Source: a virus (lineage: Duplodnaviria > Heunggongvirae > Uroviricota > Caudoviricetes). Taken from it: DNA of 14,561 bases. Numbering within the stretch: position 1 is the first letter of the stretch; every line of letters begins with the position of its first letter. The stretch lies in the IMG/VR virus record IMGVR_UViG_2534682108_000011; one strand, written 5' to 3'. Of this stretch, positions 1-14,561 are shown piece after piece. The translations under genes and the position numbers were made by a program. The notes beneath the pieces are model-generated. The model had not been told where the DNA came from. It searched no databases and was given only the letters and a program-made list of their open reading frames with translations.

Positions 1-165
1 ATGGCAAAGCCGATCATCACGCTCAATGGCCTAAAAATCGTCATTATGTTGGGAATGCTGGTCATTATTCTCTGCGGTATCCGTTTTGCCGCCGAGATCA
101 TCGTGCCGTTTATTCTCGCATTATTTATTGCTGTTATATATAACTTATTTCGCATAACACATTGA
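1..165 (+). pseudogene. 5' fragment of a host inner-membrane transporter gene (AI-2E/TqsA-like N-terminus) fused to island DNA; 54 codons then stop
   Basis: ATG at 1; translation [45 protein letters not shown] is a hydrophobic TM-helix N-terminus I recall as TqsA/YdgG-like. After about codon 46 the sequence becomes AT-rich and the frame ends at TGA 163-165. Below the 60-aa cutoff of the ORF track. Identity is from memory only. Confidence 0.4.
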
Positions 166-211
166 TTTAATTAAATAATTAACACCGCAAAAAGTGCCAA
201 AAATCGCAAAA

Positions 212-233
212 TGACTACACCAGTGACTACACC
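212..233. repeat. Tandem direct repeat TGACTACACC x2 (12-bp period), followed by small palindrome ACCGTTCGGT (231-240)
   Basis: Read directly: tgactacacc ag tgactacacc. Lies about 70-90 bp inside the left junction; candidate recombinase arm-type site. Confidence 0.35.
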
Positions 234-250
234 GTTCGGTGCACTGTATG

Positions 251-276
251 AAACAACGTGGAACAAATAGACACAA
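251..276 (+). promoter_or_regulatory. Site A: three hexamers AAACAA / GAACAA / ACACAA at exact 10-bp spacing (251, 261, 271)
   Basis: aaacaaCGTGgaacaaATAGacacaa; the 15-mer AACAACGTGGAACAA is identical to the one at 7715-7729. Confidence 0.5.
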
Positions 277-496
277 GAAATATACAGGCGGATCATCTTT
301 CCAGGGGGAAGCACACCAATTCATGAGGGGCGTTAATGTCGATATGGGGATCCCCACCTACCGGAATTTTTTTCCGGTTAAACGTTAATCAGGCTGGTGG
401 GCTTTACCTGTTCGGTAGGTGTTATGATTATCGTAATACCTTTCCCCCAATGGGGTAAAAGCATCAACCGTAACGAAAGTCGTTATGGTTGCCACT

Positions 497-571
497 GATA
501 CCCCAAATTTGGGTATCACGAGTAAGCCCCAAAATCTGGGTGTTACTCTTACTACCCAAACTACGGGTAGT
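497..571. repeat. Array of three inverted repeats (TACCC-N7-GGGTA type) with centres at about 507, 534 and 561 (27-bp phasing)
   Basis: gataccccaaatttgggtatc (497-517), ccccaaaatctggg (527-540), actacccaaactacgggtagt (551-571). Non-coding region. Confidence 0.5.
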
Positions 572-589
572 TTCCGTAGTTTCATGGTC

Positions 590-609
590 GAGTTGCAGAT
601 CTGCAACTC
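590..609. repeat. Perfect 20-bp palindrome GAGTTGCAGATCTGCAACTC
   Basis: Self-complementary by direct reading; centred on AGATCT and contains GATC. Confidence 0.6.
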
Positions 610-863
610 CCCCATTAACCACAGGCGAATTTCCGCCTTCGGTCATTCCTTAATCATCTGCGTAATCATAATGATTATTCAGCAAGCGCAATTTTGCGCT
701 TTGCTTAAAGTTCAGCGAGTTACCGCGCCGACTTCCTCAAATTGAGGTTTCCGAAAATATCAGCGGGTTAGCGATTAAGCTGACCATTAATTAAACTGCG
801 AAAATGTCGTAGTTGTGAGGGGTGTAGCCAACCCATTTTTGGGCCGTCGGGAATATCAACCAG

Positions 864-1145
864 TTACCGCCGCAACCGCTCCGGCTTCTTCCAGTGGTAC
901 GTTATTTTCTCCTTCTCCCGATACATCTCCACGCGGCGACGGTAGGCCAGCAACTCAAGAACTCTGGTTCGTATGTTGCGCATATCCACGCCATTAAGTT
1001 CTATACCATCACGGCGCATCACCTCAGCAACAACACGCGCATAGTTTTCGGCTGTCACGCTGTCCGGCTGCGTGGCCTGTTCGTCAGCCTGCTGGCTGAT
1101 TCCGGCAACGCGGCGGATTAATCCCGTTATTTCGGCTTCTGTCAT
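864..1145 (-). CDS. Hypothetical protein (93 aa) immediately downstream of terL
   Basis: ORF with ATG at 1145..1143 and an SD-like TGAGGT about 9 nt upstream; starts 14 nt after the terL stop. Charged, non-repetitive composition. No family recognised. Confidence 0.5.
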   Translation of the reverse strand: MTEAEITGLIRRVAGISQQADEQATQPDSVTAENYARVVAEVMRRDGIELNGVDMRNIRTRVLELLAYRRRVEMYREKEKITYHWKKPERLRR

Positions 1146-1158
1146 GCTGCTGACCTCA

Positions 1159-2820
1159 TTACACCCCGCTAAATTCTTCCAGTTTCTGGCGGTGGCTGTC
1201 GCTTATATCAAAAGCAAAATCCTCATGCTCTGCCTGGAATGTACCAAACGCCATCAGCGCCGCCACGCTCGGGTCTATCTTGTTCGGTGATTTTTTCTTG
1301 TTCGGCTTGATATTGGCGTTCGCGTCACTCTGCATCACGACGTTACTCATCGACCAGGACAACACCGGATCGCCACGATGCACAATCACCCTGCGGTTAA
1401 CAAAAACTTCGAACGATTTCGCCGCCGGACTGAATCTGAGGTAGGTTTGCGGGAACGGCTCCACCTCAAAACCTGCCCCCTGTAATTGCGTTCTGAGATG
1501 CGTGGCGTTCCACGTATCAAAGCCCACCAGCCTGATATTAAATTTCTCCGCGTCCTGCATGATGTCATCTCTGATCCGGTCGTAATCAATGCAGTCGCCA
1601 GGCGTTGTGCGTATCCAGCCTGCTTTAGCCCACTGACGATAGATGGCGCGGTTTTTATTGGCGGGGTTCTGTAGCTGAAATTCCGGCAGATAGTGACGGG
1701 AAACCAGCATAATGGTTTTACCGACCGGAAAGGCATAGCACACGCTGGAAATATCGCTGGTTGATGATAAGTCCAGCCCCGCGTAACACTCCTGGCCGTG
1801 TAAATCTTCCTCCGTGAACGTTCCGGCACACTCAGCCCATGCGCCGTTACCCATCCACGGGGTAGCCCCCTGGCACCAGATATTAAATCGCTTTGTCATC
1901 ATCTCCACCCACTGCGACGGAATACCCCGCGCTTTCTGGATGGTTGAGGCCAGTTTTTCACGATCGACGGAAACATCAATATTAGGGTTCGCCTTTATCC
2001 ACATCGCCGGATCATCAACCTCGTTTTCGTCGTCCAGTTCGTAAATCAGTACAAAAATTGAATCGTTAACCTCTTCGCCGTCCAGGATCTGGCAGCAATA
2101 ATCATAGTGCTGTTTACAGGCTGAAACGACGTTGCTGCCTGATGTGGTAATGGCAAATAACAGCCCTTCGGGACGTGCGCCCATCCCCAGCTCAAGCGCG
2201 GAATAAACGCCGTTATCGGGGTGCAAGTGGTATTCGTCCACGATGGAAAGGCTTGGGTTTGTTCCCTCGATGGTTGCCGCTTTTGCTGCCAGCGGCTTTA
2301 ACAGGCTGTTGCTTTTCGGGTGTATCACCTTATGCGCCTGAATATTCACCCGCCTGCGTAACGGTAGGGATAAAAGGCACATCTGACGCGCATCATCAAA
2401 GACGATCCGCGCCTGGTCACGGCTCACCGCTGCGGTGTAGATATCCTGCTGACCGTTCTCCATAATCAGAAACCAGTTAGCCAGAATCGCGGCGGTCGTG
2501 GATTTCGCATTTTTGCGCGGCACTTCGATAAAGGCGCTCGTGTATTTGCGCCGTCCGGTGGCCTTAACCTTAAAGCCGAGGATGCACGCAAAGGCGAACT
2601 GCTGCCACGGCTCCAGCTCAATGGGTCTGCCACGCATCGGTCCTTTTACGTGCGGGCACACCCTGGAAAAGGCAATAAACCGCTCCACAACCTCACGATC
2701 GAACGTGTAAAGGGGGCTTTTAAGGTCCGAAAAGTACCGTTTAACGGCCTGTTTCAGCCGTTTACAGGCCGGAATTTTGCCCGTTTTTACGTCTTCTGCG
2801 TACTTATTCCAGGCGGTCAA
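1159..2820 (-). CDS. terL: Terminase large subunit (553 aa)
   Basis: N-terminus MTAWNKYAEDVKTGKIPACKRL is typical of TerL; ATPase P-loop-like PRKNAKST; length and position after terS. Confidence 0.9.
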   Translation of the reverse strand: MTAWNKYAEDVKTGKIPACKRLKQAVKRYFSDLKSPLYTFDREVVERFIAFSRVCPHVKGPMRGRPIELEPWQQFAFACILGFKVKATGRRKYTSAFIEVPRKNAKSTTAAILANWFLIMENGQQDIYTAAVSRDQARIVFDDARQMCLLSLPLRRRVNIQAHKVIHPKSNSLLKPLAAKAATIEGTNPSLSIVDEYHLHPDNGVYSALELGMGARPEGLLFAITTSGSNVVSACKQHYDYCCQILDGEEVNDSIFVLIYELDDENEVDDPAMWIKANPNIDVSVDREKLASTIQKARGIPSQWVEMMTKRFNIWCQGATPWMGNGAWAECAGTFTEEDLHGQECYAGLDLSSTSDISSVCYAFPVGKTIMLVSRHYLPEFQLQNPANKNRAIYRQWAKAGWIRTTPGDCIDYDRIRDDIMQDAEKFNIRLVGFDTWNATHLRTQLQGAGFEVEPFPQTYLRFSPAAKSFEVFVNRRVIVHRGDPVLSWSMSNVVMQSDANANIKPNKKKSPNKIDPSVAALMAFGTFQAEHEDFAFDISDSHRQKLEEFSGV

Positions 2821-3160
2821 GCTCGTCCTCTTCTTCTGTTTCCGGTGGGTTTTTACGGCGGCTTATCGGGTCAAAACCGAGCAAGGAGGCCATTTTTATC
2901 ATCACCCTTTCAGCGTCTGATTTCGCGCTTAATGCGGGGTTTCTGCTCTCGCCGCCCTGACTGTTAACAATGCTGAACCCGCGCGCCGCAAGGTCTGCGA
3001 CGGCTTTCCGGTAAATGGAGTAGTTGACACAATACAGTTCCAGATTGCTCCAGTCGGCGGGGGTCAGGTCTCCCCGTTCCGCAAGCTGCCGCGATTTTTC
3101 CCGCCACTGCTTCACGGCGATGTCATCCAGGTAGGCGGGGGCTTTCGGTGGTCTTGCCAT
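2804..3160 (-). CDS. terS: Terminase small subunit, P27-family-like (118 aa)
   Basis: N-terminus MARPPKAPAYLDD and acidic C-terminal tail EEEDELDRLE; overlaps the terL start by 17 nt. Confidence 0.75.
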   Translation of the reverse strand: MARPPKAPAYLDDIAVKQWREKSRQLAERGDLTPADWSNLELYCVNYSIYRKAVADLAARGFSIVNSQGGESRNPALSAKSDAERVMIKMASLLGFDPISRRKNPPETEEEDELDRLE

Positions 3161-3282
3161 GCTTATTTTTCGTCAGATTATTTTTCAAAAAATTCCCGTG
3201 CATAAAAATTTGAGGAGGCGTTCGGTGCCCGGCGGGGTCGGGTTTGTCCTGAAAACGCCCCCCACCCCGTCATACAGCCTCA

Positions 3283-3465
3283 TCAGCGATTGCGGAAACA
3301 TTCCATAACCTCGCGGTCACGGTCGGTTAATCGCTTCGCTGTGATGCGTTCTGCGCGTCCTGACGCTTTATCTTTATGCCCTGTTTCCTGTGTCTTCCAT
3401 GCGTCACGCTGCCTTATAAGTCCACGGATAAGGCGGTTTTGTTCCCGCTCATTCATCAGCGTCAT
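3283..3465 (-). CDS. Possible small ORF (60 aa) in the HNH-terS intergenic region
   Basis: MTLMNEREQNRLIRGLIRQRDAWKTQETGHKDKASGRAERITAKRLTDRDREVMECFRNR; protein-like composition but no clear SD; overlaps the HNH stop. Could instead be non-coding cos-region DNA. Confidence 0.25.
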   Translation of the reverse strand: MTLMNEREQNRLIRGLIRQRDAWKTQETGHKDKASGRAERITAKRLTDRDREVMECFRNR

Positions 3466-3889
3466 ACATCCAGTTATTGCGGTTAGCGGCCCGTTCTTCC
3501 TCTTCATGAAATCCACCTGCGGCACGCTTGCTTTTTGTTGCCGGATCAAGCCATTTCGTTTTCTGGTTATGACACGCCTGGCACAATGGTTGATGGTTCC
3601 ATTCGGGCCAGAAGAGAACATCATCACCGCCATTAATCGGGATAATGTGATCCACCACCACGGCGGGCGTATATATCCCCTTCTCAAGGCATCGCACGCA
3701 TAACGGGTTTTTACTCAGATACATGGCGCGGTATTTGTCCCACTGTCTGGAGTACCCACGCGCGCGGCGGTGTCCTCGTCTGGCATCCTCTGCACGCCAT
3801 GCCGCCCGCCTGTGCTCCTCACACTTGCCGGACTTCACGCGCCTGTTACAGCCTGGTTCTGTGCATCGTCTTAATGGTTGCCACGGCAT
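3449..3889 (-). CDS. HNH endonuclease (146 aa), packaging-associated
   Basis: Cys pairs CTEPGC and CVRC, plus VDHIIPINGGDD ... NHQPLCQACHNQKT HNH motif. Sits next to terS/terL as in HK97-like cos phages. Confidence 0.85.
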   Translation of the reverse strand: MPWQPLRRCTEPGCNRRVKSGKCEEHRRAAWRAEDARRGHRRARGYSRQWDKYRAMYLSKNPLCVRCLEKGIYTPAVVVDHIIPINGGDDVLFWPEWNHQPLCQACHNQKTKWLDPATKSKRAAGGFHEEEERAANRNNWMYDADE

Positions 3890-4185
3890 CAGTACACCCC
3901 CACATCACGGTAAGCCGTCCAGAGCGCGCCAATCGTCATGGGTACGCGCGTTTTTGCGTTATCCGCTACCAGCTGGCGATTCTCGTACAGGTGAGCGATA
4001 AACATCATGCAGCCAATCTTTATGGCTGGCGTGAACTCCAGCCCGTCATCAAAGCGCCTGCCTATATGTATCTGGCACGCCTCAAGCGATGCGGCAATGT
4101 ATCCGCTGATTAACTGGTCTTCCTCGTCGCCATCGATGCGGCAATGGAGTTTCACTTCTTCCAGGGTGATAAGTTCTTCTGTCAT
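3889..4185 (-). CDS. Head-tail connector protein, gp6-like (98 aa)
   Basis: MTEELITLEEVKLHCRIDGDEEDQLISGYIAASLE matches the conserved N-terminal pattern of this family; start overlaps the adaptor stop. Confidence 0.7.
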   Translation of the reverse strand: MTEELITLEEVKLHCRIDGDEEDQLISGYIAASLEACQIHIGRRFDDGLEFTPAIKIGCMMFIAHLYENRQLVADNAKTRVPMTIGALWTAYRDVGVY

Positions 4186-4520
4186 TTTTCCGCGCCCTCA
4201 CGACAAAGAATTTCAAGGCGTGTCCTGGCGGCATCCGGCAGCGGCTGCCCGATGATATTCAGTACACGCCCCGCCAGCGGCCCCGTACTGACCTTTATCC
4301 GGCTGGTGGCGTTGATGTCCTTCCGGTACCGTATCCAGATCCTTACGGTACCAATCGCCAGCTCTGCACCCGATGAAATGGCCTCCTTGCTGCTGATCAT
4401 GTTCACGCTTGCCCAGAGTGTGTGACCGTCCTCCCACGTTTCGAGTATTTCGCCGGTTATATCCCTGGTCTGTTTCAGGGTCTGAATCGTTACCCTGTCA
4501 CGCAGTCGCCCTATGTTCAT
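4182..4520 (-). CDS. Head-tail adaptor / head-closure protein (about 112 aa from the MNIGRLRDRVTIQ start)
   Basis: MNIGRLRDRVTIQ is the family-typical start. ATG at 4520 abuts the portal stop (4517); the longer ORF-track start at 4562 would overlap the portal by 46 nt. Confidence 0.7.
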   Translation of the reverse strand: MNIGRLRDRVTIQTLKQTRDITGEILETWEDGHTLWASVNMISSKEAISSGAELAIGTVRIWIRYRKDINATSRIKVSTGPLAGRVLNIIGQPLPDAARTRLEILCREGAEK

Positions 4521-5728
4521 TCCGGTTTTTCTCCCTCGCTGATTTTTACTTCCTGTTTCCATGCCTGGCTGAACTCATCACCACCATCACGCGGGGACAG
4601 CCCTTCACGTTCGCGGGCTTCGTTCGGGCACATAACGCCGGATTTGATGCCGCGTTCATAGGTGGCAAAGCGTTCGCCAGGTGTGGCCCGTAACAGGTCC
4701 GCGCTGTCAAACTCCACCTGATACCGGATACCAGGTACAGGCGAGGCCACCAGCAGGGCGTTTTTTATCTGCTGCTCAAAGTTCGCCAGCCACGGGCGCA
4801 TCGTCATAGTGAGAAATGCGCGGCTTGCCTCGCTGAAATTGCTGTAGGTGCTGTTGCTGTATTCCTGCAAAAAAATCGGCGAGACGTTGAACATTCGGGC
4901 GATGTCTTCAATGGTGAAGCGACGGGAGGCCAGCCATTCAGCATCCTGATTACTCATGCCCAGCTGCTGATAGCTCATACCCCCTTCAAGGATGGGCGTT
5001 TTTCCGGCGTTTCTGGCCCCTTTGTAGCGTTCCAGTGCGGCTAATGCCTGTTTGCCTTTCACGCCGTCCAGCCATTCGCCTGACGTGATAACCCCTGCCG
5101 CCATCATGCCATCACGCATCACGCTCGCGCCGTGGCGTTGTTGGGCCAGCCCAAGCCCCAGCGATTCGCGGCAGATGGTTACAGGTGAGCGCCCCATAAA
5201 ACCGTCATCCGTGGAGTAACGAAGGTGGAGAACCTCCCACGGTAAATAGTTGCGGGTGTTTCCGGTGTAGGCGTCAGTGATGCAGTAGCGCCAGTTGTGT
5301 TCGCCTGTCTGCTCCACGTTCACCGACTGCGGCGGGTAAGGATGTAAAGCCACCGGAAAACCATCACGCCCCCACTGAATCACCGCATAAGCATTACCGT
5401 TTAACAGGCAGTGGCGGATCATCATTCGCTTAAACTGGTAGGGAGTCTGCCACGCGTTCGGGCGCTCGTTGAGGATGTGATCGACCGGATGAGAATCAAG
5501 CCACTCTCGGGCCTCCTTCCCCTTCTCATTGCGTACCAGGTACAGGTAACACGGCATGGTAGCCACCGCCTCAGAGATGACCGTGACGGCGTTCATGACG
5601 GCGGGCAGTGATTCCGCTGTCCCCGATGATACGTACTCACCCGACCCCGTGTTCGATGTGCCGGCCAGCGCCATAAATTCATCCAGCGTCATGCTGCGCT
5701 GCTCTTTTTTTCTTCTGAAAGGCCACAT
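4517..5728 (-). CDS. Portal protein, HK97 family (403 aa)
   Basis: Size, position between protease and adaptor, and overall sequence character of HK97-type portals. Confidence 0.85.
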   Translation of the reverse strand: MWPFRRKKEQRSMTLDEFMALAGTSNTGSGEYVSSGTAESLPAVMNAVTVISEAVATMPCYLYLVRNEKGKEAREWLDSHPVDHILNERPNAWQTPYQFKRMMIRHCLLNGNAYAVIQWGRDGFPVALHPYPPQSVNVEQTGEHNWRYCITDAYTGNTRNYLPWEVLHLRYSTDDGFMGRSPVTICRESLGLGLAQQRHGASVMRDGMMAAGVITSGEWLDGVKGKQALAALERYKGARNAGKTPILEGGMSYQQLGMSNQDAEWLASRRFTIEDIARMFNVSPIFLQEYSNSTYSNFSEASRAFLTMTMRPWLANFEQQIKNALLVASPVPGIRYQVEFDSADLLRATPGERFATYERGIKSGVMCPNEAREREGLSPRDGGDEFSQAWKQEVKISEGEKPE

Positions 5729-5729
5729 A

Positions 5730-6302
5730 TCACACCCCCGCTAAATCCGCCCACCAGCGGCGATTATCCGCACGCGGCATTTTTTCGGGGTGCTGCTCAT
5801 ACAGGGAACGGCGGGCCAGCTCCACGCCGGAATCAGGGTAAGCCGGTACGGATGTAACGGTAATTTCGTACAGTTCCGCCACCAGCACGGTGCGCACGCA
5901 TGGATCTGTTGTGGTATCCCATACATCCTTACGGGAACGAAAGCCAAAGCTCATGCCGGATATATCACCACGTTTAACCAGTTCGATAACGTCACGCCCT
6001 GTGCTGGTATCCGGTGGGGTAAGTTCAAAGCGTAACCCTGTGTCGTCCTCTTCCAGTTTCAGCGTGCCGGAACGGGTGCGCCCCAGTAACATGCTGTGGT
6101 CATGCTCATACAGGCCGCGAACGTCATTACCCGCCGCAAGCCACTCAGTAAACGCCCCCCGCTGGAATTTTTCGTAAAACTCCCCCCATAGCAGTTCTGA
6201 AAGCTTATCCCAGCGAACAACGTAGCCCGTCAGCGTACCGGCTCCGCTGGTGGTGATTTCCGATGACCGGATTTCCATACTCTTCATAATTTTTTCACCC
6301 AT
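5730..6302 (-). CDS. Prohead maturation protease, HK97 family (about 190 aa; true start may be an internal Met)
   Basis: MEIRSSEITTSG ... GYVVRWD ... GMSFGF are typical of HK97 prohead proteases; lies between capsid and portal. Confidence 0.85.
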   Translation of the reverse strand: MGEKIMKSMEIRSSEITTSGAGTLTGYVVRWDKLSELLWGEFYEKFQRGAFTEWLAAGNDVRGLYEHDHSMLLGRTRSGTLKLEEDDTGLRFELTPPDTSTGRDVIELVKRGDISGMSFGFRSRKDVWDTTTDPCVRTVLVAELYEITVTSVPAYPDSGVELARRSLYEQHPEKMPRADNRRWWADLAGV

Positions 6303-6341
6303 AAAACACTAAAGGGGCTTTTAAGCCCCTTCTGTATGCTG

Positions 6342-7499
6342 TTAATCGTCGTCCTGTGGCAGTTCCAGAATCTTGATCGCGTTCGAATCCACCACGCCAC
6401 CGCCTAAATATTTCTGCGTGAAAATTTTGATGAAGCCCGGCTCTGTGAGGTTGTCCGGTCTGGTGCGAACACCTGTTTCGTGATCAACAATGTAGTAACC
6501 GCGTTTGAAGTCACCCAGGGCAATAACGTTATCAGGCATAAACTCCAGATATTCGACCGGAAGGCCCAGCAACGTATCAGGATCACCCGCCTGTAAACGG
6601 TCGCGCCAGATGTAATCACCGTTCGCGTTCTTCACCTTCTGAAGTTTTGCCGCCGTCGTGGAGTTAACCACCCAGACCGCGTTTTTGCGGTATTTTTTAC
6701 GTAATGCAAATTTCAGGTCGATCAGCGGGTCCGCAGATGTCCACGCCAGAGATTCGGAAGGTTTAATTACCTGCAACGTACCAAAATCACGCTCTTTGTC
6801 GTTCTTCTCTGCACGGGGTACGGATAAAAAACCTTTTGCTTTTTTGTCACCGTCGCCCACAACCAGATCGCTTTCTTCGGTTTCCGTGAAGGTGTCGCCA
6901 ATCTCACCCGTCAGCCATGAAAGGATGTCCACATCGGAAAAATCCACGATTTCCTGTGTGGTGCGCGGGTACGCATAGACCGGATACAGCTTAATGCTCA
7001 CCTCGTTAATCTGCGGGGTGCTGGTCTGTTCGCGTGCCTTACCCTCTTCACCGTGGTTAACGGTCGCACCGCCAGCGGAAACAAGCTGCTTAAACTCGTT
7101 GCTGCTGATTTTCTTCACGGTACAGATGCGGCGCATGGTGGATTCATCCGCCAGCATTCGCATGATTTCGGTGTTCAGCTCGGGGATAACGGTATAACCA
7201 CCATCAGCGGGAACGCCTGTACTTAATGCGCGGGTTTCACCTGTCAGGATGTAGTTGCGTAGTTCTGCGGGGTCAGTGGTCTGACTGCTTTTACCTGGCT
7301 TGCTGCGCTCTTCGTCTGCAATGGCTTCAAGGCGGGAAATGTCTTTATCGAGGGATTCAGCTTTAGTGCGTAATTCGTCAAATTTTGCGCCCTCAGCATC
7401 GTTAAGACTGCGGTTTTCTTTTTCCGCGTTCTCCAGCATGTCGCGCATCTGATTTTTAATGGCGGTTTTCTGCTGGCGTAATTCGATTATTCTCGGCAT
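6342..7499 (-). CDS. Major capsid protein, HK97 fold (385 aa) with N-terminal coiled-coil delta/scaffold domain
   Basis: Charged, helical N-terminal ~100 aa followed by a capsid-like domain; adjacent protease. Confidence 0.9.
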   Translation of the reverse strand: MPRIIELRQQKTAIKNQMRDMLENAEKENRSLNDAEGAKFDELRTKAESLDKDISRLEAIADEERSKPGKSSQTTDPAELRNYILTGETRALSTGVPADGGYTVIPELNTEIMRMLADESTMRRICTVKKISSNEFKQLVSAGGATVNHGEEGKAREQTSTPQINEVSIKLYPVYAYPRTTQEIVDFSDVDILSWLTGEIGDTFTETEESDLVVGDGDKKAKGFLSVPRAEKNDKERDFGTLQVIKPSESLAWTSADPLIDLKFALRKKYRKNAVWVVNSTTAAKLQKVKNANGDYIWRDRLQAGDPDTLLGLPVEYLEFMPDNVIALGDFKRGYYIVDHETGVRTRPDNLTEPGFIKIFTQKYLGGGVVDSNAIKILELPQDDD

Positions 7500-7713
7500 A
7501 AAAAAAGTCCTGGGGTTAAGTAAGGAACTCTAGGACGCGGCAAAAACTCAACCGTTTTTCATAAGGAAATCAGCAATCGCACCGATCGTTTTCCCGCCTG
7601 GTAATGAATATTGGCGAGAACATTAACAGGCGGAAAAGTGGCCCCAGCGTCCTGGCACCACGGGCGAGAATAATCATGATTCAGTTCGGGTAAAATATGC
7701 CGATCCGCTCAGT

Positions 7714-7739
7714 GAACAACGTGGAACAACCACGAACAA
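7714..7739 (+). promoter_or_regulatory. Site B: GAACAA x3 at exact 10-bp spacing (7714, 7724, 7734), upstream of the capsid/packaging operon
   Basis: gaacaaCGTGgaacaaCCACgaacaa. On the transcribed minus strand the proximal TTGTTC could act as a -35 with a TATTTT -10 about 16 nt downstream (weak inference). Confidence 0.55.
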
Positions 7740-7752
7740 ATAATTTACAAAA

Positions 7753-7779
7753 AATGACAAAAAGCCGGATTTCTCCGGC
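7753..7779 (-). terminator. Rho-independent terminator after the PerC-like gene
   Basis: Stem GCCGGA/TCCGGC (7764-7779, loop TTTC) followed on the minus-strand RNA by UUUUUGUCAUUUUUU; 7 bp past the stop at 7786. Confidence 0.65.
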
Positions 7780-7785
7780 TGTTGA

Positions 7786-8058
7786 TTAGCTGTCTGGGTA
7801 ATTACGCCATATTTCATCGCTTACACCATCTATACCCATTTCAGCATAAGTGCGATCTACTGCCTTTCTCAGGTCTCCGAAGTTATCCGGCGGCTCCGGT
7901 GGCTTCTGTGCCTTCCTGGAACATTCCAGCCGTCGCATCGTAACCTGATGCCGTTCCTTGTCTGTCTCCACCAGCAGCATGACTTCACCCCATCGCGCCG
8001 CCGCCCTCCGGTAAAAGCCTTTCGCCTCGAGTTCTTCCGCTATGCGGTCATGTACCAT
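7786..8058 (-). CDS. PerC/ANR-family-like transcriptional regulator (about 90 aa)
   Basis: MVHDRIAEELEAKGFYRRAAARWGEVM resembles the conserved N-terminus of PerC-like proteins (from memory). Start at 8058 chosen because of a GAGGGGG SD and no overlap with SSB; the 130-aa ORF-track start is a GTG inside SSB. Confidence 0.5.
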   Translation of the reverse strand: MVHDRIAEELEAKGFYRRAAARWGEVMLLVETDKERHQVTMRRLECSRKAQKPPEPPDNFGDLRKAVDRTYAEMGIDGVSDEIWRNYPDS

Positions 8059-8068
8059 CGCCACCCCC

Positions 8069-8479
8069 TCAGAACGGAATACCGTCACCGTAAGGGTCAT
8101 CGCCTCCCGCTGGTGGCTGATTACCCTGTGTGCCTGTGGTTTTGCGTCTGTTCCCGCCAGGAAGTGCCGCACGGGCACTGATTACGCTGTCTGCAATAAC
8201 CTGATAACCCTGCCGCGTTTCCCCATTCTGTCCGGTCCACTGGCTGACCTGCATCGTGCCGGATACGCTGGCAACGTCGCCTTTTTGATGTTTAGCCAGG
8301 AAGTCGGCCTGCTTACCAAATGCGATGACCGATAGCCATAACGTCGCCTGCCCATCCTGCGCCTGACTACATGGCAGCGATACCGCCATACGCGCCAGCG
8401 TCATCGGTGTACCCTTGCTGGTCTGTTTTACCTGCGGGTCGTCCACCAGCCGCCCGTAAGCTGCTATCTGTGCTGTCAT
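8069..8479 (-). CDS. ssb: Single-stranded DNA-binding protein (136 aa)
   Basis: OB-fold-like core, Gly/Pro/Gln-rich linker and acidic C-terminal tail ending DDPYGDGIPF (compare canonical SSB ending DDDIPF). Confidence 0.8.
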   Translation of the reverse strand: MTAQIAAYGRLVDDPQVKQTSKGTPMTLARMAVSLPCSQAQDGQATLWLSVIAFGKQADFLAKHQKGDVASVSGTMQVSQWTGQNGETRQGYQVIADSVISARAALPGGNRRKTTGTQGNQPPAGGDDPYGDGIPF

Positions 8480-8754
8480 GATTCCACCTCTCCGGTTTTA
8501 ACGTTGATGGTTGTTACCTGTTCCGCTTCGGCAATCTCCCGCTCTGTCAGCGTGGCAAAATTTGCCGCCGTCGTGGTCATGAATGCGCTTATCAGTTCGG
8601 GATGTGCTTTCGCGTATCCTTCCCCCGCGTGGCGGTCTATCGTTCTGATTGCCACCTTTAAAGCGTGCTCTGTCATGTCTAACGCGCGATATTTCGGTTC
8701 TGTTCTGTCTCTGCGTTTTTTGAGTGATTTATTAAATTTCCCTGAAGTGTGCAT
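8476..8754 (-). CDS. Hypothetical protein (92 aa)
   Basis: ORF with a GAGGGGG SD-like sequence upstream; stop overlaps the ssb start. No family recognised. Confidence 0.45.
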   Translation of the reverse strand: MHTSGKFNKSLKKRRDRTEPKYRALDMTEHALKVAIRTIDRHAGEGYAKAHPELISAFMTTTAANFATLTEREIAEAEQVTTINVKTGEVES

Positions 8755-8802
8755 ATTTATTTTTACCCCCTCGTTTAAAAAGTTTTGAGTTGTGCCTCCC
8801 CT

Positions 8803-9028
8803 TGTCTACCTTATCTACCTTAGTGGCCCTCATACCAGTAATGGCGCGGCTTTCAGCGGGGTAGAGTGCTTTTATCCACTATCTACCCCGTGTCTACCTC
8901 CCTGTCTGATTCAGGTAAAATCAGGTAGAGAGGGTAGATAGTGGGTAGACAGTAAAAAAAGGCTATCTACCTAACTTAATGCACTGAATTAAATGTATTT
9001 TTCTTTACTCAGGTAGACAGGGTAGACA
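8803..9028. repeat. Iteron cluster, putative replication origin: at least 10 copies of TCTACC / GGTAGA in both orientations, flanking an A/T-rich segment (about 8950-9010)
   Basis: Copies at 8803-8810, 8812-8819, 8859-8865, 8881-8887, 8891-8898, 8924-8930, 8933-8940, 8944-8951, 8964-8971, 9012-9019, 9021-9028. Ends 15 bp downstream of the primase stop. Confidence 0.7.
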
Positions 9029-9042
9029 GCAATTACAAAAAA

Positions 9043-10797
9043 TTATAAAAACGCGTCGCACTCGTCTGTTGTTATTGCGTTAGTCTGCGTTACTCCCTTA
9101 ACTTTCCGCGTAATATATTCATGTCCGTAAACTTTCGCGGCTGGCTTCATAGCCTTGCCAAAGTCATTTACGTTTAGCGGTTTGCTCCTGCCTGCGTACG
9201 CCATAAACGCCAGATAGACGCGGTAAAGGCTGTTTCTGGTCGTGTACTTCACTGAATCGCCACCGCCGCCCATCATCAGGCCGCGTGCTTCCTCCAGAAA
9301 ATTCAGGAACTGGCAAAACTCAATAACCGGATCCGTCTGTTGCTTTATTGCCAGAGCTTCATCACCGTCACGCTGTTCCAGTAGTAAAGCCCGTGCCTTC
9401 TCAGGGTCGGTAAAGTTCGCCAGCAATCGGCGGATAATGACAGGGATTTCAGCCGCGATCTTTTCCGGTAGCTCCCTGTCTTTTTCGGCCTCACTGACGA
9501 TATTGTCGAAACGGAAAATCACGCGACGACGTGCCACACCTCCGGCCCGTTCGGTGAATATCATCGGGTTATTGTTGGTCGCCAGCACCACCGCCCTGAT
9601 TACCGCCGTGAAACGCTTTTCGTATTTCGGGTTAATTTCCACGGGGTCACCGCCCGTGATTTTCTTGATGCCCGTTCCTTCGCCTGTATATTTCGGCTGG
9701 TCAGCCAGGACGATAAGACGACTCCCGACAACCTGCGCACGTCCACCAGCATCATCAAGCGATGTCATTTCAGCGCTTACCGTGTTCTGTTTCCCTGCCA
9801 GAAGGCTGGCTATGTGTGTGAATGTACTTTTACCGCTCCCGCCGTCTCCGGTGGCCTCAATAAACATCTGCCAGTCGTACCGGTTCGCCATAATCATGTA
9901 CAGCGCGGCACATATACGCATCATCTTGCGCGGGTCTTTTCCGGCTGCGTGCTCAAGCCATTTATGAAAGTTTGGCGCGTTATCGCGGATGTTCTCCCCT
10001 GGTGCTGGTGGCGTGTACTCAATGCCGTTGTGCGTGGTGATCCAGTTCTCCGGCGTGTGCGGGGAAAATTCCCCCGTTTTCAGGTCAAGCGCACCATTGG
10101 CGAACGGCAACAAATCGCCGGACGGCTCGCCCATTGGTTCGGCAATAACTTTTAACGCTTCCACGGCGTTATTGATTACGCGCTTGCTGAAAGTGGCCCT
10201 GTGCTCTGAATAGATCGCCACCATTTCGCGGCTAAGTTCCATTGTGCTGACCGGACACCATACCCCGCCGCGCCATACGTGAACGATTTCACTTTCAGGA
10301 TGTACGCAAACGCCATCAAAGCGATCGGCAAGCAGCTGCGCGCGCTCACTGTCCGCCATCTGCGAAAGTTGCGCCTTTTGCTTTACCGGAAGCTCAATGA
10401 CCAGACCATCAGAAAGATTCTGGCGCTCACGGGCCAGATATTCGCGCCAGTTCTCCACCTTCTGACCGTGCATACCATCAGGGTAAAAATTTGCATCCTG
10501 TACGCCTGCCGCCGCCAGCTTCTGACCAATCGCCTTTATCATTACTGGCGCAAGATATCCGGCCCTGAATATGCGCACGGATTTTCTGCCTTCCGGCACA
10601 ATTTGCAGCTTATCCAGTTCGGATAACTGCTGCTCCCCAAGCCACACAGGAGGCTCATTATCTCCGGCCATACGCGCGTCATGTTCCTGCCATTGTTTTG
10701 CGTGTGACCAGGCATCACTACCCGCAAAAATAATGACTTCTGTTTCTTTGTGTTTTATGCCGCGTGACTGCTGTTTTACGTTCGGTGCCAGTTTCAT
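9043..10797 (-). CDS. Replication initiator: DNA primase with C-terminal P-loop NTPase/helicase domain (584 aa)
   Basis: Walker A GDGGSGKST in the C-terminal half; size and layout resemble P4-alpha-family primase-helicases; origin iterons immediately downstream. Confidence 0.8.
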   Translation of the reverse strand: MKLAPNVKQQSRGIKHKETEVIIFAGSDAWSHAKQWQEHDARMAGDNEPPVWLGEQQLSELDKLQIVPEGRKSVRIFRAGYLAPVMIKAIGQKLAAAGVQDANFYPDGMHGQKVENWREYLARERQNLSDGLVIELPVKQKAQLSQMADSERAQLLADRFDGVCVHPESEIVHVWRGGVWCPVSTMELSREMVAIYSEHRATFSKRVINNAVEALKVIAEPMGEPSGDLLPFANGALDLKTGEFSPHTPENWITTHNGIEYTPPAPGENIRDNAPNFHKWLEHAAGKDPRKMMRICAALYMIMANRYDWQMFIEATGDGGSGKSTFTHIASLLAGKQNTVSAEMTSLDDAGGRAQVVGSRLIVLADQPKYTGEGTGIKKITGGDPVEINPKYEKRFTAVIRAVVLATNNNPMIFTERAGGVARRRVIFRFDNIVSEAEKDRELPEKIAAEIPVIIRRLLANFTDPEKARALLLEQRDGDEALAIKQQTDPVIEFCQFLNFLEEARGLMMGGGGDSVKYTTRNSLYRVYLAFMAYAGRSKPLNVNDFGKAMKPAAKVYGHEYITRKVKGVTQTNAITTDECDAFL

Positions 10798-11093
10798 TTT
10801 TTACCCCTGAATCCGTTAATCATGGTTTTCAGCTTCTGGATGTTTGCCCGTGCCCTGGCGTTGCTGGTGGGCACGTTATGCGGCGCGGTCTGTACCAGAG
10901 AAAAATCACGCCGGAACTGATAAACAGGCATCACGCAATCATATTCGTAACCTTCACGGCGGTAAGTTACGCACCGTCCCGCCACGCCCTTAATCATTAC
11001 CGTGCCGCCGTACTGGTCGCGGTAAATATCGCCGCGCGTAAATTTAGGGTGAGTGTTGCCACTGGCAGTTAAGCCAGAATATTTAAGTTTCAT
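10794..11093 (-). CDS. Hypothetical protein (99 aa)
   Basis: ORF whose stop overlaps the primase start by 4 nt. No family recognised. Confidence 0.5.
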   Translation of the reverse strand: MKLKYSGLTASGNTHPKFTRGDIYRDQYGGTVMIKGVAGRCVTYRREGYEYDCVMPVYQFRRDFSLVQTAPHNVPTSNARARANIQKLKTMINGFRGKK

Positions 11094-11098
11094 TATTT

Positions 11099-11332
11099 TT
11101 ATTCTCCGGTGTGCTGTTCTTTATATATATCGTGCAATAGATCTATTTCTTGCAGTTCCATTATTACAGGCTCAAGAAGCGTTATTAATGCCGTGGCAAT
11201 TCTTGATTTTTGTTTGTTGCGTTCATTGTCGCCAAGTGTTTCAAGCCATATGCGTAATATTTCCATCATGCTTTCACTGTGAGAAAGTGCAAGAAATGCG
11301 CGGTCTATTGTTTCAAGGTAAATATCACGCAT
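11099..11332 (-). CDS. Hypothetical protein (77 aa)
   Basis: ORF with ATG at 11332, a GGGGA SD-like sequence upstream and a possible coupled upstream small ORF. No family recognised. Confidence 0.45.
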   Translation of the reverse strand: MRDIYLETIDRAFLALSHSESMMEILRIWLETLGDNERNKQKSRIATALITLLEPVIMELQEIDLLHDIYKEQHTGE

Positions 11333-11547
11333 ATTAATCCCCGTCCGTCGTTTTTCTTAAAATAACCTCTGTCACGAAATCAGCATAATCGGCGACGATA
11401 TTCAGTACATCAAGCCCCGTTGATTTATATTCTCTCGTGGAAAGTAAGAAAAAAGCCGCTCTAATAAGCTCTGGCATTGACGAAAGCGCATCAGCCGCAT
11501 CATCAGGAACGCCGGAAAATTACTGTTTCAGGGAATTAAAACGATCA

Positions 11548-11787
11548 TCACGCATAACCCCCCCCATTTTCACAATCAGCAATCAGGATGGCTTTAGCCT
11601 CATTCAGCGCCATATCCGCACTAAGTTGCATAACCGCCAGCGAATGAGGAACGAAAGCCCCTGCATATTCTGTTTCACTGGTGGCGTGCTTATGCGCCAT
11701 GTCAGCAATAACAGAAATATCAATAAGCGCGTGCATCAGCGTAGTGAGCGCGGCGGCTGCTGCGTCCGGTGTGGTTTTATTGCACAT
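11548..11787 (-). CDS. Hypothetical protein (79 aa from the MCNKTTPD start)
   Basis: Strong SD AGGAGG (complement of 11794-11799) 6 nt upstream of ATG 11787..11785; the ORF track's longer start lacks an SD. Confidence 0.5.
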   Translation of the reverse strand: MCNKTTPDAAAAALTTLMHALIDISVIADMAHKHATSETEYAGAFVPHSLAVMQLSADMALNEAKAILIADCENGGGYA

Positions 11788-11977
11788 GGCACACCTCCTG
11801 ACGAATACGGGCGGCGAATACAGCAACACAACCGGACGGGCAACGGCTACGCGCTTCGCGTTCCGTCCAGGCGGTTACGTGGATTATTTGAGATTCTCCG
11901 GCACTCAGTGCCAGAAAACGCCACACAAAGGCCGTTTGTGTGTGTACAAGGTGTGGTATATGATTTACGGCAACCAT
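11777..11977 (-). CDS. Possible small leader ORF (66 aa), or an untranslated leader with hairpins
   Basis: ATG 11977..11975 preceded by AGGAG at 5-nt spacing; its stop overlaps the next gene's ATG. It also contains a hairpin (11922-11942) plus U-rich tract, so it may be a regulatory leader instead. Confidence 0.25.
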   Translation of the reverse strand: MVAVNHIPHLVHTQTAFVWRFLALSAGESQIIHVTAWTEREARSRCPSGCVAVFAARIRQEVCHVQ

Positions 11978-12064
11978 AACGGCTCCTAGTTTACGTTGTT
12001 GGTTAGACGCCCCGTATGTGTTCCCAGCACTGCGGGGCGTTGATTTTTGTGTAATGGCAAGTAC

Positions 12065-12110
12065 AATAGTAATTACCATGTAGGTATAGTAATGAAGGGT
12101 AACTACCATG
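12065..12110. promoter_or_regulatory. Divergent promoter/operator region: direct repeats GTAA(T/C)TACCATG (12069-12080, 12099-12110) and ATAGTAAT (12065-12072, 12086-12093)
   Basis: Repeats read directly; the second copy overlaps the Arc-like start codon; TATAGT -10-like hexamer at 12084-12089. Confidence 0.4.
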
Positions 12111-12281
12111 TCAACACCATTAGAAAAACGTTCGCCTCCATACCAAATGCGATTACCGGAAGACTTCAGAGCGCAGCTAGAAGAAGCAGCTAAGGCCGAT
12201 GGCGACACATCTTTAGCCACTTGGATTAAACGCGTTCTCCGCAAAGAATTACAGCAACGCGGCATAGAACCCAAAGGATAA
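12108..12281 (+). CDS. Arc/MetJ-type ribbon-helix-helix DNA-binding protein (57 aa)
   Basis: MSTPLEKRSPPYQMRLPEDFRAQLEEAAKADGDTSLATWIKRVLRKELQQRGIEPKG: beta-strand (YQMRLPED), helix, DGDTS loop, helix pattern of Arc/CopG proteins. Below the ORF-track cutoff; found by manual translation. Confidence 0.6.
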   Translation: MSTPLEKRSPPYQMRLPEDFRAQLEEAAKADGDTSLATWIKRVLRKELQQRGIEPKG

Positions 12282-12323
12282 AAACTATCAGCGCCGTGGT
12301 GTGAGGTATTACGGCGCATTGCT

Positions 12324-12512
12324 ATGCAGGACAACACAATGACCGATAAAGAATTGACCAAAACATTATCACCGGCACGGAAAAGACGGCGCAGAAAGAT
12401 AGAACATGAATCAGAAAGATTCGCGCCATGTGCTTTTGCCCTTGAGCAATTCCTTAAAGAGTACAGGGAAAAGCGCTCATTGCAGGTATGGCAACGAACT
12501 GAACCAGACTGA
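12324..12512 (+). CDS. Hypothetical small basic protein (62 aa; may start at the internal Met MTDKEL)
   Basis: ORF downstream of the RHH gene on the same strand, followed by a strong terminator; KRRRRK basic patch. No family recognised. Confidence 0.4.
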   Translation: MQDNTMTDKELTKTLSPARKRRRRKIEHESERFAPCAFALEQFLKEYREKRSLQVWQRTEPD

Positions 12513-12607
12513 TTGCATTGCCCACCAGCCTGATAGCGGCTATCATCCCCGTGCTTATGTTTGGGATCACACACACAAACGGCGCAGCGGGTTATCTGTT
12601 CAGAAAG

Positions 12608-12636
12608 GCGGCTCCATTTCGGGGCCGCTTTTTTTA
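12608..12636 (+). terminator. Rho-independent terminator of the plus-strand RHH cassette
   Basis: 8-bp stem GCGGCTCC/GGGGCCGC (one G-U pair), loop ATTTC, followed by TTTTTTT. Confidence 0.7.
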
Positions 12637-12781
12637 TGCCTGAAAAACCCCAATTTTGTGGTTTTCCAGTCTCACCAGGGCGAACGAATCCCCGCCCACG
12701 TTCTGGCGTATATTCAATCTTCATGGTTATAGCTCTGTGTTCAGATGATTGATGTGTGGCGGCTGTGTGCCGCCAGCGTGA

Positions 12782-12970
12782 TTAATGAACTGCCTTGCAG
12801 CTATCCTTCCAGGCCAGAACCTCGGATAAAGACCAGCCAACGGAACGACCGCCAAGTTTACGACGTGATGGGAATTGTCCGGCCTTTTCCAGGCGGTAGC
12901 GGCATGAGCGGCTAAGGCCTGTTAGCTTTTCGCATTCTTTTTCACGTATAAACCGATCAGTGCTTAACAC
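12782..12970 (-). CDS. alpA: AlpA-family regulator / excisionase-like protein (62 aa, GTG start)
   Basis: LTGLSRSCRYRLEKAGQFPSRRKLGGRSVGWSLSEVLAW is the AlpA/Vis/TorI winged-helix signature; SD AAGGGG 5 nt upstream of GTG at 12970. Confidence 0.85.
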   Translation of the reverse strand: MLSTDRFIREKECEKLTGLSRSCRYRLEKAGQFPSRRKLGGRSVGWSLSEVLAWKDSCKAVH

Positions 12971-13128
12971 TATTGCCCCTTTCGTTTCTTAAAGAGTTAT
13001 TTCGTGTTCTATTGCGTTGGGATGTGTCTGATTGTGTCAGGATGATTCAGAGTTGGCAAATGTTGAGGTCGTATGGTTTACAGAAACAGGAATAATCAGG
13101 ATAAAATCATTTAAATTCATGTTAATAC

Positions 13129-13162
13129 AAAGGCATAAAATATTGTTTCATGCCTTTTTTCT
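13129..13162. terminator. Hairpin with T/A tracts on both sides; candidate int terminator (bidirectional)
   Basis: Stem AAAGGCAT/ATGCCTTT (13129-13136 and 13150-13157), 13-nt loop, TTTTTT downstream on the plus strand and a U-rich tract on the minus-strand RNA. Confidence 0.4.
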
Positions 13163-13251
13163 CGCTATTTAAAGAGTGATTCGCTAGTGTATAAAAAAAC
13201 AGTAACACATTAAAAATCAGCCACTTATAAATCTGTACACTTTTTCGCCTC

Positions 13252-13297
13252 TTGTTCGTAGTTGTTCCGCATTGTTGCTCATTGTTGCACGTTGTAT
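13252..13297 (+). promoter_or_regulatory. Site C: five hexamers TTGTTC, TTGTTC, TTGTTG, TTGTTG, TTGTAT at exact 10-bp spacing (13252, 13262, 13272, 13282, 13292)
   Basis: Read directly; reverse complement of the GAACAA motif at sites A and B; between the int stop (13344) and alpA. Confidence 0.55.
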
Positions 13298-13310
13298 CTG
13301 TTCGCATATC

Positions 13311-13326
13311 CAGTATGCGCATACTG
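13311..13326. repeat. Perfect 16-bp palindrome CAGTATGCGCATACTG just downstream of the int stop
   Basis: Self-complementary by direct reading; no flanking U-tract in the right position for a terminator, so more likely a protein-binding site. Confidence 0.4.
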
Positions 13327-13343
13327 AAAAAATACGAAAAAAA

Positions 13344-14561
13344 TTATTTTCTTCTGGCTACGGGTAGCGTGGTTACGTTTTCATGTGTTCCCGCCAGTAT
13401 CCCTAACCGCTCCGTCCACATATCCAGCGCATTGCGTTTAGCATCCAGATAACGGGAATGATTATAAACTCGCTGCATTCCTGGCATCTGGTGGCCTGTA
13501 AGCTGCTCCACGACATGCGGATCAACGCCTAAATCGTTCAGCATGGTTGTAAAGGTGCGCCGGATGTCATGCAGTGACCAGTGAGGATGATTAAGCCTCC
13601 TGTGCGCTAATCTTCCATACTGCGATACGCTGGCCTCCTGTTTCACTGCCCCCAGCAATAAGCCCGTGTGCCTGTTCTGCTCCACCAGCTGCGTGACGAA
13701 CGGCAGGATCGCTTCCGGTATGGGCCGGAATATTGCGACCTTCGTTTTGCTGTGCTCCTTCGGAACGGTCCATAGCATTTCCGTAAAATCCCACTCCCCG
13801 ATCTCCGATAACCTCAGTTCTACCGTTCTGGCTCCGAAGACAATCAGGAGGCGGATTAACGCGACGTAGTAAGGGGAAAATATTTTTTTATCCAGCGCCT
13901 GCAATAACTCGCCCAGTTCTTTGGTGCTTAAGACACGTTCGCTTATATCCGGTTTTTTCCCAACGTCCGCCACGTTCAGATCGTCCAGAACGTTGCTGAT
14001 TGCATAGCGCCGCCTACGGCAGAACTTAAGCGCCTGTTTGCACGCCTGTAGCACGAATCCGGCAGTAACAGGCGTTCGCTTTGCCACCTGGTCAAAACAG
14101 GCCAGCCAGTGCCGTAGCTCGCATTTATCTAGCGGCATAGCACCAATCTGCTGTATTACGTGATTATTAAGTCGCCTTTTCAGGGCGATATAATCCACGC
14201 GGTTTTCCTTTACGTAATACTCAAGCCAGTAGGTGAGCGCATCGCCAACCGTTACGGGCTTTAACGCTTCCTGTACGGTGTAATTCATCTCATGACGTGG
14301 ATTTTTCCCCTCAGCCAGCCATGCGCGGCACTGGGCGGCTTTTTCCCTGGCTGCTTTCAGACTCAGATCAGGATAATTTCCCAGCTTAATACGTTCCGGT
14401 CGTGTCTCTCTTCCCGTTCCTGCCCTGTAAGTGAAATACCAGGTTAATTTCCCTGATGTTAAATATTTCACGCTCAGATTTCCGCCATCGCTATAAAACG
14501 TGTTTTTCTCCGCTGGCTTACCATGAAGTTTCCTTAGCAATGTGTCGCTCAGTTTGTTCAT
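13344..14561 (-). CDS. int: Tyrosine site-specific integrase, P4-like (405 aa), start codon at the window edge
   Basis: N-terminal arm-binding-type domain (KLSDTLLRKLHGKPAEKNTFYSDGGNLSVKYLTSGKLTWYFTYR), C-terminal catalytic region with HDIRRTFTT and conserved His/Tyr context. Confidence 0.9.
   Translation of the reverse strand: MNKLSDTLLRKLHGKPAEKNTFYSDGGNLSVKYLTSGKLTWYFTYRAGTGRETRPERIKLGNYPDLSLKAAREKAAQCRAWLAEGKNPRHEMNYTVQEALKPVTVGDALTYWLEYYVKENRVDYIALKRRLNNHVIQQIGAMPLDKCELRHWLACFDQVAKRTPVTAGFVLQACKQALKFCRRRRYAISNVLDDLNVADVGKKPDISERVLSTKELGELLQALDKKIFSPYYVALIRLLIVFGARTVELRLSEIGEWDFTEMLWTVPKEHSKTKVAIFRPIPEAILPFVTQLVEQNRHTGLLLGAVKQEASVSQYGRLAHRRLNHPHWSLHDIRRTFTTMLNDLGVDPHVVEQLTGHQMPGMQRVYNHSRYLDAKRNALDMWTERLGILAGTHENVTTLPVARRK

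Follow-up and report, generated by a model that had tools for sequence, protein, structure and literature searches.

Gene content and relationships of a chromosomal island in Escherichia coli tqsA that resembles the capsid-forming PICI EcCIEDL933

The prototype capsid-forming PICI (cf-PICI) is EcCIEDL933, which lies in E. coli O157:H7 EDL933 (NZ_CP008957.1, about 1,680,300-1,695,600) and was described by Alqurainy et al. (10.1101/2022.09.08.507074) and He et al. (10.1101/2025.02.11.637232), whose studies form the experimental basis of the cf-PICI mechanism. Its capsid is T=4, whereas that of HK97-type phages is T=7, and its adaptor and connector set the tail specificity (10.1101/2025.02.11.637232). 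According to SatelliteFinder, MCP, protease, portal, adaptor, connector and TerL distinguish cf-PICIs from PICIs (PMC10085698).

The window analysed here, the whole 14,561-nucleotide stretch of IMG/VR record IMGVR_UViG_2534682108_000011, is in our estimate (a probability of roughly 93%) an essentially intact cf-PICI of the EcCIEDL933 lineage, put into the tqsA gene of E. coli by its own tyrosine integrase. This chromosomal island of about 14.6 kb carries every named gene family on the minus strand, each above Pfam or NCBIfam thresholds; its gene content, order, boundaries, integrity and relatedness were directly observed. All eleven core components (Int, AlpA, replicase, MCP, protease, portal, adaptor, connector, HNH, TerS and TerL) are full length and follow the published order. 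A preliminary description, made from the letters and open reading frames, had listed int, alpA, a replicase, a full HK97-type head set and HNH/TerS/TerL and had proposed a capsid-forming PICI; the Pfam and NCBIfam searches recovered all these genes where it had placed them, and comparison with the published prototype supports the proposal.

The first nucleotides of the window (1-137, plus strand) are host DNA, a 5' fragment of tqsA (ydgG, AI-2 exporter) according to the RefSeq annotation of a 99.97%-identical record, and the island interrupts the gene at about codon 47. In genomes with an uninterrupted tqsA the match to the window stops at 137, so the start of the island had rightly been placed at 140. 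The att core TGCTGTTAT is a 9-bp direct repeat with one copy per junction: the first lies at 129-137 and the second at 26747-26755 of L001, about 190 bp past the right end of the window, where the island ends. When the two flanks were joined across one core, the reconstructed empty site was intact tqsA sequence at 100% identity. One flank carries ydgV, mdtJ and mdtI; the other has tqsA, pntB and pntA. Among 5,426 complete E. coli genomes, tqsA is uninterrupted in 5,169 and the identical junction occurs in 246; at least 80% of the island is present in 155 genomes. Unrelated E. coli with near-identical copies came from pigs, cattle, humans and a wildebeest, which suggests recent spread. Two tandem arm-type repeats TGACTACACC (212-233, plus strand) are probably binding sites for the integrase arm domain. 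A second pair is located just upstream of int, outside the window (L001 26597-26618), and these two pairs are the four exact copies in L001; with up to one mismatch there are seven, against 1.15 expected. EcCIEDL933 retains equivalent arm-type sites.

The int-distal non-coding end is rearranged relative to EcCIEDL933 and carries a multi-hairpin module of about 125 nt (487-614, minus strand) that the prototype lacks. This module lies within a structured stretch (440-630), has fold z-scores of -9.2 on one strand and -9.6 on the other, and gave no match in Rfam or in the phage collection searched. It is present in 70 IMG/VR contigs and is common to classical PICIs, where it likewise occupies the int-distal end. 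Degenerate repeats of about 20 nt resembling AATATCAGCGGGTTAGCG extend over 648-870 (copies at 708-725, 756-773 and 852-869), each adjoining a short A/T-loop hairpin, and the last copy overlaps the stop codon of the last island gene, which encodes a 93-aa protein (864-1145, phrog_1561) 87% identical to its EcCIEDL933 counterpart. Alignment showed about six copies of this motif in EcCIEDL933.

At the opposite end, int (13344-14561) encodes a tyrosine integrase with arm-binding, central and catalytic domains (PF13356, PF22022, PF00589), and a possible GTG start is found 12 nt past the window edge. The A/T-rich intergenic region between int and alpA (12971-13343, about 39% GC), with short tandem repeats at 13094-13125 and 13262-13295, is presumed to be the alpA control region. 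In Gram-negative bacteria the PICI cycle has AlpA as its master activator; here AlpA (12782-12970, PF05930) is 98.4% identical to that of EcCIEDL933, and the alpA mutant of the prototype showed neither induction nor transfer (10.1101/2022.09.08.507074). Downstream of alpA we found a 315-aa ORF (11777-12724; NF033153, PHROGs) that ends in an Icd-like domain of 64 aa (11777-11977) 98% identical to that of EcCIEDL933, and whose N-terminal 198 aa share 84% identity with the 247-aa gene downstream of the EcCIEDL933 alpA, which is not fused. RefSeq annotates this region as two pieces, one incomplete, and the ORF is apparently an in-frame fusion or a pseudogene. Another accessory gene, of the phrog_2512 family (11334-11829), is broken: its two ORFs (11548-11829 and 11334-11477) match positions 1-76 and 104-146 of one profile, and RefSeq annotates an internal stop. 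The other accessory genes encode a 77-aa protein (11099-11332, phrog_2196), a DUF4222 protein (10794-11093, PF13973; 78% identical to EcCIEDL933), a 92-aa protein (8476-8754, phrog_1231), a single-stranded DNA-binding protein (SSB; 8069-8479, PF00436; 99.3%) and a PerC-family regulator (7786-8058, PF06069; WP_000233299.1), the last being the same RefSeq protein as in EcCIEDL933 (100%). Directly after perC, a minus-strand hairpin with a T-run (7763-7780), terminator-like by consensus match only, divides the early genes from the packaging operon.

These broken genes bear on the reading that the island is a cf-PICI by descent whose present copy is immobile, either a fixed tqsA knock-out without a helper or one whose int, regulation or swapped replicon is impaired by a lesion. 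We consider this unlikely. It would agree with the fused or truncated gene downstream of alpA, with the split accessory gene and with the nearest RefSeq record, in which int is annotated as frameshifted owing to a T7/T8 homopolymer difference. Moreover, EDL933 has 17 resident prophages and the prototype was induced by none of them (10.1101/2022.09.08.507074); helpers are therefore not universal. In the window, however, int is an uninterrupted ORF of 405 aa, and all three indels that separate the window from that record fall within homopolymer runs of 7-9 bases. The one-base difference in int could have arisen through a sequencing error in the window or in the record. The core genes, all intact and under purifying selection, and the apparent recent spread of near-identical islands also speak against immobility.

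The replicase of the island (pri-rep; 9043-10797) is a 584-aa protein with a D5/P4-alpha-type SF3 helicase and a primase-family C-terminal domain (D5_N/DUF5906/Pox_D5; PF08706, PF19263, PF03288); its counterpart in the Shigella flexneri relative L076 is 90.8% identical. It barely passes the TIGR01613 model 'primase, P4 family' (109.1 bits against a cut-off of 108.7), and it is a primase by family name only, no primase catalytic domain having been detected as such. The replicase of EcCIEDL933 is of another type (710 aa, DUF927) and is similar over the first 163 aa only (82%), the sequence being replaced beyond that point; the origin region downstream likewise gave no nucleotide match to EcCIEDL933. 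Replication of the island is therefore deduced from domains and iterons only. The predicted origin (8798-9032) consists of about eleven GGTAGA(N)AG iterons in both orientations around an A/T-rich stretch. The exact sequence GGTAGANAG occurs seven times at 8879-9029, just downstream of the replicase, against 0.21 expected, and seven was reached in 0 of 200 shuffles, which lends support to the earlier suggestion that the element has its own origin. SaPI and PICI origins are found just 3' of rep, as is this iteron array.

The head and packaging module closely resembles that of EcCIEDL933: its nine proteins are 96.4-100% identical, the genes are equal in length and 6.9 kb align at 97.1% nucleotide identity. 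The HK97-fold MCP with an N-terminal delta domain (6342-7499; PF05065, TIGR01554; 99.2% identical) has 382 of 385 residues in common with the EcCIEDL933 capsid cryo-EM structure (PDB 9gyi). Its SxGxxAD maturation motif begins at residue 93, motif and cleavage position being as given for the prototype (10.1101/2025.02.11.637232). Next are the S78 prohead serine protease of the HK97 family (5730-6302, PF04586; 97.4%), the portal (4517-5728; PF04860, E 9e-91; 99.3%), the head closure or head-tail adaptor (4182-4520; PF05521, TIGR01563; 96.4%) and the gp6-like head-tail connector (3889-4185; PF05135, TIGR01560; 99.0%). The adaptor matches PDB 2kz4, a 'putative head-tail adaptor', over its full length (112 aa, E 5e-70), and with an alternative upstream ATG at 4562 it would be 126 aa long. 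The HNH endonuclease (3449-3889, PF01844; 98.6%), a packaging cofactor of HK97-type terminases, is followed by a 60-aa protein (3283-3465, phrog_3173; WP_000174068.1) that is 100% identical and the same RefSeq protein in EcCIEDL933. From its position in the gene order we infer that this is the homologue of 'gene 1792', mutation of which severely reduced transfer of the prototype (10.1101/2022.09.08.507074). The module ends with TerS of the P27 family (2804-3160; PF05119, TIGR01558; WP_000113645.1), again 100% identical and the same RefSeq protein, and TerL with ATPase and nuclease domains (1159-2820; PF03354, PF20441; 98.6%). The intergenic region upstream of terS (3161-3282, minus strand) is a probable cos (packaging initiation) site. 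It contains non-coding blocks, on the minus strand GGGGTGGGGG...CCTCAAATTTTTAYGC (about 3185-3268), kept in relatives from E. coli, Citrobacter, Erwinia and Gilliamella at protein identities of only 48-81%. An HNH-cos-terS arrangement is typical of HK97-type phages. Synteny is the same in Shigella, Citrobacter, Erwinia and Gilliamella, and the most divergent head protein across these relatives is the adaptor, which fits the prediction of the tail-specificity model derived from the prototype (10.1101/2025.02.11.637232).

A degraded full HK97-like prophage, from which the tail, lysis and lysogeny modules were deleted and in which the head genes are decaying leftovers, would account for the phage origin of the head and terminase genes, for the two broken accessory genes and for a related Shigella copy without the cos region and the terS 5' end. 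This explanation is largely refuted and, in our view, very improbable. The nine packaging genes keep the lengths of those of a functional prototype, and their pooled dN/dS against EcCIEDL933 is 0.06 (130.5 synonymous and 28.5 non-synonymous differences; 0.04 for TerL), which argues against decay. Moreover, the ends are precise and bounded by att, with the junction shared by many genomes, and the left half consists of PICI-type int, alpA and pri-rep instead of a phage repressor and replication module. The order from capsid to TerL, kept across genera, is also unlike that of HK97-type phages. No phage genome holding the island was found among 50,697 records (best match 14% coverage at 78% identity), so that close nucleotide relatives of the island are absent from the phage records. 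The preliminary description had reported no tail or lysis genes and had named their presence beyond the window edge, or decay of the capsid genes, as what would speak against a satellite. The absence is upheld: no ORF of the island, including 20 small or intergenic ORFs compared with PHROGs, matched tail, baseplate, tape-measure, holin or endolysin families in Pfam, NCBIfam or PHROGs, the RefSeq annotation of the 99.97%-identical record contains no tail or lysis gene in the island, and at both edges it gives host genes with no such gene beside them.

Because the island is nearly identical to an experimentally characterised prototype, a life cycle can be proposed for this cf-PICI, in which induction, capsid size, packaging specificity and tail capture are carried over by analogy. 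A helper phage would turn on alpA, and AlpA would lead to excision and expression of the island. The D5/P4-type replicase would copy the circle, starting at the iteron origin just 3' of pri-rep. From the late operon, MCP, protease and portal would form a small T=4 HK97-fold procapsid, and the HNH, TerS and TerL of the island may act on island DNA only, cutting and packaging it at a cos site probably just upstream of terS. The adaptor and connector would then close the head and dock a tail from the helper or a co-resident siphovirus, while lysis would be supplied by the helper. Since these two proteins are almost the same as those that set tail specificity in the prototype, we expect the island to use HK106-type tails.

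Classical E. coli PICIs (EcCICFT073-type, such as L004 and L005, adjoining clpS) share the gene kinds of the left half, namely a tyrosine integrase with ACTACACC arm sites, AlpA, an Icd-like gene, DUF4222, a DNA primase family protein and SSB, and their last gene is likewise a small ORF of about 93 aa, annotated as hypothetical. They carry only capsid-like, decoration and TerS-like genes and rely on helper capsids and a helper terminase, whereas the island has a complete head and terminase set. That the island is itself a classical or P4-like satellite remodelling helper capsids is hardly credible and is refuted by gene content: PerC, the hairpin module and the shared left-half genes, together with the P4-family primase C-terminal domain, point that way, but the island itself encodes MCP, protease, portal, adaptor, connector and TerL, Pfam and PHROGs assigned none of its ORFs to the P4 proteins for capsid size, decoration or regulation (Sid, Psu, Delta, Epsilon) or to Rpp/Ccm-type proteins, and the lambda-type cosN seen in one classical example (L004) is lacking.

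HK97-type cos phages (HK97 and the helper HK106) share with the cf-PICI the HK97-fold MCP with its delta domain, the S78 protease, the HK97-family portal, the gp6-like and head-closure neck proteins and HNH+TerS+TerL packaging. They measure about 40 kb against 14.6 kb and place the terminase before the capsid genes, whereas the island has the reverse order and no tail, lysis or repressor genes.

The gene order of EcCIEDL933, from int to the terminal 93-aa gene, is the same as that of the island. The prototype is slightly larger (15.4 kb) and is integrated at the 3' end of phoQ, whereas the island disrupts tqsA. The two integrases are 92% identical, with 19 of their 34 differences within the first 60 residues. 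Besides the replicon, the three small genes that separate the Icd-like gene from DUF4222 are replaced relative to EcCIEDL933, and the 74-aa gene upstream of its capsid gene is missing. The island is thus not new but a near-copy of an experimentally studied satellite, and its novelty is low because the cf-PICI family was described in 2022-23 and this member is a close variant of its prototype.

The window comes from the E. coli chromosome and shares 99.97% identity with NZ_CP062876.1, an O157:H16 record from pig faeces. A single mismatch and three one-base indels separate the two; each indel falls in a homopolymer of 7-9 bases (367 T7/T8, 11557 C8/C9 and 13883 T7/T8), and these differences are likely to reflect a sequencing error in one or the other record. 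The indel at 13883 decides the state of the integrase gene, which is intact in the window and frameshifted in the RefSeq annotation.

The first 137 bases of the window are the 5' part of tqsA, encoding an AI-2 exporter. This gene is split at about codon 47 (window 1-137; 26748-27653 of L001, the corresponding locus in NZ_CP062876.1) and continues some 190 bp to the right of the window. Both junctions bear the 9-bp core TGCTGTTAT, in copies 14.6 kb apart, and the flanks joined across one core give an intact tqsA sequence, matched at 100% identity. The insertion does not restore the N-terminus of tqsA, since an in-frame stop is placed just upstream at the right junction. A survey of 5,426 complete E. 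coli genomes showed no interruption of tqsA at the insertion point in 5,169; the junction between tqsA and the island was found in 246 (about 4.5%), which have an element at the same exact point, and at least 80% of the island is present in 155. Disruptions of tqsA by 'prophages' or integrative elements appear in earlier surveys, which did not type the elements (PMC3603311, PMC7192596). No tRNA or tmRNA was detected in a scan of the window, and the island is not tRNA-associated. A second integrase gene adjoins a truncated ynfG about 10-12 kb to the left of the window (L001 1-1700), which suggests that another integrative element lies close to the island in the same genome.

The minus strand carries every real gene of the window. 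Genes were assigned using Pfam, NCBIfam and PHROGs, small intergenic ORFs included, and the gene content listed in the preliminary description (int, alpA, a primase-helicase, an HK97-type head module and the HNH, TerS and TerL genes) was correct as written. A PICI-type left half is present (Pfam, NCBIfam), with a tyrosine integrase (13344-14561), an AlpA-type regulator (12782-12970) and a primase-replicase of the D5_N/DUF5906/Pox_D5 type (TIGR01613; 9043-10797). Between alpA and the replicase gene are an ORF with a terminal Icd-like domain (11777-12724) and a DUF4222 gene (10794-11093), a split phrog_2512 gene (11334-11829) and a 77-aa ORF (11099-11332). The replicase is followed by an iteron cluster (8798-9032), a 92-aa ORF (8476-8754) and the genes for SSB (8069-8479) and PerC (7786-8058), the latter with a terminator-like hairpin (7763-7780). 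The remaining genes encode the HK97 major capsid protein (MCP, 6342-7499), an S78 protease (5730-6302), the portal (4517-5728), a head closure protein or adaptor (4182-4520), a gp6-like connector (3889-4185), an HNH protein (3449-3889), a 60-aa protein (3283-3465), a P27-family TerS (2804-3160), TerL (1159-2820) and a 93-aa protein (864-1145), and the DNA from about 138 to 863 is non-coding. Hits in simple scans for promoters and terminators were no more numerous than expected by chance, and only the perC terminator stood out. Rfam gave nothing credible, either for the whole window at gathering thresholds or for two sub-regions at E<=1; three sub-threshold matches (E 0.4-0.65) were placed at 12596-12689.

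Several features of the accessory region deserve mention. The 315-aa ORF at 11777-12724 has the look of two genes fused in frame: over its N-terminal part it is 84% identical to the 247-aa gene that follows alpA in EcCIEDL933, the prototype capsid-forming PICI (cf-PICI) of E. coli O157:H7 EDL933, and its C-terminal part is an Icd-like ORF 98% identical to that of the same prototype. A 62-aa ORF on the opposite strand (12324-12512) matches phrog_21027 (E 1.6e-15) and the A/T skew changes sign in 12001-12500, so that the coding strand across 11777-12724 is uncertain. The phrog_2512 gene is broken into two ORFs, one corresponding to each end of the profile, and the C8/C9 homopolymer that differs between the window and the RefSeq record (11550-11557) lies within it. 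The A/T-rich intergenic region between int and alpA (12971-13343) has short tandem repeats of AATCATGTTAA (13094-13125, about three copies) and of TTGTTGCACA (13262-13295, about 3.4 copies), to which a regulator may bind when alpA is activated by a helper.

The reading of the island as a head-only satellite that makes its own capsids is supported. Eight head and packaging components, all full length, are found in the gene order by which cf-PICIs are defined, and the att-bounded island of about 14.6 kb falls within the size range of about 10-18 kb given for them (10.1101/2025.02.11.637232). Together with int, alpA and the primase-replicase they make up the 11 core components of 'Type A' in the SatelliteFinder cf-PICI model, in which tail and holin components are forbidden (PMC10085698). 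No ORF, small intergenic ones included, had a match to tail, holin or lysis genes in Pfam, PHROGs or NCBIfam. Tail and lysis genes were also looked for beside the island and none was found, both flanks consisting of host genes (ydgV, mdtJ and mdtI on one side, tqsA, pntB and pntA on the other).

A defective or cryptic prophage, with head genes left over from a degraded phage, was considered as an alternative. No tail, lysis or immunity remnants were found, and the nine packaging genes have the same lengths as those in the functional prototype, with a pooled dN/dS against EcCIEDL933 of 0.06 (130.5 synonymous and 28.5 non-synonymous differences); a decaying prophage was rejected. None of 50,697 phage records resembles the island, the best match covering 14% at 78% identity, and a 16.5-kb 'induced prophage' among the phage-collection matches may itself be a satellite. 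The synteny from capsid to TerL is kept in Shigella, Citrobacter, Erwinia and Gilliamella. In these relatives the most divergent head protein is the adaptor (38-48% in two relatives versus 65-78% for the portal), which was not detected in the Erwinia relative; this divergence fits the published finding that adaptor and connector set the tail specificity (10.1101/2025.02.11.637232).

A classical PICI was also discarded, portal, adaptor and connector being exclusion criteria of the SatelliteFinder PICI model (PMC10085698). All three are present in the island, as is TerL. Classical PICIs are devoid of portal, head-tail adaptor, connector and TerL and depend on the capsids of the helper. P4-like satellites, which have the hallmark genes sid, psu, delta, epsilon and cnr and use the capsids of P2-type helpers, share with the island only the P4-family primase C-terminal domain, int and alpA, and no ORF was assigned to any of these five families by Pfam or PHROGs.

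The origin of replication is predicted right after the replicase, where seven copies of the iteron GGTAGANAG were counted, with 0.21 expected, and an A/T-rich stretch has about 11 GGTAGA cores around it. Our observations comprise the component genes and their intact state, the exact insertion and this predicted iteron origin; the cycle of the island can be proposed by analogy with the prototype. For EcCIEDL933, AlpA-mediated induction by the helper, small capsids of its own, packaging of its own DNA alone and transfer dependent on helper tails have been reported (10.1101/2022.09.08.507074, 10.1101/2025.02.11.637232). In a similar way, a helper phage would activate alpA and the island would then excise and replicate. 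Its MCP, protease and portal would assemble a T=4 capsid of about 47 nm, into which the HNH protein, TerS and TerL would package only island DNA, and the adaptor and connector would dock the tails of the helper. The identity of these last two proteins to those of the prototype predicts tails of the HK106 type.

The sequence predicts a probable packaging site in the 122-bp gap (3161-3282) that separates terS from the gene of the 60-aa protein. Two non-coding blocks in this gap, GGGGTGGGGG and CCTCAAATTTTTAYGC, are kept across genera with proteins only 48-81% identical. The lambda-type cosN (GGGCGGCGACCT) is absent from the window. The closest relative in another species, from Shigella flexneri SFBU1023, has an MCP 99% identical and a deletion of about 110 bp that takes away the putative cos region along with 19 codons at the start of terS (14214-14300 of its locus, L076); this copy is probably packaging-defective.

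At the int-distal end of the island a chain of near-perfect hairpins was found (440-630), with fold z-scores of -9.2 and -9.6 for the two strands against shuffled sequence. The core (487-614), about 125 nt long, stands out as a discrete module. It has four or five near-perfect hairpins, of which ACTACCC/GGGTAGT and ACTACGG/CCGTAGT are alternatives that exclude each other. The module is present in 1,132 of the 5,426 E. coli genomes and in 70 IMG/VR contigs. It also occupies the int-distal position in two classical PICIs, with flanks otherwise unrelated, and it is almost invariant between classical PICIs and cf-PICIs. There is no match to it in Rfam or among the 50,697 phage records, and the plasmid collection gave three matches, which look like PICIs (excised or mis-binned) and a chromosome-size record. 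NZ_CP148328.1 (10,790 bp), a record with the module that is listed as a non-mobilizable plasmid of E. coli, may instead be a PICI excised as a circle. The module is absent from EcCIEDL933, which transfers without it, and it is thus dispensable for transfer and for the cf-PICI cycle.

With considerable reserve, we propose that 487-614 may be a functional, satellite-specific structured element not described so far, most likely an RNA transcribed with the late operon, for example a small RNA or a stabiliser in the 3'-UTR. At several positions a substitution on one side of a stem leaves a G-U pair on the minus strand alone, the strand of the late operon, but one position contradicts this. As the copies are nearly identical, covariation was not significant, 109 of 500 shuffles reaching the observed score. 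A phage-derived site of the nut, qut or put kind was rejected for want of a match in the phage collection, and a lambda-like cos because cosN, missing here, lies about 1.4 kb from the module in L004, a classical PICI near clpS. The overlying ORFs had no PHROG matches and a coding function was dismissed. At 648-870 a degenerate motif of about 20 nt (AATATCAGCGGGTTAGCG-like) is repeated, and a short A/T-loop hairpin adjoins each copy. The last one extends over the stop codon of the 93-aa gene, as if this gene had undergone several duplications of its 3' end; the island has three or four copies and EcCIEDL933 about six.

To our knowledge, cf-PICIs are the only satellites that make their own capsids and borrow tails alone. 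Tail-less capsids can take the tails of different phages and so cross species boundaries. The island adds no new principle to this. It is a close variant of EcCIEDL933, the experimentally characterised prototype of a family described in 2022-23, and is in that sense already known. It illustrates the variation within the lineage: the head and packaging half is almost frozen under strong purifying selection, and around it the integrase target, replicon and accessory genes have been swapped. This copy could be a natural variant with which to test how cf-PICIs exchange replicons and choose attachment sites.

The reverse complement of the window was aligned to EcCIEDL933, which sits between roxA and phoQ in NZ_CP008957.1. 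The whole packaging half (6.9 kb) shows 97.1% nucleotide identity, int and alpA show 92%, and most of the replicase, the origin and several small genes do not align. The nine packaging proteins are 96.4-100% identical to those of the prototype, in keeping with the relatedness to EcCIEDL933 (50-90% or more) expected of the packaging genes of cf-PICIs: MCP 99.2%, protease 97.4%, portal 99.3%, adaptor 96.4%, connector 99.0%, HNH 98.6%, the 60-aa protein 100%, TerS 100% and TerL 98.6%. Among the early proteins the values are 100% for PerC, 99.3% for SSB and 98.4% for AlpA. The MCP is identical at 382 of 385 residues to the 'major head protein' of PDB 9gyi, which we take to be the cryo-EM structure of the EcCIEDL933 capsid. 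It retains at residue 93 the SxGxxAD maturation motif reported for the prototype (10.1101/2025.02.11.637232). The adaptor (112 aa) matches PDB 2kz4 over its full length (E 5e-70). On the other hand, the replicase past residue 163 is of a different type, shared with the Shigella flexneri relative (91% identity), and the origin region has no nucleotide match to EcCIEDL933. Several small accessory genes are replaced, one of them broken and one fused, a 74-aa gene upstream of the EcCIEDL933 capsid gene is missing and the int-distal non-coding end is rearranged.

The two integrases are 91.9% identical, with an almost identical catalytic half and 19 of the 34 differences within the first 60 residues. 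The attachment sites were compared in window 129-137 and 13344-14561, L001 26573-26800, and 600-830 and 15730-16140 of the EcCIEDL933 locus. The arm-type sites (ACTACACC) are conserved and the half-site GT(T/G)AAG(A/T)AT is common to both attB sites, whereas the island is inserted at about codon 47 of tqsA, disrupting the gene, and EcCIEDL933 at the 3' end of phoQ.

Follow-up and report, generated by a model that had tools for sequence, protein, structure and literature searches.

The left junction of a cf-PICI phage satellite in the Escherichia coli gene tqsA, with a proposed anatomy of its attachment arms

Gene content of the island and its relatives

The window that we analyzed, by which we mean the whole stretch of 14,561 nucleotides, opens with a short piece of the host gene tqsA and continues into an integrated element (Table 1). 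Pfam searches identified an integrase (PF13356 and PF00589), an AlpA protein (PF05930), and a D5-type primase (D5_N, DUF5906), together with an HK97-type major capsid protein, an S78 prohead protease, a portal protein, an HNH endonuclease, TerS (Terminase_4), and TerL. The RefSeq annotation of near-identical copies adds head-tail connector, head closure, SSB, PerC, and Icd-like proteins, and there were no tail or lysis genes among the annotated features of these near-identical genomes. The integrase gene of the window is an open reading frame of 405 codons, and the packaging genes are all full length, with strong Pfam matches. No whole-element counterpart was found among 50,697 phage records.

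Table 1. Features of the window discussed in the text, with strand and the evidence for each
Feature	Position	Strand	Evidence
Host DNA, tqsA codons 1-43 (start codon to Ile43), residual 5' fragment	1..128	+	100% identity to K-12 tqsA
att identity block TGCTGTTAT, attL copy, 9 bp	129..137	+	Common to attL, attR, and empty attB
First island bases, 8-codon extension YNLFRITH and TGA (163-165)	138..165	+	Frame translation; junction comparison
IHF consensus match AATCAATGTGTTA (WATCAANNNNTTR), 18 bp from the core, candidate P' arm bend site	155..167	-	Consensus match
Conserved left-end (P' arm) segment	156..407		About 89-90% identity among classical PICIs and cf-PICIs with this integrase family
Tandem TGACTACACC-AG-TGACTACACC, candidate integrase arm-type sites, P' arm	212..233	+	Conservation, rarity, PF13356 in the integrase
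Three 10-bp-phased boxes, (G)AAACAA / GGAACAA / ACACAA, candidate AlpA sites, P' arm	250..276	+	Phased-pattern enrichment
Packaging/capsid module: 93-aa ORF, TerL, TerS, HNH, head-tail connector, head closure, portal, prohead protease, HK97-type major capsid	864..7499	-	Pfam, RefSeq, 97% nt identity to the EcCIEDL933-type island
Three exact phased GAACAA boxes, between PerC terminator and capsid operon	7714..7739	+	Pattern search
Primase/replicase (D5_N, DUF5906, Pox_D5)	9043..10797	-	Pfam
alpA (PF05930), PICI cycle activator (role per EcCICFT073 and EcCIEDL933: PMC6092414; bioRxiv 10.1101/2022.09.08.507074)	12782..12970	-	Pfam
Phased GAACAA/CAACAA boxes, int-alpA spacer, upstream of alpA	13252..13277	-	Pattern search
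Tyrosine integrase (PF13356 and PF00589), open from the ATG at 14561	13344..14561	-	Pfam; annotated GTG start 12 nt past the window

The window is nearly identical to a stretch of NZ_CP062876.1 (E. coli O157:H16), and the core-to-core size of the island in the near-identical genome is 14,618 bp. The two sequences differ by a single T in the T-run at 367-373 (7 against 6), and the integrase gene, which is open in the window (13344-14561), is annotated as frameshifted in NZ_CP062876.1. These differences indicate that the window derives from a slightly different assembly or strain.

One end of the island carries int, alpA, and pri/rep of the Gram-negative PICI type, with 85-98% nucleotide identity to EcCICFT073. 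The island also has a capsid and packaging set of its own, on the minus strand and in the order capsid...connectors, hnh-terS-terL, and with its 14,618 bp and no tail or lysis genes it fits the size of a capsid-forming phage-inducible chromosomal island (cf-PICI), about 15 kb. On the basis of gene content, gene order, and size, we classify the element as a cf-PICI.

The published prototype of this family is EcCIEDL933, the island between phoQ and roxA (ycfD) in O157:H7 (Alqurainy et al., bioRxiv 10.1101/2022.09.08.507074), which is experimentally mobile: it is induced by a helper phage via AlpA and uses its own small capsids and helper tails (bioRxiv 10.1101/2022.09.08.507074). In a comparison with this EcCIEDL933-type island, 80% of the window aligned at about 95% identity, with 97% nucleotide identity across the packaging module. 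Both islands have the gene order int-alpA-pri ... capsid-protease-portal-connectors-hnh-terS-terL, and both have the arm doublets and phased boxes described below. EcCIEDL933 differs from the window's element in that its phoQ-roxA(ycfD) site is intergenic, its core is AAATATGTCC, and its insertion disrupts nothing. The primase region of the window also resembles that of the classical PICI EcCICFT073 and not that of EcCIEDL933. This mosaicism extends over positions 7835-11798, where the SSB-primase region is closer to EcCICFT073 (93.6%) than to the EcCIEDL933-type island, which has a different primase (DUF927), whereas the packaging module is EcCIEDL933-like (97%). A hairpin followed by a T-run (AACAGCCGGAGAAATCCGGCTTTTT, 7760-7785, minus strand) lies right after the PerC gene and divides the regulatory and replication genes from the capsid operon.

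Between attL and the last ORF of the packaging operon there is a 700-bp noncoding stretch with two repetitive regions. Positions 450-620 hold nested, long, imperfect inverted repeats (451-476/480-505, 499-531/537-569, and 581-599/600-618), including the near-perfect palindromes GATACCCCAAATTTGGGTATC and GAGTTGCAGATCTGCAACTC; this region differs from island to island and matches no Rfam family, and it could serve as a terminator block, for packaging, or as an array of protein-binding sites. Direct repeats at a spacing of 48 bp or multiples of it, with ATCAGCGGGTTAGCG units at 708, 756, and 852, lie at 694-869, immediately downstream of the 93-aa ORF. The number and arrangement of these units differ in related islands, and they may be binding sites for terminase or for a replication protein. 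The window has no lambda-type cosN, which excludes a cos site of the classical PICI kind as the identity of the structured region (450-860).

Island junctions and the split tqsA gene

The original prediction placed an island junction inside a coding gene at the start of the window, with a TqsA-like N terminus that runs from an ATG into island sequence and stops at 163-165. Comparison with complete genomes bore this out. Positions 1-137 are 100% identical to the 5' end of K-12 tqsA, as they are to that of about 5,200 other genomes, and the ATG at positions 1-3 is the tqsA start codon. The translation of frame 1 (...ALFIAVI) matches TqsA through Ile46, after which the frame adds YNLFRITH and terminates at the TGA; in the PGAP annotation of near-identical genomes, this 5' fragment is a partial pseudogene. 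The description of the island's first bases as AT-rich holds in part, since GC content is lower there (40% over 138-380, compared with 51% for the whole window), but the difference is mild and the tqsA fragment itself has a GC content of 44%.

Comparing the junctions with the empty site, as had been proposed for locating the breakpoint, defined a 9-bp block at 129-137. This block, TGCTGTTAT, is the sole sequence common to attL (the window), attR (locus L003, 17747-17755), and the empty site of K-12, and it corresponds to tqsA nucleotides 129-137, or codons 43-46. Its reverse complement, ATAACAGCA, is the published att core of EcCI042 and EcCIK1516, two PICIs with tqsA as their att gene (Fillol-Salom et al. 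2018, ISME J, Table S1, PMC6092414). Likewise, the GGACATATTT listed for ycfD-phoQ in the same table (PMC6092414) is the reverse complement of the AAATATGTCC that we derived here. Compared through this published table, EcCI042 and EcCIK1516 are like the window in their target, tqsA, and in their 9-bp core. They differ from it in being 11-kb classical PICIs that remodel helper capsids, whereas the window's element has its own capsid, portal, protease, connector, HNH, and terminase genes.

The remainder of the gene and a duplicated core had been expected beyond position 14561, and both were found there, about 190 bp past the window end. In NZ_CP062876.1, and also in FORC_069, the rest of tqsA (nucleotide 129/138 to the stop) lies directly beyond the integrase gene, the start of which is about 175 bp from attR. 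The same identity block is thus present at both junctions and in the empty site, with int beside one junction, which is the pattern of site-specific integration. The circular form is predicted to carry an attP junction that contains GATAAAATGCTGTTATATATAAC and likewise CACTAAATGATAAAATGCTGTTATATATAACTTATTTCGC, leaving a restored attB of TTATTTATTGCTGTTATTCTTAACCCG in the chromosome. There were no tRNA or tmRNA genes in the 20.5-kb locus that comprises the island and its flanks, and no Rfam family matched in the window. FORC_069 additionally has a Rac-like prophage in ynfG, about 11 kb upstream of tqsA (locus L001, 1-9100).

An insertion of this kind could either inactivate the gene or bring a replacement 5' end at the far junction, and the sequence of attR favors inactivation. 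In the tqsA frame, attR reads ...KNTK-stop-stop-NAVILNPL (...KNTK-stop-stop-NAVILNPLVQHM), with the stops TGA TAA one codon before the core. The earliest in-frame start candidates, GTG51 and ATG54, are downstream of the insertion and inside the N-terminal hydrophobic stretch of TqsA, most of which is made up by the missing 45 residues. Because the in-frame TGA TAA precedes the core, a replacement 5' end at attR is ruled out, and an island without such a replacement would leave tqsA inactive for as long as it is resident. PGAP annotates both pieces of tqsA as partial pseudogenes. Scans for promoter consensus sequences found none at attR and a single weak plus-strand match at attL (268-296), no more than expected by chance. 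We therefore favor a tqsA that is split and inactivated while the island is resident and that is not repaired; an N-terminally shortened TqsA may be made from GTG51 or ATG54.

The disruption nevertheless appears to be fully reversible in sequence terms. When the two halves were joined in silico at the core, an intact TqsA of 344 aa resulted in three of three genomes, identical to the K-12 protein in two of them and one residue different in the third. The halves themselves are undecayed, with synonymous changes only in two of the three genomes.

To see how often the site is used, we matched a 200-bp probe across it to 5,423 complete E. coli genomes. The site was uninterrupted in 5,171 of these and split in the other 252 (4.6%); the left junction of the window was present in 208 genomes, and at least 80% of the whole element in 155. 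Occupied sites occur in strains of varied serotype and source. Three different islands, with lengths of 11.7, 14.6, and 15.7 kb, have the same tqsA core. The shortest, in strain W24, is a classical PICI with the window's integrase type, and its integrase is identical to that of FORC_069 over the N-terminal 95 residues. The gene is split at this site in 252 genomes and at one shared core in three islands, and precise excision at that core restores it in silico. In strain 2 HS-C (H96), the 200-bp probe matched in two pieces over 408 bp, indicating that a short stretch has been inserted or duplicated locally, in or close to the att site; it might be a scar or a small insertion.

Several earlier studies have recorded tqsA as a target. 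Bobay et al. (2013, PMC3603311) counted it among the core genes disrupted by integrated elements, and Mageeney et al. (2020, NAR, PMC7192596) reported islands of 11, 15, and 16 kb in tqsA, scored them as domain-disrupting, and made the gene a candidate for regulated gene integrity. The TIGER islands of the latter study, Eco282.16.tqsA and Eco557.15.tqsA (15-16 kb) and Eco33.11.tqsA (11 kb), lie inside tqsA and disrupt its Pfam domain, and their sizes match those of the cf-PICI and classical PICI occupants that we found. In that work (PMC7192596), regulated gene integrity was proposed for the tqsA islands, which were not classed as satellites and were presented without an arm-site analysis. The sharing of att sites between the cf-PICI family and classical PICIs has also been described (Alqurainy et al., bioRxiv 10.1101/2022.09.08.507074).

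Architecture of the attachment arms

The left arm contains an exact tandem repeat, as predicted: the copies of TGACTACACC occupy 212-221 and 224-233, a doublet for which the chance expectation is 0.01 per window, and they are the only copies of ACTACACC in the 14.5-kb window. Just past the window end, the interval from the int start to attR holds a second ACTACACC doublet with the same orientation. All islands that we fetched at both ends have exactly one such doublet per arm, and the loci that reach only the integrase end have one each. We aligned the integrase-proximal arm over four att-site lineages (tqsA, phoQ/roxA, abgR-side, and cspD-side). Three elements were invariant in all four, namely, the doublet, a pair of GAACAAG boxes with a 10-bp spacing, and an ACACTAA-T(G/T)ATAAA block just before the core, while the arm sequence around these elements has diverged. 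Given that the doublet is invariant and occurs once per arm, and that the integrase has a PF13356 arm-binding domain, the TGACTACACC doublets are best read as arm-type integrase sites. The original prediction had called both sets of left-arm repeats arm-site-like; this description suits the doublet well and the GAACAA boxes less well, as these are found at internal regulatory regions too.

The doublet takes the form TGACTACACC-AG-TGACTACACC in islands of the tqsA type, compared with TAACTACACC and an AT spacer in the other three types (in the cspD type, the second unit is TGACTACACC). The N-terminal domain of the integrase may covary with the arm repeat, although with effectively two lineages to compare, this pattern is suggestive only. 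H81-type integrase matches that are without the N-terminal region are IS3-disrupted copies and are uninformative for covariation. The "att core" published for EcCIDI14, CGGTGTAGTTAATGGTGTAGTTAATT (Table S1, PMC6092414), which is listed under "IS110 transposase," is the reverse complement of AATTAACTACACCATTAACTACACCG. The arm doublet AATTAACTACACCATTAACTACACCG is present in both arms of every island in this family, and in strain E02 it is at 2753-2777 of locus L007. The EcCIDI14 "att core" is thus probably the arm repeat and not the true core, with the real junction masked by the IS beside int.

Closer to the core than the doublet is a candidate IHF site. The window has two matches to the IHF consensus, against 0.53 expected in 14.5 kb, and by eye an equivalent match, AATCAATGGGTTG, is at the corresponding place in the phoQ/roxA-type island.

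The third element of the left arm is a set of boxes that had been described as three copies of GAACAA at 251-276. Three phased units do lie there, with a spacing of exactly 10 bp, but only one is an exact GAACAA (261-266), the others being AAACAA (251-256) and ACACAA (271-276). The pattern GAACAA-N4-GAACAA, allowing at most one mismatch, occurs five times in the window compared with 0.12 expected, and none of 200 shuffles reached five. The phased boxes are at four fixed places in the island, namely, both att arms (in the right arm at L003 17646-17661), the int-alpA spacer, and the region upstream of the capsid operon, and there were none in the approximately 20 kb of flanking host DNA per locus. 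Even in a diverged lineage with an AlpA that is 64% identical, CGAACC-N4-CGAACAA is still present upstream of alpA.

Published work on EcCICFT073 shows that induction and excision require AlpA, that expressing AlpA sets off int-dependent excision and replication, and that the protein activates the promoter of its own gene (PMC6092414). Given this autoactivation and the presence of the boxes in front of both alpA and the capsid operon, they are more likely to be AlpA sites than integrase arm sites. The activity of the EcCICFT073 int promoter is unchanged by AlpA (PMC6092414), a result that we regard as neutral, neither supporting nor excluding binding of AlpA in the arms. We assign these proteins to the repeats by analogy.

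The comparison with the sister att site bears on the core itself. On the integrase side, homology between islands of the tqsA and phoQ/roxA types extends as far as ...TGATAAAA, and on the other side it resumes at ATTGATTTAATTAAA (window position 161). The islands differ in the approximately 45 bp between, a core-proximal segment that includes positions 138-165; homology to the EcCIEDL933 type begins only at 156-161. The reconstructed attP core of the phoQ/roxA type is a perfect TGATAAAA-TATGTCC-TTTTATCA, and in the same register the tqsA type reads TGATAAAA-TGCTGTT-ATATATAA. The sister attP thus suggests that the 7-bp overlap is TGCTGTT (129-135). This placement is uncertain because the putative C' core-type site in attP of the tqsA type agrees with the inverted C site at no more than five of eight positions. 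The integrases of the tqsA and phoQ/roxA (EcCIEDL933) types share 91% amino acid identity. Residues 1-95 hold 21 of their 36 differences and residues 96-205 another 10, which leaves only 5 for the catalytic domain.

The attP of lambda, P2, and P4 has inverted core-type sites, arm-type Int sites, an IHF site, and phased sites for the recombination directionality factor (the Cox boxes of P2, Xis in lambda). The arrangement described here is similar, with a core block, tandem arm repeats, an IHF consensus match adjacent to the core, boxes phased at 10 bp, and an integrase with an arm-binding domain. It differs in that both arms have an identical module of doublet plus boxes in one orientation and in that the boxes also occur at two internal regions.

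We propose that the P4-type tyrosine integrase of the circular island recombined it into the chromosome at TGCTGTTAT, in codons 43-46 of the hydrophobic N-terminal stretch of tqsA. The left end would then retain the tqsA promoter and 45 codons, fused to eight island codons and a stop, and the right end would hold a promoterless tqsA remainder behind int. Outward from the core, the left arm would present an IHF-type bend (155-167), the two TGACTACACC units (212-233), and the phased boxes (250-276), and the right arm would present a doublet and boxes as in the left arm and in the same orientation. The N-terminal arm-binding domain of the integrase would link the doublets in the arms with the core. 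Once switched on by a helper phage, AlpA would bind the phased boxes and direct excision. In addition, it would be the activator of its own promoter and of the capsid operon, both of which have the boxes. Precise excision would restore tqsA.

This scheme raises the potential that the GAACAA boxes form an AlpA regulon, in which AlpA is a Cox/Vis-like protein acting both as the excision directionality factor and as an activator of late genes. Separately, a change of target from an intergenic site to the inside of tqsA may have taken place among integrases that are 91% identical, by a swap of the approximately 45-bp core cassette and about 11 substitutions outside the arm-binding domain (candidate positions 96, 119, 121, 129, 133, 174, 199, 200, 237, 248, and 314). 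We offer this pair of ideas tentatively and consider it rather more apt to be wrong than right.

Alternative readings and significance

We put at roughly 93% the probability that positions 1-380 are the attL of a cf-PICI phage satellite, close to EcCIEDL933 and inserted in tqsA, with the gene left unrepaired; the arm anatomy and the mechanism are proposals within this reading. That the 54-codon frame is instead a native small gene, or that a tRNA just past the window is the real att site, has practically no chance of being correct, since an uninterrupted gene of 345 codons runs across the insertion point in 5,171 of the 5,423 genomes, and neither the search for tRNA and tmRNA genes in the 20.5-kb locus nor the Rfam search of the window returned anything. 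It is also very improbable that the island repairs tqsA by supplying a promoter and a 5' coding end at the far junction, thereby keeping the transporter functional. Most site-specific islands that target genes do preserve them (PMC7192596), and by eye the P arm has a conserved, outward-facing TATAAT/GATAAT-like hexamer about 45 bp before the core. However, the frame at attR is closed by TGA TAA one codon before the core and offers no start until GTG51 or ATG54, the 45 residues lost span most of the N-terminal hydrophobic stretch, and the consensus promoter scan at attR was empty. Both pieces are pseudogenes according to PGAP, and in the TIGER test for domain disruption the tqsA islands were classed as disrupting (PMC7192596).

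A further possibility is that the junction is a fossil, the decayed and immobile remnant of an island whose repeats have no present function. The nearest record, NZ_CP062876.1, has a frameshifted int, an ORF with an internal stop, and a truncated Icd-like gene, and the length of the island at tqsA varies (11.7, 14.6, and 15.7 kb). Yet in the window int is open over 405 codons and the packaging genes are full length with strong Pfam matches, the tqsA halves are undecayed (synonymous changes only in two of three genomes), the occupied site is found in strains of varied serotype and source, and the arm repeats are invariant amid diverging arm sequence. Given as well that the sister island EcCIEDL933 is experimentally mobile (bioRxiv 10.1101/2022.09.08.507074), we consider a fossil quite unlikely. 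The splitting of tqsA could, alternatively, be an adaptive and reversible switch of the kind termed regulated gene integrity, in which helper induction leads to excision and turns AI-2 export on. The target is disrupted and not restored by island sequence (an in-frame TGA TAA, partial pseudogenes), excision restores a perfect ORF, different island types hit one codon, and tqsA is among the regulated-gene-integrity candidates (PMC7192596). We nonetheless judge such a switch unlikely. The site is occupied in only 4.6% of genomes, and sister integrases with 91% identity use intergenic sites, so gene disruption is not a habit of the family. In addition, PICI excision is tied to the lytic growth of the helper phage, when the cell is near death (PMC6092414), and a restored tqsA would therefore bring little benefit.

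Under the favored reading of a resident cf-PICI in an unrepaired tqsA, the feature is the known att site of a known satellite family, and the disruption of tqsA is already published. Our main result is thus confirmatory, and it pins the breakpoint to the published 9-bp core. The architecture of the arm module, the phased boxes in arms and promoter regions, and the core-cassette swap appear to be small additions, undescribed in the literature that we examined. An arm module at both ends, shared boxes, and a swapped core cassette would help in understanding and engineering PICI integration, and the retargeting of the integrase, if true, would be a natural template for reprogramming tyrosine integrases. 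For the host, our survey means that in about 1 in 20 complete E. coli genomes a phage satellite splits the AI-2 exporter gene tqsA. Such a TqsA knockout could alter quorum sensing and biofilm behavior in carriers, and helper-phage-triggered excision would reverse it.

Follow-up and report, generated by a model that had tools for sequence, protein, structure and literature searches.

Which protein reads the short repeats that recur, one helical turn apart, between the genes of this phage satellite? The window (the whole stretch of DNA analyzed, 14,561 nt) is a capsid-forming PICI of the EcCIEDL933 type, a phage satellite of E. coli, and is integrated in tqsA. The original prediction described a GAACAA hexamer at three intergenic sites, here called A, B, and C, and proposed an excisionase-type protein, most obviously AlpA, as its reader.

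Phased arrays in the island

Array A (251–276, plus strand) has the sequence AAACAA cgtg GAACAA atag ACACAA at a 10-bp phase and contains one exact GAACAA. Array B (7714–7752, plus strand) has three exact copies of GAACAA at a 10-bp phase and a fourth copy, TTACAA (7745–7750), at 11-bp spacing; on the gene strand it runs TTGTAA-TTGTTC-TTGTTC-TTGTTC and points to the capsid operon. Array C (13252–13297, minus strand) has five phased copies, two of them exact. These appear as TTGTTC, TTGTTC, TTGTTG, TTGTTG, and TTGTAT on the plus strand, and as ATACAA, CAACAA, CAACAA, GAACAA, and GAACAA on the minus strand, so that C is oriented oppositely to A and B, as had been predicted, and also to array D described below. 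The predicted coordinates and copy numbers (3, 3, and 5) hold when degenerate copies are included, whereas the exact copies number 1, 3, and 2. The 15-mer AACAACGTGGAACAA, said to be common to A and B, is present in both (252–266 and 7715–7729). Among 49 distinct arrays, the unit consensus is (a/t)G(G/A)AACAA(c), and ACAA rather than the whole hexamer forms the invariant core.

The three predicted sites belong to a larger set of five arrays plus doublets. Two of the arrays are outside the window, in the stretch from int to the right junction. Array D, located between the start of int and the junction, has four copies at a 10-bp phase (window-equivalent 14628–14661; L001 16128–16161). The fifth array, of AAACA type, adjoins the core (L001 16209–16233).

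We confirm that the array pattern is real and far from chance. Within the window, a 4-mer is repeated at least three times at an exact 10-bp phase at three loci only, and these are A, B, and C. Dinucleotide shuffles of the window (n = 300) yielded a mean of 0.29 phased loci and a maximum of 2, as compared with the 3 observed. ACAA/TTGT is common to all three loci, which was matched in 0 of 300 shuffles. Over the 17.5-kb locus, any 4-mer is found at least three times at a 10-bp phase in five places, four of which are ACAA and the fifth of which (AAACA) is a close variant. In L006, ~31 kb of adjoining host and prophage sequence contained no phased array of this type outside an island remnant.

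Conservation across islands

Conservation of the motif in related islands had been proposed as a check, and it was found. At least three phased copies occur at C in 64 of 65 allele-1 loci, B occurs in each of the 27 HK97-capsid islands (cf-PICIs), and A, C, and D occur in islands at six attachment sites (tqsA, phoQ/roxA, allC, smrA/abgR, clpS/cspD, and thiM/rcnR). The arrays are unchanged across three replicase types, namely P4-type primase, DUF927 primase, and RepA helicase.

Two islands, L009 and L035, encode an AlpA allele that is 58% identical, and in each of them the two arms retain consensus CGAACAA arrays. In L009 the arrays are unchanged even though the identity of AlpA is 58% and that of the Int N-domain 76%, a comparison that involves few independent lineages. 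The arm arrays of these two islands with divergent AlpA therefore appear to follow the Int N-domain, whose N-terminal 100 amino acids are 76–80% identical across islands, no less closely than AlpA. At the C position of these islands, an AATATC(G) array takes the place of the GAACAA type, and an additional, weaker GAACnn array lies closer to alpA.

Island ends and the integrase

Identity to the host tqsA gene stops at base 137, on the left side of the window, and A lies just inside this junction, in agreement with the prediction. Comparison of the junction sequences places the att core in the left identity block (129–137), the 9-mer TGCTGTTAT, which is found again at the right junction beyond the window (L001 16247–16255). 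The int gene (13344–14561, minus strand) encodes a P4-family tyrosine integrase with an N-terminal arm-DNA-binding domain (Pfam Arm-DNA-bind_3 and Phage_integrase).

On the int-distal arm, two copies of TGACTACACC at 12-bp spacing (212–233, plus strand) form a doublet that is a candidate Int arm-type site, with a layout like that of the annotated arm repeats of P4 attP. An identical doublet occurs on the int-proximal arm (window-equivalent 14597–14618), and exact copies occur nowhere else in the island. The distances from doublet to core are 143 and 90 bp, compared with 134 and 75 bp in P4. Both island ends carry a ~65-bp module in which the doublet is followed by phased hexamers in fixed register. 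The three copies of A follow the doublet at distances of 17, 27, and 37 nt; A and D begin 7–17 nt after their doublets, and the register is kept in eight islands. A and D thus stand beside candidate Int arm-type sites, as do the att-arm operators of winged-helix RDFs.

This placement raises the question of whether A, D, and the core-proximal array (or all of the arrays) are extra arm-type sites for the Int N-terminal domain, with Int also touching B and C. The arrays flank the core on both sides in the same orientation, like arm sites, and the D hexamer CTACAA is intermediate between the doublet core CTACAC and GAACAA. Lambda P'1–P'3 provides a precedent of three neighboring arm sites at a spacing of ~10–11 bp. 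The conservation of the Int N-terminal domain wherever arm arrays are kept, L009 included, also fits. However, the doublets already supply four P4-type arm sites, one for each Int protomer. In L035 the doublet is altered to TGACCACACA on both arms and the arrays are still CGAACAA, which suggests that the two motifs evolve independently and probably have different readers. Int arm sites are expected to be confined to the attP arms; this fits A and D, but B and C are internal: the nearest junction is 5–7 kb away from B and 1.4 kb from C, and neither array adjoins a doublet. Lastly, AlpA activates the homologous PalpA without Int. On this evidence we regard Int as an unlikely reader of the arrays.

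AlpA, its candidate promoter, and array C

The alpA gene (12782–12970, minus strand) is located 373 bp downstream of int and encodes a 62-amino acid protein that we propose as the reader of the arrays (Pfam Phage_AlpA, E = 5e-18; PHROG 'excisionase and transcriptional regulator'). As predicted, C falls in the gap between int, which stops at 13344, and alpA, which starts at 12970. The closest PDB match to an AF2 model of AlpA (pLDDT 87) is the GIsul2 excisionase (8c3t, TM 0.79), and further structural matches are RdfS, Pukovnik Xis, and TorI. AlpA has 47% sequence identity to P4 Vis over 53 amino acids. Judged by its model, AlpA has the winged-helix fold of excisionases, and its gene stands beside that of a tyrosine integrase, as is typical of small wHTH proteins of the RDF kind. 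RDF operators consist of at least three direct repeats about one helical turn apart; A, B, and C have 3–5 such copies and D has 4. On the promoter side, the conserved arrays C and B precede alpA and the capsid operon, respectively; the promoters themselves are only predicted or not recognizable.

In homologous islands, AlpA switches on PalpA, is itself induced by helper phage, and is needed for excision, replication, and transfer. In EcCICFT073, which has six phased copies upstream of alpA, expression of AlpA by itself is enough to activate PalpA and to set off int-dependent excision (PMC6092414). The AlpA of EcCICFT073 and EcCIEDL933 is essentially the same protein as that of the window, with 92–98% identity in the related islands L002, L005, and L008. 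DNA targets or a footprint of a PICI AlpA were not described in the literature searched.

The sole conserved sigma-70-like candidate for the alpA promoter, detected by a consensus scan (13031–13059, minus strand), has a −35 element TTGCCA, a 17-nt spacer, and a TG-extended −10 element CACAAT, and is kept in five of six aligned islands. C is located ~190–240 bp upstream of it. In six islands the ACAA cores of C are in register and the spacers vary. Because C is inverted and distant from the candidate PalpA, the geometry of a simple activator does not fit. The prediction of an excisionase-type operator read by AlpA is thus supported in part, by indirect evidence (the fold, the identity to Vis, the register beside the doublets, the six EcCICFT073 copies, and RDF precedents), and falls short at C if AlpA is taken for a simple activator.

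The arrays might instead be docking sites of a factor not encoded by the island, either a helper-phage inducer resembling P2 Cox or a host response regulator such as ArcA or one of OmpR/PhoB type. The P4 promoter of vis is preceded by three phased 10-bp boxes to which P2 Cox binds; the P4 sequence ahead of vis contains TTAAAG three times at exactly 10 bp, and we take these repeats to be the boxes in question. In allele-2 islands the C position is taken by another phased array, as expected if this position sets inducer specificity. ArcA reads direct repeats of TGTTA at 11-bp spacing; the arrays have a spacing of exactly 10 bp, as opposed to 11 bp for ArcA or PhoP, and the ~31 kb of neighboring host DNA lacks such an array. 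Helper phages induce alpA transcription (PMC6092414). However, the helpers lambda, phi80, and HK106 are diverse and the motif is constant, and the strict register of the motif with Int arm sites at both ends points to a role for the island's own RDF. Altogether, we find an external reader quite unlikely.

A more limited version, in which the arrays are read by more than AlpA and the array upstream of alpA is a landing pad for an RDF-like inducer of the helper phage that behaves like P2 Cox at the vis boxes of P4, likewise appears improbable to us. If it were true, the allele-specific AATATC(G) replacement would set which helpers induce an island, and the occurrence of the same word at the att arms and the capsid operon would let a helper signal directly trigger excision and capsid production. 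In a related variant, the inverted pair of C and D, which brackets int, may form an AlpA-bridged loop or give rise to an antisense transcript that times int expression.

Array B and the capsid operon

Array B is preceded along the direction of transcription by an intrinsic terminator (7763–7780, minus strand), which ends the replication/perC operon and whose stem has compensatory changes in the ProQ-type lineage. Downstream of B is the major capsid gene (6342–7499, minus strand, according to the RefSeq annotation of an identical record), the first of the capsid/packaging operon. The predicted location of B, after a terminator and before the capsid operon, is therefore correct. B constitutes a conserved block of ~40 bp, the sole one of its intergenic region, and the flanks diverge. 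In the cf-PICIs it lies 197–222 bp upstream of the capsid start, and it is found in 0 of 30 classical (lambda-gpE-type) PICIs. A scan of the sequence downstream of B detected no consensus promoter. From the position and conservation of B, we infer that it is a positive control site of the capsid operon.

B lies downstream of the replication module, beside a short AT-rich stretch, and directly downstream of perC; the P4 origin and the distant crr share one iteron type. It is nevertheless very improbable that the arrays act as iterons of a second origin or a crr-like element for the primase-helicase, or that they are recognized by the PerC-like activator originally offered as an alternative. Replication iterons are rejected given the separate origin (8798–9035) directly downstream of pri, whose two inverted sets of TCTACC-type iterons are distinct from the GAACAA arrays, follow the layout known from E. 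coli PICI origins (PMC6092414), and vary with the replicase (TGTTCACC in L035), whereas the arrays are the same in the three replicase types. Dependence on PerC is rejected as well, since the arrays persist without perC: B in four IMG/VR cf-PICIs, L005, and L036, and A, C, and D in L008.

Comparison with known systems

P4, whose Vis protein is a homolog of AlpA, offers a close parallel to the island. Its attP has arm-repeat doublets at 12-bp spacing on either side of the core, about as far from it as in the island, and a 10-bp-phased array (three CGGA) beside the int-proximal doublet. The motifs differ, being GGGGGCA and CGGA in P4 and GACTACACC and GAACAA in the island. Moreover, a phased array is seen on just one of the P4 arms; the island has arrays on both arms and a second array adjoining the core. 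Work by Cali et al. from 2004 is said to have found Vis necessary for P4 excision, and Polo et al. in 1996 reportedly found that Vis regulates the P4 late promoters. Vis binds the P4 attP region (PMC2603039) and represses P4 Pint (PMC7286903). By analogy, we infer that the P4 CGGA array is a Vis box.

The RDFs 186 Apl, P2 Cox, lambda Xis, and ICEMlSym RdfS are small winged-helix proteins similar to AlpA, and their operators, like the arrays, are direct repeats one turn apart at att sites and promoters. Dual-function RDFs reuse such repeats at promoters, bind them cooperatively head-to-tail, and bend DNA (PMC7498355, PMC11963761). Some differences are apparent. AlpA is described as an activator; Apl and Cox, by contrast, bind between promoters and repress them. 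The ACAA core of the island arrays is nearly invariant, unlike the sites of RdfS, which show no clear consensus. The presence of arrays on both att arms is also unusual for a dual-purpose RDF.

Helper-embedded PICIs have a co-oriented tandem doublet, tgTGTATTGCa twice, on each side of the attP center at ~81 and 132 bp. The island doublets lie at comparable distances from the core (~90 and 143 bp), but their sequence is unlike this motif. The Int arm domain or AlpA has been proposed as its binder; no neighboring phased arrays were reported, and the motif was stated to be absent from other PICIs. The AlpA antiterminator of Pseudomonas aeruginosa resembles the PICI protein only in name and in binding DNA near a promoter. 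It is larger, has a Q-like fold, recognizes a single GGGACG element (ABE) in the −35/−10 interval, and is loaded on RNA polymerase. We therefore do not take it as a model for the 62-amino acid PICI AlpA.

Proposed role of the arrays

Taken together, the sequence evidence, the model of AlpA, and the analogy to known RDFs suggest that the phased (G/A)AACAA arrays are probably AlpA operators, bound head-to-tail, which would couple excision, expression of AlpA itself, and capsid-gene expression. One AlpA monomer would occupy each helical turn, and cooperative head-to-tail filaments would bend the DNA. Once alpA is switched on by helper phage, AlpA on C would boost its own expression. AlpA on A and D, and probably on the core-proximal AAACA array, would help Int form the excisive complex. 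In capsid-forming islands, AlpA on B would start or restart transcription of the capsid/packaging operon.

The AlpA of EcCICFT073 left the activity of Pint unchanged (PMC6092414), even though D is located upstream of int, an observation that counts against AlpA as the reader. The arm arrays of L009 and L035, the geometry of C, and the failure to detect a consensus promoter downstream of B count against it as well.

AlpA is the master activator of Gram-negative PICIs. If the proposal is correct, the arrays would be its DNA targets.

Organization of the island

The 14,561 bases of the window are identical to part of the E. coli O157:H16 chromosome NZ_CP062876 and hold a phage-inducible chromosomal island (PICI) integrated in tqsA. 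Identity to the host stops at base 137, and the 9-mer TGCTGTTAT at 129–137 is repeated at the right junction, 190 bp past the window (16247–16255 of L001, the chromosomal locus holding the window and its flanks). Every island gene is carried on the minus strand: int (13344–14561; L001 14844–16072), of the P4 family with an Arm-DNA-bind_3 N-domain; alpA (12782–12970, 62 amino acids); a small-gene zone followed by a DUF4222 gene; pri, encoding a D5/P4-type primase (9043–10797); an SSB gene and a PerC-like gene; and an operon of HK97-type capsid, protease, portal, connector, HNH, and terminase genes running from 7499 down to ~860. This layout is the capsid-forming PICI (cf-PICI) architecture of EcCIEDL933 (10.1101/2022.09.08.507074). 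RefSeq calls the int of the island a frameshifted pseudogene, yet the window has an intact 405-amino acid ORF from the ATG at 14561; the int start in other islands is four codons further upstream.

Phased arrays in the window and its flank

The original prediction described a GAACAA hexamer repeated at 10-bp phase at three sites, and on re-inspection the positions of all three (A, 251–276; B, 7714–7739; C, 13252–13297) were correct and the 15-mer common to A and B was real. The hexamer itself is exact in the three copies of B (GAACAA) but degenerate in A (AAACAA, GAACAA, and ACACAA) and in C (TTGTTC twice, TTGTTG twice, and TTGTAT). Because the copies vary in this way, the constant part is ACAA at exact 10-bp spacing. 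A blind scan found A, B, and C to be the only places in the window with any 4-mer at least three times at 10-bp phase. Dinucleotide shuffles (n=300) had a mean of 0.29 such places and a maximum of 2, and not one of the 300 contained a phased ACAA/TTGT array. The same scan run over the full locus added two arrays in the stretch from the int start to the right junction: array D (L001 16128–16161; GCACAA, CTACAA, AAACAA, and GAACAA) and a core-proximal array of three AAACA copies that adjoins the core (L001 16209–16233). At B, a further copy, TTGTAA, precedes the three on the gene strand by 11 bp and brings the count to four. On that strand the hexamer reads TTGTTC in A, B, and D and GAACAA in C, which is thus opposite. 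The observation of GAACAA arrays is thus confirmed and extended.

A GATCGG word downstream of both B and D is out of register and missing in the lineage with a ProQ-type gene, and was treated as chance. The leader that separates B from the capsid start codon contains a 17-nt inverted repeat (7590–7637; 88% complementary, 14-nt loop); no T-run follows it, and only its CCGCCTG core is kept in the second cf-PICI lineage. Several classical PICIs have four to five copies of GTGAC at 10-bp phase near the int-distal end, a few hundred bp before array A (L008 5118–5152, L009 5063–5098, and many IMG/VR loci, the window not among them); this array may serve in packaging, as a cos or terminase-related site.

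The spacer between int and alpA holds further elements. Array C and the int stop codon are separated by a stretch with a perfect 16-bp palindrome, CAGTATGCGCATACTG (13311–13326). The window, L002, and L005 share it, differing by one base at most, and it is missing from the EcCICFT073-type spacer; a dimeric regulator may use it as operator. On the plus strand, a terminator-like hairpin followed by a T-run (13129–13157) faces int and is conserved, with compensatory changes, in six islands; it could act as a stop for antisense transcripts or be part of a leader structure. Of a 20-nt direct repeat (80% identity), one copy is just upstream of the alpA start (12982–13001) and the second 180 bp further up (13162–13181); both are largely kept in six aligned islands. 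The repeat contains TTAAAG, which we take to be the core of P2 Cox boxes.

Conservation in related islands

A and D are the second halves of a ~65-bp module present as a direct repeat at both island ends, and both modules occur, with register kept, in islands at five other attachment sites: phoQ/roxA (L002, EcCICFT073), allC (L005), smrA/abgR (L008, L036), clpS/cspD (L009), and thiM/rcnR (L035). Both are also kept in a phoQ–roxA deletion remnant (L006 16098–16121 and 17390–17423), which has besides them only a truncated int. Island H9, with a similar int and other content, was uninformative as a comparison, being a deletion remnant; both end modules are still there.

In an alignment of six int–alpA spacers, the ACAA cores of array C are in register and the 4-nt spacers between them vary freely. 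Three to six phased copies occur at C in 64 of 65 IMG/VR loci with an AlpA of the window type, the remaining one being a one-base variant. These loci were drawn from an IMG/VR scan; a scan of genome contigs with an AlpA alignment gave almost only distant Bradyrhizobium-type relatives, and that set was not used further. For array B, comparison of two cf-PICI lineages, with capsid proteins 63–74% identical, shows good conservation of the spacer in a ~40-bp block only. B lies 197–222 bp upstream of the capsid start in all 27 HK97-capsid islands (24 exact, three with one substitution), and is absent from all 30 islands with a lambda-gpE-type capsid, EcCICFT073 among them.

Putative integrase sites beside the arm arrays

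The first half of the end module is a doublet, TGACTACACC-N2-TGACTACACC, at 212–233 and at window-equivalent 14597–14618, with hexamers at fixed positions 7, 17, 27, and 37 nt past it. The two doublets, co-oriented and with 12-bp spacing, are at distances of 143 and 90 bp from the core. In spacing and orientation they are like those of phage P4, whose GenBank record annotates six ‘attP arm sequence repeats’, four of which form 12-bp-spaced, co-oriented doublets flanking the core at 134 and 75 bp from its center. An analogous doubled motif occurs at 132 and 81 bp in helper-embedded PICIs (PMC10111431). In L035 all four doublet copies have switched together to TGACCACACA, and the adjacent arrays are unaltered. 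Because the doublets match the P4 layout and those of L035 changed without the arrays, we read the doublets, by homology of layout, as probably the four arm-type sites of Int, and we take the arrays to be probable sites for a different protein. The Int arm domain was proposed originally as an alternative binder of the hexamers; in its favor, the arm arrays appear from sequence comparison to track the conserved Int N-domain (76–80% identity) at least as well as they track AlpA.

The other proposed alternative, a PerC-like activator, is contradicted by the keeping of the arrays in islands without perC. L005 and L036 have a ProQ-like gene in its place and keep B, L008 lacks perC and keeps A, C, and D, and four more IMG/VR cf-PICIs without perC all have B. 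Origin iterons read by the primase were rejected, since a separate TCTACC origin exists and the arrays stay the same whether an island has a P4-type primase, DUF927 primase, or RepA helicase. The origin, directly downstream of pri (8798–9035), has TCTACC/GGTAGA iterons in two mutually inverted sets that flank an AT-rich stretch; L035 has P4-like TGTTCACC origin iterons, yet CGAACAA arrays at its ends. The origin arrangement matches E. coli PICI origins as described (PMC6092414).

AlpA as candidate reader

AlpA remains the best candidate to read the arrays. Its structure, predicted from the single sequence (pLDDT 87), superimposes on the GIsul2 excisionase 8c3t (TM 0.79, rmsd 1.2 Å), with more distant matches to the excisionase-type proteins (RDFs) RdfS, Pukovnik Xis, and TorI. 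AlpA is assigned to the PHROG ‘excisionase and transcriptional regulator’ and is 47% identical to P4 Vis. The P. aeruginosa AlpA/ABE system was rejected as a model, the protein there being larger, different, and Q-like. P4 (L037) has just two places with a 4-mer at least three times at 10-bp phase: a CGGA array (3973–3996) by the int-proximal arm doublet and, upstream of vis, three copies of TTAAAG that are annotated as ‘ori type 2 repeats’ (9176–9205). The three CGGA copies lie between int and core, the same zone as D and the AAACA array of the island. Cali et al. in 2004 reportedly placed two Vis boxes between int and core.

RDFs of the AlpA fold bind cooperatively to direct repeats one helical turn apart and bend DNA, and in the dual-function RDFs Apl, Cox, Vis, and RdfS one site type serves att and promoters (PMC7498355; PMC11963761). 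P4 Vis binds the P4 attP region (PMC2603039) and represses Pint (PMC7286903). Gram-negative PICIs have AlpA as their master switch: in EcCICFT073, AlpA expressed on its own from pBAD turns on a PalpA reporter and sets off int-dependent excision and replication (PMC6092414), and excision of EcCIMP1 and PICMI also needs AlpA. Six phased TTGTTC-type copies lie upstream of alpA in EcCICFT073. The literature searched yielded no description of the DNA targets of PICI AlpA.

Several points weigh against AlpA. Islands with a second AlpA allele, 58% identical to the first (L009, L035, and L106–L117), have strong CGAACAA arrays on both arms, and a phased array of three AATATC(G) copies replaces C (at 10-bp spacing ~364 bp upstream of alpA in L108–L112, L115, and L117; e.g., L109 1285–1308). 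They also have a weaker array of two to four GAACnn copies ~110–160 bp upstream of alpA, and some an extra array of three TTGTTC copies just downstream of it. R21, R24, Y25, and the GGRSVGW wing are the same in both alleles, and a common specificity is therefore possible. In the window, C runs opposite to A, B, and D, and is 190–240 bp upstream of the sole promoter-like element conserved for alpA (TTGCCA-17-TGaCACAAT, 13059–13031), with AT-rich DNA, a conserved block, and the hairpin between them. D is upstream of int, and AlpA of EcCICFT073 is without effect on Pint (PMC6092414). A consensus scan for sigma-70 promoters gave none near B or upstream of int and, for alpA, no more than a distant candidate. 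At B, a weak −35/−10 pair could be formed by the proximal TTGTTC and a TATTTT that follows 16 nt downstream; the second cf-PICI lineage does not conserve this pair. On comparison and literature, the interpretation of the arrays as AlpA operators is the best available.

Proposed mechanism and implications

Helper phage is known to induce alpA. AlpA filaments on C would then reinforce alpA expression; autoactivation is known, and C is its putative site. Filaments next to the putative Int arm sites, on A, D, and the core-proximal array, would bend both arms and favor the excisive complex. In cf-PICIs, AlpA on B would start or restart the capsid operon just past a terminator (7763–7780), a role suggested by the position and conservation of B. 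The system would be of a known kind, a dual-purpose RDF-regulator with helically phased operators, nearest to P4 Vis.

No new principle is involved, as Apl, Cox, Vis, and RdfS already operate in this way. What appears to be new is a concrete operator set proposed for the PICI master regulator, with candidate operators on both att arms, in register with the paired putative Int arm sites, and in front of the capsid operon of cf-PICIs. The set would assign the 12-bp-spaced doublets as Int arm sites of this integrase clade and would provide a sequence signature for locating island ends and late promoters in genomes. The proposed operator, (G/A)AACAA at 10-bp phase on both att arms, PalpA, and the capsid operon, gives a concrete wiring diagram that is cheap to test, in which one 62-amino acid protein would couple induction, excision, and, in cf-PICIs, production of the island’s own capsids.

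Follow-up and report, generated by a model that had tools for sequence, protein, structure and literature searches.

The stretch of DNA considered here (hereafter the window; 14,561 nt, IMG/VR record IMGVR_UViG_2534682108_000011) closes its packaging genes with a small open reading frame of 93 codons, which we refer to as ORF93, directly behind the large terminase gene terL. An initial annotation, made from the sequence alone, set this ORF and four other small ORFs at the boundaries of gene modules, found no recognisable family for them, and proposed that they are helper-interference, anti-phage or otherwise accessory factors. The locus thus raises the question of whether ORF93 is cargo of that kind or a part of the island itself. 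About three out of ten complete Escherichia coli genomes carry the gene, as do the two laboratory prototypes of the Gram-negative PICIs, and it is still without a name or a function.

The island and its gene order

By its gene content the window is a capsid-forming PICI (cf-PICI) of the EcCIEDL933 type, inserted in tqsA. Islands of this class have been defined in two studies (10.1101/2022.09.08.507074; 10.1101/2025.02.11.637232), the second of which includes the lack of tail and lysis genes and a size of 10-18 kb among its criteria; the window carries the gene set, is free of tail and lysis genes, measures 14.5 kb and has all of its genes on the minus strand. Along that strand the integrase is followed by AlpA, small ORFs with a DUF4222 protein, primase, the origin region, a 92-aa ORF, SSB and PerC, and then by the major capsid protein, HK97-type protease, portal, head closure, connector, HNH, P27-type TerS, TerL and ORF93, beyond which lie some 700 nt free of genes and a truncated tqsA. 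The features that frame the question are as follows.

13344-14561, minus strand: integrase
12782-12970, minus strand: AlpA
9043-10797, minus strand: primase
1159-2820, minus strand: large terminase (terL), directly upstream of ORF93
1154-1157, minus strand: GAGG, Shine-Dalgarno sequence of ORF93, as read from the sequence
864-1145, minus strand (read from 1145 to 864): ORF93, 93 aa, ATG start, 11.0 kDa, pI 9.8
156-493, strand not given: island arm at the tqsA junction, 90% identical to the EcCIEDL933 arm and 89% to the EcCICFT073 arm (over 160-407)

The island is a mosaic, with a packaging half that is 97% identical in DNA to EcCIEDL933 and a replication half that is 93.6% identical to EcCICFT073. 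A stretch of the E. coli O157:H16 genome NZ_CP062876 matches the window at 99.97% identity, with one mismatch and three indels, and RefSeq marks the integrase there as frameshifted. Positions 1-165 of the window belong to the tqsA gene that the island interrupts, and yet its integrase is 92% identical to that of EcCIEDL933 and its distal arm 90%; EcCIEDL933 sits between roxA and phoQ, and EcCICFT073 is at the roxA/phoQ site too.

ORF93 as a gene

ORF93 had been described as tightly coupled to terL, and this description is accurate: the terL stop codon occupies 1161-1159, the GAGG follows at 1157-1154 and the ATG comes 8 nt further on, so that ORF93 starts 13 nt after terL. The arrangement suggests an 11-kDa protein translated from the end of the late (capsid/packaging) operon. 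RefSeq annotates it as WP_000133423.1, and the profile phrog_1561, a family of unknown function, matches residues 1-93 of 93 (E=2.9e-56). On these matches we place ORF93 in the family of EcCICFT073 c1505, EcCIEDL933 RS08745 and phrog_1561.

The 83 copies of ORF93 collected for an analysis of selection represent 50 different DNA sequences that encode 41 different proteins. Over the 50 DNA versions pN/pS, when pooled, is 0.24 and dN/dS has a pairwise median of 0.20, and the lowest values fall in the second predicted helix (0.11) and in the last eleven codons (0.05). ORF93 is a real, conserved gene under purifying selection (dN/dS of about 0.2), and conservation, on which the initial annotation had made its own reading depend, is borne out for it. 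It might be supposed that there is no functional protein and that the frame is open merely through overlapping cis-acting DNA or RNA, as the last codons overlap the first of the repeat units described below and the coding end resembles the repeat. Synonymous divergence in the last eleven codons is nevertheless normal (pS 0.28) while the amino acids are fixed, and the tail Y-x-W-K-K-P-E-R-L-R-R is therefore constrained as protein and not as DNA alone; an overlapping DNA signal as the sole cause of the invariant tail is ruled out. The frame is intact in all 41 protein versions and a homologue at 41-45% identity is full-length, and the idea of a non-functional frame, contradicted by the selection analysis, is scarcely credible.

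Distribution of the family

ORF93 DNA is present in 1567 of 5426 complete E. coli genomes (29%), at 2012 places and with up to six per genome, and the E. coli copies are always annotated as 'hypothetical protein'. A search of 5.8 billion proteins returned 1028 relatives, the best 120 of which are all close and, where a source is named, come from E. coli or Shigella. Among 1.8 billion representatives at 50% identity there are 36 clusters, most of them fragments; two long eukaryotic repeat proteins (mucin-like and ankyrin) that appeared in this search were rejected as spurious, since they arise from summed scores. The most distant full-length relatives are from Salmonella (P0152 cluster, 45% identity) and Citrobacter (P0132), and a scan of species-representative genomes gave a single locus, in Shigella flexneri. 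Against 50,697 phage records, neither ORF93 (tblastn) nor the 700 nt downstream of it (blastn) had a match. The family is narrow, restricted to Enterobacteriaceae and specific to PICIs.

Position in islands with different packaging modules

The place of the gene was surveyed in 80 cf-PICI loci with a TerL 92-100% identical to that of the window, of which 77 are informative, three contigs being too short. ORF93 is present in 59 of these loci, with a gap to TerL of 5-14 nt in 58 of the 59, and absent from 18. Seventeen of the 18 loci lacking it (L137, L140, L142 and 14 others, all from IMG/VR) share one common downstream sequence, on long contigs and with a TerL 92-93% identical to the window's. 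In L137, the one examined, some 530 nt further downstream comes the C-terminal half of a different terminase gene, and this cf-PICI is therefore inserted in a prophage terL.

In each of the following island types the homologue comes last, behind changing neighbours: terL in cf-PICIs including EcCIEDL933, rppA in EcCICFT073 (where the gene upstream of c1505 matches RppC, PDB 6HLK, at E=5e-31), a DUF1441 protein in other islands, a small terminase of 180 aa where the capsid genes are lambda E/D-like, and a protein with an N-terminal helix-turn-helix in the Salmonella type. In a set of 80 IMG/VR loci, the homologue is preceded by a TerS-like gene in 35, by a cf-PICI TerL in 23, by an RppA-like gene in 12, and in the remaining 10 by a capsid gene with no terminase-like gene. 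The two prototypes illustrate the range. The last gene of EcCIEDL933 (EDL933_RS08745, WP_000133425.1) is 87% identical to ORF93 and also starts 13 nt after terL. In EcCICFT073, c1505 (C_RS07030, WP_000133413.1) is 85% identical over all 93 residues, is likewise the last island gene and is followed by the same box motif, but it lies behind rppA and an inverted cos2 after a gap of 279 nt, whereas ORF93 follows terL after 13 nt.

Genuine cargo sits beyond ORF93, in the form of an abortive-infection (Abi) gene in one island (L013) and several extra ORFs in another (L028). ORF93 is therefore not the variable accessory slot, and the true 3' slot comes after it; of the 77 cf-PICI loci that are informative 59 have this same gene, and so do four further PICI module types. 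The term accessory holds in the sense of dispensable, as the deletion discussed below indicates, but the suggestion of a typical accessory slot does not, the gene keeping the same place across packaging modules. ORF93 closes the late operon in PICIs that have at least four different capsid/packaging modules, and it is not cargo. As a backbone gene it moves the 3' accessory slot to the DNA beyond, and it no longer counts as a candidate defence gene.

Published experiments on ORF93 relatives

To locate published clones and deletions, the primers of Table S5 of PMC6739421 were mapped onto the CFT073 genome. The clone pJP2220 ('pBAD18 c1505'), carried by strain JP13135 (PMC6739421), spans 16314-16689 of the EcCICFT073 locus (L016) in the sense orientation, with the whole homologue (16373-16654) inside. 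In the lambda-interference screen, only c1503 (rppA) among the genes cloned from the region cut lambda plaques (PMC6739421); primer mapping shows that the c1505 clone was in the screened set, which makes c1505 a non-scoring gene in a screen that covered lambda only. The arms of the 'c1504-07::cat' deletion map to 16103 and 16997, so that the deletion takes out cos2, the homologue and a further 340 nt or so behind it, and this island, in lambda and phi80 lysogens, is listed for transfer assays and used as the wild type (PMC6739421). It follows from the mapped clone and deletion that c1505 neither blocks lambda nor is needed for transfer of EcCICFT073 by lambda or phi80. The published tests on this relative, 85% identical to ORF93, thus indicate no block of lambda and no need of the gene for spread of the island, and they speak against both the helper interference and the transfer phenotype of a deletion that had been envisaged. 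If ORF93 has no measurable effect it could be safely removed from PICI delivery vehicles, as has in effect been done in c1504-07::cat. In the same locus cos2 (16297-16308) lies inverted between rppA and the homologue, and cos1 (15558-15569) just upstream of rppA.

In a preprint on EcCIEDL933, mutation of 'hypothetical gene 1792' severely lowers transfer. ORF93 was considered for this gene and rejected: with RS08600 equal to EDL933_1767, and with EDL933_1785 (a 9-kDa CP-933C protein with an upstream gap of 406 nt) fitting RS08695, calibration of the locus tags would put 1792 on a 60-aa ORF in the HNH-terS interval and would give ORF93 a tag of about 1795. In the window this 60-aa ORF is at 3283-3465 on the minus strand, in the HNH-terS gap where HK97-like phages have cos, and is 100% identical in three cf-PICIs; by the same calibration it is probably hypothetical gene 1792. 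Both a protein-coding role and the covering of a cos site are possible for it.

The ORF93 protein

The description of ORF93 as having no recognisable family stands, in that scans of Pfam, NCBIfam and PADLOC found no family and a PDB sequence search matched no chain. The remote-homology and structural searches suggested by the initial annotation were run on ORF93, and three fold searches with its model returned no structural match and no recognisable nucleic-acid-binding fold. For the wider set the description holds less well: the 99-aa ORF is a DUF4222 protein, and all five ORFs match PHROG families, albeit of unknown function. PADLOC gave 0 families at E<=1 for ORF93, the four other small ORFs, the ORF at 3283-3465 and the Salmonella homologue P0152, and the anti-phage function proposed for the five ORFs finds no counterpart among its models.

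The AlphaFold model, built on a 10-sequence alignment and of moderate confidence (pLDDT 72), has helices at residues 3-14, 27-45 and 52-82; residues 17-25 form a disordered linker, and the chain ends in a short tail. The net charge is -4 in the acidic N-terminal third and +8 over the basic residues 52-93, a pattern that divergent homologues share, and the basic C-terminal half ends in a near-invariant WKKPERLRR. Three known kinds of small protein invite comparison. Rpp proteins (redirecting phage packaging; DUF1441-like TerS mimics; RppC structure 6HLK) are also small PICI proteins of the distal late region and neighbours of ORF93 homologues, but they have 144-153 aa and a winged-helix domain and block lambda, whereas ORF93 shows no similarity to RppA/B/C or DUF1441, with no Pfam and no PDB sequence match, and c1505 does not block lambda. 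The gene for lambda gpW is small too and comes next after terL in lambdoid phages (an order seen in a lambdoid prophage); ORF93 differs from gpW-type head-completion proteins, whose fold is alpha/beta, in having no Pfam match, an all-helical, three-helix model with no structural match, and relatives in islands that have no terL.

The third comparison is with lambda N and its nut sites. N is a small basic protein, with an arginine-rich stretch and then a tryptophan, encoded beside units of a linear box (boxA) and a short hairpin with an A-rich loop (boxB). Antiterminators of this type bind a boxB-like RNA hairpin through the arginine-rich motif and modify RNA polymerase. The basic C-terminal half of ORF93, in which an arginine-rich stretch is likewise followed by a tryptophan, and the sense-oriented box-hairpin units behind its gene may be likened to the ingredients of this arrangement. 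The differences are that ORF93 has no sequence similarity to N (an hhalign profile comparison gave a probability of 0.9%), that its arginine-rich part is C-terminal, that the operon has the units at its end rather than at its start, and that the box is unlike boxA.

Repeats at the right end of the island

Behind ORF93 lie three box-hairpin units and, beyond them, a longer run of inverted repeats.

829-870, minus strand: unit 1, box GCGGTAACTGGTTGATAT (870-853), which holds the ORF93 stop codon, and hairpin CGGCCCAAAAATGGGTTG (846-829)
735-774, minus strand: unit 2, box TCGCTAACCCGCTGATAT (774-757) and hairpin CCTCAATTTGAGG (747-735)
684-726, minus strand: unit 3, box GCGGTAACTCGCTGAACT (726-709) and hairpin AAGCGCAAAATTGCGCTT (701-684)
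440-640, strand not given: run of five or six inverted repeats, with a core at 492-614 (123 nt)

Each unit consists of an 18-nt box (consensus GCGGTAACYNNYTGATAT), a spacer of 5-9 nt and a hairpin of 5-10 bp with an A/T loop of 3-4 nt. Three copies of the motif TAAC[TC]NNNTGA, all in the sense orientation, fall in the first 150 nt behind the ORF93 stop codon and one more lies elsewhere in the window, where 0.87 occurrences would be expected on both strands of the whole 14.5 kb. Islands carry from one to seven units, always in the sense orientation, also behind the homologue in other PICI types, and units are retained beside the Salmonella homologue of 41-45% identity. Across islands 29 distinct hairpin sequences fill the same place in the unit, their stems varying and always pairing, and since so many sequences occupy one position, pairing has been kept while the sequence changes. 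The box has 4 matches in 19.3 kb of the 18 cf-PICI loci that lack ORF93, against 103 in 47.2 kb otherwise; the joint loss of ORF93 and the units is essentially one evolutionary event. A test of G-U pairs for the RNA strand gave 3 against 1, on too few mismatches, and because the hairpins also fold equally on both strands, an RNA and a DNA role of the units are indistinguishable. ORF93 and the units that start from its own stop codon form a right-end module common to PICIs with unrelated capsid/packaging modules.

The possibility that the downstream repeats are a lambda-like cos site was rejected, because a lambda-type cosN was not found above chance in the window, nor in the other loci scanned with up to one mismatch allowed. 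The run at 440-640 folds at -93 kcal/mol, compared with -55 for shuffled sequences (z -8.6 on the minus strand and -10.0 on the plus strand), and has no match in Rfam or among phages. PICI subtypes with an ORF93 identity of only 65-81% still share the core at 92-95%. EcCIEDL933 differs from the window at this end in having six box units and no 123-nt core, and in lying at the roxA/phoQ site rather than in tqsA.

Possible roles of ORF93

What is firm is that ORF93 belongs to the backbone of enterobacterial PICIs, as a conserved gene that can be dispensed with, and is neither cargo nor a lambda-interference factor. As the best explanation overall we tentatively propose, giving it not quite an even chance, that this real but dispensable gene and the right-end module belong together, with ORF93 acting on the units. 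That it does so by binding them as nucleic acid, and in this way sets the end of the late operon, is a prediction that we hold to be possible but doubtful. ORF93 would be a small helical hairpin, probably a dimer, whose arginine-rich C-terminal half and constrained tail would contact the box-hairpin units, either in the RNA at the 3' end of the late transcript or in the DNA; this contact might then set the operon end through termination, through read-through to the 3' cargo or across attP into int, or through transcript stability. It seems unlikely that ORF93 and its units are an undescribed cis/trans module for read-through into the 3' cargo, or across attP into int after circularisation, with an N/nut-like logic and unrelated parts. 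Against binding stand the failure to recognise a nucleic-acid-binding fold and the islands that carry a single unit, and the physical linkage of gene and units could be simple co-inheritance of neighbouring DNA. Any role of the two is non-essential in the laboratory, because EcCICFT073 still transfers without both. If ORF93 does act on its linked repeats, it would add an extra regulatory layer to satellite late gene expression.

ORF93 might instead be a modulator that works by protein-protein contact, its near-invariant C-terminal peptide docking on an invariably present partner from the host or the PICI backbone (Int, AlpA, primase, SSB or a host factor, for instance) and tuning induction, exploitation of the helper or competition with co-resident satellites, with the repeats unrelated. 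We judge this rather unlikely, as it leaves unexplained why the units track the gene and offers a candidate partner only, but it would account for the tail being the most constrained segment; its partner would have to be common to PICIs with differing packaging modules, the genomes with up to six copies imply that satellites co-reside, and dispensability in single-island laboratory assays suits a competitive or fine-tuning role. In 70 of the 80 loci the gene comes immediately behind one for TerL, TerS or Rpp; this position, the basic protein and the apparent co-transcription with packaging genes would fit a non-essential packaging or head-completion helper, made last and aiding cos cutting, protection of DNA ends or capsid closure. 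Such a helper is improbable: the other 10 of the 80 loci have capsid genes and no terminase-like gene upstream, the family is common to islands of lambda-type, Rpp-redirected and HNH/P27-type packaging with different cos sites, it has no phage homologue, it is absent from an EcCICFT073 construct that transfers well and, going by the locus tags, the list of genes that EcCIEDL933 needs for transfer apparently does not include it.

The reading from which the question started, an anti-phage or helper-interference factor carried as cargo, has in its favour the literature, which places PICI immune systems at the 5' and 3' ends and expects them after the cf-PICI packaging operon, and the small size of a gene with no assigned family function. 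We consider it very improbable, since the gene is conserved rather than variable and cargo lies beyond it, pBAD18-c1505 caused no drop in lambda plaques, PADLOC gave no match, and the product, a lone protein of 93 aa, has neither an enzymatic nor an effector domain. The preferred reading remains a backbone gene acting on the units at the right end.

The other small ORFs

The four further small ORFs of the initial annotation are all present where it placed them, on the minus strand, as is ORF93, and lie in the other half of the island.

8476-8754, minus strand: 92-aa ORF, phrog_1231, between the origin region and ssb
10794-11093, minus strand: 99-aa DUF4222 protein (Pfam E=2e-23), whose stop overlaps the primase start
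11099-11332, minus strand: 77-aa ORF, phrog_2196, 84% identical to an EcCICFT073 gene
11334-11555, minus strand: pseudogene with an internal stop, homologue of EcCICFT073 C_RS06970
11548-11787, minus strand: 79-aa ORF, phrog_5146, intact homologue (57%) of EcCICFT073 C_RS06965

The four belong to the replication and regulation modules. The 92-aa ORF has the same place in all seven PICI loci that cover the region, and every PICI examined has both it and the DUF4222 ORF as fixed components of its replication module. Near the 92-aa ORF, the origin region downstream of the primase gene contains a long imperfect hairpin (8875-8956), on which an Rfam scan of the window placed its only match, a chance one to mir-135. 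A 47-aa ORF at 11334-11477 is the C-terminal remnant of the pseudogene and is 98% identical to C_RS06970. The family phrog_2512 (154 aa) spans this pseudogene (11334-11555) together with the neighbouring 79-aa ORF.

Follow-up and report, generated by a model that had tools for sequence, protein, structure and literature searches.

Capsid-first gene order in the packaging operon of an E. coli satellite is a published hallmark of the cf-PICI family

EcCIEDL933, the prototype cf-PICI, undergoes AlpA-mediated, helper-dependent induction, builds its own small T=4 capsids (PDB 9GYI; bioRxiv 10.1101/2025.02.11.637232) and takes its tails from the helper. Mutation of single genes of its packaging module abolishes transfer, apart from one hypothetical gene whose mutation leads to a severe reduction (Alqurainy et al.). 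The cf-PICI papers describe a module of nine genes, one of them hypothetical, and its order is conserved in proteobacterial cf-PICIs (Alqurainy et al., 10.1101/2022.09.08.507074); the Firmicute lineages, according to the paper, have other orders, with portal-protease-capsid or hnh-terS-terL first. A later (2025) cf-PICI paper reuses the gene list as a detection criterion and gives, as criterion (i), a size of about 10–18 kb. HK97-like phages (HK97, HK106, VW-6S and YeP1) are arranged TerS-TerL-portal-protease-capsid-Ad-Hc followed by tail genes, with T=7 capsids and genomes of 37–41 kb. The gene transfer agent of Rhodobacter capsulatus (RcGTA) has the canonical order and its own tails, packages random host DNA, and is not known to carry an integrase, AlpA, a primase or a cos site; gene transfer agents are defined by the lack of autonomous integration and replication functions and of a specific packaging site.

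The stretch of DNA analysed here (the window, 14 561 nucleotides) carries what we assign, with high confidence, as the packaging operon of an EcCIEDL933-type cf-PICI integrated in tqsA. Along the minus strand the order is capsid, protease, portal, Hc, Ad, HNH, a 60-amino-acid ORF, a cos-like gap, TerS and TerL. The major capsid protein has the HK97 fold (6342–7499; Phage_capsid PF05065, E = 1.6e-61) and is followed by the prohead serine protease (5730–6302; Peptidase_S78 PF04586, E = 7.5e-48), the portal (4517–5728; Phage_portal PF04860, E = 9e-91), which has relatives with solved structures, the HK97 gp7-like head closure protein Hc1 (4182–4520; Phage_HCP PF05521, E = 5e-23) and the gp6-like head-tail adaptor Ad1 (3889–4185; Phage_connect_1 PF05135, E = 1.9e-11); the cf-PICI papers call Hc1 the ‘adaptor’ and Ad1 the ‘connector’. 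The remaining genes, also on the minus strand, encode an HNH endonuclease (3449–3889; PF01844, E = 1.7e-8), the 60-amino-acid ORF between HNH and TerS (orf60, 3283–3465), TerS of the P27 family (2804–3160; Terminase_4 PF05119, E = 1.3e-23) and TerL (1159–2820; TerL_ATPase PF03354 and TerL_nuclease PF20441), which has a TTG start codon. HNH proteins are packaging cofactors of HK97-type terminases.

The Pfam matches cover about the full length of the models, except for the adaptor (2–82 of 101), and the module genes are therefore intact. An earlier sequence-only reading had called them so and had listed the same families in the same order along the minus strand; the ORFs and Pfam bear this out for every family, and the HMM check did not overturn capsid, portal or protease. 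Its list lacked orf60, which is annotated in RefSeq, and its interval for the operon (2804–7499) is incomplete, as TerL, named in its own text, falls outside. Its description of the genes as tightly coupled holds for most junctions, which overlap or nearly abut (in bases: protease/portal +1, portal/Hc −4, Hc/Ad −4, Ad/HNH −1, HNH/orf60 −17, TerS/TerL −17), but the coupling is broken by a hairpin-containing gap between capsid and protease (+39) and by the cos-like gap between orf60 and TerS (+122). Among the E. coli/Shigella-clade loci spanning the position, tblastn detected orf60 in every one except one; Klebsiella and Erwinia gave matches too, Citrobacter and Gilliamella none. We infer that it is probably the ninth module gene, the hypothetical gene of the papers.

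The non-coding gap between orf60 and TerS (3161–3282, minus strand) is kept from one genus to another, including a GGGGTGGGGG motif and CTCAAATTTTTA(T/C)GC, and is a probable cos site. A linear record derived from virions (L002) starts 22 nt before TerS and stops just past the orf60 homologue. Other proteobacterial cf-PICIs have a cos-like region in the same place, between HNH/orf60 and TerS. One Shigella locus (L005) has lost a portion of cos together with the beginning of TerS.

The capsid is identical to that of EcCIEDL933 (PDB 9GYI) at 382 of 385 positions, the substitutions being T45A, A117T and A155T (window residue first). Judged by this capsid comparison, the E. coli satellite appears nearly identical to the well-studied EcCIEDL933, and it is from the literature on that element that function, T=4 capsids, tail theft and AlpA dependence are taken; by extrapolation from 99.2% capsid identity, the present island would likewise be induced through AlpA in a helper-dependent manner, form its own small capsids and depend on helper tails. 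The earlier suggestion that the module is functional agrees with the finding that the near-identical EcCIEDL933 makes capsids and transfers.

In the RefSeq annotation the island is flanked by two tqsA fragments and occupies approximately 4145–18747 of the NZ_CP062876 locus. It measures ∼ 14.6 kb versus 15.4–15.5 kb for EcCIEDL933, from which its flanking accessory genes and its attachment site in tqsA may also differ. At least 80% of the window is present in 155 complete E. coli genomes. The size falls within the cf-PICI range, and integrase, regulation and replication modules are all present: Pfam assigns a tyrosine integrase (13344–14561), AlpA (12782–12970; PF05930, E = 5e-18), a D5-type primase (9043–10797), SSB and PerC, and the window ORFs without a Pfam match encode small hypothetical proteins. 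Iteron-like TCTACC repeats lie immediately 3′ of the primase gene. All eight module genes of the cf-PICI list were found by Pfam in the listed order, and, as expected of a cf-PICI, lysis genes are missing, and so is a complete tail module (RefSeq lists no tail or lysis genes for the island as a whole). An HK97-like temperate phage, for which HK106 served as comparison, would have tail and lysis genes, ∼ 40 kb of DNA and the order TerS-TerL-portal-protease-capsid-Ad-Hc, none of which is seen here. After 9GYI, the solved structure nearest to the capsid of the window is that of the RcGTA capsid (E = 7.6e-47), and RcGTA heads are small too, but the integrase, AlpA, primase and conserved cos-like region of the island set it apart from gene transfer agents.

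Every module protein belongs to a Pfam family that HK97-like phages also have. By capsid similarity the closest true phages are Pseudomonas VW-6S and Yersinia YeP1. Compared over the full length of Hc, gp7 of HK97 and HK106 is 49–50% identical, more than any other module protein reaches against those phages. HNH matches its HK106 counterpart at 41% identity over 81 amino acids, whereas capsid, portal and TerL have 26–37% or undetectable identity to HK97-like phages. The operon had been described as the reverse of the HK97 order, which is true of portal-protease-capsid and of Ad-Hc. A full reversal would read Hc, Ad, capsid, protease, portal, TerL, TerS, whereas HNH-(cos)-TerS-TerL has the phage order, matching HK97 and HK106 exactly when these are read across cos. 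A single inversion is out as the origin of the order, since all genes are co-directional and TerS-TerL is kept.

The synteny comparison agrees with a conserved order. Among loci whose capsid is at least 60% identical (51 loci from Escherichia, Shigella, Klebsiella, Citrobacter, Erwinia, Gilliamella and Rosenbergiella), 50 keep it; the one that deviates is the same circle with its break at cos. The order also holds in Morganella, Xenorhabdus, Salmonella and Pasteurella, which were examined separately. Many of the 51 loci are near-identical E. coli copies, and the independent lineages therefore amount to about a dozen genera, not 51; across these, order and gene content are the same at capsid identities down to 58%. 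The same module order is found in KpCIDSM30104 and EcCIGN02175 (from the paper), vB_KppS-Ant (LR881103) and Pasteurella Pmp7 and Pmp8. Proteins of other proteobacterial cf-PICIs are 58–82% identical to those of the window, and in Morganella, Xenorhabdus and Erwinia the connector genes are swapped or Hc is absent. The examined true phages (HK97, the helper HK106, YeP1 and VW-6S) have the canonical order, as do seven distant loci from the scans. Bartonella loci read portal-capsid-HNH-TerS-TerL. In the lineage of proteobacterial cf-PICIs, capsid-protease-portal-Hc-Ad-HNH-(orf60)-cos-TerS-TerL is a fixed order. The earlier suggestion of a family hallmark is thus borne out, but the unusual order, although real, is already known (Alqurainy et al.); the finding rediscovers, from raw sequence, a diagnostic order already used as a search criterion for satellites.

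The order could be a frozen accident of the founder element, without functional meaning and not selected for stoichiometry or regulation, and we give this somewhat less than an even chance. That Firmicute cf-PICIs and Bartonella loci use other orders implies that the lifestyle requires no single one. However, the order tracks decreasing copy number per particle and, like the post-capsid hairpin and the leader described below, it has survived deep divergence while flanking and connector genes were freely swapped.

The fixed order is accompanied by a set of elements ahead of the capsid gene, all on the minus strand. Just after the perC stop lies an intrinsic-terminator-like hairpin (7763–7780; 7-bp stem with five GC pairs and a TTTTTGTCATT tail). 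Our scan recovered it at 7780–7763, in agreement with the proposal of a terminator dividing the operon from the upstream genes, and it would shield the packaging operon from upstream transcription. In one relative (L063) the alignment, read by eye, has a different terminator-like hairpin with a T-run at about the same place. The most conserved intergenic element is the motif TTTGTAAATTATTTGT (7736–7751), which occurs once in the window. The motif has an invariant core in both alignments, recurs 217–257 nt upstream of the ATG of the capsid gene in each of the 10 genera for which upstream sequence was analysed, and is a candidate promoter or regulator site. The assignment of its TAAATT as a −10 element is weakened by the last base, G in Morganella and A in Xenorhabdus. 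The helper HK106 contains two chance-level matches to the motif, with three mismatches each, and a hijacked helper Q-binding site is unsupported, as the HK106 PR′ promoter has only the hexamer TAAATT in common with it.

Three TTGTTC repeats (GAACAA on the plus strand; 7714–7739) follow with 10-bp phasing. The GAACAA array had been noticed earlier, and its copies indeed lie at 7714, 7724 and 7734 with a 10-bp period; it is probably a protein-binding array. The copies (at −240, −230 and −220) are kept in the E. coli clade, several loci having two of the three, and other genera have different sequences at this position, some with a phased TTTACYC/CTTACCC pair. With 12 GAACAA hexamers in total versus 8.8 expected, the window as a whole shows no excess over chance. 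An AlpA-binding signature, suggested by TTGTTC pairs at alpA/int and in the capsid leader of the window, has no equivalent in six other islands, and a link of the repeats to AlpA is speculation. The proposed promoter near 7690 (TTGTTC-16-TATTTT), read by eye, is only a weak match (7/12) confined to the E. coli clade, and a consensus scan of the minus strand found no sigma-70-like promoter in 700–8900.

Two hairpins, P1 (7638–7661) and P2 (7590–7637), fold with z-scores of −4.1 and −5.9 and are predicted to form a structured 5′ leader of the capsid mRNA. In the RNAalifold model 11 of 14 pairs have changes on both sides, and 90% of cells are paired, compared with 69% in shuffles and 32–47% with partners slid. 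An Rfam scan of the whole window (E up to 1) returned only a chance miRNA match, which places the leader outside the described RNA families. Long-range pairing between the leader and the capsid start region was suggested by single-sequence folds; its duplex energies are better than those of shuffles in only a minority of lineages, and it is absent in Gilliamella.

A GC-rich hairpin with a 9-bp stem (6311–6332, minus strand) begins 9 nt past the capsid stop, within the 39-nt gap before the protease gene. A GGGGC/GCCCC hairpin occupies this position in nine of the 10 genera examined, Morganella having a different stem, and it is a candidate partial terminator or mRNA stabilizer. Were it an efficient terminator, it would argue against a single transcript: the capsid gene would form a separate transcription unit ended at 6332–6311, with protease-to-TerL and/or TerS-TerL on internal promoters. 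The strength of the stem, its recurrence and the 122-nt non-coding gap ahead of TerS speak for such an arrangement. Against it, capsid and protease are just 39 nt apart, the T-tail of the hairpin is interrupted (TTTAGTGTTTTAT), the minus strand has no promoter-like site in 700–8900, and the 122-nt gap has the conservation of a cos-like element. Moreover, HK97 and HK106 have similar annotated terminators inside the late-gene region, including one after the capsid gene as here. Late genes of lambdoid phages form one operon that is read through such terminators. We regard separate units as distinctly improbable.

In the reading favoured here, a helper phage would induce the island via the island's AlpA, and the operon would be transcribed as one unit from around 7690–7750 through the structured leader. 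Partial read-through of the post-capsid hairpin would put the product made in greatest amount at the head of the operon. Its genes would yield small T=4 capsids of the HK97 fold, along with protease, portal, head-closure and adaptor proteins. Cutting at the island's own cos and packaging of island DNA would be the task of HNH, TerS and TerL, and the helper would supply tails only. We found no statement on promoters or transcription of the operon in the cf-PICI papers. It is conceivable, though rather unlikely, that the capsid-first order, the TTTGTAAAT site, the terminator, the leader and the post-capsid hairpin constitute a shared, undescribed expression design that depends on antitermination. 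If so, the design would need processive antitermination, the capsid being over-produced and the eight downstream genes expressed at a lower level and only once induction has occurred; the part of antiterminator might fall to the helper Q protein or, as Pseudomonas AlpA suggests by analogy, to the AlpA of the island. The TTTGTAAAT motif and the leader hairpins are also present in vB_KppS-Ant, the one checked among vB_KppS-Ant, Pmp7 and Pmp8. In the E. coli clade, and thus here, the terminator-like hairpin lies just before the TTTGTAAAT site, whereas in most other genera sampled among the proteobacterial cf-PICIs it lies just after. What turns the operon on, and by what means one unit yields ∼ 240 capsid per 12 portal subunits, is the question raised by the module, for which the conserved motif, the leader and the post-capsid hairpin are concrete experimental targets.

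A scrambled, decaying HK97-like prophage remnant, its order produced by deletion and rearrangement, might be suspected from the missing tail and lysis genes, from the legacy name ‘prophage CP-933C’ of the capsid family (which we take to be the EDL933 element formerly labelled a cryptic prophage) and from the decay of single copies (Shigella L005, and NZ_CP062876 with its integrase annotated as frameshifted), but this reading is already contradicted and barely credible, as all nine module genes are intact with most junctions overlapping or abutting, order and gene content recur in about a dozen genera, and the near-identical EcCIEDL933 builds capsids of its own and has a high frequency of transfer. 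Order and missing tail genes together tell cf-PICIs from degraded prophages. Several cf-PICIs still bear the label of phage or cryptic prophage in their database records or annotation, among them vB_KppS-Ant, Pmp7 and Pmp8, and the CP-933C name is a legacy of the same kind.

A single minus-strand element fills nearly the entire window. A complete E. coli chromosome matches the window with an identity of about 100%, and 155 complete genomes contain 80% or more of the window. In the matching chromosome record the element is flanked by two tqsA fragments (span about 14.6 kb) and its annotation contains no tail or lysis genes. The capsid protein is identical at 382 of 385 positions to PDB 9GYI, which its depositors (bioRxiv 10.1101/2025.02.11.637232) identify as the T=4 capsid of the prototype capsid-forming PICI (cf-PICI), EcCIEDL933. 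Size, the presence of integrase, regulation and replication modules, an eight-gene packaging module and the lack of any lysis or tail module all agree with the sequence-level definition of a cf-PICI that those authors apply.

All genes lie on the minus strand. The element begins with a tyrosine integrase (13344–14561), an uninterrupted ORF of 405 aa whose ATG forms the final codon of the window; in the best-matching genome (NZ_CP062876, L001:17344–18572) RefSeq marks the integrase as frameshifted, and the two sequences differ in length by one base. There follow an AlpA-family regulator (12782–12970; PF05930, E 5e-18), a DUF4222 protein and D5-type primase (9043–10797), an SSB (8069–8479) and a PerC-family protein (7786–8058). 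Iteron-like TCTACC/GGTAGA repeats directly downstream of the primase gene (about 8819–9026) are probably the origin of replication; in relatives, TTCACC repeats occupy this position. The PerC-family regulator lies directly upstream of the operon terminator. PerC-like proteins from EcCIEDL933 and EcCICFT073 are reported in one paper to be without effect on LEE1 promoter fusions, and the one from EcCIMP1 to repress LEE.

The packaging module consists of capsid (6342–7499), S78 prohead protease (5730–6302), portal (4517–5728), a Phage_HCP head-closure protein (Hc, 4182–4520), a gp6-like adaptor (Ad, 3889–4185), HNH (3449–3889), a 60-aa ORF (orf60, 3283–3465), P27-family TerS (2804–3160) and TerL (1159–2820), with a 93-aa ORF beyond it (864–1145). 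Pfam models matched at essentially full length, except for the adaptor (positions 2–82 of 101). Overlaps of 1–17 nt join the genes from portal through orf60 and also TerS to TerL, and a single nucleotide separates protease from portal; the two conspicuous gaps follow capsid (39 nt) and precede TerS (122 nt). ORFs and Pfam matches thus bear out the order and gene identities that the sequence-only reading had outlined, but its interval (2804–7499) drops TerL and its gene list overlooked orf60.

That reading had also described the module as the reverse of the canonical HK97 order, which is true of two sub-blocks only. The phages HK97, HK106 (an experimentally validated helper), YeP1 and VW-6S share the order TerS, TerL, portal, protease, capsid, Ad, Hc; Pseudomonas VW-6S (37%) and Yersinia YeP1 (33%) are the closest true phages by capsid similarity. 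In the window, portal–protease–capsid becomes capsid–protease–portal and Ad–Hc becomes Hc–Ad, whereas HNH–gap–TerS–TerL is the same; in HK106, HNH lies at the far right end and adjoins cos in the circular form. Since all genes are co-directional, inversion cannot explain the order. We count a minimum of three block transpositions to produce it, the alternative being piecewise assembly. With only two blocks differing, ‘reverse’ is an overstatement. The virion-derived linear record of a Klebsiella relative, vB_KppS-Ant, starts 22 nt ahead of TerS and stops shortly past the orf60 homologue; the packaged genome therefore keeps TerS–TerL on the left and HNH on the right, as in HK97.

The order was also suggested to be a possible family hallmark, and this is correct. 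In the synteny comparison, window proteins were searched by tblastn against 74 loci drawn from collections of genomes, viruses and phages. A capsid identity of 60% or more, together with three or more module genes, was seen in 51 of them, which belong to Escherichia, Shigella, Klebsiella, Citrobacter, Erwinia, Gilliamella and Rosenbergiella; 50 have the window order and none the canonical one. The sole exception, vB_KppS-Ant, is the same circle opened at cos. Many of the 51 are E. coli copies that are almost identical to one another, so that independent support comes from about a dozen genera, not from 51 cases. Gene tables of Morganella, Xenorhabdus, Salmonella and Pasteurella relatives give the same order; Hc is absent from the Morganella, Xenorhabdus and Erwinia relatives. 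Among the 11 loci whose capsid shares no more than 33% identity and which have three or more module genes, 8 are canonical. The other three, all Bartonella (L013, L015, L071), read portal–capsid–HNH–...–TerS–TerL, which is the canonical circle opened elsewhere: head genes come first and the canonical internal order is retained. They may represent another satellite or a GTA-like lineage.

The gene order is already known. Alqurainy et al. (bioRxiv 10.1101/2022.09.08.507074) described it as conserved among proteobacterial cf-PICIs. They noted that satellite and helper modules ‘have different genetic organisations’, that Firmicute cf-PICI lineages use other orders, and that mutation of every EcCIEDL933 module gene abolished transfer (severely reduced it for one hypothetical gene) and left the helper phage unaffected. 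A later cf-PICI paper included this order among its search criteria and counted nine module genes; the window module also has nine if orf60 is counted, and we infer that orf60 is the published hypothetical gene.

Hc is 49–50% identical to gp7 of HK97 and HK106 over its full length, far above the other module proteins: portal and TerL are about 26–27% identical, and the capsid gave no tblastn match to either phage. The most helper-like protein is the tail-facing one, in keeping with an element that borrows nothing but tails. The later cf-PICI paper describes the adaptor and connector genes as the swappable part of the module.

One IMG/VR relative (L056:10557–14579) has capsid–protease–portal, then a 3′ fragment of capsid, then protease–portal again, which is a tandem duplication within the operon or else an artefact of assembly. 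A Shigella flexneri copy (L005:14214–14285) has lost a stretch of the cos-like region together with the initial codons of TerS, and is therefore probably immobile. In L041 and L049 the TerL match is partial, starting about 600 nt downstream of TerS. Three elements of cf-PICI order are deposited as phages (L002, LR881103; L080, OR544139; L081, PQ569648). In the first of these, vB_KppS-Ant, the label of tape-measure protein given to the gene that follows TerL may be wrong. The 106-kb record of Klebsiella phage P12620-1 carries cf-PICI-like genes in its last 16 kb or so.

A GC-rich hairpin (6311–6332) directly follows the capsid stop codon, and its GGGGC/GCCCC stem occurs in nine of ten genera examined; in HK97 and HK106 a terminator is annotated at the corresponding place. 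As all eight downstream genes are essential, the hairpin must be read through. Overexpression of alpA alone drives EcCIEDL933 production, and in Pseudomonas AlpA acts like Q as a processive antiterminator, loading at the promoter and bypassing terminators located 26–54 nt downstream. On these grounds we propose, as a hypothesis only, that the packaging operon may be under antitermination control. Capsid placed first, ahead of a leaky terminator, would then set the capsid-to-portal ratio of roughly 240:12. Searches for the conserved leader motif (see below) in the helper genome (HK106) and, in other islands, for repeats shared between leader and alpA region gave no support; predicted pairing of the leader with the capsid start region outdid shuffled sequences in a minority of lineages only.

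Residual interest is limited to the regulatory leader. A terminator-like hairpin after perC (7780–7763, minus strand) separates the operon from upstream genes, as had been proposed. The promoter placed near 7690 fares less well: TTGTTC, 16 nt, TATTTT is, by our own reading, only a 7-of-12 match and is limited to the E. coli clade, and a consensus scan found no sigma-70-like promoter on the minus strand between 700 and 8900. The cited cf-PICI papers make no mention of promoters or transcription of this operon. A conserved motif, TTTGTAAAT(TATTTGT), lies 217–257 nt upstream of the capsid ATG across genera. Together with two leader hairpins that covary in the sampled genera, the motif (TTTGTAAATTATTTGT) falls within 7590–7751 of the window (minus strand). 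Compensatory changes alter 11 of 14 pairs on both sides, and pairing holds in 90% of cells (69% in shuffles, 32–47% for slid partners), a covariation resting on few independent lineages. Neither the motif nor the hairpins have an Rfam family.

Relatives from Klebsiella, Morganella and Xenorhabdus have a hairpin resembling an intrinsic terminator about 35 nt downstream of the motif, its stem differing from one genus to the next (L002:12095–12115, L077:8803–8823 and L078:8807–8827). By eye, Rosenbergiella, Citrobacter and Erwinia have one too, and Gilliamella and the Salmonella-type leader have none; in the E. coli clade a terminator lies just upstream of the motif, not downstream. The reported GAACAA array is present in the E. 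coli clade, where TTGTTC occurs three times after the motif, spaced by 10 bp (7714–7739). Between the integrase gene and alpA (13252–13267) there is a second site, a TTGTTC pair again spaced by 10 bp and oriented the other way; together the two might form a shared regulator or recombination-directionality site. At 7531 the window carries A and the aligned relatives of the E. coli clade carry G (GCGTCCTAGAG versus GCGTCCTGGAG), so that in the window one pair is lost from a predicted stem covering the capsid Shine–Dalgarno sequence (CCAGGAC).

What the first reader, a model, noticed from the sequence alone, without database searches (positions are those of the whole stretch)
3161..3448. Unusually long HNH-terS intergenic gap: candidate cos site and/or a hidden small gene
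All other head and packaging genes are tightly coupled, with 4-nt overlaps or gaps under 45 bp, yet HNH and terS are separated by about 288 bp. In HK97-like cos phages the cos site lies between the HNH gene and terS. The gap contains a G/C-rich imperfect inverted repeat (GGCGGGGTCGGG ... CCCCCCACCCCG, about 3229-3270) and a possible 60-aa ORF (3283-3465). If this is the island's own cos, it would define packaging specificity relative to helper phages.
Basis: inference. Interest (0 to 1): 0.55.

Follow-up and report, generated by a model that had tools for sequence, protein, structure and literature searches.

The report
Satellite's own cos site plus small gene
The 288-base "gap" between the HNH and small-terminase genes of this E. 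coli capsid-forming phage satellite holds a real 57-residue gene and a 122-base non-coding stretch that is very probably the satellite's own DNA-packaging (cos) site; this was expected for the family, but the site is now located.

Summary
The window is a capsid-forming PICI, 99.4% identical over this stretch to the prototype EcCIEDL933. The 288-bp HNH-terS spacing is real but has two parts.

1. **Small gene, 3283-3456 (minus strand).** It encodes 57 aa and overlaps the HNH stop by 8 nt. RefSeq annotates it as a hypothetical protein and it matches phrog_3173. It is conserved at protein level in at least 17 genera of Enterobacterales. Its function is unknown.

2. **Non-coding gap, 3161-3282.** A G-run (3259-3268) and a 49-nt core (3178-3226) are as conserved across about 30 genera as terS codon positions 1 and 2. 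The spacer between them drifts like third codon positions.

Three lines of evidence place cos in this gap:
- The layout parallels the HK97/HK75 cos, whose annotated cohesive end is CGCCGCCAAA.
- A profile of the gap finds its best HK97 hit abutting the HK97 cos end, although the hit is weak (E=0.17).
- The only particle-derived record of a relative (vB_KppS-Ant, which is KpCIDSM30104) is a linear contig that breaks exactly here and lacks 69 bp.

The predicted nick zone is about 3213-3225. The helper HK106 carries HK97-type cos, so the island's site is distinct from its helper's. This is an ordinary and useful result, not a surprising one.

The parts
3449..3889 (-). HNH endonuclease gene (146 aa), the packaging HNH of the HK97-type terminase system
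   Evidence: Pfam PF01844 E=1.7e-8; phrog_144 E=1e-44; RefSeq annotation
3283..3456 (-). Small gene, 57 aa plus stop (MNEREQNRL...REVMECFRNR). Its ATG overlaps the HNH stop by 8 nt. PGAP calls it from ATG 3465 (60 aa). Function unknown; probably a packaging accessory.
   Evidence: Annotated as WP_000174068.1. phrog_3173 E=6e-37 over 57/57 profile positions. Homologues in 25 of 80 species-level loci, with conserved N- and C-terminal motifs and the stop 116-135 nt (usually 128-130) before terS. 163 clusters, all named hypothetical, no Pfam. Only 25 representatives among 1.84 billion proteins. Nucleotide diversity by codon position 3.8/4.6/7.3. AF2 model is one long helix plus a short C-terminal helix, pLDDT 77.
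3161..3282 (-). Non-coding gap: the proposed cos region of the island
   Evidence: No ORF conserved across relatives. No promoter on the coding strand, no terminator and no Rfam hit. Its length is conserved in relatives. The cos profile built from relatives has its only strong hit in the window here (3270-3166, E=3e-26; the window itself is one of the sequences in the profile).
3259..3268 (-). Conserved G-run GGGGTGGGGG, upstream element of the cos region. It is the counterpart of the G-run 32 nt upstream of the HK97/HK75 cohesive end.
   Evidence: Mean pairwise identity 0.87-0.89 across 74 sequences from about 30 genera. The HK97 and HK75 ends have GGGCAGGGGGGGGG at the same distance.
3228..3242 (-). 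Variable spacer.
   Evidence: Mean pairwise identity 0.40-0.47, at the level of terS third codon positions (0.52). Arm complementarity is not conserved.
3178..3226 (-). Conserved 49-nt core: ACCGAACGCCTCCTCAAATTTTTATGCACGGGAATTTTTTGAAAAATAA. The family consensus is AACCGCCCGCCTCCTCAAATTTTTACGCACGGCAATTTTTTTGAAAATAA. Proposed nicking site plus terminase-binding flank.
   Evidence: Mean pairwise identity 0.83, against 0.84/0.89/0.52 for terS codon positions 1/2/3 in the same 33 Enterobacterales/Aeromonas loci. Also present in Pasteurellaceae and Orbaceae islands.
3213..3225 (-). Predicted cohesive-end / nicking zone (the CGAACGCCTCC segment), uncertain by about 5 nt either way
   Evidence: nhmmer aligns HK97 ...GACCGCCGCC to profile positions 45-55. 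HK75 annotates its last 10 nt, CGCCGCCAAA, as the cos site. The 69 bp missing from the particle-derived Ant record correspond to window 3174-3245, midpoint 3209.5. This is an inference, not a mapped end.
2804..3160 (-). terS, P27-family small terminase (118 aa), the presumed cos-recognition subunit
   Evidence: PF05119 E=1e-23; TIGR01558 E=2e-16
1159..2820 (-). terL, large terminase (553 aa)
   Evidence: PF03354 and PF20441

Best explanation
The HNH-terS interval of this capsid-forming PICI has two functional parts.

(1) A translationally coupled 57-aa gene (3283-3456) of the phrog_3173 family. It is probably a non-essential helper of packaging.

(2) A 122-nt non-coding cos region (3161-3282) of HK97 type. 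In the proposed mechanism, the island's own TerS (P27 family) recognises the conserved core and flanking blocks on concatemeric island DNA. TerL and the HNH protein then make staggered nicks in the C-rich segment around 3213-3225, giving short cohesive ends; a 3' overhang of about 10 nt is expected by analogy with HK97. DNA is packaged in the direction of terS into the island's small capsids. The upstream G-run would act at termination or orientation, like lambda cosQ.

The helper HK106 carries an HK97-type cos with a different sequence, so this site gives the island its exclusive packaging.

Shown here: gene content, conservation, layout, and the break in the particle-derived record. Inferred: the nick positions, the overhang type, the role of each block, and the role of the small protein.
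For: - Identity of the island: full cf-PICI gene set, and 99.4% identity to EcCIEDL933 over 3161-3470.
- cf-PICIs are reported to have cohesive cos ends (KpCIDSM30104, bioRxiv 10.1101/2025.02.11.637232).
- Conservation: the G-run (identity 0.88) and the core (0.83) match terS codon positions 1 and 2 (0.84/0.89). The spacer (0.47) matches position 3 (0.52). The blocks persist in Pasteurellaceae and Orbaceae.
- Layout parallel with HK97/HK75. G-run to C-rich 10-11-mer: 32 nt in HK97, 33 nt here. C-rich segment to a T6-7 run preceded by CCCGA (HK97) or CGGGAA (here): 18 versus 15 nt. C-rich segment to the terS ATG: 49 versus 53 nt.
- A profile of the island gap scanned over the whole circularised HK97 genome, both strands, puts its top hit at 39682-39729, touching the cos end at 39732 in the right orientation.
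- LR881103.1 was assembled from Nextera-sequenced particle DNA of K. pneumoniae DSM 30104 (PMC8006926). It is a linear, att-permuted contig that starts 22 nt before terS and ends 37 nt after the small gene. It lacks exactly 69 bp that are present in the chromosomal copy.
- The helper HK106 has the HK97 cos region at 97% identity.
- In EcCIEDL933, a mutant in 'hypothetical gene 1792' of the packaging module was severely reduced in transfer but not abolished. This fits the small gene.
Against: - No physical ends were mapped for this island.
- The HK97 profile hit is weak on its own (E=0.17, 6.6 bits). The rank argument was made after seeing the result.
- The Ant contig break could have another cause, and the 69-bp loss gives only a zone, not nick positions.
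- None of 200 IMG/VR contigs, and none of three Logan assembly contigs (two of about 16 kb), ended in the gap.
- None of the inverted repeats in the gap is conserved, so no dyad symmetry supports a nicking centre.
- The small gene is absent from the Xenorhabdus, Photorhabdus, Pasteurellaceae and Orbaceae (Gilliamella, Frischella) islands examined here, which keep the cos-like blocks. It therefore cannot be a universal part of the mechanism.
- Its identity with gene 1792 was not verified.
Confidence: 0.8

Rival explanations
1. The conserved non-coding blocks are transcriptional or translational control elements for terS-terL (an internal promoter, terminator/attenuator or leader RNA), and cos lies elsewhere, for example inside terS or downstream of terL.
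For: It is the only sizeable intergenic space in the operon. The A/T-rich tract lies just upstream of the terS start. Conservation alone does not say what the constraint is.
Against: - No sigma-70-like site on the coding strand and no intrinsic terminator.
- No Rfam match at E<=1.
- RNA folding is no better than shuffles, and the helices are not conserved.
- This reading does not explain why the particle-derived record breaks here.
- It does not explain the positional parallel with the HK97/HK75 cos.
- The cos profile has no second strong hit in the window.
Confidence: 0.08
2. The interval is a pac site for headful packaging rather than a cos site with fixed ends.
For: TerS-proximal packaging signals are also typical of pac phages. 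No ends were mapped here.
Against: - An HNH gene next to terS-terL is the signature of HNH-dependent cos systems such as HK97 (Kala et al. 2014, as cited).
- Cohesive-end concatemers were reported for packaged KpCIDSM30104 DNA.
- The Ant assembly is a unit-length linear contig with no terminal overlap. A headful, permuted population would be expected to assemble as a circle.
Confidence: 0.04
3. The small ORF is not a functional gene but an open frame kept open by constraints on overlapping signals. The whole 288 nt would then be the packaging signal.
For: The family is narrow (25 representatives among 1.84 billion proteins). It has no Pfam match and no fold match, and no strong Shine-Dalgarno sequence in this window. 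It is absent from the Xenorhabdus, Photorhabdus, Pasteurellaceae and Orbaceae islands examined.
Against: - The protein sequence is only 34-56% identical between genera, yet the frame, the length (46-57 aa), the start overlapping the HNH stop, and the N- and C-terminal motifs are all kept.
- Third-position variation is in excess.
- The N-terminal helix is predicted with confidence.
- Islands that lack the ORF lack the whole segment rather than keeping it as non-coding DNA.
Confidence: 0.08

Closest known systems
cos site of coliphage HK97 and its relatives (HK022, HK75, HK106): HNH (gp74)-dependent cos cleavage with 10-nt 3' cohesive ends
   Same: - Position between the HNH gene (plus a small ORF) and terS.
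- The same order and spacing of a G-run, a C-rich 10-11-mer, a T-run and the terS start.
- The same protein set of HNH, TerS and TerL.
   Different: - The sequence is only weakly similar (nhmmer E=0.17).
- TerS is of the P27 family (PF05119) rather than the HK97 gp1 type.
- The gene order of the module is capsid...HNH-terS-terL, so cos lies in the middle of the island's late operon.
- The ends are not mapped.
EcCIEDL933 and KpCIDSM30104, the characterised capsid-forming PICIs (Alqurainy et al. 2022/2023; He et al. 2025)
   Same: - Same element family. This interval is 99.4% identical to EcCIEDL933.
- The layout is homologous to KpCIDSM30104.
- Packaging is reported as cos-type and exclusive to island capsids.
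   Different: - The papers that could be read do not give the position or sequence of cos.
- This island sits at a different chromosomal site: next to a tqsA remnant, whereas EcCIEDL933 is next to phoQ/icd.
lambda cos (cosQ-cosN-cosB)
   Same: A tripartite logic is plausible here: an upstream element (the G-run), a nicking segment, and a terS-proximal flank with A/T tracts.
   Different: - Lambda makes 12-nt 5' overhangs and does not use an HNH protein.
- There is no sequence relation.
- The assignment of lambda-like roles to the blocks here is pure inference.
phrog_3173 (phage protein family of unknown function)
   Same: The small gene matches the whole 57-position profile at E=6e-37.
   Different: The family has no assigned function. 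The small ORF that HK97-like phages carry at the same position (HK75_58, phrog_10282) belongs to a different family.

Membership tests
Capsid-forming PICI (cf-PICI) | [quoted passage not shown] | tested here: met
   Pfam hits for all packaging genes. RefSeq annotation of the 100%-identical locus shows the integrase, HTH regulator, primase and no tail or lysis genes. The interval is 99.4% identical to EcCIEDL933.
HK97-type (HNH-dependent) cos site | Lies between the HNH gene and terS of a terminase module that encodes HNH, TerS and TerL | tested here: met
HK97-type (HNH-dependent) cos site | Packaged DNA is unit length with fixed ends at this site | tested here: inconclusive
   Indirect only. 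The particle-derived linear record of KpCIDSM30104 breaks in the gap and lacks 69 bp. Cohesive ends are reported for that island. There are no end data for this island, and no IMG/VR or Logan contig ended in the gap.
HK97-type (HNH-dependent) cos site | 10-nt 3' overhang produced by staggered nicks | not testable with these tools
   Needs end sequencing or run-off sequencing. The position 3213-3225 is predicted only by alignment to the HK97/HK75 cohesive end CGCCGCCAAA.
HK97-type (HNH-dependent) cos site | Sequence relationship to the HK97 cos region | tested here: inconclusive
   The best hit of the island profile in the whole HK97 genome abuts the cos end, but at E=0.17 and 6.6 bits. The spacing of the blocks matches within 1-4 nt.
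phrog_3173 small protein | Full-length match to the family profile | tested here: met
   E=6.2e-37 over residues 1-57 of 57. The Klebsiella homologue matches at E=2e-27.
Intrinsic terminator or structured RNA in the gap | A stable, conserved stem-loop (followed by a T-run for a terminator), or a match to an RNA family | tested here: not met
   No terminator-like site. No Rfam hit at E<=1. Fold z-scores of -0.40 and -0.01. Pairing is not conserved beyond shifted controls.

The most novel reading that the evidence does not exclude
The 57-aa phrog_3173 protein could be a cos-specificity or cos-cleavage cofactor: a small DNA- or terminase-binding helper encoded right next to the site. It would help the island's HNH-TerS-TerL complex choose the island cos over the helper's HK97-type cos. 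In addition, the near-identical cos core shared by cf-PICIs of Enterobacterales, Aeromonas, Pasteurellaceae and Orbaceae could make these islands mutually packageable across genera.
Probability: 0.15. Interest if true: 0.55.

Novelty: new member of a known kind. Interest (0 to 1): 0.33.

Why it matters
Capsid-forming PICIs package only their own DNA into their own small capsids and then borrow tails, sometimes across species. What makes that packaging exclusive is the island's terminase acting on the island's cos.

This work locates the likely cos to a 122-nt interval. It identifies the blocks under selection (the G-run and the 49-nt core) and shows that they differ from the helper's cos. That gives a concrete fragment for cos-plasmid, mutational and in vitro cleavage experiments, and a sequence signature for finding these islands.

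It also flags a conserved small protein next to the site as a candidate packaging accessory.

None of this overturns expectations. An HK97-like cos between HNH and terS is what a specialist would predict.

Tried and rejected
- **Contig ends in public collections.** I looked for contigs ending in the gap as a proxy for physical ends. The 80 IMG/VR loci found by TerS, the 120 IMG/VR loci found by a core pattern and three Logan assembly contigs, two of them about 16 kb, all contain the gap internally. This was uninformative, because most are proviruses or cellular DNA.
- **Inverted repeats as a functional unit.** None is conserved beyond shifted controls, so no claim of dyad symmetry is made.
- **Terminator, promoter or RNA-family explanations.** Nothing was found.
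- **Function of the small protein.** There was no hit in Pfam or NCBIfam and none in BFVD by fold. An exhaustive profile search reached only a narrow family.
- **'Hypothetical gene 1792' of EcCIEDL933.** I tried to link it to the small gene. The published Cell Host & Microbe version and the supplements are not held. The cluster member names shown do not include an EDL933 locus tag. The link rests only on the '9-gene module' count.
- **MF417951**, a virome clone related to Ant, is not in the collections.
- **Acinetobacter phage AbIPP1** starts at the terS ATG because the record was rotated, so its ends carry no information.
It is a cluster of hairpins outside the packaging module, with no similarity to the cos profile.

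Full report
**What the window is.** All genes of interest lie on the minus strand. The order is integrase, regulators, primase, major capsid (6342-7499), prohead protease (5730-6302), portal (4517-5728), head closure protein, head-tail connector (3889-4185), HNH (3449-3889), terS of the P27 family (2804-3160) and terL (1159-2820). The window is 100% identical to a chromosomal island of E. coli CAU16175. In that genome RefSeq annotates the same genes and no tail or lysis genes. Over 3161-3470 the window is 99.4% identical to E. coli O157:H7 EDL933, which carries EcCIEDL933, the prototype capsid-forming PICI (bioRxiv 10.1101/2022.09.08.507074). About 10% of complete E. coli genomes (533 of 5426) carry this module.

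**Checking the observation.** HNH and terS are 288 nt apart, while every other junction in the operon is an overlap or a gap of at most 39 nt. The inverted repeat is there: 3233-3242 against 3260-3269, 9 of 10 complementary. The 60-aa ORF 3283-3465 exists on the minus strand. Two qualifications apply.
- RefSeq already annotates the ORF as a hypothetical protein in every relative I opened. The real non-coding gap is therefore 122 nt (3161-3282).
- The inverted repeat is not special. Folding of the gap is no more stable than dinucleotide shuffles, z = -0.40 as RNA and -0.01 as DNA. In 74 related sequences, complementarity at the same alignment columns has a median of 4 of 10, no better than when one arm is slid by 1-3 columns.

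**The small gene.**
- *Distribution and shape.* Translating the region upstream of terS in 80 species-level loci found with a TerS alignment shows a homologous ORF in 25 of them, from at least 17 genera. These include Klebsiella, Enterobacter, Kosakonia, Serratia, Yersinia, Proteus, Providencia, Erwinia, Pantoea, Pectobacterium and Rahnella. The ORF always ends 116-135 nt (usually 128-130) before the terS ATG, and its start overlaps the HNH stop. Sequences are only 34-56% identical to the window's. They keep the motif M-x-E at the start and R-[DE]-R-[ED]-[LIV]-x-[ED]-[CA]-F-R-N-R at the end, with a variable basic linker between them.
- *Start codon.* The alignment and the 57-position profile of phrog_3173 (E=6e-37, residues 1-57) put the start at ATG 3456, not the 3465 chosen by PGAP.
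- *Coding signal.* Among 59 distinct close relatives, nucleotide diversity by codon position is 3.8/4.6/7.3.
- *Family size.* A profile search returns 163 clusters, all named hypothetical and none with a Pfam domain. An exhaustive HMMER search of 1.84 billion representatives returns only 25.
- *Structure.* AlphaFold2 predicts one long helix and a short C-terminal helix (pLDDT 77). There is no fold match among viral models.
- *Where it is absent.* The gene is missing from the Xenorhabdus, Photorhabdus, Pasteurellaceae and Orbaceae (Gilliamella, Frischella) islands examined here. In those, HNH itself ends about 118-130 nt before terS.
- *Possible link to a known phenotype.* The EcCIEDL933 paper reports that all mutants of the packaging module abolished transfer except 'hypothetical gene 1792', which reduced it severely. 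A later paper counts nine genes in the module. From capsid to terL, RefSeq lists exactly nine CDS, and the only hypothetical one is this ORF. The identification is therefore likely, but I could not verify it.

**The non-coding 122 nt.** I aligned the 140 nt upstream of terS from 74 distinct sequences: about 30 genera of Enterobacterales, plus Aeromonas, Pasteurellaceae and Orbaceae. The alignment resolves the gap into blocks. Mean pairwise identities are as follows.

| Segment | Window coordinates | Mean pairwise identity |
|---|---|---|
| G-run GGGGTGGGGG | 3259-3268 | 0.87-0.89 |
| GACAAA | 3243-3248 | 0.80-0.86 |
| 49-nt core (consensus AACCGCCCGCCTCCTCAAATTTTTACGCACGGCAATTTTTTTGAAAATAA) | 3178-3226 | 0.83 |
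| Last 17 nt before the ATG | 3161-3177 | 0.42-0.49 |

In the same 33 Enterobacterales/Aeromonas loci, terS codon positions 1, 2 and 3 score 0.84, 0.89 and 0.52. So two non-coding blocks are constrained like amino-acid-determining positions, while the spacers drift like synonymous sites. Nothing suggests an RNA or transcription signal. There is no terminator, and the only promoter-like match is on the opposite strand. There is no Rfam hit and no conserved pairing.

**Why cos.**
- *Reported packaging type.* cf-PICI packaging is reported to be cos-type, with cohesive ends, and the module derives from HK97-like systems in which HNH, TerS and TerL cut cos.
- *Layout matches HK97.* The HK97 record starts at its left end, and terS begins at nt 50. 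The HK75 record annotates its last 10 nt, CGCCGCCAAA, as the cos site. Upstream of that end both phages have a G-run. Side by side, the distances are as follows.

| Interval | HK97 | This island |
|---|---|---|
| G-run to the C-rich 10-11-mer | 32 nt | 33 nt |
| C-rich segment to a T6-7 run (preceded by CCCGA in HK97, CGGGAA here) | 18 nt | 15 nt |
| C-rich segment to the terS ATG | 49 nt | 53 nt |

- *Profile scan of HK97.* An nhmmer profile of the island gap, scanned over the whole circularised HK97 genome on both strands, places its best hit at 39682-39729, which touches the end at 39732 in the correct orientation. The hit is weak (E=0.17). Its location within a target of about 100 nt out of 79 kb is what carries weight, and that argument was made after the fact.
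- *A particle-derived record breaks here.* LR881103.1 ('vB_KppS-Ant') was assembled with SPAdes from Nextera XT reads of particle DNA grown on K. pneumoniae DSM 30104, and is more than 99% identical to that host. It is the cf-PICI KpCIDSM30104. The record is linear with no terminal overlap, and it is permuted relative to the integrated form, with the integrase in the middle. It begins 22 nt before terS and ends 37 nt after the small gene. The chromosomal copy in ATCC 13883 (= DSM 30104) is identical on both sides but has 69 extra bp between the two record ends. Tagmentation libraries under-sample the last tens of bases of linear molecules. A unit-length contig that breaks in this gap and loses about 30-37 nt on each side is what cos ends in the middle of the missing segment would give. 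The missing segment corresponds to window 3174-3245, with its midpoint at 3209.5. The chance of an arbitrary break falling in a gap of about 128 nt in a 16.6-kb element is under 1%.
- *Predicted nick zone.* Alignment to HK97 places the counterpart of CGCCGCCAAA at window 3214-3224 (CGAACGCCTCC). I give 3213-3225, plus or minus 5 nt, as the predicted nicking zone, with modest confidence.

**Specificity.** The helper HK106 carries the HK97 cos region at 97% identity. The island's region is barely alignable to it. The island also encodes a different TerS family (PF05119/TIGR01558).

**Rivals.**
- *A regulatory element, with cos elsewhere.* This is not excluded by conservation alone. It fails to explain the Ant break and the HK97 parallel, and it has no positive support.
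- *Headful pac packaging.* This is unlikely, given the HNH-terminase architecture, the reported cohesive ends and the unit-length linear assembly.
- *The small ORF as a non-gene.* This is unlikely, given its protein-level conservation pattern.

**Comparison and novelty.** The element belongs to a known satellite family. The site is of a known kind, an HK97-type HNH-dependent cos. The small gene is an already catalogued family of unknown function. What is added here is a located and dissected candidate cos for proteobacterial cf-PICIs, which I did not find described in the papers available to me, and the observation that its core is nearly the same from Escherichia to Pasteurellaceae. A specialist would have predicted the location. 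The interest is practical rather than conceptual.

**Limits.** There is no experimental end mapping. The nick positions, overhang polarity, the roles of the G-run and the T-rich flank, and the function of the small protein are inferences. The published version of the cf-PICI paper could not be read and may already contain some of this.

Noticed in passing
window 451-618: A cluster of back-to-back hairpin-type inverted repeats (451-476/480-505, 499-531/537-569, 551-564/567-580, 581-599/600-618). It lies in unannotated DNA beyond terL and a 93-aa ORF. Pieces of 400-860 occur in 1176 of 5426 E. coli genomes, more than the 533 that carry the packaging module. There is no Rfam match and no similarity to the cos profile.
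   Followed up: partly
window 3161-3300, as read in public protein databases: Many database 'TerS' entries of 156-165 aa are N-terminal extensions that read through the cos-like gap. They arise in island variants that lack the in-frame TGA (window 3174-3176). RefSeq calls the 118-aa form. This is an annotation artefact laid over a non-coding packaging signal.
   Followed up: partly
L002 (LR881103.1, whole record): 'Escherichia phage vB_KppS-Ant' was described as a filamentous ssDNA prophage and a novel genus (PMC8006926). It is in fact the capsid-forming PICI KpCIDSM30104 of K. pneumoniae DSM 30104. Its record also labels a 765-aa accessory gene downstream of terL (2036-4333) as a tape measure protein, which I did not check.
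   Followed up: partly
L170 895-1098 (HK97), L297 20-223 (HK75_58), L296 33041-33259 (AbIPP1): True HK97-like phages, and an Acinetobacter phage with a P27-family TerS, also carry a small ORF (67-72 aa) between the HNH gene and cos/terS. The HK97 one is phrog_10282, unrelated in sequence to the island's phrog_3173, and it is not annotated in the HK97 RefSeq record. 'HNH - small ORF - cos - terS' may be a recurrent arrangement.
   Followed up: partly
window 3161-3282, variable sites among 59 close relatives: Variable sites in the non-coding gap show an uneven three-base phase: 15/15/8 sites, diversity 5.3/6.2/1.7. The least variable phase is codon position 1 of the terS frame. The window has an in-frame stop there and the pattern is not that of a coding region. 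It is probably chance clustering, but it remains unexplained.
   Followed up: no
L001 8302-8445 versus L295 15465-23522: This island sits next to a truncated tqsA (autoinducer-2 transporter) gene, whereas the near-identical EcCIEDL933 packaging module sits next to phoQ-phoP-purB-icd. The integrases also differ (WP_033809557.1 versus WP_000085257.1). The same packaging module therefore travels with different integration modules.
   Followed up: no

Follow-up and report, generated by a model that had tools for sequence, protein, structure and literature searches.

A dense cluster of short repeats lies directly downstream of a replication initiator gene in a 14,561-bp stretch of DNA (hereafter the window), and it raises the question of which function these repeats serve and in which kind of element. 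The evidence gathered here points to 8803-9028 as the origin of vegetative replication in an E. coli phage-inducible chromosomal island (PICI) of the capsid-forming kind, an assignment to which we give a probability of roughly 0.9. This interpretation is supported because the near-identical EcCICFT073 sequence has already been published as an origin. The feature itself is thus already known, its 94%-identical CFT073 copy having been described and tested in 2018 (PMC6092414).

All the convincing genes of the window lie on the minus strand. They code for a tyrosine integrase, AlpA, a DUF4222 protein, the 584-aa initiator, a 92-aa ORF, an SSB and PerC, together with the head and packaging genes for an HK97-type major capsid protein, prohead protease, portal, head-completion protein, connector, HNH, TerS and TerL (Pfam matches Phage_capsid, Peptidase_S78, Phage_portal, Phage_HCP, Phage_connect_1, HNH, Terminase_4 and TerL). 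No tail or lysis families were found in the window. A capsid-forming PICI family has been described (bioRxiv 10.1101/2022.09.08.507074), and the window is a member of it, since its gene set combines a PICI backbone with its own head and terminase genes and no tail genes. The array presents the features by which origins of Gram-negative PICIs are recognized: it lies 3′ of the initiator gene, it contains opposed iteron sets and an A/T-rich region, it belongs to an island of this type, and it is homologous to a characterized member. The coordinates of the origin and of its neighboring features are given in Table 1.

Table 1. Features of the origin array and of the flanking genes (window positions; strand as + or –, a point where none applies).
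Feature	Position	Strand	Remarks
Island-encoded SSB	8069..8479	–	Pfam SSB 4e-17; TIGR00621; conserved synteny
92-aa ORF, PHROG 1231	8476..8754	–	Between origin and ssb in 11/11 E. coli PICI loci
Conserved leader and ribosome-binding region of the next gene	8755..8786	–	AAAACTTTTTAAACGAGGGGGTAAAAATAAAT; near-invariant alignment block, outside the array
Whole origin array	8803..9028	.	11 exact GGTAGA/TCTACC repeats; 94% identical to the tested EcCICFT073 ori region
Distal repeat pair	8805..8819	–	TCTACC at 8805 and 8814, 9-bp phasing
Initiator-distal 40-bp spacer	8820..8859	.	42.5% A+T; contains motif CAGTAATGGCGCGGCTTTCAG at 8836-8856
Single repeat	8860..8865	+	GGTAGA; mirror partner of 8966-8971; invariant in 8 variants
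Inner repeat pair	8882..8898	–	TCTACC at 8882 and 8893, 11-bp phasing
Central 25-bp spacer	8899..8923	.	Symmetry centre (about 8915); inverted repeat TCTGATT/AATCAGG and decayed repeat TGTCTGA
Inner repeat triplet	8924..8949	+	GGTAGA at 8924, 8933 and 8944, 9- and 11-bp phasing
Single inverted repeat	8966..8971	–	TCTACC on the + strand; closes the A/T-rich spacer
A/T-rich 40-bp spacer	8972..9011	.	77.5% A+T; candidate DNA-unwinding element
Initiator-proximal repeat pair	9012..9026	+	GGTAGA at 9012 and 9021, 9-bp phasing; invariant in 8/8 E. coli variants
Initiator gene ('pri-rep'), 584 aa	9043..10797	–	Pfam D5_N, DUF5906, Pox_D5; TIGR01613
Predicted origin-binding winged-helix domain, codons 488-579	9061..9336	–	Likely repeat reader; PDB 1ka8 match
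TOPRIM-like N-terminal domain, codons 1-140	10378..10797	–	Without canonical Glu and DxD; not homologous to the P4 alpha primase domain

Counting both strands, the window contains 12 copies of the hexamer GGTAGA (complement TCTACC), of which 11 are found within the 222 bp from 8805 to 9026 and the remaining one is a single GGTAGA within int at 13819. Dinucleotide-preserving shuffles of the whole window produced 3.38 ± 1.83 copies, and none of the 200 shuffles reached 12. On the plus strand, the array holds five copies of TCTACC and six of GGTAGA (starts in Table 1), in agreement with a previous sequence-only reading of this DNA, which had counted at least ten copies in both orientations. The limits proposed in that reading, 8803 and 9028, coincide exactly with the outermost 8-mers of the array, TGTCTACC and GGTAGACA, and the 15 bp that it had placed between the initiator stop codon and the array correspond to 14 nt when counted to the first 8-mer or 16 nt when counted to the first hexamer. 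The 8-mer takes the form TGTCTACC or TATCTACC in the window, and all copies set in one orientation share the extended consensus R-GGTAGA-Y-A-G. Adjacent repeats are spaced by 9 or 11 bp, about one helical turn. Among the origins of the GGTAGA group, two flank subtypes were distinguished, GGTAGA-YAG and GGTAGA-GGG(CTTTT), by comparison of the loci L003-L008 with the window.

Following the direction of transcription, the array is composed of two repeats, a 40-bp A/T-rich spacer, one inverted repeat, 16 bp, three repeats and a 25-bp centre, after which come two inverted repeats, 16 bp, one repeat, the second 40-bp spacer and two inverted repeats. This arrangement is mirror-symmetric about 8915.5, with 10 of the 11 repeat positions matching exactly, and the best of 20,000 random placements reached 8. 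A chance or low-complexity origin of the repeats was ruled out by the shuffles together with this random-placement simulation. The missing 12th mirror site is represented in the window by the decayed copy TGTCTGA, and the LR50 variant retains there a copy with one mismatch; the symmetry is looser in origins of the GGTAGA-GGG subtype. When the array was searched against Rfam, only sub-threshold miRNA-hairpin matches, attributable to the palindrome, and no known RNA family were obtained. The A/T-rich segment that had been described as flanked by the repeats does exist (8972-9011), but it is off-centre, placed between the initiator-proximal pair and the remaining repeats. Its A+T content is in the top 0.5% of the 40-mers of the window, yet it is not the least stable stretch in it, and the equivalent spacers of UTME3, Serratia and Morganella present 78-89% A+T.

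Conservation was assessed by aligning the intergenic region of eight E. coli variants and scoring the columns within the array. Invariant columns were concentrated in the repeats (48/66) relative to the other array columns (33/156; Fisher p=6.5e-13), and the mean pairwise identity was 0.89 in repeat columns vs 0.56 in non-repeat array columns. Outside the repeats, the 21-bp motif CAGTAATGGCGCGGCTTTCAG of the initiator-distal spacer was kept in 8/8 GGTAGA-type origins while the neighboring spacer columns diverged, and it was absent from PICI origins of other repeat types. This motif was considered as a site for the N-terminal domain that the initiator shares with other island initiators, and this possibility was discarded, as islands of the DUF927, RepA and APEC17 types carry the domain without the motif. 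A DnaA-box-like 9-mer, TTATCCACT, is located between two repeats at 8872-8880; it was found only in the window and the CFT073 variants and, not being conserved among variants, was left out of the mechanism proposed below. A perfect TTATCCACA is located in P4 at 4281-4289, just outside the annotated crr (4291-4590).

Functional support comes through homology with the island EcCICFT073, the 401-bp stretch around the array being 94% identical to E. coli CFT073. Each of the 11 repeats has its counterpart at the corresponding position of the CFT073 intergenic region, and the EcCICFT073 and window initiators share about 99-100% identity in each of the three protein regions. The CFT073 locus comprises int, an AlpA-type regulator (alpA), the initiator, ssb, perC and the capsid and decoration genes, the last two being c1499 and c1500 (PMC6092414). 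Fillol-Salom et al. 2018 placed the origin of Gram-negative PICIs in the region directly 3′ of the initiator gene, and a thermosensitive plasmid bearing the EcCICFT073 initiator gene and ori was kept in DH5alpha at the restrictive temperature without a helper phage (pJP2027-2029; PMC6092414). The initiator mutant yielded no colonies, and deletion of ori yielded significantly fewer colonies, which was not reported as abolition (PMC6092414). The PICI pri/rep-ori layout that had been recognized from the letters of the window is therefore borne out, the array being the CFT073 PICI origin at 94% identity with its 11 repeats in place.

Among 5426 complete E. coli genomes, 509 contain the 401-bp array region, in every case as part of the chromosome, and 155 complete genomes of the species contain at least 80% of the window. 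Over its full length the window matches the chromosome of E. coli O157:H16 strain Res13-Lact-PEA12-26 at 100% identity. No phage record matched when a natural phage with this replicon was sought, and the only full plasmid match was an island with chromosomal flanks (CP088587.1). This record (positions 1-32560; L016) was deposited as a circular 32.5-kb plasmid, pD17EC0246-3; it consists of the same island at tqsA, flanked at either end by about 9 kb of chromosomal genes (mlc...mdtJ at one end, pntBA and ydgH at the other). Either a chromosome segment was mis-binned, or in-situ replication from the island origin gave rise to an amplified product.

Three parts can be distinguished in the initiator: about 140 aa at the N terminus form one domain, a core of D5_N and SF3-type helicase follows, and a winged-helix domain for origin binding lies at the C terminus. 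Its residues 141-579 align with residues 324-762 of P4 alpha (40% identity over 440 aa, E=7e-113), and its helicase core matches SaPI5 PriRep (7ola, E=4e-15). Residues 488-579 match PDB 1ka8 (E=7e-7), which covers residues 671-770 of P4 alpha. We take this region of alpha to be the winged-helix origin-binding domain of Yeo et al. 2002. The C-terminal domain of the window protein is therefore the likely reader of the repeats, and comparisons among relatives are consistent with this role: the origin-binding domains of four TGTTCA-type initiators (P4, Serratia, Morganella and APEC17) are 45-53% identical to one another, whereas TGTTCA-type and GGTAGA-type proteins share only 30-35% in this domain, even though the helicase cores of Serratia and Morganella are the closest to that of the window (57-61% identity). 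Because the identities of domain and core differ in this way, the origin-binding domain groups by repeat type and not by helicase ancestry.

Other initiators from the same position in PICIs are also followed by arrays of their own. Each of the other E. coli PICI initiator bodies has one directly after its stop codon, namely TAACCCGCA in 11 copies for the DUF927 type, AAAGTGAG in 6 copies for the RepA type and CTGTTCACC in 9 copies for the APEC17 type. TGTTCAC(C) repeats are used by the APEC17 type and by Serratia, and the repeat of the Morganella morganii origin is TGTTCAT. The origin of Serratia aquatilis, whose initiator is 53% identical to that of the window, is built from TGTTCAC in the order of two repeats, a 39-bp AT-rich spacer, one inverted repeat, 13 bp, three repeats, 18 bp, two inverted repeats, one repeat, 39 bp and two inverted repeats; its second 39-bp spacer is GC-richer and is followed by an inverted pair, a layout as in the window. 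A repeat word that changes with the initiator is the pattern expected of cognate initiator-origin pairs. This co-variation of domain and repeat rests on one repeat-type switch, and linkage alone could contribute to it, given the adjacency of the gene end and the origin; a scan of genome contigs gave only three loci for the wider relatives, and the co-variation therefore rests on few lineages. On a smaller scale, the initiators of the YAG and GGG flank subtypes differ by two substitutions where recognition is predicted to take place (NVNDFGKAM vs NVAEFSKAM), and the subtypes may represent incipient specificity variants or linkage alone.

The same initiator and origin cassette, at an identity of at least 94%, is found in two classical PICIs (L001 and L002) as well as in this capsid-forming PICI. 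The classical islands bear lambda-like capsid and decoration genes, and the window bears a full HK97 head and terminase module. Comparison of window positions 1-7700 with these two islands shows that modules have been exchanged between islands, with a junction somewhere around ssb/perC, and that the array travels with the initiator and not with the packaging genes. The island SSB probably belongs to the replication module. It ends in ...GDGIPF, a tip like that of E. coli SSB, and its gene overlaps the 92-aa ORF by ATGA; both products may have accessory functions in replication, and host partners could be recruited through the SSB tip. Elsewhere in the island, a 315-aa ORF at 11777-12724 has no family match, and at the corresponding place (window 11400-12750) Icd-like pseudogenes and a YlcI/YnfO gene are found in related islands; this ORF is probably a decayed regulatory region and not a real gene.

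The gene upstream of the array had been taken for a primase-helicase, a label that holds for the helicase and origin-binding parts of P4 alpha, matched by residues 141-579, and fails for the P4 primase domain, which is absent. Residues 1-140 of the initiator gave no alignment with residues 1-323 of P4 alpha, and a Pfam search of this N-terminal domain returned no match even at E<=10. The positions of the TOPRIM Glu and DxD, as judged from strand register and not from superposition, are held by an invariant Ala25 and by Arg75 and Phe77. The primase name used by NCBI derives from TIGR01613 'primase_Cterm', a model whose match on the protein, residues 229-495, corresponds to the helicase; the annotation probably goes back to the helicase part of P4 alpha and not to a primase domain, and priming may be left to host DnaG. 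The same N-terminal domain heads DUF927- and RepA-type initiators (62-82% identity) and is common to PICI initiators with four unrelated bodies; at the DNA level, 1729 of the 5426 complete E. coli genomes contain a detectable copy. Since it heads several initiator types, it can be regarded as a shared module unrelated to origin specificity. It is also found fused to SSB in 233-aa database proteins (P0034 and P0036), and in the islands that carry this fusion, helicase, origin and 92-aa ORF have apparently been lost by deletion, so that these islands presumably no longer replicate.

The location of the array admits other functions. It fills the intergenic region that precedes the next gene, whose conserved leader (8755-8786) comes after it, and initiators of iteron plasmids often autoregulate through their own repeats; the array might thus be mainly a transcriptional operator or promoter for the downstream ORF92-ssb-perC-capsid operon, replication being secondary. 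A consensus scan of the gene strand for sigma-70-like promoters and terminators stayed at chance level, however, and the co-directional, tightly packed genes are consistent with read-through from upstream. Moreover, 11 sites over 226 bp with an A/T-rich spacer resemble an origin, and the replication phenotype of the homologue is direct, so this interpretation seems very unlikely, although an operator or promoter role could coexist with origin function. The island also encodes HNH, TerS and TerL, and packaging sites can hold repeated terminase-binding motifs, which would allow the array to be a cos or pac signal for the small terminase of the island. Against this, the array is present at an identity of at least 94% in the two classical islands, which have a different capsid module and lack TerS, TerL and HNH; the repeat type switches with the type of initiator and not with the packaging module; and the array lies about 5.6 kb from terS. 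Because the array accompanies the initiator gene in islands whose packaging modules differ, a packaging site can be considered excluded for practical purposes.

P4 offers a further precedent, as the cluster directly 3′ of its alpha gene is crr and the true ori lies about 4.5 kb away. Since the initiator of the window is an alpha homologue, the array could likewise be a cis-acting replication enhancer bound by the initiator, with synthesis starting elsewhere in the island. A second cluster is absent from the window, however, its sole other GGTAGA being the one in int at 13819, and in EcCICFT073 a cloned fragment limited to the initiator gene and the region after it was enough to maintain a plasmid (PMC6092414). 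An enhancer of this kind is accordingly judged highly improbable, and an origin in the strict sense remains the preferred assignment for the array.

How such an origin might fire can be modeled on SaPI Rep and P4 alpha and by analogy with the SV40 and papillomavirus initiators. SaPI Rep proteins, which are self-loading helicases, bind their iterons with a winged-helix domain at the C terminus (PMC9371898). Induction would lead to synthesis of the 584-aa initiator from the gene just upstream of the array, and its putative C-terminal binding domain would occupy the R-GGTAGA-YAG repeats, set one helical turn apart in mirror-image groups. The SF3-type helicase core would assemble as a self-loading ring on DNA, probably as two head-to-head rings because the repeat positions are mirror-symmetric. 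The duplex might open at the 40-bp A/T-rich spacer, a choice that is a guess because this spacer is off-centre and not the least stable stretch of the window. Replication would be carried out by the host polymerase, probably with the participation of the island SSB, and host DnaG would probably provide the primers because the initiator has no recognizable active primase. A more specific version, in which a nested 12-site palindrome (2-1-3 / 3-1-2) places two opposed helicase rings, the two 40-bp arms are functionally unlike and the initiator is devoid of primase activity, is put forward tentatively and is rather unlikely to hold as a whole. The proximal arm could then serve for melting, and the GC-richer distal arm could use CAGTAATGGCGCGGCTTTCAG for a second factor or as a priming signal. 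Similarly, the degenerate TOPRIM-like N-terminal domain might be an adaptor that recruits host DnaG or the island SSB.

This origin sets the replication specificity of a satellite island carried by about one in ten complete E. coli genomes (509/5426), and this specificity lets the island amplify independently of a helper phage once induced, as established for the near-identical EcCICFT073 module. Since it was already established there, the finding amounts mainly to the correct annotation of the locus. Added to it are the presence of one initiator and origin cassette common to classical and capsid-forming PICIs, and a repeat type that, in four types of origin, tracks the winged-helix domain of the initiator. 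The nested palindrome, the asymmetric arms with their conserved motif and the doubtful primase domain are the remaining openings; mirror symmetry, distal-spacer motif and the missing P4 primase domain are apparently not part of the published descriptions of these origins.

Compared with known systems, the closest is EcCICFT073, which has the same gene order (initiator-ori-ORF-ssb-perC) and whose published description is fitted by the position, the iterons and the A/T-rich region of the window (PMC6092414). The two islands differ in that EcCICFT073 has only the capsid and decoration homologues c1499 and c1500 whereas the window has a full HK97-type head and terminase module, and in their integration sites, which are tqsA in the records closest to the window and between phoQ and roxA for EcCICFT073. 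The SaPI origins (SaPIbov1, SaPI1 and SaPI5) are also directly 3′ of rep and contain 6-12 penta- or hexanucleotide iterons in opposed groups around an A/T-rich region (PMC9371898). Layout and initiator type, a helicase with a C-terminal winged-helix reader, are therefore the same, with no DNA similarity; the A/T-rich region is roughly central in SaPIs but off-centre here, where it is mirrored by a GC-richer spacer with a conserved motif. In addition, SaPI5 PriRep is a 797-aa putative primase-Rep fusion (PMC9371898), while the window protein has only the 140-aa N-terminal domain.

P4 shares with the window 8-bp repeats in both orientations, a phasing of 9-11 bp and a cluster directly 3′ of the initiator gene, and its type 1 repeat, TGTTCACC, has 6/8 bases in common with TGTCTACC and differs in 2/8. 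It needs two clusters, ori and crr, 4.5 kb apart, whereas the window has one, and the primase domain of alpha (residues 1 to about 320) has no counterpart in the window initiator. The proposal of a P4-like iteron origin was thus right as to kinship, with 40% identity to alpha and the similar repeat, and not as to architecture: of the features that define a P4-type replicon, homology to alpha was found, and the alpha-type primase domain, the TGTTCACC iteron and the two cis elements were not. Iteron plasmids (pPS10, RK2, R6K, F and P1) present direct repeats of 17-22 bp and a winged-helix Rep that is not a helicase, and depend on host DnaA, DnaB and DnaC. They have in common with the window initiator-binding repeats adjoining an A/T-rich unwinding element and replicon-specific initiation; the window differs in its repeats of 6-10 bp in both orientations and in an initiator that is itself an SF3-type helicase, which sets it outside the classical definition. 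SV40 large T antigen and papillomavirus E1 are SF3 helicase initiators that act on short palindromic repeats near A/T-rich DNA as two head-to-head rings. These belong to eukaryotic viruses, their origin-binding fold is unrelated and N-terminal to the helicase, and no homology is claimed outside the ATPase core; as an analogy, their origins nevertheless offer what seems the best parallel for the mirror symmetry found here.

Follow-up and report, generated by a model that had tools for sequence, protein, structure and literature searches.

Control regions that can be compared with a switch in a Gram-negative phage satellite come from several elements. The Stl (Rpr) master repressors of SaPIs and PICIs (phage-inducible chromosomal islands) in Gram-positive cocci keep the early operon silent until a helper phage acts (PMC6092414). 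These are larger HTH proteins encoded next to int and co-oriented with it, transcribed divergently from the early operon and relieved by direct binding of helper proteins. In Gram-negative PICIs, AlpA activates downstream genes and no repressor is known; a global repressor is called 'unclear', and it is called 'a mystery' why these elements seem to use an activator while Gram-positive ones use a repressor (PMC6092414). In the immunity region of satellite phage P4 (PLL-vis-eta/kil, with the internal promoter PLE and the CI RNA), an alpA homologue is followed by a long ORF spanning the control region and the internal early promoter, a nested small C-terminal ORF and the primase operon, and the transcript that starts upstream at the alpA homologue is proposed to escape termination because eta is translated (PMC10111431). 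RHH (ribbon-helix-helix) repressors and antisense RNAs are combined in the immI region of phage P22 (Arc and Mnt, overlapping Pant/Pmnt promoters, sar RNA) and in the copy-number control of plasmid pMV158 (CopG plus RNAII).

Here, we analysed a window of 14,561 nucleotides, the whole stretch of IMG/VR virus record IMGVR_UViG_2534682108_000011, and focused on a cassette between alpA and the early operon that looks like the on/off switch of an E. coli phage satellite. The window belongs to a Gram-negative PICI of the capsid-forming, EcCIEDL933-like type (cf-PICI), a family described in 10.1101/2022.09.08.507074: the RefSeq annotation of a 100%-identical island of about 15 kb, inserted in tqsA, lists int, alpA and primase as well as its own capsid, protease, portal, head-tail and terminase genes, AlpA and DUF4222 were confirmed by Pfam, and islands of O157:H7 are 98% identical. 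An earlier note had described two plus-strand genes, encoding a 57-aa RHH protein and a 62-aa basic protein, with direct repeats overlapping the RHH start and a strong terminator, and had read them as a candidate repressor switch recalling Stl, distinct from AlpA activation, with a toxin-antitoxin pair as an alternative. We found all the described features in the sequence, so the observation is confirmed, whereas its interpretation was only partly supported. As in P4, a long frame runs from just after alpA across the control region, but here it is overlapped on the other strand by an RHH gene, two putative operators and a predicted antisense RNA (Table 1).

Table 1 Features of the alpA-to-icd-like region (positions are those of the whole window)
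Position	Strand	Feature
11777-11977	-	icd-like gene (66-aa protein), first gene of the early operon
11777-12724	-	315-codon stop-free frame from just after alpA through the whole cassette and in frame into the icd-like gene
11959-11964	+	predicted -10 box (TATGAT) of the antisense-RNA promoter, inside codons 5-7 of the icd-like gene
11971-12048 (approximate)	+	predicted ~77-nt cis-antisense RNA, complementary to the ribosome-binding site and AUG of icd-like; stem-loop 1 shows an anti-Shine-Dalgarno sequence (CUCC) in its apical loop, stem-loop 2 is an intrinsic terminator (hairpin 12006-12041 plus a U-run)
12040-12067	+	predicted RHH promoter: -35 TTGATT (12040-12045), -10 TACAAT (12062-12067); predicted start site inside O1
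12066-12079		putative operator O1, imperfect palindrome ATAGTAATTACCAT
12086-12114	-	predicted leftward early promoter P_L: -35 TTGACA (12114-12109, formed by RHH codons ATG-TCA-A), 17-bp spacer holding O2, -10 TACTAT (12091-12086)
12096-12109		putative operator O2, imperfect palindrome AGGGTAACTACCAT (core GGTAACTACC at 12098-12107), overlapping the RHH ribosome-binding site and start codon and the P_L spacer
12108-12281	+	57-aa RHH (Arc-like) protein, candidate repressor
12291-12317	+	conserved hairpin between the RHH gene and the small-protein gene
12339-12512	+	57-aa arginine-rich protein (62 aa if started at 12324)
12603-12636 (approximate)	+	intrinsic terminator (hairpin plus U7) ending the plus-strand cassette
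12782-12970	-	alpA (Phage_AlpA family), the published activator of Gram-negative PICIs, convergent with the cassette

The plus-strand cassette and its putative operators

The RHH gene is a true gene. We found 93 homologues of 56-58 aa in many Gammaproteobacteria, from Enterobacterales, Pasteurellaceae, Aeromonas, Oceanimonas and Gilliamella, with 18 invariant residues, and among 53 unique sequences there were no stops and a divergence by codon position of 0.27/0.14/0.58. The protein matched PHROG 228 'Arc-like repressor' at 1.5e-6, and the AlphaFold2 model (pLDDT 78) showed helices at residues 18-31 and 36-50 after a polar/hydrophobic N-terminal segment containing the conserved YQMRL, in agreement with the RHH superfamily architecture of about 45 residues forming an N-terminal beta-strand and two helices, although the strand was not formed in the monomer model. 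The top Foldseek matches were RHH domains of NikR, Arc, MazE9 and VapB, but all had E-values above 1, so that we use this search only as a consistency check. The protein remained below the curated thresholds of Pfam Arc (PF03869; 14.3 bits against a cut-off of 20.4, E = 0.038) and of the NCBIfam YlcI/YnfO family (NF041551; 18.7 bits against 30, E = 0.0014), and a search of solved structures with the RHH profile was uninformative, returning only designed helical repeats and a marginal AmrZ match.

The second protein is real but probably starts at 12339, as indicated by its homologues and the position of an AGGA ribosome-binding site. It matched PHROG 21027 at 1.6e-15, and its core showed a codon-position divergence of 0.10/0.04/0.32. 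All 36 homologues, which carry in-frame indels, are from E. coli/Shigella, and EcCICFT073 encodes an identical protein. The AlphaFold2 model has a disordered basic N-terminus and one long helix at 29-59. The hairpin upstream of this gene (-17.7 kcal/mol) is kept in the ten E. coli loci, whichever RHH allele lies upstream. The terminator folds at -22.4 kcal/mol (z = -3.2) on the plus strand, against -14.6 on the minus strand. Every gene annotated in the identical RefSeq island is on the minus strand, so these two are the only plus-strand genes.

The repeats consist of GTAATTACCATGT at 12069-12081 and GTAACTACCATGT at 12099-12111, 30 bp apart, and of ATAGTAAT at 12066-12073 and 12086-12093; GTAAYTACCATG occurs twice in the window against 0.07 expected, and 0 of 200 shuffles reached two matches. 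They are better described as two imperfect palindromes, O1 and O2. Each carries one mismatch in this window to the perfect palindrome seen in close relatives, such as ATGGTAATTACCAT for O1 in the close relative L002. Across genera, the centre of O1 lies near -36 from the RHH ATG in most loci and that of O2 at -5 in nearly all, 30-31 bp apart. The sequence of these sites changes together with the RHH beta-strand: GGTAATTACC goes with QYQMRL, TGTAATTACA with QYQ(I/L)RL, GGTATATACC with QFPMRL and GTGTAATTACAC with PFQFRL. The palindromes thus behave like operators, while dimerisation and DNA binding are inferred.

Contrary to the divergent arrangement given in the earlier note, the predicted promoters are face-to-face and overlapping. 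A consensus scan gave 9 of 12 matches for the RHH promoter, and a TAnAAT box abuts O1 at -46/-47 in the QYQMRL-type loci. The leftward promoter P_L, which faces the icd-like/primase operon, is near-consensus with 10 of 12 matches; TTGACA is present in 37 of 39 unique loci, Ser2 is always encoded by TCA, and TAnnnT lies at a 17-18 bp spacing in 34 of 39. The gene to the left is always the head of the early operon, either an icd-like gene or, in Xenorhabdus, the primase itself. The same architecture is shared by the prototype satellite EcCICFT073, with a different RHH allele, and by the Pasteurella element Pmp8.

Predicted antisense RNA and overlapping minus-strand frame

Two features had been missed in the earlier note, and both change the mechanism. 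One is a conserved, structured plus-strand RNA that is predicted to be antisense to the translation start of icd-like. TAnnnT lies exactly 7 nt upstream of AGCCAT (the complement of the icd-like start codon) in 39 of 44 unique loci, 14 of which have a TGn extended -10, and the overlapped amino acids vary while the T, A and T bases are kept. The plus-strand fold was better than the minus-strand fold in 41 of 41 loci (mean -32.4 against -21.0 kcal/mol), and 11 of 17 pairs showed compensatory changes, with many G-U cells and only 3 A-C cells. Because MAFFT misaligns the inner stem of stem-loop 1 by one column between clades, this stem was judged from per-sequence folds and not from alignment counts. 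Covariance model R1 matched 11971-12063 (+) and every independent E. coli island on the RHH strand. The region thus combines a predicted promoter, an intrinsic terminator, structure conserved with covariation on one strand and full complementarity to a translation start, as expected for a cis-antisense regulatory RNA, whose transcription is inferred. The Icd-like label had led us to expect a C4/CI-type immunity RNA; however, an Rfam scan of the whole window and a laxer scan of 11850-12700 found no known RNA family. The C4, isrK and c4-a1b1 models (RF01695, RF01394, RF03163) gave no match in the window even at E-values up to 10, while they matched the positive control P4 with 74.9, 60.8 and 44.1 bits.

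The other feature is the long minus-strand frame, which resembles the nested eta/kil arrangement of P4. An open minus frame covers 95-100% of the gap between alpA and icd-like in 8 of 10 E. coli islands, and two long open stretches cover most of it in the other two. Among 44 other unique loci, from outside E. coli, 25 keep the frame open or nearly so and 19 lack the spanning open frame. For the window, shuffling the non-genic 456 nt kept the frame open in 4 of 5000 trials, and resampling synonymous codons of the plus-strand genes kept it open in 375 of 5000; the open frame is significant against shuffles. The Icd-like domain matched NF033153 at 9.7e-17, at residues 266-309 only. BLASTP of the Icd-like protein against the ORF annotated as P4 'cI' found no similarity, and a Bro-N match in a relative's long frame was sub-threshold (E = 0.058). 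The window's AlpA (Pfam PF05930, 5e-18) matched only an 'AlpA family phage regulatory protein' (8c3t) among solved structures and not the Pseudomonas antiterminator AlpA; antitermination is therefore unsupported and remains speculation.

A candidate early-control switch and alternative readings

We interpret the region, with moderate confidence, as the early-control (immunity-like) switch of a cf-PICI. Sequence comparison shows the strongly conserved RHH gene, the two palindromes at fixed positions that co-vary with the DNA-reading strand of the protein, the placement of O2 in the spacer of P_L and of O1 over the predicted start sites of both P_L and the RHH promoter, the predicted structured RNA with its own -10 box and terminator exactly opposite the ribosome-binding site and AUG of the first early gene, and the minus-strand frame kept free of stops into that gene. 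Promoter activity, DNA binding and repression, expression of the RNA, translation of the long frame and the mechanism as a whole are inferred. In this view, RHH dimers in the quiescent island would bind O1 and O2, about three helical turns apart, and repress both P_L (the icd-like, primase and packaging genes) and their own promoter. Transcripts escaping repression would be blocked by the antisense RNA, which would stop translation of the first gene and so probably expose the transcript to polarity. When a helper phage turns on alpA, transcription from the alpA promoter would run antisense through the cassette; because this transcript would be translated along the long frame, as described for P4 eta, it would resist termination. 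It would also not need the icd-like ribosome-binding site, interfere with RHH expression and deliver ribosomes and RNA polymerase into the early operon. The override step cannot be universal, given the loci that lack the spanning frame, and published work found that AlpA over-expression alone induces EcCICFT073, so that a repressor is not strictly required by existing data. The arginine-rich protein would be an accessory found only in E. coli/Shigella.

The role of repressor proposed in the earlier note is partly supported by the comparative evidence, but it is not an alternative to AlpA control, as alpA sits right next to the cassette and the prototype AlpA-controlled island EcCICFT073 has the same cassette. 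A bolder reading, which we consider possible but rather doubtful, is that Gram-negative PICIs, including the prototypes EcCICFT073 and EcCIEDL933-type cf-PICIs, have a dedicated repressor system that was overlooked because it is mostly unannotated. It would consist of an RHH protein and a cis-antisense RNA, both encoded antisense inside a translated eta-like frame that is kept open not for its protein but to carry ribosomes across the switch, so that helper-activated alpA transcription overrides both repressors. Such a switch would code on both strands and link P4 and PICI control logic. The region offers a concrete candidate for the repressor called unclear, with a protein, two putative operator sites, three predicted promoters, a predicted small RNA and an overlapping reading frame; it is conserved from E. 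coli to Pasteurella and present in experimental model islands that are open to standard genetics. It also points to a systematic annotation gap, as RefSeq calls this stretch an Icd-like pseudogene and omits the RHH gene in this allele, and it is a rare case in which both DNA strands appear to be under selection over about 800 bases.

Other readings appear less likely. The RHH protein and the antisense RNA might act as a replication copy-number control, mainly after excision, to limit primase expression rather than to maintain quiescence or immunity, since the module always heads the operon holding the primase and an RHH repressor paired with an antisense RNA against the translation start of an initiator is the logic of pMV158. 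However, the module is not co-transcribed with the replication genes, and the long read-through frame and adjacent alpA point to a switch between two transcription sources; the two roles do not exclude each other, but we regard this one as unlikely. Equally unlikely is that the RHH protein only autoregulates an accessory cassette whose payload is the arginine-rich protein, for example a factor for helper interference or counter-defence, with the overlap with P_L having no regulatory role for the island. In E. coli, the small protein indeed follows either type of RHH allele and the cassette varies in gene number, and the zone between alpA and the replication genes is known to be dynamic (PMC10111431), but in most genera the RHH gene stands alone without a payload gene, and in 37 of 39 loci the TTGACA of P_L is built from RHH codons 1-3 with an invariant serine codon and O2 sits in its spacer.

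A type II toxin-antitoxin pair stabilising the island is very unlikely, although the small gene follows the RHH gene 57 nt downstream, some databases label homologues as HicB-family antitoxin, and in one locus two RHH-plus-small-protein pairs lie in tandem. The genes are not conserved as a pair, as the partner is restricted to E. coli/Shigella, while the RHH gene spans many genera and is usually followed directly by a convergent alpA or int. Only about 7 residues follow helix 2, leaving no toxin-binding extension, and this tail is invariant even where the partner is missing. The partner is a disordered basic segment plus one helix and had no Pfam match, and PADLOC matched none of the four proteins tested. 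We consider it highly improbable that only the minus-strand ORF is real, in the RefSeq view an Icd-like or Bro-like gene or pseudogene, and that the plus-strand ORFs are due to chance. PGAP annotates 12131-12724 (-) as an Icd-like pseudogene and no plus-strand gene here, and the minus frame is kept open. Nevertheless, the codon-position pattern, the constant length and 59-98% identity across genera fit the plus frame, the frame antisense to the RHH gene has stops in 24 of 53 sequences and lower amino-acid identity (0.58 against 0.74), and PGAP itself annotates the equivalent plus-strand genes in other alleles.

Comparison with described control regions

The proposed role is that of Stl, namely keeping the early operon of a satellite silent until a helper phage acts, but the layout is not Stl-like: the RHH gene is separated from int by alpA and convergent with both, the protein is not an HTH protein, and the promoters are face-to-face. 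YlcI/YnfO family proteins occupy the same position, strand and neighbours in allelic E. coli islands, including EcCICFT073, and also look RHH-like; a literature search returned no function for this family. The window's protein is a relative and positional equivalent but not a member, and the operators differ, for example GGTGTGGCCCAC twice in EcCICFT073. SymE/SymR and other type I toxin-antitoxin arrangements resemble the predicted ~77-nt cis-antisense RNA, which has its predicted promoter inside the first codons of a small, possibly toxic gene and covers that gene's ribosome-binding site and AUG, and in one locus the gene at that position looks SymE-like by eye. However, there is no Rfam SymR match, and the RNA predicted here also heads a long operon.

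In pMV158, the expression of a replication initiator is controlled twice, by an RHH transcriptional repressor and by an antisense RNA, which resembles the control proposed here, but copG is co-transcribed with repB, whereas here the RHH gene is on the opposite strand, and no homology was shown. In P22 immI, small RHH repressors act on palindromic operators at closely apposed, opposed promoters and a short antisense RNA is directed at a ribosome-binding site; the present protein scores below the Pfam Arc cut-off, and the proposed target is the replication and early operon of a satellite and not an antirepressor gene of a phage. The gene order and the predicted internal early promoter within a long ORF resemble P4, where an RNA immunity factor acts on the leader of the early transcript, as is proposed here. 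The CI RNA of P4 is on the same strand and is processed from the early transcript, model R1 does not match P4, and a search of the phage collection with the RHH protein returned four records that did not include P4. Here, the predicted RNA is instead cis-antisense and is joined by an RHH protein with putative operators, all encoded on the opposite strand inside the long ORF.

Genomic setting and the RHH gene

The island is chromosomal in E. coli, and a 100%-identical copy of positions 11700-12900 was found in E. coli O157:H16 Res13-Lact-PEA12-26, inserted in tqsA. There, RefSeq annotates int, alpA, two 'Icd-like' features, small ORFs, DUF4222, primase, ssb, perC, capsid, protease, portal, head-tail genes, HNH and terminase subunits, all on the minus strand, which is the gene set of a capsid-forming PICI of the EcCIEDL933 type (10.1101/2022.09.08.507074). 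O157:H7 genomes carry 98%-identical copies of 11960-12680, and sequence similar to the region studied here occurs in 1781 of 5426 complete E. coli genomes. The observation made in the earlier note holds, since both ORFs, both pairs of repeats and the terminator are located where it placed them, and GTAAYTACCATG occurs twice in the window against 0.07 expected. Its interpretation as a divergent RHH repressor switch is partly supported, as detailed below. RefSeq annotates none of the plus-strand features in this allele but calls an 'Icd-like pseudogene' on the minus strand, whereas in other alleles it annotates the equivalent plus-strand genes as 'YlcI/YnfO family protein' and 'hypothetical protein'. 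We therefore first asked which strand codes.

A search of 5.8 billion proteins returned 93 homologues of the RHH protein, almost all 56-58 aa long and at 59-98% identity, from Escherichia, Salmonella, Yersinia, Serratia, Xenorhabdus, Photorhabdus, Pantoea, Pectobacterium, Gilliamella, Pasteurella, Aeromonas, Oceanimonas and others, with 18 invariant residues. Sixty genomic loci were retrieved. In 53 unique gene sequences, divergence at the three codon positions was 0.27/0.14/0.58 and the plus frame contained no stops, whereas the antisense frame that RefSeq annotates has stops in 24 of 53 and a lower amino-acid identity (0.58 against 0.74), showing that the RHH gene is real. The family matches PHROG 228 'Arc-like repressor' (1.5e-6) but is sub-threshold for Pfam Arc and NCBIfam YlcI/YnfO. 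The AlphaFold2 model shows two helices after the conserved YQMRL segment, and its best structural matches are RHH domains, although none is statistically significant. In the Photorhabdus loci L035-L039, two RHH paralogues lie about 1.2 kb apart in the same locus.

Putative operators, opposed promoters and a predicted antisense RNA

We lined up the 130 nt upstream of the RHH start in all loci and observed two palindromes, centred about 36 nt (O1) and 5 nt (O2) before the ATG. Within a locus the two sites share one sequence type, and between lineages that type changes together with the RHH beta-strand, the behaviour expected of operators, although binding itself is inferred. In this window each site has one mismatch to the perfect palindrome found in close relatives: O1 is ATAG where the relative L002 has ATGG, and O2 is GGTAACTACC where the relatives L002 and L003 have GGTAATTACC. 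Repression might be weaker in this copy. A further operator-like palindrome, GGTAATTACG, lies at the 3' end of perC, upstream of the intergenic region before the capsid gene, but may be due to chance, as one-mismatch matches are expected about 1.9 times per window.

Operator core sequences by type of RHH beta-strand
RHH beta-strand	Operator core
QYQMRL	GGTAATTACC
QYQ(I/L)RL	TGTAATTACA
QFPMRL	GGTATATACC
PFQFRL	GTGTAATTACAC

The first three RHH codons, ATG-TCA-A, read TTGACA on the other strand in 37 of 39 unique loci, serine 2 is always encoded by TCA, and a TAnnnT box follows at a spacing of 17-18 bp in 34 of 39. This constitutes a near-consensus predicted leftward promoter, P_L, which in the window matches the consensus at 10 of 12 positions, with O2 in its spacer and O1 over its start site. 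A predicted plus-strand promoter abuts O1 on the other side. The two promoters are therefore face-to-face, with predicted start sites about 5 nt apart, rather than back-to-back.

Between the icd-like start and the operators lies a hairpin followed by a T-run, the stem of which changes by compensatory substitutions across genera, with double changes in 11 of 17 pairs. G-U pairs are common and A-C cells nearly absent, indicating that the plus strand is the folded one, and the plus-strand fold is the better one in 41 of 41 loci. Seven nucleotides upstream of the complement of the icd-like start codon, a TAnnnT box is present in 39 of 44 unique loci, often preceded by TGn, while the three amino acids encoded across it on the other strand vary. 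The predicted RNA has a median length of 77 nt and consists of a 5' stem-loop, whose apical loop carries CUCC or CCUC, the complement of the Shine-Dalgarno sequence of the target, followed by the terminator. A covariance model (R1) built from non-E. coli loci plus the window found the element on the RHH strand in every independently fetched E. coli island, in EcCICFT073 and in Pasteurella Pmp8, but returned nothing in a 45-kb control stretch or in P4. No Rfam family matches the window, whereas P4's CI and seqA were found as a positive control. In Limnobaculum allomyrinae (locus L057), the gene left of the RHH, whose start the antisense RNA would cover, encodes a 74-aa protein that by eye resembles the type I toxin SymE (AbrB-like 'ISGKWLEELGFTTGQAVTV'), echoing the SymE/SymR geometry. 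Elsewhere in the island, a long, near-perfect hairpin between a small ORF and the primase gene gave only a chance-level mir-135 match in Rfam (E = 0.35) and may be part of a replication origin.

Positions of the features in the window and, where a locus is named, in related loci
Feature	Position	Strand
Hairpin plus T-run of the predicted antisense RNA	12006-12048	+
-35 of the predicted plus-strand promoter	12040-12045	+
-10 of the predicted plus-strand promoter	12062-12067	+
Mismatch in O1	12068	
Mismatch in O2	12103	
-10 of P_L	12091-12086	-
-35 of P_L	12114-12109	-
Both plus-strand genes (RHH and small protein)	12108-12512	+
Conserved hairpin between the RHH stop and the small-protein start	12291-12317	+
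'Icd-like pseudogene' of RefSeq	12131-12724	-
Long stop-free frame	12724 to 11777	-
Start of the long frame, with conserved first residues	12640-12724	-
GC-rich hairpin just downstream of the alpA stop codon, and that codon	12758-12774 and 12782-12784	
Operator-like palindrome at the 3' end of perC	7797-7806	
Small ORF next to the long hairpin	8476-8754	
Long hairpin between the small ORF and the primase gene	8875-8956	-
Tandem modules, L064	2512-3968	
Tandem modules, L073	1005-2446	
RHH paralogues, L035-L039	about 2770-2940 and 4001-4156	
Long frame with weak Bro-N-like segment, L066	3400-3687	-

The small protein and the long minus-strand frame

Homologues of the second protein are confined to E. 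coli and Shigella, start at MTDKE or MTNKE and carry in-frame indels. The core shows a coding signature (0.10/0.04/0.32), and the structural model consists of a disordered arginine-rich N-terminus plus one long helix. Outside E. coli, the RHH is usually followed directly by a convergent alpA or int, whereas in E. coli the same small protein follows either this RHH or the unrelated-looking 'YlcI/YnfO' RHH alleles, and the copy in EcCICFT073 is 100% identical. Two E. coli islands, L064 and L073, carry the whole module of antisense-RNA element, RHH and small protein twice in tandem, one copy with a YlcI/YnfO allele plus a 75-aa paralogue of the small protein and the other with an RHH57-type allele plus a 67-aa homologue, and the model R1 matches both copies. 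The small protein is therefore an accessory rather than an obligatory partner, which, together with the very short C-terminal tail of the RHH, argues against the type II toxin-antitoxin pair that the earlier note could not exclude. Its basic segment could bind RNA, for example the conserved hairpin between the two genes, but this is only a guess. That hairpin is kept in the ten E. coli loci checked, whichever RHH allele lies upstream, and marks the point where allelic sequences become similar again, so it may be a recombination junction.

The minus strand is, however, not simply a mis-annotation. A 315-codon frame ends as the icd-like gene, and only its last ~55 residues match the Icd-like family. 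We checked the gap between the alpA stop and the icd-like start (660-2091 nt) in the window and nine other E. coli islands, which carry different RHH alleles and different numbers of plus-strand genes. A stop-free minus frame covers 95-100% of the gap in eight of them, and in the other two, two long open stretches cover most of it, whereas none of 500 shuffles matched any locus. For the window, shuffling the 456 non-genic bases kept the frame open in 4 of 5000 trials, and resampling synonymous codons of the two plus genes, which share their third codon positions with the minus frame, kept it open in 375 of 5000. Among the other genera, 25 of 44 unique loci have such a frame covering the RHH and the intergenic region and ending in frame with, or within 25 nt upstream of, the first early gene. 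Amino-acid conservation of this frame over the RHH is poor, hence selection seems to act on translatability rather than on the product. Its first ~16 residues (M..EY.PE.GRGFVRP) are nevertheless conserved between alleles, and in the locus L066 the frame continues into a weak, sub-threshold Bro-N-like segment (E = 0.058). The frame may descend from a Bro/eta-type gene. In this window alpA and the long frame are in the same reading frame, separated only by the alpA stop codon, while other E. coli islands use other phases, and a GC-rich hairpin (GGCGGC-TGTGT-GCCGCC) lies just downstream of that stop codon in the direction of alpA transcription.

Proposed mechanism and comparison with known systems

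We propose that in the quiescent state the RHH would repress P_L and its own promoter, while the antisense RNA would block translation of any escaped early transcript. Upon induction, the transcript from helper-activated alpA transcription would be translated along the long frame, cross the cassette in antisense and enter the early operon, without depending on P_L or on the icd-like ribosome-binding site. AlpA is the published activator (PMC6092414), but an antiterminator role for it is not supported, as no sequence match to the Pseudomonas protein was found among solved structures. Our comparisons establish the anatomy of the region and its conservation, whereas binding, repression, expression of the RNA and translation of the long frame are inferences from them. 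None of the PICI papers that we read mentions an opposite-strand RHH or this RNA, and one states that a global repressor is unclear (PMC6092414). The region is of fairly high interest because it makes this acknowledged open question directly testable, tempered by the fact that every functional step is still a prediction.

The individual kinds of control have precedents, and what we describe is a variant of them. EcCICFT073, the model island, has the same architecture with a YlcI/YnfO allele and GGTGTGGCCCAC repeats. P4 is the closest system in logic, and the long minus-strand frame corresponds to the arrangement described there, in which eta is a long ORF after the alpA homologue vis that spans the immunity region and the internal promoter PLE, its translation prevents termination, and kil is nested at its end (PMC10111431). 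P4 differs in using a same-strand processed RNA and has no match to this RHH. The pairing of an RHH with an antisense RNA is shared with P22 immI and with pMV158 CopG/RNAII, the geometry of the RNA is shared with SymE/SymR, and Stl shares only the proposed role.
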